Origin: Proteromonas lacertae | Taxonomy: Eukaryota | Assembly: GCA_002245135.1 (NCBI GenBank) | Contig: NGBS01000004.1 | Span: 248,001 to 312,000 of the forward strand | Direction of reading: 5' to 3' | Length of the DNA stretch: 64,000 bases | Part shown: positions 1-64,000 of the stretch, one piece after another | Layout: the number at the start of each line of letters is the position of its first letter | Numbering within the stretch: position 1 is the first letter of the stretch | Notes under the pieces: generated by a model | What the model was told of the DNA's origin: nothing | Databases searched by the model: none | Seen by the model: only the letters and a program-made list of their open reading frames with translations | Translations under genes and position numbers: made by a program

Positions 1-136
1 CTTGAGCAGAATAGAATTTATGTAACTATTTATTATAAATAATCGTTAGAAAAATCTATTTTGAAGAATCTTTACTATATTTATTATTTCTGTTTTAAAG
101 AGTAGTATGAACATTTTTATATATAAGAATAGGTAA

Positions 137-890
137 ATGTCTTCATCAGACGATGATTCAGAAACTGAAGCCATAGAAAGAACTATTTGTTCATTACCAG
201 AATGTTTCGTATATAAGATTCCTCCAGCATCAAGCTCCGAAGGATATTATGCTTCTGGATGGAAAAAACAATTATGGAGTGGCCCTTTACGTATTATTGC
301 AAAAGGTAAAGAATGCAGAGTTGAACTTTATAATTCAAATGATAATTCCATATTTGCCACATGCTACATAGAAGATGATCCTCCATCTGTTGAACCAGTA
401 AAGGATAGTTCAAGATATTTTGTTCTTCGAATTGTAAATGAAAGAGGTAAGAAAGCTTATATCGGTATTGGTTTCCAACAAAGATCCGATGCTTTTGATT
501 TCAATGTCACAATTCAAGATCATAAGAAACAAGCTGAAGAAGAAGATAATGAAGATGAAGAAGAAGAGGATGAAGAAGAAGATTTCAGTCTTGGCAAAGG
601 TGAAAAAATTAGTCTTAGTGTTAATGTTAAAGGTTCAGGAGTATATATATATATTTATTTATTTATTTATCCTAATTTATTTAATCTAGGGTGGTGGTTT
701 GAAAGAAAGAGGTCCAGTAAGTATTAAAGCACATGGTAGTGTATTAGCTCCACCACCACCAGCATCTGGTCGTAGTAGAGCTGCTAAATCTTCTGGTAGA
801 AGTAAACCAAAGCCAAAAGCCTCAAAGAAGCGTAGAGACGAGGAGGAAGATGAAGATGAGGATGAAGGAGATGACTTTGATTTTATGTAA
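137..890 (+). CDS. NECAP: Adaptin ear-binding coat-associated protein (NECAP, PHear domain); 2 exons, GT-AG intron 641-689
   Basis: Motifs VYKIPP..GY.AS.W, VEPVKDSSRYFVLRI and AYIGIGFQQRSDAFDFNV. Removing the 49-nt intron joins the 137 and 699 ORFs in frame. Confidence 0.9.
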
Positions 891-1029
891 TTAAAAATAC
901 TAAAATTATTATGTTTTATTATTTTGGATATGAAAACCACAAAAAACATATTTCAACAATACTTATAAGGTATAAAATATAAATAAGAAATAATAATATT
1001 TACTTTATTTTTGTCAATTAACACAAGTG

Positions 1030-4000
1030 TTATGCTACATCATCAGAACTAGTATCAGTTTTCATATCCGATTTATCTGTAGATCCAGGTGCAGGACTAA
1101 TAAGATTTTGACTGGCAGAACTCTTATCTTCACTCTTCACTTTAGCAGTTGAAGATTGTTTTGAAGGTGTTGATGGTGTTGGTTTTACTGTTGGTGTTGG
1201 TTTAACATTATTTGGAGTTTTTTTAGCATTAGCGTTAGCATTAGCAGCAGCACCAGCTGTAGCTCCTGGCTTTATAGTTGGTGCAGCTTTAGCTTTAGGA
1301 GTTCCAGCAGCAGCTCCTGAAGGTGTACTTGGAACAGCAGAAGGAGTTGAAACTGAATCTTTATTACTATTGGATATTTGTTGATCACTATTCGCTTCAG
1401 TTCTACTTAATTCACTGCCATTAGTTTTCTGACTTTCATTATTATCGTTAGTAGAACTTCTCCTTGAAGCTATGATTGATTTATCAAACACTTGACCTGA
1501 TGAATCTGTGTGTAACATTCTATTATTATCATCAATTCTCTTTTTTGATGTTGCACTATCTGTATCATTGAAAGAATCAGCTTCTTTTCTAATTGAATCA
1601 GCTAACTCACTGTTTGGCACATTGTTACTATCCAAATAGGAAATACTTTCCTTTTTAGCTGGTTTATTTGGTTGAATTGATAATTTAACATCTTTATTCC
1701 TTGCACTGTTTTGACTGTTAAATGAACTTCGGAATAAACTTGATTTAGAAGCAATACTTGCATTATAAAATGCAACATGTTGATGGAATATTTCAGGATC
1801 TTTTGTTGTATCTAATATAATAGATACTTTGGTATATTCATATATTGCTACTAATGTTGGAATTGAATGTTTCTTTAACATCTTAAACAATGTACCATTT
1901 GTCTTATAAGCTTTATAAAAATCAGATAATTGAAATCTTTCAAAATAATGTTTTTGTGCCAAGTAATTGACTATTAGATTCTCAGTCATATCAAATCCAT
2001 TTCCACCTTCAGCTTTATCAACTTCTTGTCGCTGTAATTGTATAAATTCTTGTGTCATTCCTAAATTTGCATGAATTGAAGGATTTGAAAAGTGGTTAGT
2101 AAATATTATTCTTTTCATTTCATTGATTTCTACTGTTGTTTTCTTTGTTTTAAATGTTTGAATATCTTCATATAATTCAAAACATTTTACATCATTCTCT
2201 TGTGCTAAGAAACAATAGAAGAACGCTCTATTTAATTTCTTCTTGAATAAATTGATCAACTCTGCTTTATTATCATTTGGCTTCTTATATAATTCATCAG
2301 CTTTACGTAATCTGAATAAAGAACTCTATTAAAATATAAAATAATAAATAAATATACAATCCTAACAAATGGAGAAATGTACAAAACAGAACATAATAAC
2401 TCCAAGATAACTCTTATTATATAATAATTCCTACTATCTTTATTATGTAAACTTGGTAAAATGATTATTAGTATATATATTCCTGTTATACCAGTGAAAT
2501 AATAATGTAACCTTCTGAAATAATAGGATGGTAATCCTCTGTTTTTATATATACCAAGTAAATGGATTAAAAATGAAACACACTATATATATATAAATAA
2601 ATATATATATATATATATATATACAGCTAAAACTAAACACATATATGAATAATCAGAATCAGTACAATATTTATAACTAAACGGTTGTTCACCATTCTTA
2701 TAAACAGTAGTTTCAACATACGAATCAACACTGCTTGAAAAAACAAACAATGATGTAATGAAGAAATATATTGAATATACCAATACATTCAAAATGCCTT
2801 GTAACTTTGATAAAGTACTACTTGTTTCATTTAATCTTGTATTTTCTTCTAATATAGTTAATAATGGACAGAAAAATAATAACGAATTAGTAATAATTGC
2901 AGTAAAAAATTGAAACAAACATTGGGACTCAGTTCTATCATCAAATAATGAAAATGAGGAAAATGTTAAAAATAAAGCATATAATAAATATAATCCAGTA
3001 GAATATGGTACAAATAATGGATTCCATTGTCTTATATTAATCACAACTCTTACAATAATACCAATATTAATTAAGAATATAATAAGAGCTAAAATAAACA
3101 ATACAACACCTGGTGCACTGGATAATCTCAACATATATTCTTGATCGAATGGAACCCAAGGCCAAGAAGCTGTGTAAACTGGGTAACAAGTGCAATCTCT
3201 ATAATTATTCTGAGATGAACACACTTTCTTATCTTGATTACAGGCTGAGATAGTATTTGGAGCTAATAGAGTGAAATATTTATCACCTGTAGAATTTGTT
3301 TGTATTTGTGCTACAACACCTGTCTTCGCTGAGTTTGTACCTGAACTATCAAATGTGATTGGTCCATAGAATGTATCCCAATTTACACAACCACTAGCAC
3401 AGGATGATACTGAACATGGTTGAGTTATTTTCTTAGTTGAACTATCAATACAGACTTTGAAATTATTATCTTGATTTACTATATGTACATAATAATAAAT
3501 AATAATAATATACAAGTAATTAACTTATTAAAAGTTTCTGTTGATTGAAATGATCGAGAAACATCGATACTAAAGTGTTTACATAATTCAACTATCTTCT
3601 GAATAGTTATACCAATTGCAGCTCCTCTTCCAATCAATGTATAGTCATTATTCAATGAATCTAAACCATCAGGAAATATATTATCCTCTTCACTACGATA
3701 GGACTCAAAATTATCATTAAAATATTTGAAGAACTGAGAAGTTGTTCCCATAAACCTATCTTTTACACCAAAATCAATATTTTCATCAAATTCTATTAAG
3801 AAATGTGAATTGTAATTAGGAGAATTAACTTTATTGGGAGAATACCACATAGATGATTTATATATACCCATTACCTTAGGAGGTAAATAGACTGTAGTCT
3901 GTAGTATCTTGAGGAGATTAACTGTATCATCTGAACCAAAGATAACCATATCAGGATTGAGAATTTTAATATATCTTAACCATTTTTCACCATAATTCAT

Positions 4001-5011
4001 TCTACCATTAATACTAGCAAATTGACTCTATTAATAATAATAATAATAATAATAATATATACGAAATCATATTTTGGATATGTACAACTATGTTTTTTAC
4101 CATCGCTAGTTGTACAATCACTATCTTCATTACATGTCTTCCCATCTACTTTATCATCTTCATAAGAACACCGTTTCGACATAACTGTTATACCTTTTGC
4201 ACTATCTAACAATGACACAAATGAATCACATATTGTTGTTAATTCAGCAGATGAACTTTTATCACCCATAAATAATACCCTTGATACTTCTATTGATTAT
4301 TTAAATTATATATATATATATATATATACTATATCTGTTAGTGATTAAATCTACAGCACTTACTGGGTACTTTGATAGTTTTATTACTGGCGAAATCATA
4401 AACTTATAGTTTTGTGTATAAACATCATCATTTGATGCACTACTAAAGACTAATATATTGATTCCTTCTGAAGTTACTTTTCCATTATTTTGTGCTACCA
4501 TTTTGAATGTATAATTTGTTAATTCTGGATAGGATGGTGCCACTAAGAAATGAGGTTTAAAACCAGTAATGCTGGAAACTTGTTTAATGTAATCCTTTAT
4601 TAATTCTTCATATTTTTCTAGTGATGTAAACTATTCAAAATAATAATTATATTAATACAGAATCTGCTAATTCCACCAATGTCACACATACTTTTCTTCT
4701 TCTATACAATATAAGTAAAATAAAAATACTCATTACTTTCACATTGGTCATCTGTTTGAGATTTTTCATCTAAGCATATTCCACCTTTGCTATTTATATA
4801 ATCCCTCCACATCAACAATCCTGTCCAAACAGATATATCTATACAATAAATATTATTTATTAATACCGCCACTACCTGAAATAATACTTTTGCTTCCTCC
4901 AAATCCATCAATCCATATAGTGTCTTTAGTACATGTTGAATTACCAAATTTGTAGTACTCATAGCATGTACAATAGGATAGAAATATAAGTAATATAATA
5001 TATATTTTCAT
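1030..5011 (-). CDS. Multi-exon receptor: signal peptide, periplasmic-binding-protein-like (Venus flytrap) ectodomain, 7TM, RGS domain, low-complexity tail
   Basis: ATG at 5011 gives MKIYIILLIFLSYCTC. PBP1-like motifs GLLMWRDYINSKGGI and WDTFYGPITFDSSG. Seven hydrophobic segments at ~2350-3115. RGS-like FYCFLAQENDVKCFELYEDIQTFK...YFERFQLSDFY. Several ~30-40 nt GT-AG introns. Confidence 0.75.
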
Positions 5012-5030
5012 TAAAATTTAAAACGAATAT

Positions 5031-5050
5031 TTAGGCTTGTGTTAGGCTTG
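5031..5050 (-). promoter_or_regulatory. Tandem CAAGCCTAA motif ~20 nt upstream of the ATG at 5011 (candidate core promoter element)
   Basis: Minus strand reads CAAGCCTAACACAAGCCTAA. CAAGC recurs just upstream of several other starts (7475, 13745, 15410, 18810, 22802). Confidence 0.45.
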
Positions 5051-5231
5051 AAAATATGAAAAGACATCCGTTACACTATTAGATATAAGAGTAACTTAAA
5101 GTTATTTAAAAAGATCTTCAATCAAATTAATACAGAGAAGAAGAAGAAAACATTGAAAGTTGAAGAAAATTGAAGAAAAAAGACTAACAAAGTACCATTC
5201 ATAAACCCACTTTTTATTTTAATATTTATTT

Positions 5232-5313
5232 GACAGCATGCCCGAGTGGTTAAGGGGGTTGACTCGAAATCAACTGCGATTTCCGCGCGCAAGTTCGAAT
5301 CCTGCTGCTGTCG
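5232..5313 (+). tRNA. tRNA-Ser(CGA)
   Basis: Acceptor stem GACAGCA/TGCTGTC, D loop with TGG, anticodon arm GTTGA-CTCGAAA-TCAAC, long variable arm, GTTCGAATCC T loop, discriminator G, then an oligo-T Pol III terminator. One A.C mismatch in the T stem. Confidence 0.93.
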
Positions 5314-5337
5314 TTTCTTTTTTCTTTTTTTATCTCA

Positions 5338-6114
5338 ATGAAACCTTTCTATAAAAGCCAACTAAAATTATTAATATCAATAAGAAACAGGTATTCAAAT
5401 TTTGGAAGAATTATTACTCCTCTAATTTCAAAGAATCCTTTATTAGACATCTGCTTGTTAGTATGGATCTTAGGTGTATTCAATTGCTTGACAGGTTTTT
5501 ATTTTACATGGTCGTTGATAATTGGATGTGTATCAGCTTTTCTTATTAATTTCTTCATTCCAAAACCAAGGCCGAAAGATATTGATGAAAGAGTTAAAGC
5601 ATTATCATCATCAATGCAGGGCTCGATGTGTGTTGAATGTGTAGCAGTTATTATTATTATTACAGACATTATAATCCACAATACTTCAATCCTGTTATCA
5701 TTTTCATTAATACTATTTGCTTTTTTTATAGGATTCTCTCGTATTATAGCAAATTCATATTTTCCTTATCAAATAGCAAATGGTTATATCTATGGGTTTA
5801 TATTTTACATTTTTTCATACATTTTGCAGCCTTTATTAAAACCAAAAAGATATAATGAATATAGACAGTTAGCATTTCTAGCTGTAGTAGTACTTATCTA
5901 TTTAATGATAATAACTTTATTAGCAGAAAGTAATTACAGTAATTCACTTTCAGTATCATACGATGATTATTTAGAAGTAATGCAAGAAATAATGAGTCAA
6001 GATGCTCCAATACAGCCAAATACTGACAAAAATGAGAAAGTGAAAGAAGATGGTTTTTATAAAACAATGAAAATGTTAAGAGAAAGATCAAGAATGAATT
6101 ATGATGATAAATAA
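5338..6114 (+). CDS. PAP2-superfamily membrane protein (lipid phosphate phosphatase-like, degenerate catalytic motifs)
   Basis: Intronless 258 aa ORF with several TM helices, KPRP motif and GFSRII...SYFPYQI (PAP2 SR....H motif, His replaced). Confidence 0.6.
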   Translation: MKPFYKSQLKLLISIRNRYSNFGRIITPLISKNPLLDICLLVWILGVFNCLTGFYFTWSLIIGCVSAFLINFFIPKPRPKDIDERVKALSSSMQGSMCVECVAVIIIITDIIIHNTSILLSFSLILFAFFIGFSRIIANSYFPYQIANGYIYGFIFYIFSYILQPLLKPKRYNEYRQLAFLAVVVLIYLMIITLLAESNYSNSLSVSYDDYLEVMQEIMSQDAPIQPNTDKNEKVKEDGFYKTMKMLRERSRMNYDDK

Positions 6115-6268
6115 ATAGATTAATAATTAATAAATATGTAATAATTAAATTTTAAATGTTTTTATGTTATTTTAATTATAAAGAATAAAAATTAATAATT
6201 ATAATAAAAATATTATATATGTATGTAAGTAAAGTGATAAAGAAAAAAACGACATAACAATAACAATT

Positions 6269-7302
6269 TTACTGTCCAAATCTTCTTTTCTGTTTCTTAA
6301 ACTTATTAATATATGAGAAAAACAAACTCTTGGTAATTTCATTCCAATATTCTTCACAAACAACAATCTCAGCATAAGCTATTTGCCAAATCAAAAAATT
6401 AGATATTCTCATATCTCCTCCAGTTCTTATCACAAGATCAACAGGTGGTGCATTTTCTGTAAAAAGATTATCTTCAATTAAATCAATCAAATCTTCAGGA
6501 TGATTAACTTGTGTTTGTTGTTTCATTATTCTATAACAAGCATTTGCTACATCATATTTTCCACTGTAATCAACAGCTACATGAACTGTAATATCATGGA
6601 AACCAGCTGTTCTTTTCTCTACATCATCCATCATCAGTTTTATTGAATCATTAAAATGATCTCTTCCACCAATAAACTTTATGCAAATCTTTTTACCATC
6701 TTCCACTTCATTGTCTTTCAATTGTACTAATTGTTTTAAAAATTCTTCAAACAAATTCATTAATATATCAACTTCATTTTTATCTCTATTCCAATTCTCT
6801 CGTGAGAATGCATATACTGTATAATAAGGTATTCCATACTCTATACACCATTCTACTGAACTTTTGAATATTTCTGCTCCTTGTTTATATGACTGCGAGT
6901 AAGTTATTCCATGCATTTTGGCATATCGTCTATTACCATCCATTATGGCTGCTATATGTTTAGGTCTTTGATCTGGTGGTAATATCTTTGATTCTTGACT
7001 TAGTATTGAATAATACATTATCTATATAAATATATATCATATTAATATTTATTGAATAAATACCAACAAAATAACTATTAGTAATGCTGAATATACTACC
7101 TTTATTGTTAAAGTAAATTCAAACATACTATTTTTGCATATATATAATGACTATAATTATACTACCAGATTGTAATAATATCGAAAATTGCAAAACAAAT
7201 TTCTATTGAGTAATGTGGGATGAAATAAGAGGATAATAAATATGAAACCAAAATAATGCATCCTACTATTGGCAACTGCATGAAATCTATCTGTTCTTGC
7301 AT
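6269..7302 (-). CDS. cis-prenyltransferase (UPPS/DHDDS family) with hydrophobic N-terminal exons
   Basis: PKHIAAIMDGNRRYA, YAFSRENWNR, VDLVIRTGGDMRISNFLIWQIAYAE, C-terminal RRFG. Start at 7302 inferred through two short introns. Confidence 0.88.
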
Positions 7303-7518
7303 TTTTCTATATTATAAAATAATTTAAAACTACATATTTAATTGATATAGACTTATAAGACTGTATAAGCACAAATGAGAGTATATAACGCTTGACTTGA
7401 TATTGTCGAATATATTAAACTTCTATTTGAGTATAGATAATGCTCATACCATTTTTGAATCAAAAAAAAGGAATCAAGCTTATTGATCGAGCTTTTTAAA
7501 TTTTTTGTTTTTCTCGAG

Positions 7519-9210
7519 ATGGAGGAAGAAGATGCTCCTAAAGAACAAATGAATGAAAATAATATTTCTAATATATCTTCTACAAATAATTCTAATTTGT
7601 CTTTCCCTGATCGATCTAATGAAACTACACTTACAAGGAAACAGAGAAGAAATTTAGCAAAGAAGGAACGTTTAAAGCAGAAGAGGAAAGAAGCTTACGA
7701 AGAAATAAAGAAAACTATTAATGATCAAAATATCCTTTCACTTGTATAATATATAATTATGTTTTTCTAACATCTTTTTAAGGATGATATTATAAAAGAA
7801 ACTGAAAAGCAGAAGGAAGAAGTTTTATCAATTTGGACAGAAAAGAACAAAGAATTAGATGCCATATTCCAAGAGAAGAAGAAAAAAGAAGAGGAAGAAT
7901 TAGCACAGAAGTTAAAAAGAAAAGAAGATTTAGACAATCAAATCAAAGAAAAAGAAGAATTAGAAAATAAGATTAAAAAACAAGAAGAAGAAAGAAAAAC
8001 AATGATTGTATATATAAATATATTATAATTATTATAGGTAGCAAATGATGAAAAGATGAATGAATATCGTAAAAGTCCAGGATATGGTATAAAAAGTGAT
8101 GGATTTAATTGTTTGTACTATCTCAAAGTGGGTGTTTGTAAATATGATGATTTATGTAATAGATATCACGATAAACCAACTAAAAGCCGAGGAATAGTGA
8201 TTAGAAATATGTATAAAGGTTTAGGAATGGATGAAGTACATGATAAAATATCAAATAATAGCAACAATACTCATGAAGATGATGAATATTCTTTAGAATA
8301 TACTGAAACTGAAATAATGGAACATTTAAAGGAATTTTATGATGATATATTACCAGAATTTGAAAAATATGGTAAAGTAATAAATATGAAAATATGCAGT
8401 AATAGAATACCTCATCTCCGCGGTAATGTTTGTGTTGAATATAATAATGAAGAAAGTGCCAATAAGGCAATGAGTAGTTTAAATGGTAGGTTTTATGCAG
8501 GTAAACAATTGAAAGTGGAGTTATTACCTCCTACATCATTAAGATGGCAGTATTCTATATGTAGTCAGTATCAGAGAGGGAATTGTGTTAGGAATTATGA
8601 TTGCTTTTATTTACATCCATTTCCGTATATATATATTATTATAATTATAAATGATGAATTATATTTTTATATGAATATAATATTATGTTGATATATAAAC
8701 CGTCCTTATTCTGATATATTTATATTTATATTTATATTATAATAATTCTATAATAGTGATCCATATGGAAGATTTGACTATCATCCTTCTAATTATTACA
8801 ACAGTAGTAGTAGTAGTAATAATAATAACTATGATTCTGATAATAGTGGTAATAGTAAAGACTATCATCATCATAAGAGTAGAAGCAGAAGTAGAAGTGA
8901 AAATCACCACGACCATCACCGCCATCATCACAGTCATCGTCGTCATAGATCATCTAGTAATAAACATCACTCTCATAACCACTCACATCACAGTAGAAGC
9001 CATCATCGTAGATCTACTTCATCTTCTGCAGATTATCACAGATCGAAACATAGAAAAAATTCTCGTGATTATGATAAAGAGAGAAGCAGGTCAAGATCAT
9101 TGACAACTAAAGATGAGGTTGATGAGAATAAAGTTAAGGAAGAAAAACAATCTCAAACAACTTCAAAGGAGGATCATACAAATGGAAAAGGTATTGAAAA
9201 GAAAATGTAA
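7519..9210 (+). CDS. ZRSR2: ZRSR2/Urp-type U2AF35-related splicing factor (coiled coil, CCCH, UHM, CCCH, RS/His-rich tail)
   Basis: CLYYLKVGVCKYDDLCNRYH, SLEYTETE...FYDDILPEFEKYGKV...PHLRGNV and LNGRFYAGKQL. Long N-terminal K/E coil is typical of ZRSR rather than U2AF1. Introns 7744-7782, ~8008-8037 and 8625-8756. Confidence 0.82.
8646..8718 (+). ncRNA. Candidate intronic box C/D snoRNA
   Basis: Inside the unusually long 132-nt intron: box C ATGATGA 8651-8657, D'-like ATGA 8671, C'-like ATGTTGA 8685, box D CTGA 8711-8714, short TATA/TATA terminal stem, and a GC-containing guide AAACCGTCCTTATT before box D. Confidence 0.5.
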
Positions 9211-9378
9211 AATCTAATGATTTAAAACTACTTTGAATTTTTTTAAAATTATAACCATGTGTAGATTAAATTATTTATTATCATTTGTTTTTTGTTGTTA
9301 TAAAGAACGAATAAAGCTATTAAATGAAAAGATTTTTTGGTTCAAAAAATACCCCAAAATATTCAAACAAATTCCCTA

Positions 9379-10460
9379 ATGTTTGAAAATCACCAAATAG
9401 CACCTTCTTCAGACGTATGAAATACATAATAATTTTTAGATATTATTATACAAGCTATATCTACAGAAAGGGAGGAAACGGTCAAGTAATGACTTAATCT
9501 GTCAATTAACAGATGTAACTACTAAAATAGCAGGTCTTTTATATTGTACAAAAAATACTCTTTTCATTTACATAGTAAACAATTATGAAATATCAGAGTG
9601 GCAGATGTGGTATTTAAGATTGTGGAACTTAGAACCGGATGTTCCATATATAACAACGGCCAAACTATTCACATCACTTCAAATACCTCCAATTCCTTTC
9701 TTTAACCAGTATTTTAGTTATTCACGTATATTGAGAATTTTCTATTATTAGAACAAAAAATAAACATAGATGATTTTATTCAATTTATATTACTCTTTGG
9801 ATTCTTTGACATACATACTTTATTACCTTGTTTTTTCGAAATCACAGGAATACACAGTCATAAATACGTAACTAATGTATTAATTATATTAATATTAATA
9901 AATAGGAACAAATTCATCTATTTTTAAGGTCATTTAGTGCTTTAGATGCATTTGGTTCAGCAATGAGACAATTCATATCCTCTGCCCAGTATAAATGTGA
10001 AGGAAGAATATCTCTAATATCATTTGGTGAATTTTTACTAAGTAATCGAGATATATTCAATCCTATCTTTAGATTACAATTTAAAATAATTAAAGAGATT
10101 ATAGGAGTTGATTCTTTTAATATTATACAGCAAAGACAGAGATTTTATGATAATAACCCAGATATGGATTTCCGTCTTCCTCCAGAGAATTGTTTGTTAC
10201 ATTTTTATAGAGTTGTATTTACAAGCGAGCCAAATCAATATTTATGTGATTTTAAACCACAATCAAAATGGCAAAATGTTGATTCGATTGTAGCTAAAGT
10301 AAGACAAAGATATTCTCCTAATTTCAGATCGAGTAATAATATGTCTAGTTTAAGACTTAAAAAGATAACATTTAGGAAATGTGAATCACAGCTGGATAGT
10401 AATAGTAGAACTGTTTCTTATAACAGTGTAATTTTATCAAAACCTTCATCTTCTAGTTGA
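9379..10460 (+). CDS. Hypothetical multi-exon protein, possibly degenerate EF-hand-like
   Basis: Several short exons separated by GT-AG introns lead into the 9963-10460 ORF. Segments KINIDDFIQF and GRISLISFGEFL resemble EF-hand ends. Start approximate. Confidence 0.45.
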
Positions 10461-10630
10461 ATGTAATTATTTGTATATTATTTGTATATTTTATATTTTT
10501 TTATCACTTTTTAAAATTCATTTTTTATAAATTGTTTTTGTTGATGTTTTATTAAAAATACAAAAAAAACAAATGTATTATTGTGTATTTTCAAAATAGA
10601 TTAGAAATTTACACTGTTTTTCTTCTAAAG

Positions 10631-12553
10631 ATGCAATATGATGATATATCACATAGAGTTCAAGTAAGATCGACGAGTATAGATGATACTAAAGATAACG
10701 ATTTAGATCCAGTTGTAAATGCCATTTTTGAAGACTCTTGCTCAGATCTAGAATTATCTATTCAGTGTCAGAGTTTAGCCCAAATGGATGCTACTTCTAA
10801 CTCTGATCCTTTCGTTGTTGTGTATATGGCTGAAAATGGTAGGTGGAAGGAATTGGGAAGAACTGAGGTATTGATAGATGATCCAAAGTATTTTTAAAAT
10901 TCATATTTAAATATATATAGTCCAAAATTTACAACATCTTTTGCTGTTTCATATTATTTTGAGGAGGTACAAGCTATGAGATTTGTTGTATATGATGCAA
11001 ATGATTTTCATGTACCACCTGAGAAAATATCTTTTGATTTAATAGAAATGTATTTTATTTAGTTATATTTTCATTCTTATTCTTTACATTCGTATTGAAG
11101 AGCAAGATATGATAGGATATATAGATTTATCATTAAAAGATATTCATTGTGCGAAGAAACAAGAATATCATAAACTAGTAAATAATAATGATAAGAATAA
11201 AGATTGGGGTAAAATCTTAATTCACAGTGAAGAAATCAGTCAAAAGAATGATAAAATCGTTTTAGAATTAGGATGTAAAAATATTCCAAATGGTGATATT
11301 TTTTTAATAATCAATCGAAAAGGTGAGAATAATATAAGTGATGCTTGTTATCGAAGTGAAGTAAAGAATAATAAAAGTGGTGAGATAATATTTGATCGAA
11401 TAGAAATATTAAGTCAAAAATTGTGTAATGGAGATTATTATCGTCCATTAATATTTGAAATCTACTTGTGGGGTAAAAATGGTCAACATTTATTATTGTG
11501 TAACTGTCAAAGTAATATAAATGGATTTCAGCGAAAGAAAGAGATGGATTTAAAAATGCGAGGTGAAAAGATAGGAAAATTATCAATAATGAAATGTGAA
11601 ATAATAAAACAACCAACATTTTTAAGTTATATAAAAGGTGGTTGTGAATTAAACTTTATGGTAGCAATAGATTTTACAGGTAGTAATGGAGATCCAAGTG
11701 AGAGAGATTCTTTGCATTATATAAATGGTTCAAGTGATAATGAATATGAAAGTGCAATAAAGATGGTAGGAAATGTATTAGAACATTATGACAGTGATAA
11801 ACTATTTCCAAGTTATGGATTTGGATGTTTTTATGAAGGTGAAATTCGTCATTGTTTTCCAATCAATGGTGATGAATGTAATCCTGAAGTATATGGAATG
11901 AGTGGAATAATCAATAGTTATCATAAGATAATGAAGTCAATAAGATTTTGTGGTCCAACTCTATTTAGTGAGATATTACAGACAGCAGCTAGTGTAGCAG
12001 AAAGTTATGAAGATTTATTACCTGAACAGAAATATTTGATTTTATTAATAATAACAGATGGAGTGATAGATGATATGGATGAAACAATAGAATTGCTTGT
12101 TCAAATATCCTTTTTTATTTTATTGTTTTTTGAATTGTTGTTTTGAATAGTTATATTTATGATTTGAAAATTTATATATCTTTAATTTGATGTGATATTT
12201 ACTGTAGTAAACTACCTCTATCAGTATTAATCGTAGGAGTAGGTGATGCTGATTTTAGTAATATGCGAATATTAGATGGAGATGAAGTTCGTTTAGAATA
12301 TGATGGAGTAAAAGCTGAAAGAGATATTGTACAATTTGTTGCTGCTAGACATTTGAAAGATGAAAGACAAACAGCAAAAGAATTATTGGCTGAAATACCA
12401 AGACAGTTATGTGATTATATGAAATCTAAAGGATTAGAACCAAACCAGATGAGAGTAAAGTCAGTGAAACAGTCCAACAACATACCATATCCTTTAGAAG
12501 AGTCAAAATTAAGTAAACCACCTAAATGTAAGTTAAATCCAGAAGATGAATAA
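10631..12553 (+). CDS. Copine (C2A-C2B-vWA), copy A
   Basis: SNSDPFVVVY, LNFMVAIDFTGSNGDP..SLHY, YLILLIITDGVI, LPLSVLIVGVGDADF and AERDIVQFV. Introns 10888-10920 (GT-AG), 11027-11087 (AT-AC) and 12105-12202 (AT-AC) restore one frame. Confidence 0.93.
11027..11087 (+). other. U12-type AT-AC intron (61 nt)
   Basis: 5' ATATCTTTT, 3' TCTTTAC. Phase-0 removal gives PPEK/IRIEEQDMIG. Confidence 0.8.
12105..12202 (+). other. U12-type AT-AC intron (98 nt)
   Basis: 5' ATATCCTTTT, branch-like TCTTTAAT, 3' TTTAC. Removal gives the copine motif LLVQ/CSKLPLSVLIVGVG. Confidence 0.9.
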
Positions 12554-12615
12554 AAAATAGTTTTAAATATATATAATTTTATTATTAAATAATGTTTAAT
12601 ATTTATTTTTGTGTA

Positions 12616-13737
12616 TTAATTTGAAGTTTCTGTCATTGTACAAGCCAATCCTCCATATCCTGGGTGACATGTACATGTTCCTGTTGTTTTATCACATACA
12701 CCATTACCACCACATTCTATTGCATATCCTCCTTCATTCTTATATTCAATCGCTGTTCCTGTGTATGCTTTATAACCAGTAATACCTTCCAAATCAGCTA
12801 TTGATAATCCATGATTCAAGTATTCATCATTGCCACTTATATCTGCTGCAGTTATTACTTTGATTTTTGGTTGTTTTCCTGTTTGTTGTCCTCCATATTT
12901 TATTGTTATTTTTGATACTGAAGTTGGGGTTGTAATATATGCTTTTGTTTCTCTATCAATCACTCCGATAGGTAATCTTTGCAATGCATCATTCCATCCT
13001 AATGGAGTATTAATATTTGGTTCTCCTGCAGTATCAGCTGCTAGTATAGAAGCACAAAATCTATCACTATAATATTTTCGATTAAACATATCAGTATATT
13101 CCAAATAAACCATACAAGCATTAGGAGTTCCAGTAGGATTTGGAACAGCAAGGAGTATAAATGTTATAATTTGTTCTGATAGTGATGGAGTTTCACAATC
13201 ACTCACTTCTAAATAACCAGTTGGACATTTTTCTAATGAAAAATAAATAAAGAAATAAAATACTTTCACTACAATCTCCTCCTGTGTATTCTTTATCACA
13301 GATACAAACATATTGTATTTCATTAACAGGAAGAATTGCTTGTTGTGCAACATATTCATATTCTTTTAAATCTGAATTGTATTTTGCAGTGTTTTATGTG
13401 TACACATCTTCCATGATTATTGCAATTATTTGTACACCAAAATCTATTACACGTTGCACCAGAAAATCCACCAGTACATGAACACAAGCCTGTAGTTTCA
13501 TCACAACTACCATGATTCCCACATTCAATCATAGCTCCATTTACATCAACTGATGGACATATTCCTATAATTATATAATGTATATATATTACTTTTAGAA
13601 CAATCACCTTCTTTATAACCGGAGTAGCAAGTACATCGTTGATTCTGATTACAAAACCCATGTCCACTACAACCATTAGGGCAACTAGCCAATACGGTCA
13701 ATACTATACTCAATAAAAAGAAAAATAAATTTTTCAT
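12616..13737 (-). CDS. Secreted tenascin-like EGF-repeat protein
   Basis: Signal peptide MKNLFFFLLSIVLTVLA, then repeats CPNGCSGHGFC, CGNHGSCDETTGLCSC and CGGNGVCDKTTGTCTC. Two introns and one apparent +1 indel in an A-run near 13393. Confidence 0.8.
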
Positions 13738-13854
13738 CTTCAAACAAGCTTGACAAACAACGGATACTTTTTTAGATGTTTTTTGATTTTCTTTACAAAC
13801 AGTAATACAATTAATATAACCACAAAATAATTATCAGTATTAATAAATATACAC

Positions 13855-15404
13855 TTATGCATCATCATTATTATTATCTCTTTTTCTTGGAGGTGAAATT
13901 AGTGGATTTCTTTTCATTTTAGATCTCATAGTAGGTGACATGATTGGAGAATTACTAACGACAATTATAAACAATAAAATTATATACGATCTTAAACTTG
14001 GCAATTGTGTATGAACTTTTGGAGTTAATCTTAAAGGAGTTGAATTATTAGATAAATCTTGATTATTAGATCTTACCCTACATATATAATATATATAATT
14101 AATACGGTGTAGAATCAGCAACAATTGGAGAAGCTAAATACATAATAAATAGTGATGATATATATACGATCTGGAGTTCCTTCAATTACCATCCCATCTT
14201 CTTCATCATCACCAAATTTCAATGGTTTTCTAATATCCCACGGTAAATCTTCATTCTTAAAACTACTATTGATACTTCTGCCACTACTACTTCTATTACT
14301 TATAAATGAGGATGATGTTTGGAATGAATAGGAAGTATATGTATTTATAGTTCCTTTTACTTGAACTTGAGTGAAGGCTAATTGACTTCTACCTTGTGAT
14401 TGTATTCGTACATATCGACCACTTATATCTGGAAAATCAACTGATAATTTCATTCCATTTAGATTACACTATAAATAATAAATAATAATAATAATAACTG
14501 ATTATTTATACTTTCTTAAATATTACACATCTTCTTTTACTAGATTCTATTTCAGTCATTCCAGATCTGCGAGCTTGACTTGATAAACCAAATGGTTTTA
14601 ATGATATAAATACACTATAATAATAACCTAATAAATAAATACTAAAATGATTGTTCTGGAATGATAAATGATTTTCTATTATTCACAGCATTCCATATTA
14701 TTATTTCATTTATTATATAATTCTGACCTAAATCTACCTGCCAATAGGGATCTTTCTCTATATTAGTAATTGCATTATATTTATCACCAAATTGCGGAAT
14801 TCCAGTAACTGCATTGGAAGATGATAAACAGTTAAACACACTTGATTGTTCTGTTTCTTTACCCATTGAGATTGTGTTATTTGTCCATATTTTCTCATGT
14901 TTCATTTCATTTGCCAATAGTACTATAAATTCACTATTTATAATATTGCTATAAATCAATAGATGATACAGATCACAAGATCTTGGTGGTGGAGAGCTAG
15001 GAGTGGATAAATAAGAATCTAATATTTCTGCACATAGTTTACATATCAATATTTCACTACTATTTTGAAATGTAACTCATAAGGTTATACTTAATTATTG
15101 GATTTTTACAATTCCATAGTTTACGAACAGAATCAATATCATCAAAGTTATAATAATCTATTAATTAAATTGATGATATATTATACCAACTAGGTTTATT
15201 CTAGAAAATGGATATTCACATAAAGAGCATCTAATTTTCTCATTTTTTATTCCAAGGAGTTTATGTTGTAATATATCAATGTCTTTTTTGGGTGGTCTCC
15301 CTTGCGACTTTAAAAAATAATAAAACAAATATATACTTGAAAGAAAAGTTGTTCAGTCCTATAGAATATATAAAATGAATATACGATGATTGAGGAATAG
15401 CCAT
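13855..15404 (-). CDS. Multi-exon protein with Cys-pair (Zn-binding-like) segments and an F5/8 type C / fucolectin-like domain
   Basis: DPYWQVDLGQNYIINEIIIWN and GRYVRIQ motifs. CSLCEYPF and ICKLC pairs. Many short GT-AG introns. Ends approximate. Confidence 0.6.
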
Positions 15405-15591
15405 TATATGCTTGTTATAATGAAATAAATAAATAATAAATATATATGCGTTTCATTACATGCGAAACGGTTATACTTTCTATAATCAAATATTTCATTT
15501 TACAAGCATTTTTTTATCATTCTATTATTTTATATAATCATAATACACAAATTTATAAAAAATATATTAATAAAAATAGATATATATCATA

Positions 15592-17613
15592 TTATTCATA
15601 ATCAAAATCTAAATTAAAATAAAGAATAAATAAACATACCTTCAGGGTTAAGCACACCACTTTGTGGCATAGGTAATGGAACAGGTGGATGACTTTCTTG
15701 CGAAGTAGGCAAAGAAAGATTAGGAATACTTGAATCAGAAACTGATGAAGAATGTCTAATAGGATTTGGCTTATTTGGTTGAATATTCTTTGATTTCATA
15801 TATTCTAACAATTGTGTAGGTATTTCATCTAACAACTCCTTAGCTATTTCTCTTTGTGATAATTTAATCACTTCATTCATTGGAACAAATTGCACAATAT
15901 CTCTTTCAGCTTTTACTCCATCATATTCTAAACGAACTTCATCTCCATCTAATATTCGCATATTACTAAAATCAGCATCACCTACTCCTACGATTAATAC
16001 TGATAGAGGTAGTTTACTACAGTAAATATCACATCAAATTAAAGAAATATAAATTTTCAAATCATAAATATAACTATTCAAAACAACAATTCAAAAAACA
16101 ATAAAATAAAAAAGGATATTTGAACAAGCAATTCTATTGTTTCATCCATATCATCTATCACTCCATCTGTTATTATTAATAGAATCAAATATTTCTGCTT
16201 CAGGTAATAAATCTTCATAACTTTCTGCTACACTAGCTGCTGTCTGTAATATCTCACTAAATAGAGTTGGACCACAAAATCTTATTGACTTCATTATCTT
16301 ATGATAACTATTGATTATTCCACTCATTCCATATACTTCAGGATTACATTCATCACCATTGATTGGAAAACAATGACGAATTTCACCTTCATAAAAACAT
16401 CCAAATCCATAACTTGGAAATAGTTTATCACTGTCATAATGTTCTAATACATTTCCTACCATCTTTATTGCACTTTCATATTCATTATCACTTTGAACCA
16501 TTTATATAATGCAAAGAATCTCTCTCACTTGGATCTCCATTACTACCTGTAAAATCTATTGCTACCATAAAAGTTTAATTCACAACCACCTTTTATATAA
16601 CTTAAAAATGTTGGTTGTTTTATTATTTCACATTTCATTATTGATAATTTTCCTATCTTTTCACCTCGCATTTTTAAATCCATCTCTTTCTTTCGCTGAA
16701 ATCCATTTATATTACTTTGACAGTTACACAATAATAAATGTTGACCATTTTTACCCCACAAGTAGATTTCAAATATTAATGGACGATAATAATCTCCATT
16801 ACACAATTTTTGACTTAATATTTCTATTCGATCAAATATTATCTCACCACTTTTATTATTCTTTACTTCACTTCGATAACAAGCATCACTTATATTATTC
16901 TCACCTTTTCGATTGATTATTAAAAAAATATCACCATTTGGAATATTTTTACATCCTAATTCTAAAACGATTTTATCATTCTTTTGACTGATTTCTTCAC
17001 TGTGAATTAAGATTTTACCCCAATCTTTATTCTTATCATTATTATTTACTAGTTTATGATATTCTTGTTTCTTCGCACAATGAATATCTTTTAATGATAA
17101 ATCTATATATCCTATCATATCTTGCTCTTCAATACGAAGTTAAAACAAAACAATTAAAGAATTTCTATTAAAAAACAAAGAATAAGGATATATTTTCAGG
17201 TGGAACATTAAAATCATTTGCATCATATACAACGAATCTCATTGTCTGTACTACTTCGAAGTAGTAGTTAACTCTGAAAGAACGAATAAATTTTGGACTA
17301 AATGTTTACATTATGAATTTTAAAAATACTTTGGATCATCTATCAATACCTCAGTTCTTCCCAATTCCTTCCATCTACCATTTTCAGCCATATACACAAC
17401 AACGAAAGGATCAGAGTTAGAAGTAGCATCCATTTGGGCTAAACTCTTACACTGAATGGTTAGCTAAAATTATTAGAAATAATATAATACTTGAACAGCT
17501 GAAGAAGAATCAGAATCAAGGTCTTCTACAGCATCATCAACATCAGTGTGGTCAGATGCTCCAATACAAGAAGATTTTATTTGCACTTGGTGATTTATAT
17601 CATCATAATCCAT
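15592..17613 (-). CDS. Copine copy B (three 1-nt insertions relative to copy A; assembly error or young pseudogene)
   Basis: Same motifs as copy A with a distinct N-terminus and a Pro/Ser-rich C-terminus. U12-type introns at 16022-16119 and 17140-17191. Confidence 0.82.
16022..16119 (-). other. U12-type AT-AC intron (98 nt), duplicate of 12105-12202
   Basis: Reverse complement of the copy-A intron with at least one substitution. Confidence 0.88.
17140..17191 (-). other. U12-type intron, probably AT-AA (52 nt)
   Basis: 5' ATATCCTTA, branch TCTTTAAT. Frame and alignment to copy A (PEN/LRIEEQ vs PEK/IRIEEQ) put the end at TTTTAA. Confidence 0.72.
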
Positions 17614-17714
17614 GATTAAAACGAAATTAGAAATTCAAATCTATTTTGACAATTCTAATGTAAATTTGCACATAATGCTTATAAACACACATAACACATA
17701 CAAAAACAAAACGA

Positions 17715-18688
17715 TTATTTCATAAATATTTGATGCTGTCTAATTACTTCATCAATCATTGGTTTTTCTATATTTTCTTCTCCTTCTTTACGAATATGAA
17801 GAGCATTTACTTTACCTTCTCCACTGGGCAAATATAATATCACATGGTCATATCTACTCTCTAGTATATTTGCTATAATCATATCAGTGTGATATTTTTC
17901 AAAAGTTTCAACACATTTTTTCTCTAGTATCATTTCATCTGTCTCTAATTTGAATGAAATAATCATAGCATCAGGACACCATTTTTGTGTAACATCTTTC
18001 AATAATTTTGGTACATTATACAAATTCAATGTTAATCCATTATTCTCTCTTGATTGTATTTTATGTTCAAGCTATGAAAATCACATGTTAATATGTTATA
18101 CCATTATTGATTCTGGAATATAGAAATCAGATACAGCAGCTGCTAAATACATTATATTTGTTTTTTTATTACATAACAACGATAATTCTCTTAAATAATA
18201 CATATATTGAAATAACGTAACATATGGTATTTCTAATAGAAATTCTGGTTTGTTGTAGTCATTATAAAATTGAAGTAATTTTCTTACTTTTTCAATATAT
18301 TCTTTCTTTACTATCAAATTTTCATTATCAGTTGTTAAAACATTGAAAATATTCAAATCTGGTTTGAGATGGTTTTGAAATAACATTTGACTGCCTTCTC
18401 TATATAGGAATATAACTCTGTAATTATGTGATAAGAATTGTTCACCACTTAATGCACCTCTTGTTCCTGTTGAGAAATTATCGATAAATCTAACTGTATG
18501 TTTTTCCATAGGTACTTGAGTACCTCCTGATGTGATAATTGCTACTGGCATATCTGGCTTCATTTCTATAAATTCTTTAATCTTGTTGTGTATCTCTTCA
18601 ATATTCTATAAACAAACGACATTTGATTCATAAAATACTACAGGAGGTGTAGTTTGTTTAAAAAACTCTTCAGTAGATATTATTCCAT
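17715..18688 (-). CDS. PPCS: Phosphopantothenate--cysteine ligase
   Basis: ITSGGTQVPMEKHTVRFIDNFSTGTRGA, YLAAAVSDFYIP, HKIQS and ISFKLETD. Two GT-AG introns. Confidence 0.93.
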
Positions 18689-18854
18689 CTATTAATTAAT
18701 TAAATATATGATAATATTAAATTTCATTGAATATAATAAAAATTAAGAATAATTATACTTGATGATTCTTTAGACATTGAGTAAATTGAAAGAGAAGAAT
18801 CTCAAAAGTCAAGCCAAGCTAAACAGTTTTTTTCTTTAAACTTCATTTATTCAA

Positions 18855-21800
18855 ATGTCAAGTGAAAAACCTAAGAAAGATGAAGAGTATTGACATCTAC
18901 ATTGTTATATTGTATAGGAAAAAAGCAAAAGATATAATGAGGCCACTATTCAAAAAAGAAACAACAGTATTTATTGAATTTGATATGTGCATAGATATAT
19001 GTTACAGGTAGATATTTATGTCCAGGTGATTTTTTCCTAACACCAAGGAAGATTCCTGTTGATATATCTTTTTTTTAATATCAACTTGCTGGTTAAAATA
19101 GTTTCTTTAATAATATTCAATTGAAGAAAGATGTAGAAGTAAATTGTGTATCATGTGGTCAAGATTTCATATTAATCATGTCTACAGATGGTAGAATCTA
19201 TGGATGTGGTGATAATCAATACGGTCAACTTGGACTAGGTCATAATATTAGAGTCAGAGATTGTGCACAAATAACTACTCAAGATAACAAATTATTTAGT
19301 CAAGTATCAGCAGGATCTTATCATAGTGCGTTATTGAGTAATCAAGGTGATTTATACATGATGGGATGTGGTACATATGGTAGACTAGGCTTAGGAGACA
19401 ATGAACATAGAAATATACCAACAAAACTAGAAATCAATATAAAAGGATATGATCCAAAAAAAATTGTCGTTCAACAAGTATCTTGTGGAGATCAACATAC
19501 AATAATCTGTTTAAAAGAAACAGGAATGCAATCATTCAATAGTAATGAAGAAAGTGATGCAGTAATGCAAGCAGGTGATGTTTTAGTGTGGGGTAATGGA
19601 AGACAAGGTAGATTAGGATTAGGAAATGAAGAAGATGTATATACACCCACATTATTAAAATATTTCTCCAAACATACAATCGGTAATAGAGAAATAGAGA
19701 AAACCTCTATTATTCATTTAGTTAGTGCTGGTTTTAGTCATAGCGCATGTGTTGATACTCAAGGAAGAGTTTATACTTGGGGTGATGGTGGTGATGGTAG
19801 ATTAGGTCATGGAAATGAGAATAGTAAATGGGAACCAACACTTGTACATGGTTTAGGTAGTAGTATAGTGACTAGTATATCCTGTGGAATGAGACATACA
19901 CTGTGTGTTGATAATATTGGTACTTGTTATAGTTGGGGAAGAGGTCAGTATGGTAGATTGGGAATTGGGAATAGTAAAGATTATTCTATACCACAGATTG
20001 TGCCTGGTTTTAATAATAAATCATTGACTGTTTCTGCTGGATATAAAGTATTTATATATTTCTATTATAATTGTTATTTTATATAGCATTCCATGTTATT
20101 AAGTACAGATGGTCAGATGTATGTATTTGGTGATGGTACAAAAGGCAGATTAGGTTTAGGTGATCAAATAACACAATTAAGACCTGTTATATTGCCAAAT
20201 ATATTAGATGGTGAAGTAAAAGGTAATATTACTGCTTATTGTGCTGGATATGATGTTTCTGTAGTGGCTGTTATGTTTAGAATACCAATTGATATTAAAT
20301 CATTAAGTATTTTATAATTATTGTTTTATTGTTTTATTTATAGCTAAAGAAGAAGATAAGAAAACTCCAGAAGAAGAAGAATTAGATGCGATTCTATTAC
20401 AAGAAAGTCCACGAAGTAAATCAACTTCACCAGCATTACTAGAAAATATAAAAGCAACAGAACAATCCCCAAAAGAAGAAGAAGTAGTAGTAGTAGAAAA
20501 AGAGAATCCAAATATAGTCATTCATTTATCCAAACTTAGTAAATATAAAGAAGAACAAGAATCTCCAAATAAAGATAATGAAAATGATAATCAAGGTTTT
20601 AGTATATTATCACCAAGAGATCAAGAAGGAGGAGGTGACAAAGTTGATTATGCAAATTTACCTTGGGTATGTGAGAAATGTGGTTGGACTAATGATTTCT
20701 TATTAAGTACTTGTAGTCAATGTTTAGAAAAGAATCCAAGACCAATTTATAGAGATGATGATTTAGAAAATGTATATTATTATATATGATGTATTATTAT
20801 TATTATATAGTGGCCTTGTAAAGAAAAACCTTATTATTTAACATTAAGAGCCTATAATCCGTCATTCCCGCCAGTTCCAGAGCCAAAGAAAGTTCCTCCA
20901 CTTGTTAAATTGTATTAATTATATAATTGGGTTATTAATTCAAATAGAATGAAAGGACCAAAGAAACTAACACCAGAAGAAGAAACTAGACGATATATCT
21001 GGATGAATAATGTAATATATGATCAAAACAAATGGATGGAAACTCATAGAACAGATGATACAGCTTTCCAAACAACATTACCATTAGATGAAAGATTTAG
21101 ACAACGACCACCTGATTGTAATGTCGCTTATTACAATCCCAAACAAAAAACAATAGAAAAAACAATAGAAGAATTTGGTAAATACAGAACACCAACTGAT
21201 CATATATCACCAAGGTTTAAAGAAACTCCAAACAACAATCCAGGTCCAGGTAGTTATCCTGGTATTAGGCCAAAAATGTCAGCATATTACTTACACAATT
21301 GGCAAATCTCAAGCTCCATTTAGAGCGCCATTAGTGAAGAATAATGATCCATCTCCTGTTACTTACCATCCTGAAATTGCTGATAAAATATATAAACCAA
21401 TATTACCAACATTTTCAGTTCCAAAAGAAGGAATTGAAGAAAAGCCAAAAGCTGAACCAACACCTGGTCCTGGTCATTATTCACCTATTGTATCTCCTAG
21501 AAATCCAGTTTATCCATCTTTACATCCCAAGAGGAGATACAGCTTTAGATCAAGCTGTAAAATCAAGGAAATGGGTTCCAGGTCCAAATTCATATAAAGT
21601 ATTTATTTCTTTAATTTTATTATTTTAATATAGATATCTGATTATTCTAAAAGAACAGCACCTTCTTATTCAATTGGTCATGAAACTGATAATTTAGACT
21701 CCTTCTTTATTGATTATGATAATACCTTTTCTACACCTGGACCAAGCTCTTATGATAATCCTTCAGATTTTGGTAAAGTCAATGCTGGTATATCGTTTGA

Positions 21801-21948
21801 TAAATCTCCTAAACTACCAGATCCACTACTGAATGGTGTTCCTCCTATTACATATTATCATCCACAGCCAGAAATTATAGAACCTCAACCTCCCAAGTTT
21901 TCATTTGGTAAAGGTCATGGTAGAATGAGATGGGAACATGTTATATAA
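18855..21948 (+). CDS. RCC1-repeat beta-propeller + RanBP2-type zinc finger + sperm-tail PG-rich (STPG/SHIPPO-like) repeats
   Basis: RCC1 repeats (GxxGQLGLG, VSAGxxHS). Intron 20307-20343 links in frame to an acidic linker and WVCEKCGWTN......CSQC. Repeats PGPGSY, PGPGHY, PGPNSY and PGPSSY follow. Two apparent +1 indels near 21285 and 21527. Confidence 0.72.
19064..19126 (+). other. U12-type intron (AT-AA ending 19120 or AT-AG ending 19126)
   Basis: 5' ATATCTTTTT after a GAT codon, branch-like TTTCTTTAAT. Both 3' ends are in frame with the RCC1 ORF. Confidence 0.7.
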
Positions 21949-22116
21949 TAAATAGTTTTAAAATTCATTTTCATTATTTATTTAATCTCTTATTTTTAAT
22001 ATACGTATGTTGATATTTATGAAATAATTGTAAGAAAATAACAATAATTAACTCCCAATTTTCATACACAAAAAAGAATATAGATAACCGTATTAGTCCC
22101 GTTTATTATTTTCAAT

Positions 22117-22747
22117 TTAATTTGATGGAATTTCAATTTCACCTGAGTTAATTTTAGCTGTAATATCTCTTGGATGAGAACCATCAACTGTAATACCAAC
22201 TGAATATGCAGTTCCTAAGACTTCTTTAACGGTTCCTGATAATTCTTTAGCCATTGATCTATCACGGAGTGTTCTTGCAATTGTAATAATTTGATCTAAA
22301 GTTAAGTTTCCACTGTGTGTGACTATTTATTGAATAATTTATTAAAAAATACATTTAGCACCTTTGTTTGCTTTTCTATCATGTGGTGGTTCTTTAAGTT
22401 CTTTAATTAAAAGGGATGAAGCACTTGGTACAACTTCTACTGTAGCTACACGGTTTACAACTGTTAATCTGACCATAACTTTTAATCCTTTCCATTCCAT
22501 TGTGGCTTTTTGGATATCTTCACCGATTTTCTTTGGTGACTAAAAATAATAATAAAAAAATAGATATACTAAACCTAGTGGACCAACTTTTGGAGCAAGT
22601 GCAGAAGCAGCACCTACTTCTCCACCTACAGCCTTCATCATGACTATAAAATGTTACAATATATTCAATATGTTAATTTAATAGTATATAATAACAGGAT
22701 ATATTCATACTAACTTTTGCTTCAGCAGGAGCAGCGGGAGGGGCCAT
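22117..22747 (-). CDS. RPL12: 60S ribosomal protein L12 (uL11), 4 exons; absent from the ORF track
   Basis: Spliced translation ...[43 protein letters not shown]...[21 protein letters not shown]...[11 protein letters not shown]...[18 protein letters not shown]. Confidence 0.96.
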
Positions 22748-22844
22748 TATTTATATAATGAGGTTATCTAAAATAGGGTAATGTGTATCTAATTCCGGCC
22801 ACAAGCTAAAGTTTGAGAAGTGAAACGAAGAGTTTCTTATAATT

Positions 22845-23616
22845 ATGTTTAGAAACAATTACTTCCACTATTTACGTTCATTTTCTTCTCAATCATTTTT
22901 GGAGAATAAAGAGAAGACATACTACGAAATTCTTGGAATAGATAGATATGCTACCCAATCTCAAGTTGTAGATGCATACAATAGAAAATGTATATTTAAA
23001 TGTATTTTATATCTTATTAGTAAAAGAGATCCATGATAAACCAGGTGAAGGAGATGTATTTTATTATTGTTATATATTGTTTATGAGCTAGAAGTTTTTA
23101 GTACAACAAATTAATGATGCATGTGAAGTCTTAACAAATCATACCAAAAGACTTCGATACAATCAGCAACATCCTGTTAAAGATCCAACTGTTTTATCAA
23201 CAAATCCAATATTTGAAGGAGATAATAGAACAGAACATAAACAAAACAATGAAGGAAAAACAAAAACATTCCATACAACTGTTCCACATATTGAAATCAT
23301 TCAAGGATCAAGAGATGTTGATTATACGTATATATGTGATATTAGTTGTAATAAATAGAGAGAAAAGAATAAAGAGTAAGAATGAATTAAATGTCACAAG
23401 ATATTCACCAGGTCATAGAAACTATATACCACCAAGAAAATTACCTGTTCCATCACATACAAATATCATTTTTATAAATATACAGTGATTTATATAGTTT
23501 TTTTAATGATTATAAGTCATATCTTAGGTATTATTGCAGTGCCAGTTGTAGTAGCAGGTATTTGGATATTTAATGTAATTTTAACTAAGAAAGAAATGAA
23601 GAAATATAAAGAATAA
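22845..23616 (+). CDS. J-domain (DnaJ) protein, probably mitochondrial, with C-terminal TM helix
   Basis: Presequence-like MFRNNYFHYLRSFSSQ, TYYEILGI, IHDKP (HPD variant), QQINDACEVL, and hydrophobic ILGIIAVPVVVAGIWIF near the end. Confidence 0.7.
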
Positions 23617-23767
23617 ATTAGTTTTCTTTTTTCACAGATTATTTATTCATAAATGCTTGTTTTCTTAAAAAATATATTTATTTGTTTTTAAAACAATAAA
23701 AAAGAGTATTAAAACAGTTAAAACAATATATATAATTTACCATGTTAAATTAGTTATAATTTCCACC

Positions 23768-24964
23768 TTATACAATTAGTTGAAGCCTTGATATTAATGA
23801 TCCAGTTCTATTCTTAGATTCAGTATAACTATTCATAAAATAACCTTCATCACATGTTAAATCACCTTTCACATTAAAAATAAAATCTTCTTCCTCTTTC
23901 TCTACTTCTTGAACTTTAGCTTTTATTTGTTTTGTTTTTTCATCTTCTACTTCATCATTATCATCATCTTCATCTTCTATTTTAACAGCATTTTCAGTAC
24001 TTTGAATTATTCCTCTATCAACTGATAATATTGATTCTTCATTTTTATTCTCATTCATTATTATTAATTCATCCAATTTCTTATGAAGATTATCAATTAT
24101 TTCTTTTGTAGATTCTTCTATATTTTTAATCTGATTTTCATATTTTGATTTTAATTCATTTAATTCTAATAATTTCTTCACTTTATATTCTTCAATCTCC
24201 TTCTTTGATTGCATTCTTATTTCATCTATTTCATCTACTCTATCTTCTATTTCTTTTAATAATCTTTCATTTTCTTCACTCAATTTACTCTTTTCATTGT
24301 TTACATCTTCAATATAGGTTTGATAATTACTTAATATTGATTTATATTGCTTTATTTTTGTCTCATATTTATTTTTCATCACATTAAATTCATTTTGAAA
24401 CACTTCTATTTTCTTAACATATTCTACTAATTTGGATTTTAATGTTGATAATGTTGATAGTGTTTGGAAATAATGGAATTGTATATTGGAATTCTTATTA
24501 TATAATAACATTAGATTATTGGTTAATTCAGTCAGACGATCACTATACTGTTGTGAAATATTATTAACAGTTTGATCTGAGGTATCTAGAGATAATTTAT
24601 CTATTAGAGTTTGATATTCATTTACTACTGATTTTATATCACATGATGATGATTTTAATGATTGTTCTATCTGAAATGATAATTGTACAGTTGAATTTGT
24701 TGATTCTGATGGAGGTGGTGGTTCATTTTGCAATGTTTCATCAAATTCTTGTGTTATCTCGGTAATTATATCATTTGATGATATTGATGGTGTGATTGCA
24801 GTGAGTTTCACTTCATTAACCTTGTGTTCCTTACAAAAATCAGATTCATTTTCAAGTACATTTTCAATCTCTTTTAAATAATTTTGAAGTGTGTTGTCGA
24901 TTTGTATTTCACTTGTTTCTTGTTTTGGACTATAAACCATAAAAAAATAAGTATACTCTTCCAT
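23768..24964 (-). CDS. Hypothetical coiled-coil protein (398 aa)
   Basis: Long intronless E/K-rich ORF with heptad character. Confidence 0.7.
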   Translation of the reverse strand: MEEYTYFFMVYSPKQETSEIQIDNTLQNYLKEIENVLENESDFCKEHKVNEVKLTAITPSISSNDIITEITQEFDETLQNEPPPPSESTNSTVQLSFQIEQSLKSSSCDIKSVVNEYQTLIDKLSLDTSDQTVNNISQQYSDRLTELTNNLMLLYNKNSNIQFHYFQTLSTLSTLKSKLVEYVKKIEVFQNEFNVMKNKYETKIKQYKSILSNYQTYIEDVNNEKSKLSEENERLLKEIEDRVDEIDEIRMQSKKEIEEYKVKKLLELNELKSKYENQIKNIEESTKEIIDNLHKKLDELIIMNENKNEESILSVDRGIIQSTENAVKIEDEDDDNDEVEDEKTKQIKAKVQEVEKEEEDFIFNVKGDLTCDEGYFMNSYTESKNRTGSLISRLQLIV

Positions 24965-25164
24965 AATAATCTATTATATGTTTTTAACAAAAATGATATA
25001 TAGATTAAATTGATTTATCTACTTAAGCAAGAGAAAATGAGAAATATAATGATTAGTTTGAAAAGGATTCAAGCTTAACAGTTTGATTTGTTTTAAATTC
25101 TATTTTGAATAAATCCATTTTTAAACACAACAACAACATTATTATATATATAATTACATCTTAA

Positions 25165-25917
25165 TTACTTTTTTTCTTTAACATCTTCTTTATTCAATAT
25201 TTCAATATTAAAATTTTTATTTGTATATCTAAATTACATAAATACAATAAAAATACATGCAAAGATCAGAAGCAATTTCCATAGCATTTCTAGCAATTTG
25301 TTCTGCATTCATATCAGTATGTCTACATAAAGCCAAAGCAGCAGCTAAAATTATATCAATAATTAATAAATACAATAAGCATATTCACCTCCAGAACCTA
25401 TTGCACAAACTGGTCCACTTGTGTCTAAAACTGTCCCATCGCCACTGATTGTATATGTGTTGTTTAAATCACTAACTAACACTGATGCTTCAAGCTTAGC
25501 ATATTGCATTGATGATCTCCATCCTTTTACCAATTCAATACATGCACGTTGCAATTGTCCTGAATGTTTATCAAGTGATTTTTCTAGTTGTTCGATTAAT
25601 ATCAACGCATCAGCAACACCACCAGCATATCCTGCTAATATATTACCGTGGATTCTTCTTATCTTTTGAGCGGTTCCTTTTGCTACTACACTACCCATTG
25701 TAACTTGACCATCACCTATTAATGCAACTTGATCTTTTGTTCTTACAGATAGTATTGTAGTTGCATGAAACATACCATCTTAAATAACATTAAGGAAGAA
25801 TAGTCTTTGAAATATATAAAAAGATATATTTCCAGGAATAGTCCAACCTAATGGATGCGTTATAATAGATCTACATATTATTGGTTTTATATTTCTTGTA
25901 ATTCGAGAAAAAAACAT
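25165..25917 (-). CDS. hslV: Mitochondrial HslV (ClpQ) protease subunit
   Basis: Presequence MFFSRITRNIKP, mature N-terminus TTILSVR, GDGQVTMG, AGYAGGVADA, AIGSGG, and MEIASDLC(I/V)YTN. One U12-type and two GT-AG introns. Confidence 0.93.
25780..25827 (-). other. U12-type AT-AA intron (48 nt)
   Basis: 5' ATATCTTTT, near-consensus branch TTCCTTAAT, ends TTTAA. It contains an in-frame TAA, so it must be removed to join the presequence to DGMFHATTIL. Confidence 0.85.
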
Positions 25918-25990
25918 ATTTTTAATGATGAAGTTTGAAGAACGTTTGATTCATTTTTGCATTAACCAACTATTTTTCATACACCATAGA

Positions 25991-26720
25991 ATGAAGTATT
26001 TTTATTTTTCTATTTTTCATAGCTTAGGAAAAGATTCAGCTAAATTTATATATTTTCATGGGGATAATTCCCAATTTAACGACTATTGTAATATATTTGA
26101 TGGATTAATAAGCAATCCTAAAGATAAATTTCAATACCAAGTATCAATTCAATATTTAAAAAGGAAGACTAATGTTCAAACTGAAAGTTATTTTCCTCTA
26201 AATCCAAATCTCTCATTTATTACAGCAAATGTATATTTATTGTATGATTGATTTTTATTCATAGGATTTATATTTTATAAAAAGTTCAATTGATCCTAAA
26301 TATGTTTATATAGGTAATAATGGCACAATCGGAAAAGTATCAGAAATATTTTTGATTTTTGTTTAGTATTCTGTAGAAATGTTTGATATATTATTGAACA
26401 ATTTTAATTTGTATGAAGGTAAAAAGAATTACAGTGTGAATGGGTTTAGTTATAATTTGACTGATTATATAATATCTATTGGTCAACTGAAGGCTAACAG
26501 TGGTACAATCTATGGCTTGATACTTGATATAAATTATTTCCCAATTAGTGAAGAAGAAATAGTAGAAAACTTCATTTTAGAGATAAAGAACAGATTTGCT
26601 CCACAGTTTCAGAATGGTTTTCTTTTATCTTATTTAGAGAATTTAGAAGGAAGACAAACACTATATGGACAAGAATATCTATTATCAGTTAGAAATCTAC
26701 TTAATTCACATGTTTCATAA
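25991..26720 (+). CDS. Mediator subunit Med20-like
   Basis: C-terminal GFSYNLTDYIISIGQL....YGLILDINYFP resembles the Med20 G..Y...DF.v.vG.....GilvEveY.P pattern. Three short introns. Confidence 0.5.
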
Positions 26721-26739
26721 TATTTTTTTTTATTATTTG

Positions 26740-28368
26740 AATATTTTGTTTAGCTTATTCATTTTAATCATTATTTCTCTTTGGTTGTAAATACCATATT
26801 TTTAGATTTTTTCTGTCCTTTATCTTACTATTGACAAGGACATGTTCTTTTTGTCCAATACAAACAATATTTAATAATAAAAATATTTATAATATTATAT
26901 TCTTATATTTATTGTTTTGAACATTTACAAAGCTTAAATAGAATTGTATTTCATCAAATGTAAAACATATTGTTGGTTTAATTTTCATTACTTCTTTATG
27001 AAGATCTTTTTTATTTCTACCTTTAGTCATTTCTTCAAATTCTTTTGGATATTTGGATGTATCTCGGTTAGCTTTTAATTTTATACTCACTTGGTTATTT
27101 GGGCTTATATAAAATAATTCATAAGGAGAACTATTATCAATCGATGTTGAGGATTTGAAAAACATTCTATATAGATTTTGAAGAATCATTATCATCTCAG
27201 GTGCTAATGTATGATTATTTCCAACTGTAATTTCAAAACCATATGGACTTAATAATAAATCAATATCGGGGAAACTAGGATTATAACTCAAATCGATTAT
27301 TTTAAATATTGTATTTCTTTCATTAGTATTAAATTCACCTATTTCTCTTTGTAAATCACTATCATCTGAAACTTTAACTATTTCCTTTTTCTACTTCGCA
27401 TTCTTTAATTTAATTAATCAAATTCTCATAAAAAGTATCACAATTCTTCATTAAAAACGATATAATTCTTTTATATAATATTCCAGCTAAACTTCCTACT
27501 GGATTTTCTTTTAATAGTTTAATCATTCTTTCACAACTTTCTTTATCATTTATCTTATAAAGTTTATCACATGCCATCTTTTTGATTTCTTCAGATATGA
27601 AGATGAAAATGGTATTATTAAATCCAATCGTGTAATATTTATATGTATCATAAATCAATACATTATCATATTCACCTTTTGAAAATGGAGATTTATCTAT
27701 TCCTTTTATTATTTCTCCTATAATCACCTCATTCTTTTTGTTATTAATTGTATTTTCGAATTCTCTTACAATCTTCTTTTTTTCATCATTATAATATCCA
27801 ATTACACCTTTATATAATGAATAATTTTCTCTATATTCATATACTTCCCCATCATTTGTGAAAAGTCCATATGTTAATCTTTTACTATATGTAAATCCTT
27901 TATAGTCTTTATTATTATATGCCCAAGGTTTAAGTAATTCAACTTTCTCTACTTCTTCTTTTGTAAATTGAGGAATATACATCAACAATGCACATCTTTT
28001 ACTTTGAAAGGTTTTGTACTCTTCTTTAGATGGATTAGCTAATAATATTATCATTTTTGCATCTGCATAATCATCTTCACCAATTACTTTTCCATCAGAT
28101 ATTACAATTTGAATATTATTTCTTTTATCATAATAAGGATTATCTTTTTCTCCTTTACTTATATTATTTATACTAACACTATCACCAAATTTCGAATGAA
28201 TGATTTGCATAATAATGTCAGCTAAGATTGTCTTTCCTATTTTGCTATGGACCAAATACTAAATAGTGTTTTTGATTATCATAATTAAAATTAAAACTTT
28301 TGGGAAAAACAATATTCAACAACTTATAATAATAATCTCTCATCAAATATATTATATTATACTGTATA
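26740..28368. repeat. Left copy of a ~1.63-kb direct repeat (right copy 59801-61447)
   Basis: Near-identical sequence. ORFs 26887-27291 and 59966-60370 are identical, and 27410-28255 matches 60489-61457. Confidence 0.93.
26887..28368 (-). pseudogene. 5'-truncated Crinkler/RHS-type P-loop NTPase + PD-(D/E)xK REase-like gene
   Basis: Walker A-like LVFG(H)SKIGKT. REase-like PSFPDIDLLLSPYGFEITVGNNH matches the CR-REase P..p.iD....fqiTv...H pattern. Stop/frame break at ~27390-27410 and an extra frameshift near 28250. Confidence 0.6.
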
Positions 28369-28489
28369 CACCCCTTGTCGAAATTTTGTCCTTCTATTTT
28401 TTTATTTTCTCGTTTATTTAATTGTTTTTTTTGTTTTCTTTTCTTATAACCCATAAATATAAAACATAAAATAATAGAAAATATTAATT

Positions 28490-29420
28490 ACCGTGGTATC
28501 CGATAATGACAACTTTCATCTTCAAGGTGAACGTAAAGTTTTGGCCTACGACATCTAAGGGTTGTTGTTATCTCCTCCTTTACCTTCATTGACTTCAAAG
28601 GCACTTCAGGTGCACACTCAGGTATTGGAATATCAACCTACGGCACTCTTCACAGCTCTTGTAATATCCTCCATCCCGTTTCAGGAACTCCTTCCTTGAG
28701 TGCATCTTATTCTTGTATAGATTCACGAGTCTCATCCTATATAGTTGTCGATACTTATTACGTTCTTCACGGCATTGACTACAGATCTTATAGAAGTGCT
28801 TACAGTCTCGTTTAATTTCTCTCTGGCGTCTTTTACTGCAATAACAACAAATAAACATGATGTCTTAAAACTGCGAAGAAATTCAAAACTAGCCTGATCC
28901 ATCCGGAGTTCACATTTGGTAACTTGTTAACAACTGGTAACAAGTTAACAATTGTAAACTCCTGGTTTCCAGTCGGTTTCCACGATTCTATATCGTAGCA
29001 AGGAGAATCAAGAGCGTGATCAGATTCATCACATCGAGGTAACCAACACTTGTAGATAGTTTCCAGGAGTCCTCGTAGGGAAGAAGACTCTGTAGGAACC
29101 ATAAGTAAATAGGACTATGCACAATCAGAATTTTAGACACTTGGAAGCTAATCAGAAACTATATTTCAAAGTTTACTTATTTACCCAATTTGAAAAAACA
29201 TGATTCAATTTCTATAATTCTTTAGTTATTATAGTATATGTAAATGCTTTTTGGATACTCCTTCATCCCACTTCAGATACTCCTTCCTTGGATGGATCTT
29301 GAATCACCTAGTATATTATACTCCTTCAGTTACTCTAGATCGTACTGTCAGAAGAATCTTATAAGAGATTATCATGTAGGGAAGAAGACCCAGCAGGAGA
29401 TCTTCATCAATGGAATGTAG
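28490..29420 (-). mobile_element. GC-richer decayed insert with small CxxC zinc-finger ORFs (virus- or transposon-like relic)
   Basis: Visible compositional shift from the flanks. ORF 28595-28858 has CCYC, KICSQCR and KSCEECR. Short repeats TACTCCTTC (x3) and TAGGGAAGAAGAC (x2). Confidence 0.35.
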
Positions 29421-29426
29421 GATCAA

Positions 29427-30501
29427 TCATTCTTTTTTATAATCTGAATTCTTTTTTATAAATATACAATTATTCTTTATTTTACATTTTTCATTTCTTA
29501 TAAATGATATACGGCTAACCATACTTCGTGTTGATAACAAAAGGTAATTACATTTAGATAATAATTCAATTTCAATTAACACACTACTTGCATACATGTT
29601 ATATTTTTTTAAAATATAATCCCTTGAGTGTTTTAAATTTCTAGGATAATGTAAATGTTTTTTAAACTCTAATGTATAGTTACTATATTTATTACTTATC
29701 TTATATGATATTTTTGATGAATCTGTGCAAACTAGCCATTTAATATTAAAACTATCATGTGATTTGTTTAACGCCAACCTAATAAATTGATTTATAGAAT
29801 TAGTACCTCCAAACCAAGGTGCTATTTCGCCTAATTCTGCGCTTATACCTGTTCTAATATGCATTCCTATAATATATTTAGATGTATATTTCTTCATATA
29901 ATTTTCTACAGTATTTAATATTTTATTACTGGGAATGTATATGTTATACATGAAAATATTGAATAATATGTCATCATTATATTTGTATTTGACATTATTA
30001 TGAAATATTCTGTTTAAATATTGTCTTTCTTTGTTATTATAATATATTGAAACGGTATAATGAAGTTCAATTATTATGTTTTGATCTTTTGATTTTTTCA
30101 TCATTTCATATTGTATATGTGGTTCAAATTGATTAGAATAGCTGAGTATATAATAATTAAGCATATTACTATAATTAAAATATTTAAATGCATTATTAAT
30201 ATTACACAATGAAAAATAATCTTTCATATATTTCCATAATCCAACTAATATTATAAATATATGTATATATACATTCCAATTTTCTATTTGTTACTAATGA
30301 CAATAAAAGTACTTGAAAAAGATCTAATAAATGATTAGCAATTCCACATTTGGAATGAGGCAAATAATGAATATATTTGGAGTATAGTTCTCTTTCCTTA
30401 ATTATATTGTTACACACAGAATTATTATATTTATACTCATATTTATTATTTATGAATGATAAAAAAATAAACATAATAAAAATCACAATATATAATATCA
30501 T
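29427..30501 (-). CDS. Fucosyltransferase-like GT-B protein (NodZ/GT23/GT11-like), type II membrane; one intron near 30247-30274
   Basis: N-terminal TM, CGIANHL..., IGMHIRTG (motif I), LVCTDS (II), EIELLSKCNYLL..S (III). Confidence 0.72.
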
Positions 30502-30544
30502 TAATTATCAATCTTATTACTAAATAATAGGTGAATGAAATCAT

Positions 30545-31670
30545 ATGAGATATTTATTCATAATAGAAATTGATATTCTCCGTATAATATTTATTACAAT
30601 TCTCACTTTATTTATTATTCAATTTACTTATATTTTACCAAAACAGCTCAATATAATATCAAAGATATTGCCACATGGACTAGCTAATAGAATTAATTGC
30701 ATTTCATCTTCATTATTAATCTCTTTTTTATCAAGAAGATATCTGTTGGGTATTAATAAATATTATAATGTGTATAGTTCAACACTTCTATTTACTACAA
30801 TCCGTAGTAGTAATAAATTCGACATATTCAATTATTTCAGATGATAAGGATTATTTATCTAATAATTTTACTAAACACGAAAAGATCTGCATTAATCCTT
30901 GTGATTTATATAAACAGATTATATTTTCTAAAGATAGAAATTTAGTCTTTTTTAGTGTTGTTGATATTATACCATCACTAGTTAAATGTAAAATATATTT
31001 TCGATTCTTCTTAATAAATGGATTTATAAGCAAATCTAATAAAAATGATATAATATATCAAATACTAGAAATAAATAATATACTATTTTCAAAGTATATC
31101 TACTTTAGAAAGAAGTACAGAAGTAGATATATATTATTTTATAAAAACTTAAGAAATTACAATTACAGTATAGGAATACATTATAGAATGAAAGATAGAT
31201 GCTTTAAAAATGAATGTAATATAACTAAAAATATTAAGAAAAGAATTAAAAGTGAATTAAATAGTTCATACACAAATTCAAGTGTAATTTTTATTAGCAC
31301 TATAAATAATTATATCGCAAACGAACTATTAAATGGATATAAATATATTCAATATTTGCCAAACATTAAAGCTTTTCATATATCAATGTTAAACAGAAAT
31401 ATGGGAGAGGATGAAAAATCAAAACTAATAGGAGATATTTTATTAATTGCTTCTGCAAAATACTTAATACTCACTAAGGGTAGCACCTTCTCTTTACTTA
31501 TTTTATCAATAGGAGGGTTAGATTCAAGAGGAAATAGGAAAAAATATTTAATAATCGATAGCGATGGAAATAGAATTAATGACTCACATATAGATATAAT
31601 TGATACACAAATGAAAAGTCATAAATGCATTAAAGCAATTTATTATTATGTTTCAAAGAAATATACTTAA
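30545..31670 (+). CDS. Fucosyltransferase-like GT-B protein; one intron near 30750-30777
   Basis: TM, HGLANRI..., IGIHYRMKD, IFIST, DILLIASAKYLILTKGSTFS. Confidence 0.72.
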
Positions 31671-31702
31671 ATTGATGTAGCATTTTACTAGTTTATAATG
31701 TA

Positions 31703-32830
31703 ATGTTTTTGTCATTTATATTAAAAATATATACCATATTTCTATTTTATTATTTTTTTATCATAGTAAATACATCACTATATAAAATAGAATATAATTG
31801 TATTACTACAAAGAAAATATATGCAATATATAATATATCAAAAAAGATATTAAACAATAGCGTTCATATTTCATCTAAAAAGAAATATATATCATTTCTA
31901 TTCAACACAAATATAGAAACATTTTATTTAAAAAATATTGACAGCGATAAATACAATTTGTTATTAGTTGAGAATGCTTATATAACAGACAGAGTTATAA
32001 TTCACAATTGCAAAATTCTAATGTTTTCTGGACAATGTAATTGTAGTAATTGGTATAAAAGTAATATCATTTTTAAAGAATTAATTTCATCTGTTAAATA
32101 TGGTTTTGCAATAATTAATTGGCATAGTGATGGTGTGTTTCATGGTACAATAGAAGGTTTAACAAGAATTGTTCCTTATATTGATTATTTGACTCATAAT
32201 CAAGTAATATTTATAATTATTTCCTATCCAAGATACAAACAAAATACAGCAGCAAAAATATTAGAGTTATTAGGTTTCTCTAGAAGAAGAATTCTATATG
32301 GTAAATATAATGTTCAGAATTTATATATTCCAACACCATATTATTGTGTAGAAACATCTACACCATTAATTGTTGAATTTAATAATATTTTGAGGAGAAA
32401 AATTATGAACAAAAAATGTTATATTTATAAAAGAAAGTATATTTTAGTACTTCAAAGATCCAAGAATAGAGTATTTCAAAATTTTAAGAATATAATAAAG
32501 GAATTAAAAAAACAATTTAAATACAATATTGTAGTTTATCATGATTCTAACAAAAATTTAGATCAAATTTATTGCTGGTTTACATATGCATCAGTTATAA
32601 TTGGTTATCATGGTTCAGGTTTAACTAATATATATTTTTCTAAACCAAATGCTATTATAATTGAAATATCACCTATAAATCCTATTTATGCTTTTGCTAA
32701 ATTAGGAAGCCAACTTGGTTTTTCATATTATATTTATAAGTTGTCATATAAAGAATTATATTTAAAGAATATAAATCTAAATATATCAACTTTAATTGAA
32801 GCGATTAAAAATAATTACATAATTATTTAA
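31703..32830 (+). CDS. Glycosyltransferase family 61 (DUF563)
   Basis: N-terminal TM, VFHGTIEGL, QRSKNR, ASVIIGYHGSGLTNIYFSKPNAIIIEI. Confidence 0.82.
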   Translation: MFLSFILKIYTIFLFYYFFIIVNTSLYKIEYNCITTKKIYAIYNISKKILNNSVHISSKKKYISFLFNTNIETFYLKNIDSDKYNLLLVENAYITDRVIIHNCKILMFSGQCNCSNWYKSNIIFKELISSVKYGFAIINWHSDGVFHGTIEGLTRIVPYIDYLTHNQVIFIIISYPRYKQNTAAKILELLGFSRRRILYGKYNVQNLYIPTPYYCVETSTPLIVEFNNILRRKIMNKKCYIYKRKYILVLQRSKNRVFQNFKNIIKELKKQFKYNIVVYHDSNKNLDQIYCWFTYASVIIGYHGSGLTNIYFSKPNAIIIEISPINPIYAFAKLGSQLGFSYYIYKLSYKELYLKNINLNISTLIEAIKNNYIII

Positions 32831-32861
32831 TTCATTCAAAATGTTTTACAATAATACTTAA

Positions 32862-33674
32862 TCAATTATATATAGCTGTACAAAACGGTTTCCAAGAATA
32901 ACATTTAACATTGTTTATGACTTTTCTTTTTTTTGCCATTATAATTGAATGACTATATATATTTACATCATCTAATAATAATAAAGAATTTGAGTGAGAA
33001 AGGCTTTTCATATTAATAATATCATTATATATTACTTTTTGTTTATGACATCCGTCAATGTGAATAATATCGCATTTATCAAATGAAGGATATAATTCTT
33101 TAAATAATGGTACATTTATTTGACTATCACCCCACATCATATTCATATTAAAATATTTTGATACTAATCTATATGCATCTTTTGAATAAGCATGGCCATA
33201 ATCAAATCCTGAATATGTTACATTATGTCTTACTGCTGTTATTAGAGTAATAGCACCCACACCCAATTGAAATCCTATTTCACAAATAATCTTTATTCTC
33301 TTTTTTCTATTATAATCAACTATTAATTGATGATATTTTTCCATTTGATAGAAAAACATCCCTATATCCCCGTCTTTATTACTTAGATTACCAATAATTT
33401 TTGTCATTCTTATTGATTTTGCATACATTCTAATTCCATCAATTATATAAAATAAAGGCACTGATTTATTTCTATAATATATAGATATGCAATGCAATTG
33501 TTTGTCTATATTTGGAATTTTATTATATGATTCATATATTACTTCCAAATAGTATTTATTATTATAACTCACTAAATATTCGTTGTAATAATTGATATAT
33601 GTTTTATTATATAAAGAATTTGAGAATATGCTAATCAGCATACAACTCACTACAAAAAATAAAAAGAAATTCAT
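32862..33674 (-). CDS. Class I SAM methyltransferase (Methyltransf_24-like), type II membrane
   Basis: ICEIGFQLGVGA, WGDSQINVP, CDIIHIDGCH, LLLLDD. Confidence 0.8.
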   Translation of the reverse strand: MNFFLFFVVSCMLISIFSNSLYNKTYINYYNEYLVSYNNKYYLEVIYESYNKIPNIDKQLHCISIYYRNKSVPLFYIIDGIRMYAKSIRMTKIIGNLSNKDGDIGMFFYQMEKYHQLIVDYNRKKRIKIICEIGFQLGVGAITLITAVRHNVTYSGFDYGHAYSKDAYRLVSKYFNMNMMWGDSQINVPLFKELYPSFDKCDIIHIDGCHKQKVIYNDIINMKSLSHSNSLLLLDDVNIYSHSIIMAKKRKVINNVKCYSWKPFCTAIYN

Positions 33675-33755
33675 CAAATGAAAATAATAATTTTAATAAA
33701 TATTATAGTTTTCTAAATAATTATGATAAACAATTTCTTTTTACTCTTATATTTC

Positions 33756-34586
33756 TTAATATCTAAAATAATTGATGAAAGAATGCTTCTTCATTATGAA
33801 TGTTTTATTGTTATCATAATGAATGGATATATTATTTCTTCCTCTATATATACATAATTCTTTTATACCATAAATATATGATATAATTGTAAATGCACTT
33901 TGATCATATCTATGGTTTTTAAGACTTGACCCATTAGGTGAAATACAGTTTAAAGAAAATGAACATTTTTTCCATGCTTCTAACACTTTTATAGATACTT
34001 GTGATGGAAACATAAATGCGACTGTTGCAGCAGAGCATGATGGTAATTTTAGTATACTGTTGTTTATCTTAAAATAATCAGACATTCCTTTATGTGTATA
34101 AGGTTGTAATGAATGAAATCCTTTTTCAGACCATACGTGATATTTCTTTATATGAACTAGTATCCCATCTAACGATCCTAAAATGTTGCATCCGCTATCT
34201 AGCCAAATTAAAGGCAACTTATATATATAATAAGTTTCATATATAATTACTGCTTTCCAAGCATATTTACCATAATCAATATTTACATTGAAATAAGATG
34301 GATATTTATTATAGTTAAAATTTTTAAAAATTATATTTTTGTGATAGTTAGAATAGTTTAATAATATGTTATATATATATTTAGAAAGACCAATATTCCA
34401 TACTATTAAATAACAATGTTTCACATACCTATTATATGAAATAATAAAATTTAATAGAGATAATTCATGATTCGATGAAGCAGCAGTTGTAACAACACAG
34501 TAATTTACTTTTCCGTGGATAAATAAAGATGTAACTATAAAAGATATTATTGTTGAATAGAAGAGTAAATACAGAAGTATAAGCAA
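33756..34586 (-). CDS. DUF1647-like GT-A-type protein; no ATG before the conserved domain (TTG start?)
   Basis: TM, VTTAASSNH, WNIGL, YAWKAVII, WLDSG, HRYDQSA. Confidence 0.72.
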   Translation of the reverse strand: MLILLYLLFYSTIISFIVTSLFIHGKVNYCVVTTAASSNHELSLLNFIISYNRYVKHCYLIVWNIGLSKYIYNILLNYSNYHKNIIFKNFNYNKYPSYFNVNIDYGKYAWKAVIIYETYYIYKLPLIWLDSGCNILGSLDGILVHIKKYHVWSEKGFHSLQPYTHKGMSDYFKINNSILKLPSCSAATVAFMFPSQVSIKVLEAWKKCSFSLNCISPNGSSLKNHRYDQSAFTIISYIYGIKELCIYRGRNNISIHYDNNKTFIMKKHSFINYFRY

Positions 34587-34635
34587 TTAAAATATTATTA
34601 TTTATAAATATTAAACAGTGTTTATACAAACCTTA

Positions 34636-35481
34636 TTACTTATGTTTATTTAGTAATTCATTGAATTTATTAAATTTTGAATTATTATAATATTTAAAAT
34701 AACTATCAAAGTGAGTAGAAAAGCTTTTATTCCTACTTATACTATTTCCAAAATGATTTTGGTATAACAATATTGATAATACACTTTGATCTTGTCTATG
34801 ATTTTTTCTACTAGATCCTATTGGAGCTATGCAATTCTTTATTAAAGCACATGCTTTCCATAAAAACAGAATAGTAATTATTTTATTTGAAAAATAGTAC
34901 AATCCAACAACCCCTGCTGCACACATAGTTTTATTATATATATTTTCTTCTACATTTAGTAAATAGAAGAGACTGTTATATGTGTATCTTTTAATTGTAG
35001 TGCCAGAGCTAATTGTGTAGATATATTTTTTATGTATTTCTTTATATTCATAATCTAATTTACTTTTAATAAAACATCCACTATCTAGCCATAATAAGGT
35101 TTTTTTATATATGATATAAGTGTCATATATAATAAACGGCTTCCATGAATAATAACCTGAGTTTATGCTGATATTAAAGTGACTAGGATATAAAGAATAA
35201 TTAAAGTGATGAATTAGTATAATTATTTCTTTTCTTCTCACATAACTTTGTAATTTATACAATTTCTTAATATTACAATCTGATAATCCTAAGTTCCATA
35301 AAATTAGGCATATTTGATTTTCAACAACTAAAATTCTGTAAACAAATAGTAAAAGTAAATGAAAATGATTATTTGATGAGCCAGTTACTAACAGCTTGTA
35401 TTTTAATGGACATAAGGGATAATTTATGTTAATAAAATAGTAAATAGTTATAAAAGAAACTATCAATAATACAATTATCAT
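34636..35481 (-). CDS. DUF1647-like GT-A-type protein (tandem paralogue)
   Basis: TM, VTGSSNNH, WNLGL, YSWKPFII, WLDSG, CIAPIGSSRKNHRQDQS. Confidence 0.78.
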   Translation of the reverse strand: MIIVLLIVSFITIYYFININYPLCPLKYKLLVTGSSNNHFHLLLLFVYRILVVENQICLILWNLGLSDCNIKKLYKLQSYVRRKEIIILIHHFNYSLYPSHFNISINSGYYSWKPFIIYDTYIIYKKTLLWLDSGCFIKSKLDYEYKEIHKKYIYTISSGTTIKRYTYNSLFYLLNVEENIYNKTMCAAGVVGLYYFSNKIITILFLWKACALIKNCIAPIGSSRKNHRQDQSVLSILLYQNHFGNSISRNKSFSTHFDSYFKYYNNSKFNKFNELLNKHK

Positions 35482-35639
35482 ATACAATAGTTACTAATAT
35501 AAGCAGGCATTAATGATGTAGAAAATGTTAATTATATCATACTATTTAGTGTAAAGATCATTTTAAAAATAAATCTAAATAATATGTAAAATGATGAATT
35601 TTACATGTAAATTCATAATACTTCATCTCTAGTTGTATA

Positions 35640-36250
35640 GCGTCAACACTCTGCTCTCTTTTTCCAGAAATCGTAGATATACTCAATTGGGTTTAATGAT
35701 TTCATAGAAGCAAAAACTGTAATACTATTATTACCATATTTAATCTAATTATGCAACATACCAAGTTCTCATATTGAAGAAATAATTGTAATTTCGTTTG
35801 AATTACTTCTCATATGAACTATAGGAGTCTAGCCTACATACGCAGGTCTAAATCCACTATCTTGGAATTTAATTAACTTTCGAACAACAGATAGTCTTTG
35901 TTAAACAGGTTAGGTATATTATCTTTATTACAACCTCTAATTACATAACTTTTTAATGCTATGTTAGGAAATCCATCATCCATCATCCTTTTTGTTAAAT
36001 GTCGATGGATAGTTGAAGTGCTTTTGTTATTTTCTCGAATTTTATTGATTAATATCTAAGATTCTGATTAATAGATATTAATATCACCTCCTTTGTTTAG
36101 AATTCTTAACAAGTTTTTTACTCTAGTGATGTTTATATTGGTCATACTGGAGTAGTAATCTGTTTTGGTATACTTTTTTCTCAGATTGTTCTTTAGCTTC
36201 ATTAGCTTTAAGTTTAGATTTTTTGGAAGATATAACTTCTAATAGTTCAA
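35640..36250 (-). mobile_element. Decayed IS630/Tc1-mariner transposase relic
   Basis: Minus strand SLNPIEYIYDFWKKRAE (DDE_3 C-terminal motif) and ITIISSI*ELGMLH. Stops and frameshifts. Matches the relic at 59412. Confidence 0.65.
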
Positions 36251-36254
36251 TATT

Positions 36255-36810
36255 ATTTGGATCAGAATTGGGAGCGATAAGAAATGGAGGTATTATAGCA
36301 AAAGACCATGATGTAGATATAATTATTCCTGTATGGCTTAATTATAAAATATTTAGATGTGATCAATATTTTGAATTTTATCCTCATAAATGTTATATAT
36401 ATTCAAATAGAGACACTTTAATTTGTAACAAAACAAAACATGATTTTATGATTATATTAAGAGATTATATTGAAAAGAGACTAAATATGACTATAAATTA
36501 TAGATGTATAGATTGGGGTAAGTATGGATACACAAGTTGTTGGACAATGAATTATAGAAACTGTTTTCTTGATTTATGGATTCTAATTGGTACTGAATAT
36601 TTTTATCAAAATATAAATATATGTCATTGCTATTTTTCTAATGTATTGACTTTCTGTAGTGAATATGCAAGAGAAAATGTTTTAAAAATGTATGGAAAAA
36701 AATGGAAAATTCCTATAAAGAAAGGTTCTGGTGCTACAGCATGTAATATTGTTTTAACACCTAACTTCAATAACTCAATTAAAAGATATATTATTAATAA
36801 TTTAAAATAA
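36255..36810 (+). pseudogene. 5'-truncated LicD-family gene (copy cut at the inverted-repeat boundary)
   Basis: Identical to 58432-58987 from FGSELGAIR onward, but lacks the TM anchor and start. Confidence 0.8.
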
Positions 36811-36826
36811 TTATCCCTTATGAAAT

Positions 36827-38011
36827 TTAGAATATAATTTTGCTTAAAATTACATTCAATTCATTAATGCCAACTGTGATTTTTTCATCTGTTGTATTTA
36901 CAAATAAACCAAAATATGATAGACCTAGTTTACTTGCTAATGATGTATAACACAAATTCTTCACAAGAAACTCAACAATTGTGGCTTTTTTTGAAAGTAT
37001 TATGTTTGATAAACCAGCTCCATGAGGTGCAACTATCAGTTTAGCATATTTAAAATAGTTCAATGTATTATTAAAAGTTGTATTTGGATAATAAATTACA
37101 ATTTTAAATTTGCTATATCTTTCTTTTAACAAGTTGTAAACTTTACAAAAGTTTGTAATATCTCTTTTACCAAATCTTTTTATTAAAACGATTTCATAAA
37201 TTAATTTAGAATTGATTTTTTTCCTTAAAAAATATCTTAAAAAATATAAATGAATTATAGGTGGAGTAGATCCACAACTACCTTTCTCTAATATTATTAA
37301 TCTTTTCACATGAATATTTCCATAAATAATCCTAGAATCATCAAATCCTATAAATTTTAAATACAATACATTTGCAGATTTGGAAGTGTGTATTTTTATT
37401 GATTCATCTCTCAATAATTCTGTAATGTAAAAACCTAATTTAGTTAAACATTCAACAATTGAATGAAAAACAGCATTTCCCCAATGATGTGTTATTGATA
37501 CAACCTTATCGTATTGGTTGTAGTATGTATTACTATGATAAAGAATGGGTATAAAATCACATTTACATCCTCCTTTTGTAGTTATATTATAATAAAATGA
37601 ATGAATACTCCCTTCATTTGTTATTATTACATCTGTAAAGCCGTAAATTTTAAGTTGTTGTATTATGTGAAGATGAGTATAATTAGTAATGATAATTGGA
37701 GATCTGTCAATTAATGACATATAAAATGAATCAGAGTACTTTTTTATTCTAATGTTTATCTTAGTGGAAATAAATATACGCGAATATGTAAAATTGTAAG
37801 TATCTAAGTCCACGCAACTGAGTGATATGTTTGAATTAGCATTATGTTTAAGATCAATTAATTTACTTAAATTATTAAAGGCATTAAATAGAAAATAAGA
37901 TTCATTTTTATTATATTCATATCTGCTGTAGTATATATAATAATAAGTATATATTAAACATAGATATAATAATGAATATTTAAATTTAATAAATGAAAAT
38001 TTTCTCAACAA
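36827..38011 (-). CDS. Glycosyltransferase family 61 (TTG start?)
   Basis: TM, NAVFHSIVECL, KRFGKR, AKLIVAPHGAGLSNIIL. Confidence 0.8.
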   Translation of the reverse strand: MLRKFSFIKFKYSLLYLCLIYTYYYIYYSRYEYNKNESYFLFNAFNNLSKLIDLKHNANSNISLSCVDLDTYNFTYSRIFISTKINIRIKKYSDSFYMSLIDRSPIIITNYTHLHIIQQLKIYGFTDVIITNEGSIHSFYYNITTKGGCKCDFIPILYHSNTYYNQYDKVVSITHHWGNAVFHSIVECLTKLGFYITELLRDESIKIHTSKSANVLYLKFIGFDDSRIIYGNIHVKRLIILEKGSCGSTPPIIHLYFLRYFLRKKINSKLIYEIVLIKRFGKRDITNFCKVYNLLKERYSKFKIVIYYPNTTFNNTLNYFKYAKLIVAPHGAGLSNIILSKKATIVEFLVKNLCYTSLASKLGLSYFGLFVNTTDEKITVGINELNVILSKIIF

Positions 38012-38157
38012 AAATATAAATAAAGTAAAAGTGTGTTATATCAATATTATAGGAAGGTGATAAACTTGTAGAGTGATGATAATTCTACAACTTAATATAT
38101 CAATTAACAAATTTTGACATATACAATTTCCCATCTTCATGTTTAATTTTCACTTTA

Positions 38158-39188
38158 TTATTTGTACAATTCTAAATGCAATTTACATTTCCCAAAGTAT
38201 TTATATCTTCTTCTATTATTAAATCCTAATTTGTTTGAAAATAAGCTAATTAAACTGAAAGAACTACATCTAGTAAGAATTAAAGTATTTGATTTACTTA
38301 ATATATAATAATCTATTATAGCTTCGATTGCACATTTATTATTATTATGTAATAAACCATATCCTGAATTACATGAAGTAAAATTTGAAAAATATGAATT
38401 AGGTAATTCATTTCTGAATAATTCTTTTAATTTTAATGAGTCGGAACTGACATAAATACTTTCATTAGAAGTAATATTCTTTAGATAATATATAATATCT
38501 CTTGAATCTTCATATTTCAAATAGTGTAATAAATATTCTTTTCCGTCAGCTTTTCCTGTTCTTAAATGAATTCCAATACTATAACCATTTTTAATTATAG
38601 CATTTGCTTTTAATTTTATCGAATTACTAATTTGAAGAAAGTGAAAAGATATTTTGTATGCTAGTTCATTTACCATAATTATCTTATTTATATTAAAGCT
38701 AATAGCATGATTATTTAATAAATAATTCAATGATTTATTATCATATATTACATTCATTATTCCATAAAAATGACCATTAAAGGAAATATTGTATATGCTT
38801 ATATTTGTTTGAATAATTAAAGGAAATATAAAATACCACCACAAACTATTCCAATTATTAATGTTTAAAGAGTAGGAGAAACTTATACAATAAGCTAGCG
38901 AGCTAATCAATCCAAGTAACTTATTACCTAAACCACATGATTTGCAGGGATTATATTCTGCATAATCTCTATACCTTCTAATATTGTTTGTATATATATA
39001 TTTAGTGTATATATTATTTATATTTTTTCTATTCTCTAAAATATGATAATAATCTGAATAGACTGTTAAAAGAGTAAGAAAGTATATACATAAAATAGTG
39101 AAAATAATGATTAGTAAACTAATAATCTAGTTTAATTATTTATCATATAAATTCAATCTAATATTACTTCCAAAATTAGCTTAAACAT
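38158..39188 (-). CDS. Fucosyltransferase-like GT-B protein with a 21-nt first exon
   Basis: Mirror of 56055-57085. CGLGNKL, IGIHLRTG, IYVSSDS, AIIDYYILSKSN...SSFS. Confidence 0.78.
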
Positions 39189-39575
39189 CTTATGATTGAT
39201 TAGAATTCTAAATTTATATAGTATATATATGGGACATTGGCTCAATGTCACAGATTTCCAACGAGTGTTCTAGAGGTTCATCCCTTTCTAGATCAAGAGT
39301 TGACTTTACGGGATCTTCATTGATGTAATCGAAATGGATCAACTCCATAATAATCAACAGATTTATGCCGTTGAGAGAAATATATCAGCTGAGATGAATA
39401 AAAATGGAAAAATAGAAGTTATTATATTCTAGTAATTTTAAAACCTTAATTTCATTGTGAATTATTGCTATTGAAGTATAATATAAAGAATAAAGAAACA
39501 GTGTTAGATAAGTAGCTGATTAACCAACAACTTATAACATTGACCTATCACTATACTTTCTATATTATAGTGATA

Positions 39576-41303
39576 TTAAAAATTAAATCCTTTTGGCCAA
39601 AAAATATCAACGCTATTTATAATGCTTTGTAAAAATGGGAAATCAGTTACAGCGCTTGGTAGAAACAAACATACAGTTACATTGTTTCTTACAAATTTGC
39701 TTTTAGTATACATATAACTGTAACTCTTTTTATTAATGATATATGATACAAAAATTAAACAACATATTAAAGTGATTGAATTAGTTAACATAGTATGAGA
39801 ACCTAATTCTTTTTTAGTATAACTGCTATAATTACCTATTCCGTATTCCAATATATACTCACTAATATTGTTTATATGAGTATTAAAAATATGATTTTTT
39901 CCATTGTTCTTCTATATCCTCTATTTTTAACACTTATGTTATTCAATCTTACACATCCTCCTGCTTTTACTTTGATTGTTAAACAACCTTTTAAGTGTAA
40001 ATTGTTAATAAAAACATTACCTGTTATTACCAGTTTTGAATTATTTTCAATTACTAAAACTCCAGTAAAATGATTAACAATATTTTTTGTTAGGAGAATA
40101 TAATCCTGAAATCTCAGATGTTTCTTTAACTGGATTAAAGCATAACCATCTTGGCATATTCACACTCATATTTTTAGATTCATTATCAGTAAGAAGTATA
40201 TAATCTTGTAATACTGTTTCAATTCTAAATGATTTGAATTCTTTTGAAAGAATATATTCAGGCAGGTTTTTTTATTTAGAGTTTTATAGTATTTATTTAA
40301 CTCAAAGCAAATAATATTTGTAACAGCTGGATATAGAGTTTCTGATTTACTGAATTGATTTATATTTTTTCCTAACAATTTTGGCAAAAGAGAATAATCT
40401 ATAGCTCTAACATTATAGTATCTACCATTTTCTTCACACGAACACATTATTGATGCTTTTTCACCTTTGTATCTTTCAACAGTTAAATAATTTACTTCTA
40501 ATCTGTTAAATATTGTACTTCCTATTAAAATTGGAATTGCTTCGAAAGCCAATGAATTAGTATCTTGAAAATTATCATATATTGAATTCCTTTCAATTTC
40601 CAATTGTCTAATACTCCTTTCTAGACAATAAAGACATATATATACTGAGAATAACAAATTATGAATATCACCATGACCATGTGGTTTAGTAATGATTTTA
40701 TGATTTTTATATAGCAAATTACAATTTTCATCATCAAACGATGTTCAATTACGTATATTTGATTTTTAGATAATCCAAAATATTCATTCTCTCCAAGAAA
40801 GTGCTTTATTCTTATATTTGTAGATTTCGAAGTCATTATGCATACATACATCATTTGTTTTGTCATATTTTGATAAGAAATAATATAACGAAAGTATAAA
40901 TTTAAGTATGATAATTCACTAATCTGGTCAACATTTAAGCTTATCTATTAAATTTAACAGTAAATATCAAATAAATATACTTTAATAGAATCACAATTTA
41001 GTCTTTCACCTAATCCTCCTGCAACAAGCACAAAAGCACATTTTTGTATATTTGTTATGCCAATTTCTTCATATATTTTGAAATAATTATCCAAGTAATT
41101 AACCTCTATACTCTGCGGATATGATATATTATTGATTGCTAAAGAAAATATATCATTTTTATATTTATAGATTATTCTTTTAGATCTTCTTATATATTCA
41201 ATAATACCTTCGTCTAATATACTATTTAAATGAACAATATAAAGACACAAAGATTTTAAATCTATATAGATTGATTATATACTATTGTTTCTTCTTGCTT
41301 CAT
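39576..41303 (-). pseudogene. UDP-sugar pyrophosphorylase (USP-like), disrupted, running into a truncated type II membrane ORF
   Basis: CAFVLVAGGLGERL, KPHGHGDIH, FQDTNSLAF, RWLCFNPVK. A frameshift before KPHGHGD is shared by both arms. Confidence 0.75.
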
Positions 41304-41770
41304 TTATAATTCTTGTTTGTGCACATAATTAATAGAAAATGAATTTTATATAAGATATGATATAAAAATTCTATTAAATGTTTAAATTGATTATGTTATA
41401 CCACTTACATTTGCGTATCACTATAATTTTTATTTTACTGAAGATAATATTTTAAATAGTTATTTTATGATCATTAATTTGGGAATTACTTCTTGGATAT
41501 TTATTTTTGCTAATGTATAAACGATATACATAAGCAATTAAAATAGTTCATTAAATATTTCTCTATTCCAGGTACTTTTACACTTATTCCAACTCTTTTT
41601 ACATGCTTGGTTTGTAATAATAATAGCAAGAATTGATTCATTCTTCTATATTTGAATCTTAGGGAAAATAACAGATATAATCTTTGTATTATACTCTTTG
41701 TAATAACAAATATATGAATCAATATTCTTATAAAACACATCTTCTACAATATTTTATGTAGAAACTAATC

Positions 41771-42802
41771 ATGAAGATATGTTATTCAAAAGCTATATTT
41801 GGATTTTTTATATTATTTTTTCTTTCGAGTGATTTTTATAACGCTAAAATATGTAGTTATGTTGATTATATAGACATAAAAAGAGTAAGCGATGGAGTAT
41901 TTATTTTTTCTTCTTTTATTGATACGGTAAAAAAGAAGGTAATATTCATCCTTTTTATAACAAATAGAAGTATTGCATCATCATCATATACTTCCACTTT
42001 GTTATTGGATAGAAATAAATTTTCATATCCAATTATTCAACATTATGTCAACAAATACTATTATAATGTTATTTTTGGTTATAAAGACTATTATAGTGTT
42101 AAAAATGTAGAAATATTAGACAGATCAACAATTTTGAAAGGTAATAATGTAAAATTCAAATATAAAAACGTTTTATGTTTAACAACCTTTATTAATTACA
42201 CAAAAGCTAATGAATTATATACATTCATAAACCACTATATCAGCCTTGGAATAAATTTATTTGTTGTTTATAAAACTAGTTGTGGTGAAGAAATTGATAA
42301 AATACTAAATGAATATAAATTAAAAGGATTAGTAACAATTATATTAGATAAATATTCTAACAATTCAACAACATTTAAATATGGTAATTATCTCCATGTA
42401 TGGAAACATAATGATTGTTTTATTAGATATAAATATAATGCTAAACATATTGTATTTGTTGATCAAGATGAGATACTTAAAATAAATAGTATGATTTTTT
42501 CACCATACTATGATATATATTATTTTCATTCTATATTGTTAATAACCAATAATCACAGTTTATTATACTCTCGTTGTCCTTCATCACCTTGGAAATATAT
42601 CATATATAATACAACATGTGTATACTATGTGGATATTCATACTGTTATATTGAAAAAGAATTGCAAATCAAAAGTAATTAACTATAGTAAGAATTATATT
42701 CTTCATAGAAGAACTAAATTTCCATGGTACTATAAAAAATGTAAATTCGACATATTACAAAATAAAGATAATAATTTTACTTATCTTCCATTGTTTGATT
42801 GA
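41771..42802 (+). CDS. Glycosyltransferase family 92-like (GT-A)
   Basis: TM, FINHYISLGINLFVVY, NDCFIRYKYNAKHIVFVDQDE (DxD), WKYI, IH. Confidence 0.78.
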   Translation: MKICYSKAIFGFFILFFLSSDFYNAKICSYVDYIDIKRVSDGVFIFSSFIDTVKKKVIFILFITNRSIASSSYTSTLLLDRNKFSYPIIQHYVNKYYYNVIFGYKDYYSVKNVEILDRSTILKGNNVKFKYKNVLCLTTFINYTKANELYTFINHYISLGINLFVVYKTSCGEEIDKILNEYKLKGLVTIILDKYSNNSTTFKYGNYLHVWKHNDCFIRYKYNAKHIVFVDQDEILKINSMIFSPYYDIYYFHSILLITNNHSLLYSRCPSSPWKYIIYNTTCVYYVDIHTVILKKNCKSKVINYSKNYILHRRTKFPWYYKKCKFDILQNKDNNFTYLPLFD

Positions 42803-43983
42803 CAAGCTTTAAATAGTATATCTTTAATTTTTTTAGATCTATCATGTATAACAAGTTCTCTATTATCAGATGAACATATACTCCAGTTTCCCATTAGTCC
42901 ACTAATTATGTAGGGATATATTCTTCTTGTATGTCTAATAAATCCAATATTTGAATCAATTTTTATTTCTGTATAGTTATACAGTTTTCCTGTAATCCAA
43001 TGAATTGAAACGGAAGTAATTTTTGATAAATTTCTAATTAATAGTTTAGGCCATCTCCATGTATAGTCACAACAATTATGGTATTCAAATATGTTACAAT
43101 CTTTTATATTATGCACTAATCTATCATAATAAGGAACATAGAATCGCTTAAATATTTTTTCTTGAAATATATATGTATCATATACTTTTCTTTGTTGTTG
43201 ATCTATTTTATCAATCATTTTTGCAATACTATTATCATAATTAGGCCAAAGTATTTCATCTAAATCAGTCATAACAATACTTTTCGTTTCGTAGTAACTT
43301 CTATAGAAACAATCATTTAATTTTAATCTTTGTGCATATGTTTTATATTTTCCATATTTTATATCAAAATGATTATCTAAATTTACAACATCTAGTAGCC
43401 CTTTGTTCAAATAAAATTTCAACACTTTATTCACTTTTTCAGAGCATGAAGTATTATACACAATAAAATGATCAGCTCCAAAATAAAGATAAGATTCAAT
43501 CATTTGTAATAGCATGTTAAATGCAATAAAGTTAATCATTTTACCTATACAAACAGTTAATTTATTTCTTTTTAATTCATATTTCGTTTTTATTTTTGAG
43601 ATATAAATAATAGATTTATTTAATATCATTTTTAATGGTAAAATATTTGTATATAGCAATAAATTCATAACAGTATTATCTTCTGCTATCTTAGTGATTA
43701 TTTCCATATTACATTTTTTAACATTATTAGTATATATAATCGTGCACGTTATATTATGTATATTTTTGCTATTATTGTAAATATAGAATAGCATTCTAAT
43801 TGCTTTATAGCGAATATCATAGTAATGCGATATATAGAAAATATTTTTTACTACTTCAATAGGCTTTATATTAATTATTTTCCCTTTTTTATAATAATAT
43901 TTATTTGATAATAAATTGTATAGTAATATAATGATTGTATATAAAAATAATATATTAGCATATAATATAATAATCAGTTTCAA
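42781..43983 (-). CDS. Glycosyltransferase family 92-like (TTG start?)
   Basis: TM, LTVCI, IESYLYFGADHFIVY, Q...LNDCFYR.....VMTDLDE, KLLI, IH, HTR. Confidence 0.8.
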   Translation of the reverse strand: MKLIIILYANILFLYTIIILLYNLLSNKYYYKKGKIINIKPIEVVKNIFYISHYYDIRYKAIRMLFYIYNNSKNIHNITCTIIYTNNVKKCNMEIITKIAEDNTVMNLLLYTNILPLKMILNKSIIYISKIKTKYELKRNKLTVCIGKMINFIAFNMLLQMIESYLYFGADHFIVYNTSCSEKVNKVLKFYLNKGLLDVVNLDNHFDIKYGKYKTYAQRLKLNDCFYRSYYETKSIVMTDLDEILWPNYDNSIAKMIDKIDQQQRKVYDTYIFQEKIFKRFYVPYYDRLVHNIKDCNIFEYHNCCDYTWRWPKLLIRNLSKITSVSIHWITGKLYNYTEIKIDSNIGFIRHTRRIYPYIISGLMGNWSICSSDNRELVIHDRSKKIKDILFKACQSNNGR

Positions 43984-43988
43984 TAAAA

Positions 43989-44828
43989 TTACAAACCGAT
44001 ATAATTATAGTATAATTTCTTTTTTATTTCTTTAAATAAATCACCTCTGAAATAGTACAACATATCAATTTTGAAATGATAAATTTTCATTAATTCATTG
44101 CTTATATTGTATTCTTCAAAATAAGGAATCATAAAATTTTCCATATAATTCTTAAATTCATTGAATATTTCATTTGATTTATATATTCCTACAGGATTAT
44201 TTATATAAGGATGAAATTCTGAAAAAACAATATCAAAAAATCTTAAAATATTTTTCTTAATTAATTCAGGAATCATTATATATTCTTCACCTTCAATGTC
44301 AAATTTTAGAATATTAAAATGATTTGGTTTTATATTTTCATTAATATATGATAATATGTCTATTGATTTTATTTTTAGAATTTTAGAATTTTTGTATGAC
44401 ACATTATAATATAATGTACTACCTAATGATCCTGAAGTTATCTTAAAATTTTGATACTCTGTTCTATTTGACACAGCAACAGGACAATTAATGTAAAAAT
44501 TGCATTTAAATGTTACTGTTTTTAAAAAGTTTACATTTTGCAATATGTATTTGCACAGCATAGGATTAGCTTCAAATGAATGAACATTAACTTTTGATGT
44601 TGGAAAGTGATGAAATTTTGGATAAGGAACATGATATGAATTATTGAGATTTTTGTATCCAAAGAGCCATAATATAGAATCACCATTATTTGAACCTAAA
44701 TCATAATATGTTATTTCCCTATATTCTTTATATAAAGAAATATTATTACTAATTGACAAATAATAATACATCAAAATGATTAATAAATTAGCTATAACTA
44801 ATAGATAGAATATGAATATTTTATTCAT
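43989..44828 (-). CDS. FkbM-family methyltransferase, type II membrane
   Basis: YYDLGSNNGDS, HSFEANP, ILKFDIEGEEY, EFH. Confidence 0.85.
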   Translation of the reverse strand: MNKIFIFYLLVIANLLIILMYYYLSISNNISLYKEYREITYYDLGSNNGDSILWLFGYKNLNNSYHVPYPKFHHFPTSKVNVHSFEANPMLCKYILQNVNFLKTVTFKCNFYINCPVAVSNRTEYQNFKITSGSLGSTLYYNVSYKNSKILKIKSIDILSYINENIKPNHFNILKFDIEGEEYIMIPELIKKNILRFFDIVFSEFHPYINNPVGIYKSNEIFNEFKNYMENFMIPYFEEYNISNELMKIYHFKIDMLYYFRGDLFKEIKKKLYYNYIGL

Positions 44829-44962
44829 AATTCAAATTATCTTAGCTATTATGCAAAGCAATATTCAGGTAATTATAGATAGAAATTAATATACAACTTA
44901 TTATATATAATGATTTGTGGTGGTTTTTATCTTTTTTATAACAATTAATAAGTTAGTTAATA

Positions 44963-45518
44963 TTAATATAGAATAATGTTACATAAACCCAATCTTGTGG
45001 AGTTTGTACCTATATGTCTAAATATCACTCCTTTATGAGTATCATTTTCTCTATATACAAATGCCATGTATAGCTTATATTTCAAAAAGAATAATCCTGC
45101 TTTATACTCTGAGTAATACATTTTAAGCATCTTTAAAACTTTACTTTTATATAATGTTGGGCCATTTAAAAAGTTTCTATTTTGATATGGATGATTTAAT
45201 ATTATTATATTTACCTTATTGCTTTTAAATGAAATGGAAGTTTTATATGGATTACTTATAACCATTTTTCTTAATACTATTCCATATACTTCATAAAAAT
45301 TAGATAATACATATATAGAGTTTTTAAAGAAATTATATTGTTGATGAATATTATCCTGAATTAACCAATCTTCCTCTAAAATGAATATATATTGCAAATA
45401 TATATATGAAAATAAAATGGTAAATGAATATGGATAGTTTTTAGGATTTAAGTAGAAGGAGTTTAATATATTATAATTTACTCTAACGCTGTACCTTTCT
45501 ACAGTACCTTGATCTATT
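44963..45518 (-). pseudogene. 5'-truncated GT-A glycosyltransferase (copy cut at the inner inverted-repeat boundary)
   Basis: Identical to 49726-50281 but missing the TM and first strands. Confidence 0.78.
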
Positions 45519-45740
45519 TAAATCCTTTATCCCGATGTCTACTATTGTTATAAGCTTTTAAAATAATATAAAAATAAAAAGTGTTTCAAGTACAGCAACC
45601 TAAATACGACTATACGATATTAGGCCAACGTAACTATTTTGGAAAACAAAGTGTTGATTAGTAATATTGAAGGGTCAGAGGTTACGTTTATGATATTAGA
45701 ATTGAAAAAAGTCTTCTTAACGCTCAACGGCGCATAACAA

Positions 45741-46075
45741 ATATAAATAATTTGAATATTTGCGCCATTTGTTTTCTAGAAATTTTTGAAGTAAACTAAA
45801 TGCATATTTAGCTAATATAGACTAAAATTCATTAGCTGAAATGATTATAACAACTTAATGTTGATCATAAGACATTTACAATGAAAAAAGAAAATAGAAT
45901 CAAGCCTAACTCAAGCCTATTTTTACATTTCTTTTTTTATGTAGAAAGATTTAATAATTATTATATTCTAATAATTTCAGCTAATGTATTTTAGTCTATA
46001 TTAGCTAAATGTGCATTTAGTTTGCTTCAAAAATTTCTAGAAAACAAACGGCGCAAATATTCAAATTATTTATAT
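45741..46075. mobile_element. Foldback/MITE-like element: ~102-bp terminal inverted repeats, ~130-bp loop, 6-bp flanking duplication TAACAA
   Basis: 45741-45842 is the reverse complement of ~45974-46075 with 4 mismatches. TAACAA occurs at 45735-45740 and 46076-46081. Confidence 0.7.
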
Positions 46076-46177
46076 TAACAAAAAAGTATACTGCAGAGGT
46101 AGGTCATTTAATTAATTTATTTATTGTATGAATTACAATCTAAATTGAAAATAGGAAATATATATTTTGGATTTGTT

Positions 46178-47017
46178 ATGTTAAAAAATATTATATTATT
46201 AATAATTATTATTATAATATTCATAAATGCAACTCTTACTTTAAAGAGATCAAATTTCATTCATATTCATAATTATGGATCATTTTATAGAAATCTATGG
46301 AAATGTCCTATTCAAAACATTGATAATATCACTTATACTTTTTATTCTCAATGCAAATAAGATAAAATCTATTTTGATTTATATTTTGCCAAGCCACAAA
46401 TCCAAACTAATGGAATATTTGTCGAAATAGGTGCTTTAGATGGAAGTTATAGTAATACTCTATTCTATGAAAAAGAATTAGGGTGGAGAGGAATATTAAT
46501 TGAAGGATTGCCATCTAACTGTAGAAAATTATTGAGTATAAAGAGGAGAAGATCTGAAATATTCTGCACAGCTATTTGTCCATATTTTCCTAAAACAGTA
46601 GAGTTTTTTGATGTGTGGGGAATGGGTGGATTAAAAGAAAATAACCCTTTTTGGAATTAAAATAACAGAAAAATGAAAAAGACAGTTAATGTGACATGTA
46701 CAAACATAAAGGAAATATTTTATAGTACTGGTGTTACTCATATAGATTTTTTCTCACTTGATGTTGAAGGAGCAGAATATATGGTGCTAGACACATTTGA
46801 TTTTAATATAAGAGTTCATTATTGGGTTATTAAATTTAATAGTAAAAATAAACTCAAAGATGAATATGTAATTAAATTACTTTTAAAAAACGGTTATAGA
46901 AAATGTAAACTACCTAAAATGTATATAAGAAATGAATGTTTCTATGATCCATACTATGATAAAAAAGTAAAGAAATATAAGAATAAAGAAAAATATTATT
47001 ATAATGACTATATTTAA
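46178..47017 (+). pseudogene. FkbM-family methyltransferase with two in-frame TAA stops (46358, 46658)
   Basis: One frame: TM...YSQCK*DK...GIFVEIGALDG..SNTLFYEKELGWRGILIE...WN*N...HIDFFSLDVEGAE. Confidence 0.82.
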
Positions 47018-47099
47018 GATAATACTATAAGTTATATTACAAGTTAATACCTCATGTTAATTAATGATTGTTTTTATTAATTTTACAATATAAATTACC

Positions 47100-49490
47100 A
47101 TGATTTTCATCTAATGAGTTAAAGGACTTAAGTTATTTGCATGACTAAACATCATATCCCTCAGGGATGGTCTAATTCTTAACTAATTCTTACTATTGCT
47201 AAGAATTGCTTAAGTAGAGTTAATACCATATTCTTGATGTCAATGATGTAAGACATGTTGTTGCTAAGTAAATACTAGGAGATGATACAAGGCAATTTCT
47301 TAAAGGCAATTGTAAGAAGATGATAGCGTAAGTTCAATGCTATATGTATCGATCAGGAGTCAACTAAGAAATGTCTCGCACTTACCAAGGAGATGGAGGA
47401 GTACTTCAAAGAGATTACTGATTAGGAAGCTTCCATGATTAACAACCAAGAGGAAATAATGAAGGCTGTGAAGATAAAGTCCATCGTTGATTATCTATTG
47501 AAGTCCTTGACCTTACAAGTACAATTCAAGGAGTCAGAGGATCGCAGCAAGACTCCATTCCCAATACTACCTTACAACTACGAGGCATTCTTAACTAAAC
47601 GCAACCAAGGAAAAGCACTCAGCAAGAGGATGAAACTCAAGATGGAAGCAACTTTTAATGACAACTTACCAAGAGAAGACAACTCCCTTGATAATAAACC
47701 CTCAGAAAAAGCAACAACCCAACAAGACAACTTATCAGAAGCAGAAGATGACTTTAACGAGGTCTTCTAACAAACAGTACTCCAGGACATAGAAGCATGG
47801 ATGAACTTACACCTTAAGTAATGTTTTCGCTTGGCTATGTTGGAACGATTGCTTAAAACACTTCATAAGACTGACGGATGACAACAGGATTTGAAGTAAT
47901 GATGGGAAGAGGTCCTTAGAAGTCTCTTGTTCTATGAAACCATCGGAGGATGATCTATCGGAGGAAGTGTAGCAAGGTGATCATCGTCAGGTAAAGAACT
48001 AGAGGAAGTGTAGGGAGATTGATTGCAGATCATTACAACCCAAAGAAGACAAGACCGAGAATAACGAAGAAGGAGATCTCCAAGTCAAAGATCAAGGAAC
48101 TTTAACTACTTCAACACCATTGCCAGAGTCACAATCAAGTGAGTTATCCATGGAAGTCAAGACTGAAGAAGATAAACAACCAGAGTTAGAAAGAGACTGA
48201 AGTAGTCATCACTTACACGATGAACAAGACCTAGATGCTGAGCTTATTGAAGACATGACTGATGAAGAGATTACTAGCTTAAGAAAACACCTTGAGGAAC
48301 TTATCCAGGTAGAGAAAGAGTCTAAAGATGAAGACAAGGATGATAACAACGAGATCCAGGAAGTAAAAGACTCTGAGTAAAGTACTCATAAGGAGGTACC
48401 TATAAGGAGGTAATCATAAGGAGGAACTAGCAGGAAGGTACTTACAATATCTCTTTTCCCAGGAGTAATCATGAACAAGTTCAAGAGATGCAACTTAGCT
48501 GATAGACGAAGAGTACTTACAATGACCTTCATGAAGCTTACTTACAATCACTAGCAAGAGAACGTCAAGGAGCTATCTCCCGAAGAAGGAATCGAAGGAT
48601 TGATGAACTCCGAAGAATGCTCAGAGACAACAACACAGAACATCCGATGATGGGTAAGGTGCAGAACTCCAAGGAGCTTACAATGTAGCTATTGACTATC
48701 TTACTGCCTTGGAGAACAATGAGTTAATGAGTCAAAGGATGGCAAGATCGTTGATCCCCAAAAAGACCAAGAGCAAGAACAAGAAAGTTGCTTACAAGAC
48801 AGACTCCATCGTAGATGCTATATCAACTCCTGGCTTCCTTGTAGTTCCTACAATCATGAAGAGCATTAAAGCTTACCGTGAAGTAAGTGACTCCTCCTAG
48901 GATCTCAACCCTTTAACAGTGATGATGATGATGAAACAAGGAGTCAGAGGAAGCTCCGATGATGGTGATGAGAATACAATGGCCTTTCTAAGTCAACTAC
49001 TTACTGCTGATGATGATGATGAATCAAAGAAACCTACCTCCGAGGATATCAAGAAGTTAATAGACTCACTAAAGATTGAATACTCCAATGCAGTCTTCAA
49101 TGAACTAGCCGACTCCATCCATCCTACTCCTATTACCGGGAATAAGTAAGTGAATGATAACAAGTATGAATATGGAGAAGAGAAGTTAGAAGATGAAGCT
49201 CCCGAGGATGACTCAGGTAATGAAAATGACTCCTTAGACAACTACTTAGACGATGATAAAGAATTCGACAAGGAACTTAACAGTGCCATGAAGAAGAAAG
49301 CCCTTAAAGCGAAAACATAAGCATGTCTATCCTCAATAATTCATTTCCCTTAAGTATAGTCTGGTTATGAATAAGAGACTCAACAAGAAGTAAAAGGCAA
49401 AGCTCAAGGAGCTGATAATCAAGAGATTGAAGCAAGGTAAAGTAACTCCAGAGTAATATTCATATAACATTTATGAATATTCATGAAGAA
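47100..49490 (+). mobile_element. GC-richer decayed insert with fragmented acidic ORFs (origin unknown)
   Basis: Clear compositional shift, intronless coding-like frames broken by many stops, no recognisable domain. Confidence 0.35.
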
Positions 49491-49522
49491 GAAATTCCCC
49501 TAACAAATTTATTTAGTTTGAA

Positions 49523-50281
49523 TTGAATTATATAAATATTATAATATTCTATAGTTTTGTTTCTACTATAACTTTTATCATATTTAAAAATACTAATGAC
49601 AAGAAACAGTCTATTCAAATTATGGTAATATCATGTAACAGATTTCTTTATTTAAATGAAACATTACAATCCATCAATTTGCACATAATAAAATATGATA
49701 AAGATATATTCTATACATTTGTCTTAATAGATCAAGGTACTGTAGAAAGGTACAGCGTTAGAGTAAATTATAATATATTAAACTCCTTCTACTTAAATCC
49801 TAAAAACTATCCATATTCATTTACCATTTTATTTTCATATATATATTTGCAATATATATTCATTTTAGAGGAAGATTGGTTAATTCAGGATAATATTCAT
49901 CAACAATATAATTTCTTTAAAAACTCTATATATGTATTATCTAATTTTTATGAAGTATATGGAATAGTATTAAGAAAAATGGTTATAAGTAATCCATATA
50001 AAACTTCCATTTCATTTAAAAGCAATAAGGTAAATATAATAATATTAAATCATCCATATCAAAATAGAAACTTTTTAAATGGCCCAACATTATATAAAAG
50101 TAAAGTTTTAAAGATGCTTAAAATGTATTACTCAGAGTATAAAGCAGGATTATTCTTTTTGAAATATAAGCTATACATGGCATTTGTATATAGAGAAAAT
50201 GATACTCATAAAGGAGTGATATTTAGACATATAGGTACAAACTCCACAAGATTGGGTTTATGTAACATTATTCTATATTAA
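49523..50281 (+). CDS. GT-A fold (GT2-like) glycosyltransferase, full-length copy (TTG start?)
   Basis: TM, IMVISCNRFLYLNETL, LIDQGT, YIFILEEDW, NGPTL, FRHIG. Confidence 0.72.
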   Translation: MNYINIIIFYSFVSTITFIIFKNTNDKKQSIQIMVISCNRFLYLNETLQSINLHIIKYDKDIFYTFVLIDQGTVERYSVRVNYNILNSFYLNPKNYPYSFTILFSYIYLQYIFILEEDWLIQDNIHQQYNFFKNSIYVLSNFYEVYGIVLRKMVISNPYKTSISFKSNKVNIIILNHPYQNRNFLNGPTLYKSKVLKMLKMYYSEYKAGLFFLKYKLYMAFVYRENDTHKGVIFRHIGTNSTRLGLCNIILY

Positions 50282-50415
50282 TATTAACTAACTTATTAAT
50301 TGTTATAAAAAAGATAAAAACCACCACAAATCATTATATATAATAAGTTGTATATTAATTTCTATCTATAATTACCTGAATATTGCTTTGCATAATAGCT
50401 AAGATAATTTGAATT

Positions 50416-51255
50416 ATGAATAAAATATTCATATTCTATCTATTAGTTATAGCTAATTTATTAATCATTTTGATGTATTATTATTTGTCAATTAGTAATA
50501 ATATTTCTTTATATAAAGAATATAGGGAAATAACATATTATGATTTAGGTTCAAATAATGGTGATTCTATATTATGGCTCTTTGGATACAAAAATCTCAA
50601 TAATTCATATCATGTTCCTTATCCAAAATTTCATCACTTTCCAACATCAAAAGTTAATGTTCATTCATTTGAAGCTAATCCTATGCTGTGCAAATACATA
50701 TTGCAAAATGTAAACTTTTTAAAAACAGTAACATTTAAATGCAATTTTTACATTAATTGTCCTGTTGCTGTGTCAAATAGAACAGAGTATCAAAATTTTA
50801 AGATAACTTCAGGATCATTAGGTAGTACATTATATTATAATGTGTCATACAAAAATTCTAAAATTCTAAAAATAAAATCAATAGACATATTATCATATAT
50901 TAATGAAAATATAAAACCAAATCATTTTAATATTCTAAAATTTGACATTGAAGGTGAAGAATATATAATGATTCCTGAATTAATTAAGAAAAATATTTTA
51001 AGATTTTTTGATATTGTTTTTTCAGAATTTCATCCTTATATAAATAATCCTGTAGGAATATATAAATCAAATGAAATATTCAATGAATTTAAGAATTATA
51101 TGGAAAATTTTATGATTCCTTATTTTGAAGAATACAATATAAGCAATGAATTAATGAAAATTTATCATTTCAAAATTGATATGTTGTACTATTTCAGAGG
51201 TGATTTATTTAAAGAAATAAAAAAGAAATTATACTATAATTATATCGGTTTGTAA
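50416..51255 (+). CDS. FkbM-family methyltransferase (duplicate of 43989-44828)
   Basis: Identical translation. Confidence 0.85.
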   Translation: MNKIFIFYLLVIANLLIILMYYYLSISNNISLYKEYREITYYDLGSNNGDSILWLFGYKNLNNSYHVPYPKFHHFPTSKVNVHSFEANPMLCKYILQNVNFLKTVTFKCNFYINCPVAVSNRTEYQNFKITSGSLGSTLYYNVSYKNSKILKIKSIDILSYINENIKPNHFNILKFDIEGEEYIMIPELIKKNILRFFDIVFSEFHPYINNPVGIYKSNEIFNEFKNYMENFMIPYFEEYNISNELMKIYHFKIDMLYYFRGDLFKEIKKKLYYNYIGL

Positions 51256-51260
51256 TTTTA

Positions 51261-52463
51261 TTGAAACTGATTATTATATTATATGCTAATATATTATTTT
51301 TATATACAATCATTATATTACTATACAATTTATTATCAAATAAATATTATTATAAAAAAGGGAAAATAATTAATATAAAGCCTATTGAAGTAGTAAAAAA
51401 TATTTTCTATATATCGCATTACTATGATATTCGCTATAAAGCAATTAGAATGCTATTCTATATTTACAATAATAGCAAAAATATACATAATATAACGTGC
51501 ACGATTATATATACTAATAATGTTAAAAAATGTAATATGGAAATAATCACTAAGATAGCAGAAGATAATACTGTTATGAATTTATTGCTATATACAAATA
51601 TTTTACCATTAAAAATGATATTAAATAAATCTATTATTTATATCTCAAAAATAAAAACGAAATATGAATTAAAAAGAAATAAATTAACTGTTTGTATAGG
51701 TAAAATGATTAACTTTATTGCATTTAACATGCTATTACAAATGATTGAATCTTATCTTTATTTTGGAGCTGATCATTTTATTGTGTATAATACTTCATGC
51801 TCTGAAAAAGTGAATAAAGTGTTGAAATTTTATTTGAACAAAGGGCTACTAGATGTTGTAAATTTAGATAATCATTTTGATATAAAATATGGAAAATATA
51901 AAACATATGCACAAAGATTAAAATTAAATGATTGTTTCTATAGAAGTTACTACGAAACGAAAAGTATTGTTATGACTGATTTAGATGAAATACTTTGGCC
52001 TAATTATGATAATAGTATTGCAAAAATGATTGATAAAATAGATCAACAACAAAGAAAAGTATATGATACATATATATTTCAAGAAAAAATATTTAAGCGA
52101 TTCTATGTTCCTTATTATGATAGATTAGTGCATAATATAAAAGATTGTAACATATTTGAATACCATAATTGTTGTGACTATACATGGAGATGGCCTAAAC
52201 TATTAATTAGAAATTTATCAAAAATTACTTCCGTTTCAATTCATTGGATTACAGGAAAACTGTATAACTATACAGAAATAAAAATTGATTCAAATATTGG
52301 ATTTATTAGACATACAAGAAGAATATATCCCTACATAATTAGTGGACTAATGGGAAACTGGAGTATATGTTCATCTGATAATAGAGAACTTGTTATACAT
52401 GATAGATCTAAAAAAATTAAAGATATACTATTTAAAGCTTGTCAATCAAACAATGGAAGATAA
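51261..52463 (+). CDS. GT92-like glycosyltransferase (duplicate of 42781-43983)
   Basis: Identical translation. Confidence 0.8.
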   Translation: MKLIIILYANILFLYTIIILLYNLLSNKYYYKKGKIINIKPIEVVKNIFYISHYYDIRYKAIRMLFYIYNNSKNIHNITCTIIYTNNVKKCNMEIITKIAEDNTVMNLLLYTNILPLKMILNKSIIYISKIKTKYELKRNKLTVCIGKMINFIAFNMLLQMIESYLYFGADHFIVYNTSCSEKVNKVLKFYLNKGLLDVVNLDNHFDIKYGKYKTYAQRLKLNDCFYRSYYETKSIVMTDLDEILWPNYDNSIAKMIDKIDQQQRKVYDTYIFQEKIFKRFYVPYYDRLVHNIKDCNIFEYHNCCDYTWRWPKLLIRNLSKITSVSIHWITGKLYNYTEIKIDSNIGFIRHTRRIYPYIISGLMGNWSICSSDNRELVIHDRSKKIKDILFKACQSNNGR

Positions 52464-53472
52464 GTAAAATTATTATCTTTATTTTGTAATATGTCGAATT
52501 TACATTTTTTATAGTACCATGGAAATTTAGTTCTTCTATGAAGAATATAATTCTTACTATAGTTAATTACTTTTGATTTGCAATTCTTTTTCAATATAAC
52601 AGTATGAATATCCACATAGTATACACATGTTGTATTATATATGATATATTTCCAAGGTGATGAAGGACAACGAGAGTATAATAAACTGTGATTATTGGTT
52701 ATTAACAATATAGAATGAAAATAATATATATCATAGTATGGTGAAAAAATCATACTATTTATTTTAAGTATCTCATCTTGATCAACAAATACAATATGTT
52801 TAGCATTATATTTATATCTAATAAAACAATCATTATGTTTCCATACATGGAGATAATTACCATATTTAAATGTTGTTGAATTGTTAGAATATTTATCTAA
52901 TATAATTGTTACTAATCCTTTTAATTTATATTCATTTAGTATTTTATCAATTTCTTCACCACAACTAGTTTTATAAACAACAAATAAATTTATTCCAAGG
53001 CTGATATAGTGGTTTATGAATGTATATAATTCATTAGCTTTTGTGTAATTAATAAAGGTTGTTAAACATAAAACGTTTTTATATTTGAATTTTACATTAT
53101 TACCTTTCAAAATTGTTGATCTGTCTAATATTTCTACATTTTTAACACTATAATAGTCTTTATAACCAAAAATAACATTATAATAGTATTTGTTGACATA
53201 ATGTTGAATAATTGGATATGAAAATTTATTTCTATCCAATAACAAAGTGGAAGTATATGATGATGATGCAATACTTCTATTTGTTATAAAAAGGATGAAT
53301 ATTACCTTCTTTTTTACCGTATCAATAAAAGAAGAAAAAATAAATACTCCATCGCTTACTCTTTTTATGTCTATATAATCAACATAACTACATATTTTAG
53401 CGTTATAAAAATCACTCGAAAGAAAAATAATATAAAAAATCCAAATATAGCTTTTGAATAACATATCTTCAT
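52442..53472 (-). CDS. GT92-like glycosyltransferase (duplicate of 41771-42802; 1-nt homopolymer deletion near the 5' end)
   Basis: Identical apart from one T-run length. Confidence 0.75.
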
Positions 53473-53939
53473 GATTAGTTTCTACATAAAATATTGTAGA
53501 AGATGTGTTTTATAAGAATATTGATTCATATATTTGTTATTACAAAGAGTATAATACAAAGATTATATCTGTTATTTTCCCTAAGATTCAAATATAGAAG
53601 AATGAATCAATTCTTGCTATTATTATTACAAACCAAGCATGTAAAAAGAGTTGGAATAAGTGTAAAAGTACCTGGAATAGAGAAATATTTAATGAACTAT
53701 TTTAATTGCTTATGTATATCGTTTATACATTAGCAAAAATAAATATCCAAGAAGTAATTCCCAAATTAATGATCATAAAATAACTATTTAAAATATTATC
53801 TTCAGTAAAATAAAAATTATAGTGATACGCAAATGTAAGTGGTATAACATAATCAATTTAAACATTTAATAGAATTTTTATATCATATCTTATATAAAAT
53901 TCATTTTCTATTAATTATGTGCACAAACAAGAATTATAA

Positions 53940-55667
53940 ATGAAGCAAGAAGAAACAATAGTATATAATCAATCTATATAGATTTAAAATCTTTGTGTCT
54001 TTATATTGTTCATTTAAATAGTATATTAGACGAAGGTATTATTGAATATATAAGAAGATCTAAAAGAATAATCTATAAATATAAAAATGATATATTTTCT
54101 TTAGCAATCAATAATATATCATATCCGCAGAGTATAGAGGTTAATTACTTGGATAATTATTTCAAAATATATGAAGAAATTGGCATAACAAATATACAAA
54201 AATGTGCTTTTGTGCTTGTTGCAGGAGGATTAGGTGAAAGACTAAATTGTGATTCTATTAAAGTATATTTATTTGATATTTACTGTTAAATTTAATAGAT
54301 AAGCTTAAATGTTGACCAGATTAGTGAATTATCATACTTAAATTTATACTTTCGTTATATTATTTCTTATCAAAATATGACAAAACAAATGATGTATGTA
54401 TGCATAATGACTTCGAAATCTACAAATATAAGAATAAAGCACTTTCTTGGAGAGAATGAATATTTTGGATTATCTAAAAATCAAATATACGTAATTGAAC
54501 ATCGTTTGATGATGAAAATTGTAATTTGCTATATAAAAATCATAAAATCATTACTAAACCACATGGTCATGGTGATATTCATAATTTGTTATTCTCAGTA
54601 TATATATGTCTTTATTGTCTAGAAAGGAGTATTAGACAATTGGAAATTGAAAGGAATTCAATATATGATAATTTTTCAAGATACTAATTCATTGGCTTTC
54701 GAAGCAATTCCAATTTTAATAGGAAGTACAATATTTAACAGATTAGAAGTAAATTATTTAACTGTTGAAAGATACAAAGGTGAAAAAGCATCAATAATGT
54801 GTTCGTGTGAAGAAAATGGTAGATACTATAATGTTAGAGCTATAGATTATTCTCTTTTGCCAAAATTGTTAGGAAAAATATAAATCAATTCAGTAAATCA
54901 GAAACTCTATATCCAGCTGTTACAAATATTATTTGCTTTGAGTTAAATAAATACTATAAAACTCTAAATAAAAAACCTGCCTGAATATATTCTTTCAAAA
55001 GAATTCAAATCATTTAGAATTGAAACAGTATTACAAGATTATATACTTCTTACTGATAATGAATCTAAAAATATGAGTGTGAATATGCCAAGATGGTTAT
55101 GCTTTAATCCAGTTAAAGAAACATCTGAGATTTCAGGATTATATTCTCCTAACAAAAAATATTGTTAATCATTTTACTGGAGTTTTAGTAATTGAAAATA
55201 ATTCAAAACTGGTAATAACAGGTAATGTTTTTATTAACAATTTACACTTAAAAGGTTGTTTAACAATCAAAGTAAAAGCAGGAGGATGTGTAAGATTGAA
55301 TAACATAAGTGTTAAAAATAGAGGATATAGAAGAACAATGGAAAAAAATCATATTTTTAATACTCATATAAACAATATTAGTGAGTATATATTGGAATAC
55401 GGAATAGGTAATTATAGCAGTTATACTAAAAAAGAATTAGGTTCTCATACTATGTTAACTAATTCAATCACTTTAATATGTTGTTTAATTTTTGTATCAT
55501 ATATCATTAATAAAAAGAGTTACAGTTATATGTATACTAAAAGCAAATTTGTAAGAAACAATGTAACTGTATGTTTGTTTCTACCAAGCGCTGTAACTGA
55601 TTTCCCATTTTTACAAAGCATTATAAATAGCGTTGATATTTTTTGGCCAAAAGGATTTAATTTTTAA
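53940..55667 (+). pseudogene. UDP-sugar pyrophosphorylase (duplicate, disrupted)
   Basis: Mirror of 39576-41303. Confidence 0.75.
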
Positions 55668-56054
55668 TATCACTATAATATAGAAAGTATAGTGATAGGT
55701 CAATGTTATAAGTTGTTGGTTAATCAGCTACTTATCTAACACTGTTTCTTTATTCTTTATATTATACTTCAATAGCAATAATTCACAATGAAATTAAGGT
55801 TTTAAAATTACTAGAATATAATAACTTCTATTTTTCCATTTTTATTCATCTCAGCTGATATATTTCTCTCAACGGCATAAATCTGTTGATTATTATGGAG
55901 TTGATCCATTTCGATTACATCAATGAAGATCCCGTAAAGTCAACTCTTGATCTAGAAAGGGATGAACCTCTAGAACACTCGTTGGAAATCTGTGACATTG
56001 AGCCAATGTCCCATATATATACTATATAAATTTAGAATTCTAATCAATCATAAG

Positions 56055-57085
56055 ATGTTTAAGCTAATTTTGGAAGTAATATTAGATTGAATTTATATGA
56101 TAAATAATTAAACTAGATTATTAGTTTACTAATCATTATTTTCACTATTTTATGTATATACTTTCTTACTCTTTTAACAGTCTATTCAGATTATTATCAT
56201 ATTTTAGAGAATAGAAAAAATATAAATAATATATACACTAAATATATATATACAAACAATATTAGAAGGTATAGAGATTATGCAGAATATAATCCCTGCA
56301 AATCATGTGGTTTAGGTAATAAGTTACTTGGATTGATTAGCTCGCTAGCTTATTGTATAAGTTTCTCCTACTCTTTAAACATTAATAATTGGAATAGTTT
56401 GTGGTGGTATTTTATATTTCCTTTAATTATTCAAACAAATATAAGCATATACAATATTTCCTTTAATGGTCATTTTTATGGAATAATGAATGTAATATAT
56501 GATAATAAATCATTGAATTATTTATTAAATAATCATGCTATTAGCTTTAATATAAATAAGATAATTATGGTAAATGAACTAGCATACAAAATATCTTTTC
56601 ACTTTCTTCAAATTAGTAATTCGATAAAATTAAAAGCAAATGCTATAATTAAAAATGGTTATAGTATTGGAATTCATTTAAGAACAGGAAAAGCTGACGG
56701 AAAAGAATATTTATTACACTATTTGAAATATGAAGATTCAAGAGATATTATATATTATCTAAAGAATATTACTTCTAATGAAAGTATTTATGTCAGTTCC
56801 GACTCATTAAAATTAAAAGAATTATTCAGAAATGAATTACCTAATTCATATTTTTCAAATTTTACTTCATGTAATTCAGGATATGGTTTATTACATAATA
56901 ATAATAAATGTGCAATCGAAGCTATAATAGATTATTATATATTAAGTAAATCAAATACTTTAATTCTTACTAGATGTAGTTCTTTCAGTTTAATTAGCTT
57001 ATTTTCAAACAAATTAGGATTTAATAATAGAAGAAGATATAAATACTTTGGGAAATGTAAATTGCATTTAGAATTGTACAAATAA
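56055..57085 (+). CDS. Fucosyltransferase-like GT-B protein; exon 56055-56075, intron 56076-56116
   Basis: MFKLILE spliced in phase 0 to the IISLLIIIFTIL TM anchor and the catalytic motifs. Confidence 0.78.
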
Positions 57086-57231
57086 TAAAGTGAAAATTAA
57101 ACATGAAGATGGGAAATTGTATATGTCAAAATTTGTTAATTGATATATTAAGTTGTAGAATTATCATCACTCTACAAGTTTATCACCTTCCTATAATATT
57201 GATATAACACACTTTTACTTTATTTATATTT

Positions 57232-58415
57232 TTGTTGAGAAAATTTTCATTTATTAAATTTAAATATTCATTATTATATCTATGTTTAATATATACTTAT
57301 TATTATATATACTACAGCAGATATGAATATAATAAAAATGAATCTTATTTTCTATTTAATGCCTTTAATAATTTAAGTAAATTAATTGATCTTAAACATA
57401 ATGCTAATTCAAACATATCACTCAGTTGCGTGGACTTAGATACTTACAATTTTACATATTCGCGTATATTTATTTCCACTAAGATAAACATTAGAATAAA
57501 AAAGTACTCTGATTCATTTTATATGTCATTAATTGACAGATCTCCAATTATCATTACTAATTATACTCATCTTCACATAATACAACAACTTAAAATTTAC
57601 GGCTTTACAGATGTAATAATAACAAATGAAGGGAGTATTCATTCATTTTATTATAATATAACTACAAAAGGAGGATGTAAATGTGATTTTATACCCATTC
57701 TTTATCATAGTAATACATACTACAACCAATACGATAAGGTTGTATCAATAACACATCATTGGGGAAATGCTGTTTTTCATTCAATTGTTGAATGTTTAAC
57801 TAAATTAGGTTTTTACATTACAGAATTATTGAGAGATGAATCAATAAAAATACACACTTCCAAATCTGCAAATGTATTGTATTTAAAATTTATAGGATTT
57901 GATGATTCTAGGATTATTTATGGAAATATTCATGTGAAAAGATTAATAATATTAGAGAAAGGTAGTTGTGGATCTACTCCACCTATAATTCATTTATATT
58001 TTTTAAGATATTTTTTAAGGAAAAAAATCAATTCTAAATTAATTTATGAAATCGTTTTAATAAAAAGATTTGGTAAAAGAGATATTACAAACTTTTGTAA
58101 AGTTTACAACTTGTTAAAAGAAAGATATAGCAAATTTAAAATTGTAATTTATTATCCAAATACAACTTTTAATAATACATTGAACTATTTTAAATATGCT
58201 AAACTGATAGTTGCACCTCATGGAGCTGGTTTATCAAACATAATACTTTCAAAAAAGCCACAATTGTTGAGTTTCTTGTGAAGAATTTGTGTTATACATC
58301 ATTAGCAAGTAAACTAGGTCTATCATATTTTGGTTTATTTGTAAATACAACAGATGAAAAAATCACAGTTGGCATTAATGAATTGAATGTAATTTTAAGC
58401 AAAATTATATTCTAA
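57232..58415 (+). CDS. GT61 (duplicate of 36827-38011; 1-nt A-run deletion near 58255)
   Basis: Identical apart from one homopolymer. Confidence 0.75.
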
Positions 58416-58431
58416 ATTTCATAAGGGATAA

Positions 58432-59178
58432 TTATTTTAAATTATTAATAATATATCTTTTAATTGAGTTATTGAAGTTAGGTGTTAAAACAATATTACA
58501 TGCTGTAGCACCAGAACCTTTCTTTATAGGAATTTTCCATTTTTTTCCATACATTTTTAAAACATTTTCTCTTGCATATTCACTACAGAAAGTCAATACA
58601 TTAGAAAAATAGCAATGACATATATTTATATTTTGATAAAAATATTCAGTACCAATTAGAATCCATAAATCAAGAAAACAGTTTCTATAATTCATTGTCC
58701 AACAACTTGTGTATCCATACTTACCCCAATCTATACATCTATAATTTATAGTCATATTTAGTCTCTTTTCAATATAATCTCTTAATATAATCATAAAATC
58801 ATGTTTTGTTTTGTTACAAATTAAAGTGTCTCTATTTGAATATATATAACATTTATGAGGATAAAATTCAAAATATTGATCACATCTAAATATTTTATAA
58901 TTAAGCCATACAGGAATAATTATATCTACATCATGGTCTTTTGCTATAATACCTCCATTTCTTATCGCTCCCAATTCTGATCCAAATCCTAAAAAATAAA
59001 CAATTTTTAGCTTTTTTAAGAAAGATATATATTTGATTATTATTTTGGTTCTGTTATAATCAAATGATTTTCTATTTACTTTCACCCATTTACAGAATGG
59101 GATATTATTTGAGTATAATATCAATAAAACAATCATTAATAGTATAATGTTATAACATAAATAGTTGGAAATATTCAT
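58432..59178 (-). CDS. LicD/fukutin-family nucleotidyltransferase-fold phosphotransferase, full length
   Basis: TM anchor, then YFLGFGSELGAIRNGGIIAKDHDVDI (LicD G.lLGA.R..g.ipWD.D.D), and LKMYGKKWKIP. Confidence 0.85.
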   Translation of the reverse strand: MNISNYLCYNIILLMIVLLILYSNNIPFCKWVKVNRKSFDYNRTKIIIKYISFLKKLKIVYFLGFGSELGAIRNGGIIAKDHDVDIIIPVWLNYKIFRCDQYFEFYPHKCYIYSNRDTLICNKTKHDFMIILRDYIEKRLNMTINYRCIDWGKYGYTSCWTMNYRNCFLDLWILIGTEYFYQNINICHCYFSNVLTFCSEYARENVLKMYGKKWKIPIKKGSGATACNIVLTPNFNNSIKRYIINNLK

Positions 59179-59411
59179 AATACTTATACGTAACGACATT
59201 TGTTGCAAAATAGATATACCGCATTGCATAACAAAAAAATCATTCATGCCATTGCATATTACTTATACTTTTTATCAAGCCATTTCATATTACATTTATA
59301 TGATTGCAAAATAAATATACATATCTCAAGCCTTTTCAAGAATTCTTTTATAATAGTCAAAGGACTGCTATATATCTATTCTCTTCATAGCAATCCTTTG
59401 TATTTTGAAGT

Positions 59412-59670
59412 TTATATCTTCAATAGTGTTGTGTTAAAGCATTCAGCTGAACTGATAGTAGAAAATGCATTTGTAATACTTTCAAGTATTTGATTTCTGT
59501 TTTGGTATATGGATGTTTCAGCTCTTTTTTTCCATATGCCAAAGATATTTTCTATTGGATTAAGAGGAATGGAATATTTAGCATTGAATAAAAGTATATT
59601 GCCAGATCCTTCAATTAACATCTTAACCTGGTCTGAATGATGGATATTTACATTTAAAATTATATATATG
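59412..59670 (-). mobile_element. IS630/Tc1-mariner transposase C-terminal relic
   Basis: NVNIHHSDQVKMLIEGSGNILLFNAKYSIPLNPIENIFGIWKKRAE. Confidence 0.75.
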
Positions 59671-59800
59671 TAATATGAAATGGCTTGATAAAAAGTATAA
59701 TTAATATGCAACTCTGTATATCTATCTATTTTGCAACAAATATCGTTACGTATAAGTATTATGAAATATTGTATAAGTAAGCTGCAAAACACTGTATTAT

Positions 59801-61447
59801 AATATTTTGTTTAGCTTATGCATTTTAATCATTATTTCTATTTGGTTGTAAATACCATATTTATAAGAATTTTTACAAATGGGATTAATTATTGTCCTTT
59901 ATCTTACTATTGACAAGGACATGTTCTTTTTGTCCAATACAAACAATATTTAATAATAAAAATATTTATAATATTATATTCTTATATTTATTGTTTTGAA
60001 CATTTACAAAGCTTAAATAGAATTGTATTTCATCAAATGTAAAACATATTGTTGGTTTAATTTTCATTACTTCTTTATGAAGATCTTTTTTATTTCTACC
60101 TTTAGTCATTTCTTCAAATTCTTTTGGATATTTGGATGTATCTCGGTTAGCTTTTAATTTTATACTCACTTGGTTATTTGGGCTTATATAAAATAATTCA
60201 TAAGGAGAACTATTATCAATCGATGTTGAGGATTTGAAAAACATTCTATATAGATTTTGAAGAATCATTATCATCTCAGGTGCTAATGTATGATTATTTC
60301 CAACTGTAATTTCAAAACCATATGGACTTAATAATAAATCAATATCGGGGAAACTAGGATTATAACTCAAATCGATTATTTTAAATATTGTATTTCTTTC
60401 ATTAGTATTAAATTCACCTATATCTCTTTGTAAATCACTATCATCTGAAACTTTAACTATTTCCTTTTTCTACTTCGCATTCTTTAATTTAATTAATCAA
60501 ATTCTCATAAAAAGTATCACAATTCTTCATTAAAAACGATATAATTCTTTTATATAATATTCCAGCTAAACTTCCTACTGGATTTTCTTTTAATAGTTTA
60601 ATCATTCTTTCACAACTTTCTTTATCATTTATCTTATAAAGTTTATCACATGCCATCTTTTTGATTTCTTCAGATATGAAGATGAAAATGGTATTATTAA
60701 ATCCAATCGTGTAATATTTATATGTATCATAAATCAATACATTATCATATTCACCTTTTGAAAATGGAGATTTATCTATTCCTTTTATTATTTCTCCTAT
60801 AATCACCTCATTCTTTTTGTTATTAATTGTATTTTCGAATTCTCTTACAATCTTCTTTTTTTCATCATTATAATATCCAATTACACCTTTATATAATGAA
60901 TAATTTTCTCTATATTCATATACTTCCCCATCATTTGTGAAAAGTCCATATGTTAATCTTTTACTATATGTAAATCCTTTATAGTCTTTATTATTATATG
61001 CCCAAGGTTTAAGTAATTCAACTTTCTCTACTTCTTCTTTTGTAAATTGAGGAATATACATCAACAATGCACATCTTTTACTTTGAAAGGTTTTGTACTC
61101 TTCTTTAGATGGATTAGCTAATAATATTATCATTTTTGCATCTGCATAATCATCTTCACCAATTACTTTTCCATCAGATATTACAATTTGAATATTATTT
61201 CTTTTATCATAATAAGGATTATCTTTTTCTCCTTTACTTATATTATTTATACTAACACTATCACCAAATTTCGAATGAATGATTTGCATAATAATGTCAG
61301 CTAAGATTGTCTTTCCTATTTTGCTATGACCAAATACTAAATAGTGTCTTTGATTATCATAATTAAAATTAAAACTTTTGGGAAAAACAATATTCAACAA
61401 CTTATAATAATAATCTCTCATCAAATATATTGTATTATACTGTATAT
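59801..61447. repeat. Right copy of the ~1.63-kb direct repeat
   Basis: Matches 26740-28368, with a short indel region near 59862-59892. Confidence 0.93.
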
Positions 61448-62512
61448 ATATATCCATTTGTTGAGATTCTTCTGGTAGTTGTAATTGTTGTAGGTGTAGT
61501 TGTTGTTGTAGGTGTAGTTTTAGTTGTAGTAGTTGTTGTGGTTGCAGTAGTAGTTGCAGTTGTTGTTGTAATTGTAGTTTTAGTTGTAGTAGTAGTTGTG
61601 GTTGTATGTTGATATTTGTATGTCATCACCAATACTAACATATGGGAAAACTATTTTTTGGTTGATTTTACACACTTCTATTATTTCATTGCCTTGTTTA
61701 ATGTACATTATCTTCCCATTCATATCGTATATTACTTCATGCACTTTTCCTTCCATACCAAATATTCTTTTTGATTGTTCTATTATTATTCCTTTTTCAT
61801 CTATCTTCTGAAATGAATGTTTTAACAACTTTATACATGGATATAATCTATTTGATGAATCTGGATTTTTATAATAACCAAAACTAATACCTTCACTACC
61901 AATACTCATTATCTGATAATAGAAATGGTAAATTCCACTTTCCTCTTTCATTTCTTCATTTATCATTAAATACAATATACTTAATTTCATTCTCATAACT
62001 ACCATTACAACTATCAGTTGGAGTATTACTATAACCTCTCTTCTTATATCTTTTTATCATAGGTAATGGAAGATTCCAACAACTTAAATATTTAACTGAA
62101 CCATTTCTAGCACCAATATATGGGTAAACTGGTGTTGAACTGATTTTAAATACAGCTATTTCTGTTTTATTCCTGTTTTTGCAAACATGTTTGATATTCC
62201 ACTTTCTATTTTCAATTTCTCTTTACTAAATAACTCCCCATGATCTCTATTCAACGTTATATAACAATCATTCTCACTAATTGAATTATTTCTGTCACAA
62301 TAACCAAACTTAATACAATCATTAAAACTCTCTATTTGGAATTTAAAATTATGAATTCTATTCTCCATCCTCTCTGATATTATGCTATTATCTGTCGCAA
62401 CTTCATTGAGCTTCAAATTTCTAAAATCTATATGAAATTTTGATGATTCTTTATCACCTTCTTCACACAAACTAAACAATGGGTAAATTGACTTTGGTGA
62501 TATATTTAACAC
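59966..62512 (-). pseudogene. Fragmented Crinkler/RHS-like gene: SPRY-like N-terminal domains, Thr-rich linker, P-loop NTPase, REase-like C-terminus
   Basis: SPRY-like ends IYPLFSL, VYPYIG and VFPYVSI, a poly-Thr tract, GHSKIGKT, and FPDID...FEITVG..H. Several frame breaks. Confidence 0.55.
61474..61610 (-). repeat. (ACN)n trinucleotide tract encoding a mucin-like poly-Thr linker
   Basis: GTT/GTA/GTG repeats on plus, translating to TTTTTTTKTTITTTTATT on minus. Confidence 0.85.
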
Positions 62513-63036
62513 TTATATTTCTTTAAATAAGTTTTTAAATCATAATTGAATATATAGTTTAATATACTTCATAACTATAGCATAATAATTGTAGGAATAA
62601 TAAAATGGAGTAAATCAGCATATCATTCTTCACAATAGTGGATATTATAACCATTATACCATATACATTACTCTGAACAACTCATTTAATAAAAATATCA
62701 CATACATATTACAATCAAAGTATAAGATGAATATTTAAAGTGAATCACATTTACATATACATACACTACTTTACATGTATATTAACTCTATAATTAAATT
62801 ACATATTGAATGAGAATACTCTTTTATAGTTATATCTCTTATTTTCAATAACTTGTCTGTATATTAACCATTAATACATATCTATATAGCATTTATCACA
62901 TATTGAAACACTCAAGCTTTTTAGCGGCTTGATTGTTTTTCTTTATTTTTTTCTTGCTATACCAAATCAACAACAATTAAATGATAAACAATAATATATA
63001 TATGATGATTTTTTTTAAATAATAATAAAATGATGT

Positions 63037-63375
63037 TTATATACCAGAACTCAAGCTATCTCTTGAAGAACCAAATAAATATTTACTTTGTAATGTTTCA
63101 CTACGAGACAATGATGGTGTGATGTGAGTATTACTATCAGATTCAAATGAATCACTTAAACTAACACTATCTCTACTACTTATAGTTTCTGATGATGTGA
63201 GATGTTGGTTATTATCTTCTGAGTCTGGACTGTAAATTGCGTAAAAAGACTCTTTATGAGAAGAAATATCATCGTCACTCAATGGAGAGTCTTCATTCCT
63301 GTGTATACATACGCTTCTTCTATCATCTTTAACACTTTTAATTGTTCTAGGACTGTTATCGTTTGAATAAGACAT
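63037..63375 (-). CDS. Hypothetical Ser/Asp-rich protein (possibly with a further 3' exon)
   Basis: ATG-initiated 112 aa ORF ending at a GTATAT donor-like site. Confidence 0.5.
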   Translation of the reverse strand: MSYSNDNSPRTIKSVKDDRRSVCIHRNEDSPLSDDDISSHKESFYAIYSPDSEDNNQHLTSSETISSRDSVSLSDSFESDSNTHITPSLSRSETLQSKYLFGSSRDSLSSGI

Positions 63376-64000
63376 GAGAAAAAACTAGTTAGGTTGAGTA
63401 TTTGTTTTCTGTTTGACTATTTTACATTCATAACAAACGACATGAAACGGACAAGAATTCTTTAGAAACACATACTTCATACCACTTCCATTAAAAAAAC
63501 ATTTTAGTAAATCTTTAACTCTAGTTACTGTATTTACTCCTTTCCTGATAGTATGGAATATAACTCATCAGCAAATGTCAGTTTATATCATTCATTTAAA
63601 TTATCACTAAATTATTGTTTTTCACTTACAGTTTATCTCTCCTAAGATTAATTATCAGCAAGAAAAAGAATATCGATGTTTTTATTCCATTTCTAAAATT
63701 ATGTAATCAAGTACAAAATGAATTCATCCATATGAATGAATAACAACATATCTGATATGAATAAACAACATTTAAATTTTGAAAACTCAAGCTTTTATGT
63801 GGCTTGATTTATCTCTTCACGATTTCTCTTCACTTTAACAGTTTATAAACCCAACATACAACAGGTTATATAATAATAAATGAATTAATAAGGTTTTAAA
63901 GTTTTTTTTACTCTTAGTCCGATTAATCAGAATCATCAATCAAGGCGCCAAATAAAAAATCACTTTGTTCTGTTTCGCTACGATGTAAAGATGGTCTGGG

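Follow-up and report, generated by a model that had tools for sequence, protein, structure and literature searches.

The window analysed here (the whole stretch of DNA under study, 64 kb long) comes from a stramenopile, as indicated by a tubular-mastigoneme homolog. It holds a dense cluster of Golgi-type enzymes that build or decorate glycans, which is continuous with the window's housekeeping genes and is not a whole separate small chromosome. All 15 glyco-enzyme genes listed in a preliminary description of this DNA were found, with calls backed by Pfam, PDB or fold matches (three of them weakly), and they account for all identifiable non-transposon genes of the cluster (15 of 15, nine families). 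Their catalytic motifs are conserved with those of relatives, and HMM searches supported the proposed families for most genes.

Three genes are fucosyltransferase-like. The first (29427..30501, minus strand) encodes a NodZ/FUT8-like type II protein of 348 aa (Pfam NodZ, 3.7e-7) and has one 28-nt intron, for which 30245-30272 was preferred among four solutions. The second (30545..31670, plus strand; type II, ~365 aa), with one intron (30750-30777 preferred among seven solutions), has no Pfam match and was assigned by motif alignment and the joint FUT8 profile match. The third (38158..39188, minus strand; type II), identical in both copies of the duplication described below, carries a 41-nt intron after codon 7. 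NodZ/O-FucT Pfam matches were obtained for two of the three, and the joint profile of the three proteins matches FUT8 with an E-value of only ~1e-3. With that same level of match, the proteins contain motifs I-III of the alpha-2/alpha-6/O-fucosyltransferases with the GDP-fucose-binding Arg, and G-x-H-x-R, aligned to FUT8 324-444, is invariant in all three.

Two GT61 genes were recognized (Pfam E-values 7e-17 and 2e-20), one type II, intronless and intact (31703..32830, plus strand; 7e-17), the other (36827..38011, minus strand) open in copy A with either a TTG start or a 105-nt intron and interrupted in copy B by a 1-base frameshift at 58251. The two GT92 genes (Pfam 7e-16 and 2e-30), both type II, overlap by 22 nt at the 3' end of the second: GT92-1 (41771..42802, plus strand) is intact in copy A and has a 1-base frameshift at 53424 in copy B, while GT92-2 (42781..43983, minus strand), open from a TTG, is identical in both copies. 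Two type II DUF1647 proteins are 36% identical (E 2e-41), the frame of DUF1647-1 (33756..34586, minus strand) opening at a TTG and that of DUF1647-2 (34636..35481, minus strand) being intact; one of the two has a Pfam match. DUF1647 is predicted to be a GT-A transferase, as its structural model (pLDDT 87) matched the GT-A enzymes WbbM, UGGT and glycogenin in Foldseek (E 2e-7 to 1e-5), and in its DxD-like motif W128-x-D130-x-G132 is invariant, with only the first Asp retained. A further GT-A/GT2-like enzyme, type II and open from a TTG, is present as a full copy (49523..50281, plus strand) and as a 5'-truncated one cut by the end of copy A (44963..45518, minus strand); it has no Pfam match and a score of 0.97 to GT2-containing atlas clusters, in which Pfam covers 15-25% of the members.

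The decorating enzymes comprise an intact type II Methyltransf_24 SAM methyltransferase (32862..33674, minus strand; Pfam 1e-9) and two FkbM methyltransferases (Pfam 2e-7 and 4e-10), of which the first (43989..44828, minus strand; type II) is intact in both copies and the second (46178..47017, plus strand) is a pseudogene with in-frame TAA codons at 46358-46360 and 46658-46660. A type II LicD-family phosphotransferase (58432..59178, minus strand; Pfam 2e-5) has its ATG inside the terminal repeat of the adjoining transposon, and its 5'-truncated counterpart (36255..36810, plus strand) is cut by the end of copy A. A UDP-sugar pyrophosphorylase (USP; 39872..41303, minus strand), matching solved USPs, has two clear spliceosomal introns and a probable third; with two frameshifts common to both copies in addition to copy-specific homopolymer indels, it is a probable pseudogene. 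A truncated gene for a 71-aa type II membrane protein of unassigned family (39576..39791, minus strand) was absent from the earlier list.

Packing, anchors and base composition

The preliminary description spoke of about 30 kb holding almost only type II enzymes. An N-terminal anchor is indeed evident in 13 of the 14 non-USP genes (hydrophobicity 1.9-3.1; GT61-2 reaches 1.3), but the type II topology does not extend to USP, the stretch 47100-49480 is a non-glyco insert, and only ~20 kb of the sequence is unique because 9.27 kb is a near-identical inverted copy. Tight packing was borne out by a median gap of 49 nt (13 gaps, one approximate, two TE-containing gaps being left out) vs ~146 nt on the left side (eight gaps, six with verified end codons); since the whole window is gene-dense, the cluster is only about threefold tighter. 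It is no operon, as the genes alternate in strand, and "operon-like" therefore does not hold. Its paralogs share only 27-36% identity, and the genes thus represent a set of different activities and not a tandem array. A nucleotide-sugar transporter and a GDP-fucose synthesis gene are absent from the cluster, which is therefore not a self-contained pathway.

The cluster had also been described as having 0-1 introns and as more AT-rich than the intron-dense genes on its left. The first holds for the cluster genes except USP. The GC content is indeed lower (22.5-22.7% vs 27.9%), but GC3 is practically equal (0.164 vs 0.157 in the housekeeping genes on the left), GC4 is likewise host-like, and the left-hand genes are mixed in introns (14 tried and seven modelled, three of them intronless and four with 1-3 introns). 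The AT-richness thus lies in codon positions 1-2, and the low GC stems from amino-acid drift, FYMINK residues making up 50% of the cluster proteins vs 34% on the left.

Inverted duplication, mobile elements and decay

The inverted duplication is recent and consists of copy A (36255..45518), cut inside LicD and inside GT-A, and copy B (49726..58987), which runs on into the full GT-A and LicD genes; copy A is the derived copy and copy B the source. Over 9.27 kb they show zero substitutions, and each of the six 1-base indels between them falls in a homopolymer run. Copy A borders on unique sequence at either end: on the left a decayed Tc1/IS630-like transposase remnant (35600..36254, minus strand, limits approximate), whose part at 35616-35735 matches a DDE_3 piece at 59412-59810 (tblastn, E 5e-6), and on the right the 4.2-kb spacer between the copies, with a MITE-like palindrome (45740..46076; 120-nt arms, 92% complementary). 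At 59174..59765 lies a Tc1/IS630-like element that contains a DDE_3 fragment and has terminal inverted repeats of 43 nt (98%). Two decayed coding-like stretches stand out by their higher GC, one at the cluster's left edge (28480..29420; 37%) and the non-glyco insert at 47100..49480 (plus strand; 38.7%). The whole is bracketed by 1.65-kb direct repeats (26734..28368 and 59795..61446, both minus strand; 98% identical), the left with a 1-base difference near 28249, which contain a 167-aa ORF and a P-loop-like protein with weak P-loop Pfam matches (E 0.02-0.05 in the right copy) and an atlas score <0.8; by eye, this protein may resemble CRN/RHS-type P-loop proteins, the profile matches being weak.

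Since the two copies are otherwise identical and differ by single bases in homopolymers, the breaks of the apparent pseudogenes GT61-2 and GT92-1 in copy B and part of the USP damage are probably assembly errors. Genuine damage is apparent in FkbM2, in USP and in the two truncated copies of LicD and GT-A, and with them the coexistence of intact and dead members stands, as does the turnover of genes by birth and death. As four genes have no ATG before the anchor and USP and FkbM2 are apparently dead, the locus may be largely decaying.

Relatives and comparable systems

In Logan assemblies, the close relatives of GT92 form a radiation of eight paralogs (33-63% identity) and those of DUF1647 comprise four paralogs (41-65%). 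Both window GT61 genes fall into a 15-row clade with a support of 98, and the next-nearest relatives are eukaryote-type type II proteins, with Lingula anatina paralogs among the nearest named ones (37% over the matched stretch); 67 of 110 full-length matches have an N-terminal hydrophobic segment. Viral loci with a relative of DUF1647 numbered 30, of which 16 were named GVMAG; GTs, FkbM or Methyltransf_24 often adjoin it, 13 of the 19 loci scanned having a glyco-enzyme neighbour within 2.6 kb (hand count), and viral or prokaryotic identities to the window's proteins are mostly 21-39%. In a tree composed without any cellular eukaryote DUF1647 and with a long-branched viral sister (L013), the window clade is placed with viral rows and apart from the prokaryote clade. 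The trees cover two of the nine families, with poor eukaryote sampling, and neither nests in bacteria; in these trees both GT61 and DUF1647 genes group in radiations specific to their lineage, which does not speak for a bacterial import, and the suggested bacterial or viral affinity gains no support from them or from codon use.

Such clusters had been called rare in eukaryotes, which overlooks the small outlier chromosomes (SOCs) of Mamiellales (PMC5082852, PMC3491373), the best known eukaryotic multi-family glycan clusters, which are tied to virus resistance. The SOC of Ostreococcus and Bathycoccus is the closest precedent. It measures 146-311 kb (PMC5082852, PMC3491373) and is chromosome 19 in both species; that of Ostreococcus tauri encodes GT92 and FkbM and includes a large inverted repeat (PMC5082852), and in Bathycoccus prasinos 24 of 72 genes belong to these enzyme classes (PMC3491373). 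Further hallmarks of the type are a high share of horizontally acquired genes, hypervariability between strains and block expression tied to virus resistance. SOC and cluster share low GC, few introns, a dominance of glycosyltransferases and methyltransferases that include GT92 and FkbM, and a large inverted repeat (seen in the cluster's assembly). Both also contain recent paralogs and sequence related to transposons, and for both a role in surface glycans is proposed. In contrast to the SOC, the cluster is ~20 kb of unique sequence within a normal chromosome arm of a stramenopile instead of a green alga, almost all of its genes are identifiable type II enzymes, its low GC reflects amino-acid drift, GC3 not being lower than the host's, and the virus link is known for the SOC side.

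Glyco-blocks of giant viruses (Nucleocytoviricota) resemble the cluster in tight packing and mixed orientation, and, at loci such as L006, L013, L019, L023 and L027, have DUF1647 beside GT11, GT2, GT92-like, FkbM and Methyltransf_24. Viral DUF1647 proteins, however, lack the N-terminal anchor (scores ≤1.33 vs 2.5-2.7), and the cluster has introns and the codon usage of its host, no viral core gene having been found in it; hallmark genes are likewise absent from the ORFs scanned, and the two decayed inserts are unassigned. In bacterial capsule and O-antigen loci, as in the cluster, transferases occur together with O-methyltransferases, LicD and a nucleotide-sugar enzyme. The cluster differs in forming no single transcript, in its membrane-anchored lumenal enzymes and in a DUF1647 outside the prokaryote clade; flippase, polymerase and exporter genes were not found in it. 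The families and type II topology recur in the animal and nematode Golgi enzymes FUT8 (GT23), GALT-1 (GT92), POMGNT2/EOGT (GT61) and fukutin/FKRP (LicD), from which the cluster is distant in sequence; activities are known for GALT-1, POMGNT2, EOGT and fukutin, and to our knowledge these animal genes do not form one multi-family cluster.

A candidate surface-glycan toolkit

We consider it likely that the cluster is a rapidly changing toolkit on a stramenopile chromosome for the assembly and modification of at least one cell-surface glycan in the Golgi. The family mix agrees with this, as it recurs in known surface-glycan blocks, namely the viral DUF1647 loci and the Ostreococcus SOC. If acceptor and donor specificities follow the family names, GT61, DUF1647 and GT-A would extend the sugar chain, the FUT8/NodZ-like enzymes would add fucose, and GT92 would add galactose, for which that fucose may be the acceptor, as it is for nematode GALT-1; FkbM and Methyltransf_24 would O-methylate sugars, LicD would add a phospho-substituent, and USP may formerly have supplied UDP-sugars. 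The layout suggests that transposon-assisted duplication, truncation and recombination between repeats change the gene content, because of which the surface glycan would vary from lineage to lineage, with viruses or host lectins exerting the pressure. A doubtful extension sees a eukaryotic "serotype locus", a linked exchangeable cassette defining the surface glycan, rearranged through the direct repeats and the inverted duplication, with UUG starts tuning the dose of several enzymes.

Much of the debris would also suit a transposon-rich sink, in which dispensable, intron-poor and fast-drifting glyco-genes pile up and decay without a common product or strain-typing role: Tc1/IS630 remnants, a MITE, two decayed inserts, two pseudogenes, three fragments, four missing ATGs, and FYMINK-rich proteins, which are expected under relaxed constraint. 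A neutral sink, however, would not select glyco-enzymes of nine families exclusively, 13 frames, 248-400 codons long, have at least one uninterrupted copy despite 77% AT, and the DUF1647-1 branch is no longer than its ortholog's (0.24 vs 0.29), so that such a sink appears unlikely. En bloc acquisition from a giant virus or bacterium, with membrane anchors fitted later, is very improbable: the few introns, the viral-style packing, the viral DUF1647 loci and tree position and the viral clusters that are the atlas neighbours of GT-A favour it, but the host-like GC3 and GC4, the low DUF1647 identities, a DUF1647 tree lacking cellular eukaryotes and with a long-branched viral sister, the eukaryote-type GT61 relatives, the spliceosomal introns of USP and the lack of a viral hallmark gene in the ORFs scanned do not. 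Equally slim is the chance that much of this anatomy was produced by the assembly, in which case the inverted duplicate would reflect a mis-join or an allele left uncollapsed, and base errors in an otherwise ordinary small glycosyltransferase group would account for the breaks and the TTG starts. The substitution-free copies with their homopolymer indels, a housekeeping copine duplicate with three 1-base insertions in ~400 bp, and the A preceding three of the four TTGs could be so explained, but copy A joins unique sequence at both ends, the 4.2-kb spacer does not resemble a fold-back, the repeats on either side of the cluster have direct and not inverted orientation, the unique 20 kb remains a 15-gene glyco-cluster, and an error rate hitting 3 of ~15 start codons would also shatter reading frames.

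In the literature searched, we found no account of a comparable cluster from this group. By analogy with the "virus-immunity" chromosome of green picoalgae, the toolkit likely makes a fast-changing surface sugar coat, and a compact stramenopile version would make virus-linked glycan clusters a recurring eukaryotic strategy; were the "serotype locus" true, SOC-like glycan islands would have evolved convergently outside green algae. It would provide one locus to compare, in its presence, content and expression, with glycan type, virus sensitivity or host range, and it offers uncharacterised enzymes such as DUF1647, the predicted GT-A transferase.

Four open genes (DUF1647-1, GT61-2, GT92-2 and GT-A) have TTG where ATG is expected, with no in-frame ATG before the anchor; in DUF1647-1 the first lies at codon 168. 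If these starts are used, nuclear non-AUG initiation would be concentrated in one pathway.

Families, anchors and layout of the cluster

All 15 genes listed for positions 29427–59200 in the preliminary description were recovered, and they form a real, unusually pure cluster of glyco-enzymes from several families. Pfam searches backed the family calls for both GT61, both GT92 and both FkbM genes, for Methyltransf_24 and LicD, for two of the three fucosyltransferase-like (FucT) genes and for one of the two DUF1647 genes. DUF1647-2 is 36% identical to DUF1647-1, and a G-x-H-x-R motif is common to all three fucosyltransferase-like proteins, the joint profile of which matches FUT8 (E about 1e-3). 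The UDP-sugar pyrophosphorylase (USP) was matched in three pieces to solved USPs, and GT-A by an atlas match only (0.97; GT2 on 15–25% of cluster members). In the predicted model of DUF1647-1 (pLDDT 87), an N-terminal helix (2–23) precedes a GT-A fold resembling WbbM, UGGT and glycogenin; the single-sequence model of FucT2 had a low confidence (pLDDT 37). No PDB sequence match was found for GT92, no phage match for GT-A and no plasmid match for GT61. A clear N-terminal anchor is present in 13 of the 14 non-USP genes. The tight packing was also borne out (median gap of 49 nt vs. about 146 nt left of the cluster), but the genes lie on alternating strands, so there is no operon and the term "operon-like" has to be dropped.

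Inverted duplication, lesions and start codons

The extent of 30 kb reported for the cluster needs to be reduced: only about 20 kb is unique, a third of the span being duplicate. Positions 36255–45518 (copy A) and 49726–58987 (copy B) are, as assembled, inverted copies separated by no substitutions and six 1-base indels, every one of them in a homopolymer run. Copy A reads as the derived copy and B as its source, because A is cut within GT-A and LicD whereas B continues into both complete genes. The left end of A adjoins a decayed Tc1/IS630-like transposase (E 5e-6), and beyond its right end lie a MITE-like palindrome, the FkbM2 pseudogene and then a 2.4-kb GC-richer decayed insert. Insertion of A into a single gene was not supported, as the joined flanks yield frames of just 45–66 aa. 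The 5' end of LicD is overlapped by a 592-nt Tc1/IS630-like element whose terminal inverted repeats are 43 nt long; the ATG of the full gene (59174–59178) falls in one of them, and the element may have taken the place of the native start.

The whole cluster is flanked on both sides by a 1.65-kb direct repeat (26734–28368 and 59795–61446, 98% identical), recombination between the copies of which would delete it. The repeated unit comprises a P-loop-like gene and an adjacent 167-aa ORF, by eye like CRN/RHS-type multicopy genes, and a (GTTGTA)n tandem repeat lies ahead of its right copy. Two decayed, coding-like inserts with a GC content of 37–39% and many in-frame stops were seen at 47100–49480 and 28480–29420, the latter including a CxxC-rich piece. 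Neither had a match in PHROGs or, at E 0.01, in Pfam, and the ciliate code (table 6) was rejected for both, with longest frames of 289 and 185 aa and no single gene; they are possibly old viral or transposon DNA.

Pseudogenised members had been reported as well, and real-looking lesions do exist, i.e., two in-frame TAA in FkbM2, two USP frameshifts common to both copies, a cut LicD, a cut GT-A and a 71-aa type II fragment. The copy-B frameshifts in GT61-2 and GT92-1, however, are homopolymer differences from an intact copy A and probably assembly errors, as the housekeeping copine duplicate also has three 1-base insertions. Birth and death of genes is therefore real, yet milder than the raw frames imply.

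Four open type II frames, those of DUF1647-1, GT61-2, GT92-2 and GT-A, have no in-frame ATG ahead of the anchor, their first Met being at codon 168, 106, 71 and 36, respectively. An in-frame TTG lies at most 10 codons from the frame start in all four (34586, 38011 and 43983 on the minus strand, 49523 on the plus strand). An upstream ATG joined through an intron (18–129 nt tested) gave no solution for three of these genes, and a 105-nt solution for GT61-2. In GT92-2 the TTG lines up with a Met inside the homolog P0003, and start loss as the first lesion is expected in only 4–6% of genes under neutral decay by substitution. The probability of a chance TTG within ten codons is about 0.12, rising to about 0.25 in anchor-coding sequence. 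Against the use of UUG, three of the four TTG read ATTG, insertion errors do occur in the assembly, an out-of-frame ATG lies next to a T run in GT92-2, and GT-A adjoins an insert that may have displaced its first exon. We regard true UUG initiation as a tentative reading, somewhat on the doubtful side; a hidden exon, start loss or a base error are possible as well.

Origin of the genes and proposed function

The cluster is indeed more AT-rich than the DNA on its left (GC 22.5–22.7% vs. 27.9%), but its GC3 (0.164 vs. 0.157 in host genes) and fourfold-site GC (0.119 vs. 0.097) are host-like, which rules out foreign codon use. The low GC lies in the amino acids, with FYMINK residues at 50% in the cluster vs. 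34% in the host genes (4110 and 3430 codons), and this is the signature of resident genes evolving fast, as opposed to genes recently imported. Proteins from Logan assemblies are the closest relatives, and these occur in paralog sets (8 of 9 GT92 matches at 33–63% identity, 4 of 7 DUF1647 matches at 41–65%). In a FastTree phylogeny of 72 rows, drawn from the best 70 of 150 listed matches, GT61-1 and GT61-2 fall in one 15-row clade (support 98); the next tier consists of eukaryote-type type II proteins, with Lingula anatina as the one informative name among ten clusters looked up. This Lingula protein cluster (P0180) has four named members, which stem from three gene ids of nearby numbers and each give a longest contig of 1,215,759 bases, a hint that animal GT61 genes may be locally clustered too.

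Transfer of the cluster as a viral or bacterial block seems quite improbable to us. In its favour, a quick IQ-TREE phylogeny (102 rows; 10 of 102 matches, shorter than 150 aa, excluded) unites the DUF1647 proteins of the window with those from Logan (SH-aLRT 91) and places them among viral rows, apart from the prokaryote clade. Their viral sister is a long branch and the rows hold no cellular eukaryote, so a viral donor is only possible, and for this one family. Viral DUF1647 genes are without anchors, and no related GT92 loci were found in viral or metagenome contigs, nor related GT61 loci in metagenome contigs. A glyco-enzyme neighbours the viral DUF1647 in 13 of 19 loci scanned (Pfam on 109 of 134 listed ORFs, from 19 of 30 viral loci), which supports a glycan role for the family; prokaryote neighbours were compared solely with the window's own proteins. 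In one giant-virus locus (L023:6285-14317), DUF1647 lies amid three GT6, GT2/GT92-like genes and Methyltransf_24, adjoining a major capsid gene.

We consider it fairly probable that the cluster is a changing toolkit of Golgi enzymes for surface glycans; its families, anchors, layout and turnover are direct observations. In the Golgi, the enzymes would extend sugar chains and add fucose, galactose, O-methyl groups and phospho-substituents to common or related surface glycans. Their donors would be made elsewhere, given that no transporter or GDP-fucose pathway is encoded in the cluster and that its USP looks dead. Gene content would be reshuffled by repeats and transposons, and a virus or a host lectin is a candidate selecting agent. 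A neutral sink in which glyco-genes merely accumulate and decay is unlikely: the dead genes would suit it, the open frames less so. An artefact of assembly has, like the foreign block, little probability; the substitution-free copies and homopolymer errors would fit it, the mobile-element remnants at the ends of copy A less so.

A eukaryotic precedent for a glyco-enzyme cluster is already known. As described in excerpts of the respective papers, glycosyltransferases and methyltransferases, GT92 and FkbM among them, are over-represented on the low-GC small outlier chromosome (SOC) of Ostreococcus tauri, and genes in its large inverted repeat stay unexpressed unless they are induced in lines resistant to virus (PMC5082852); that of Bathycoccus has few introns, with 24 of 34 annotated genes being glycosyltransferases and methyltransferases (PMC3491373). 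Passages of a review (PMC5371798) agree with this picture. The Proteromonas cluster would thus resemble a miniature SOC within a chromosome, but it is no separate chromosome and lies in another lineage, and so does not belong among SOCs. Variability and a virus link, the traits that define SOCs, are hypothetical for this cluster, as is the serotype-like role put forward in the preliminary description. Excerpts of the Blastocystis genome papers (PMC12129017, PMC5608401, PMC3129679, PMC10690189) contained no such cluster; CAZyme tables, if present in their supplements, may bear on this point.

Host genome and left-hand genes

The window is eukaryotic: it is AT-rich (27.9% GC to the left of the cluster), its stops are canonical, and its introns are of the GT-AG type and about 25–52 nt long (models obtained for 7 of 14 left-hand genes). 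The left 26 kb carry ordinary genes for NECAP/DUF1681, RGS, a cis-prenyltransferase, two copines, PPCS, RCC1 and HslV, as well as RPL12, identified from its translation. An EGF-repeat gene at 12616–13800 has tubular mastigoneme proteins as best PDB matches (OCM5, E 4e-9), and a weak SHIPPO-repeat match (E 2e-4) was found at 21634–21945; judged by these matches, the two genes suggest that the host is a stramenopile with flagella and tubular hairs. A Blastocystis-type genome was rejected based on their presence, the canonical stops and the scarcity of the TGTTTGTT gene-end motif (just 8 occurrences in the window). According to parts of PMC12129017, Blastocystis lost nearly all flagellar genes, and a table therein gives a GC content of 27.0% for Proteromonas, a gut flagellate of the Opalinata.

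The copines form an inverted pair (10760–12444 and 15774–17457) with a near-identical mid-part and diverged 3' ends, and the three insertions that break the frame of copy 2 are probably assembly errors themselves. The intronless cis-prenyltransferase (6269–7018) has a top Logan relative at 88% identity followed by others at about 40%, the named ones being bacterial undecaprenyl diphosphate synthases, and may be an old transfer from bacteria. The sole Rfam match in the search was a tRNA gene at 5232–5313, 25 nt upstream of where a PAP2-like gene begins.
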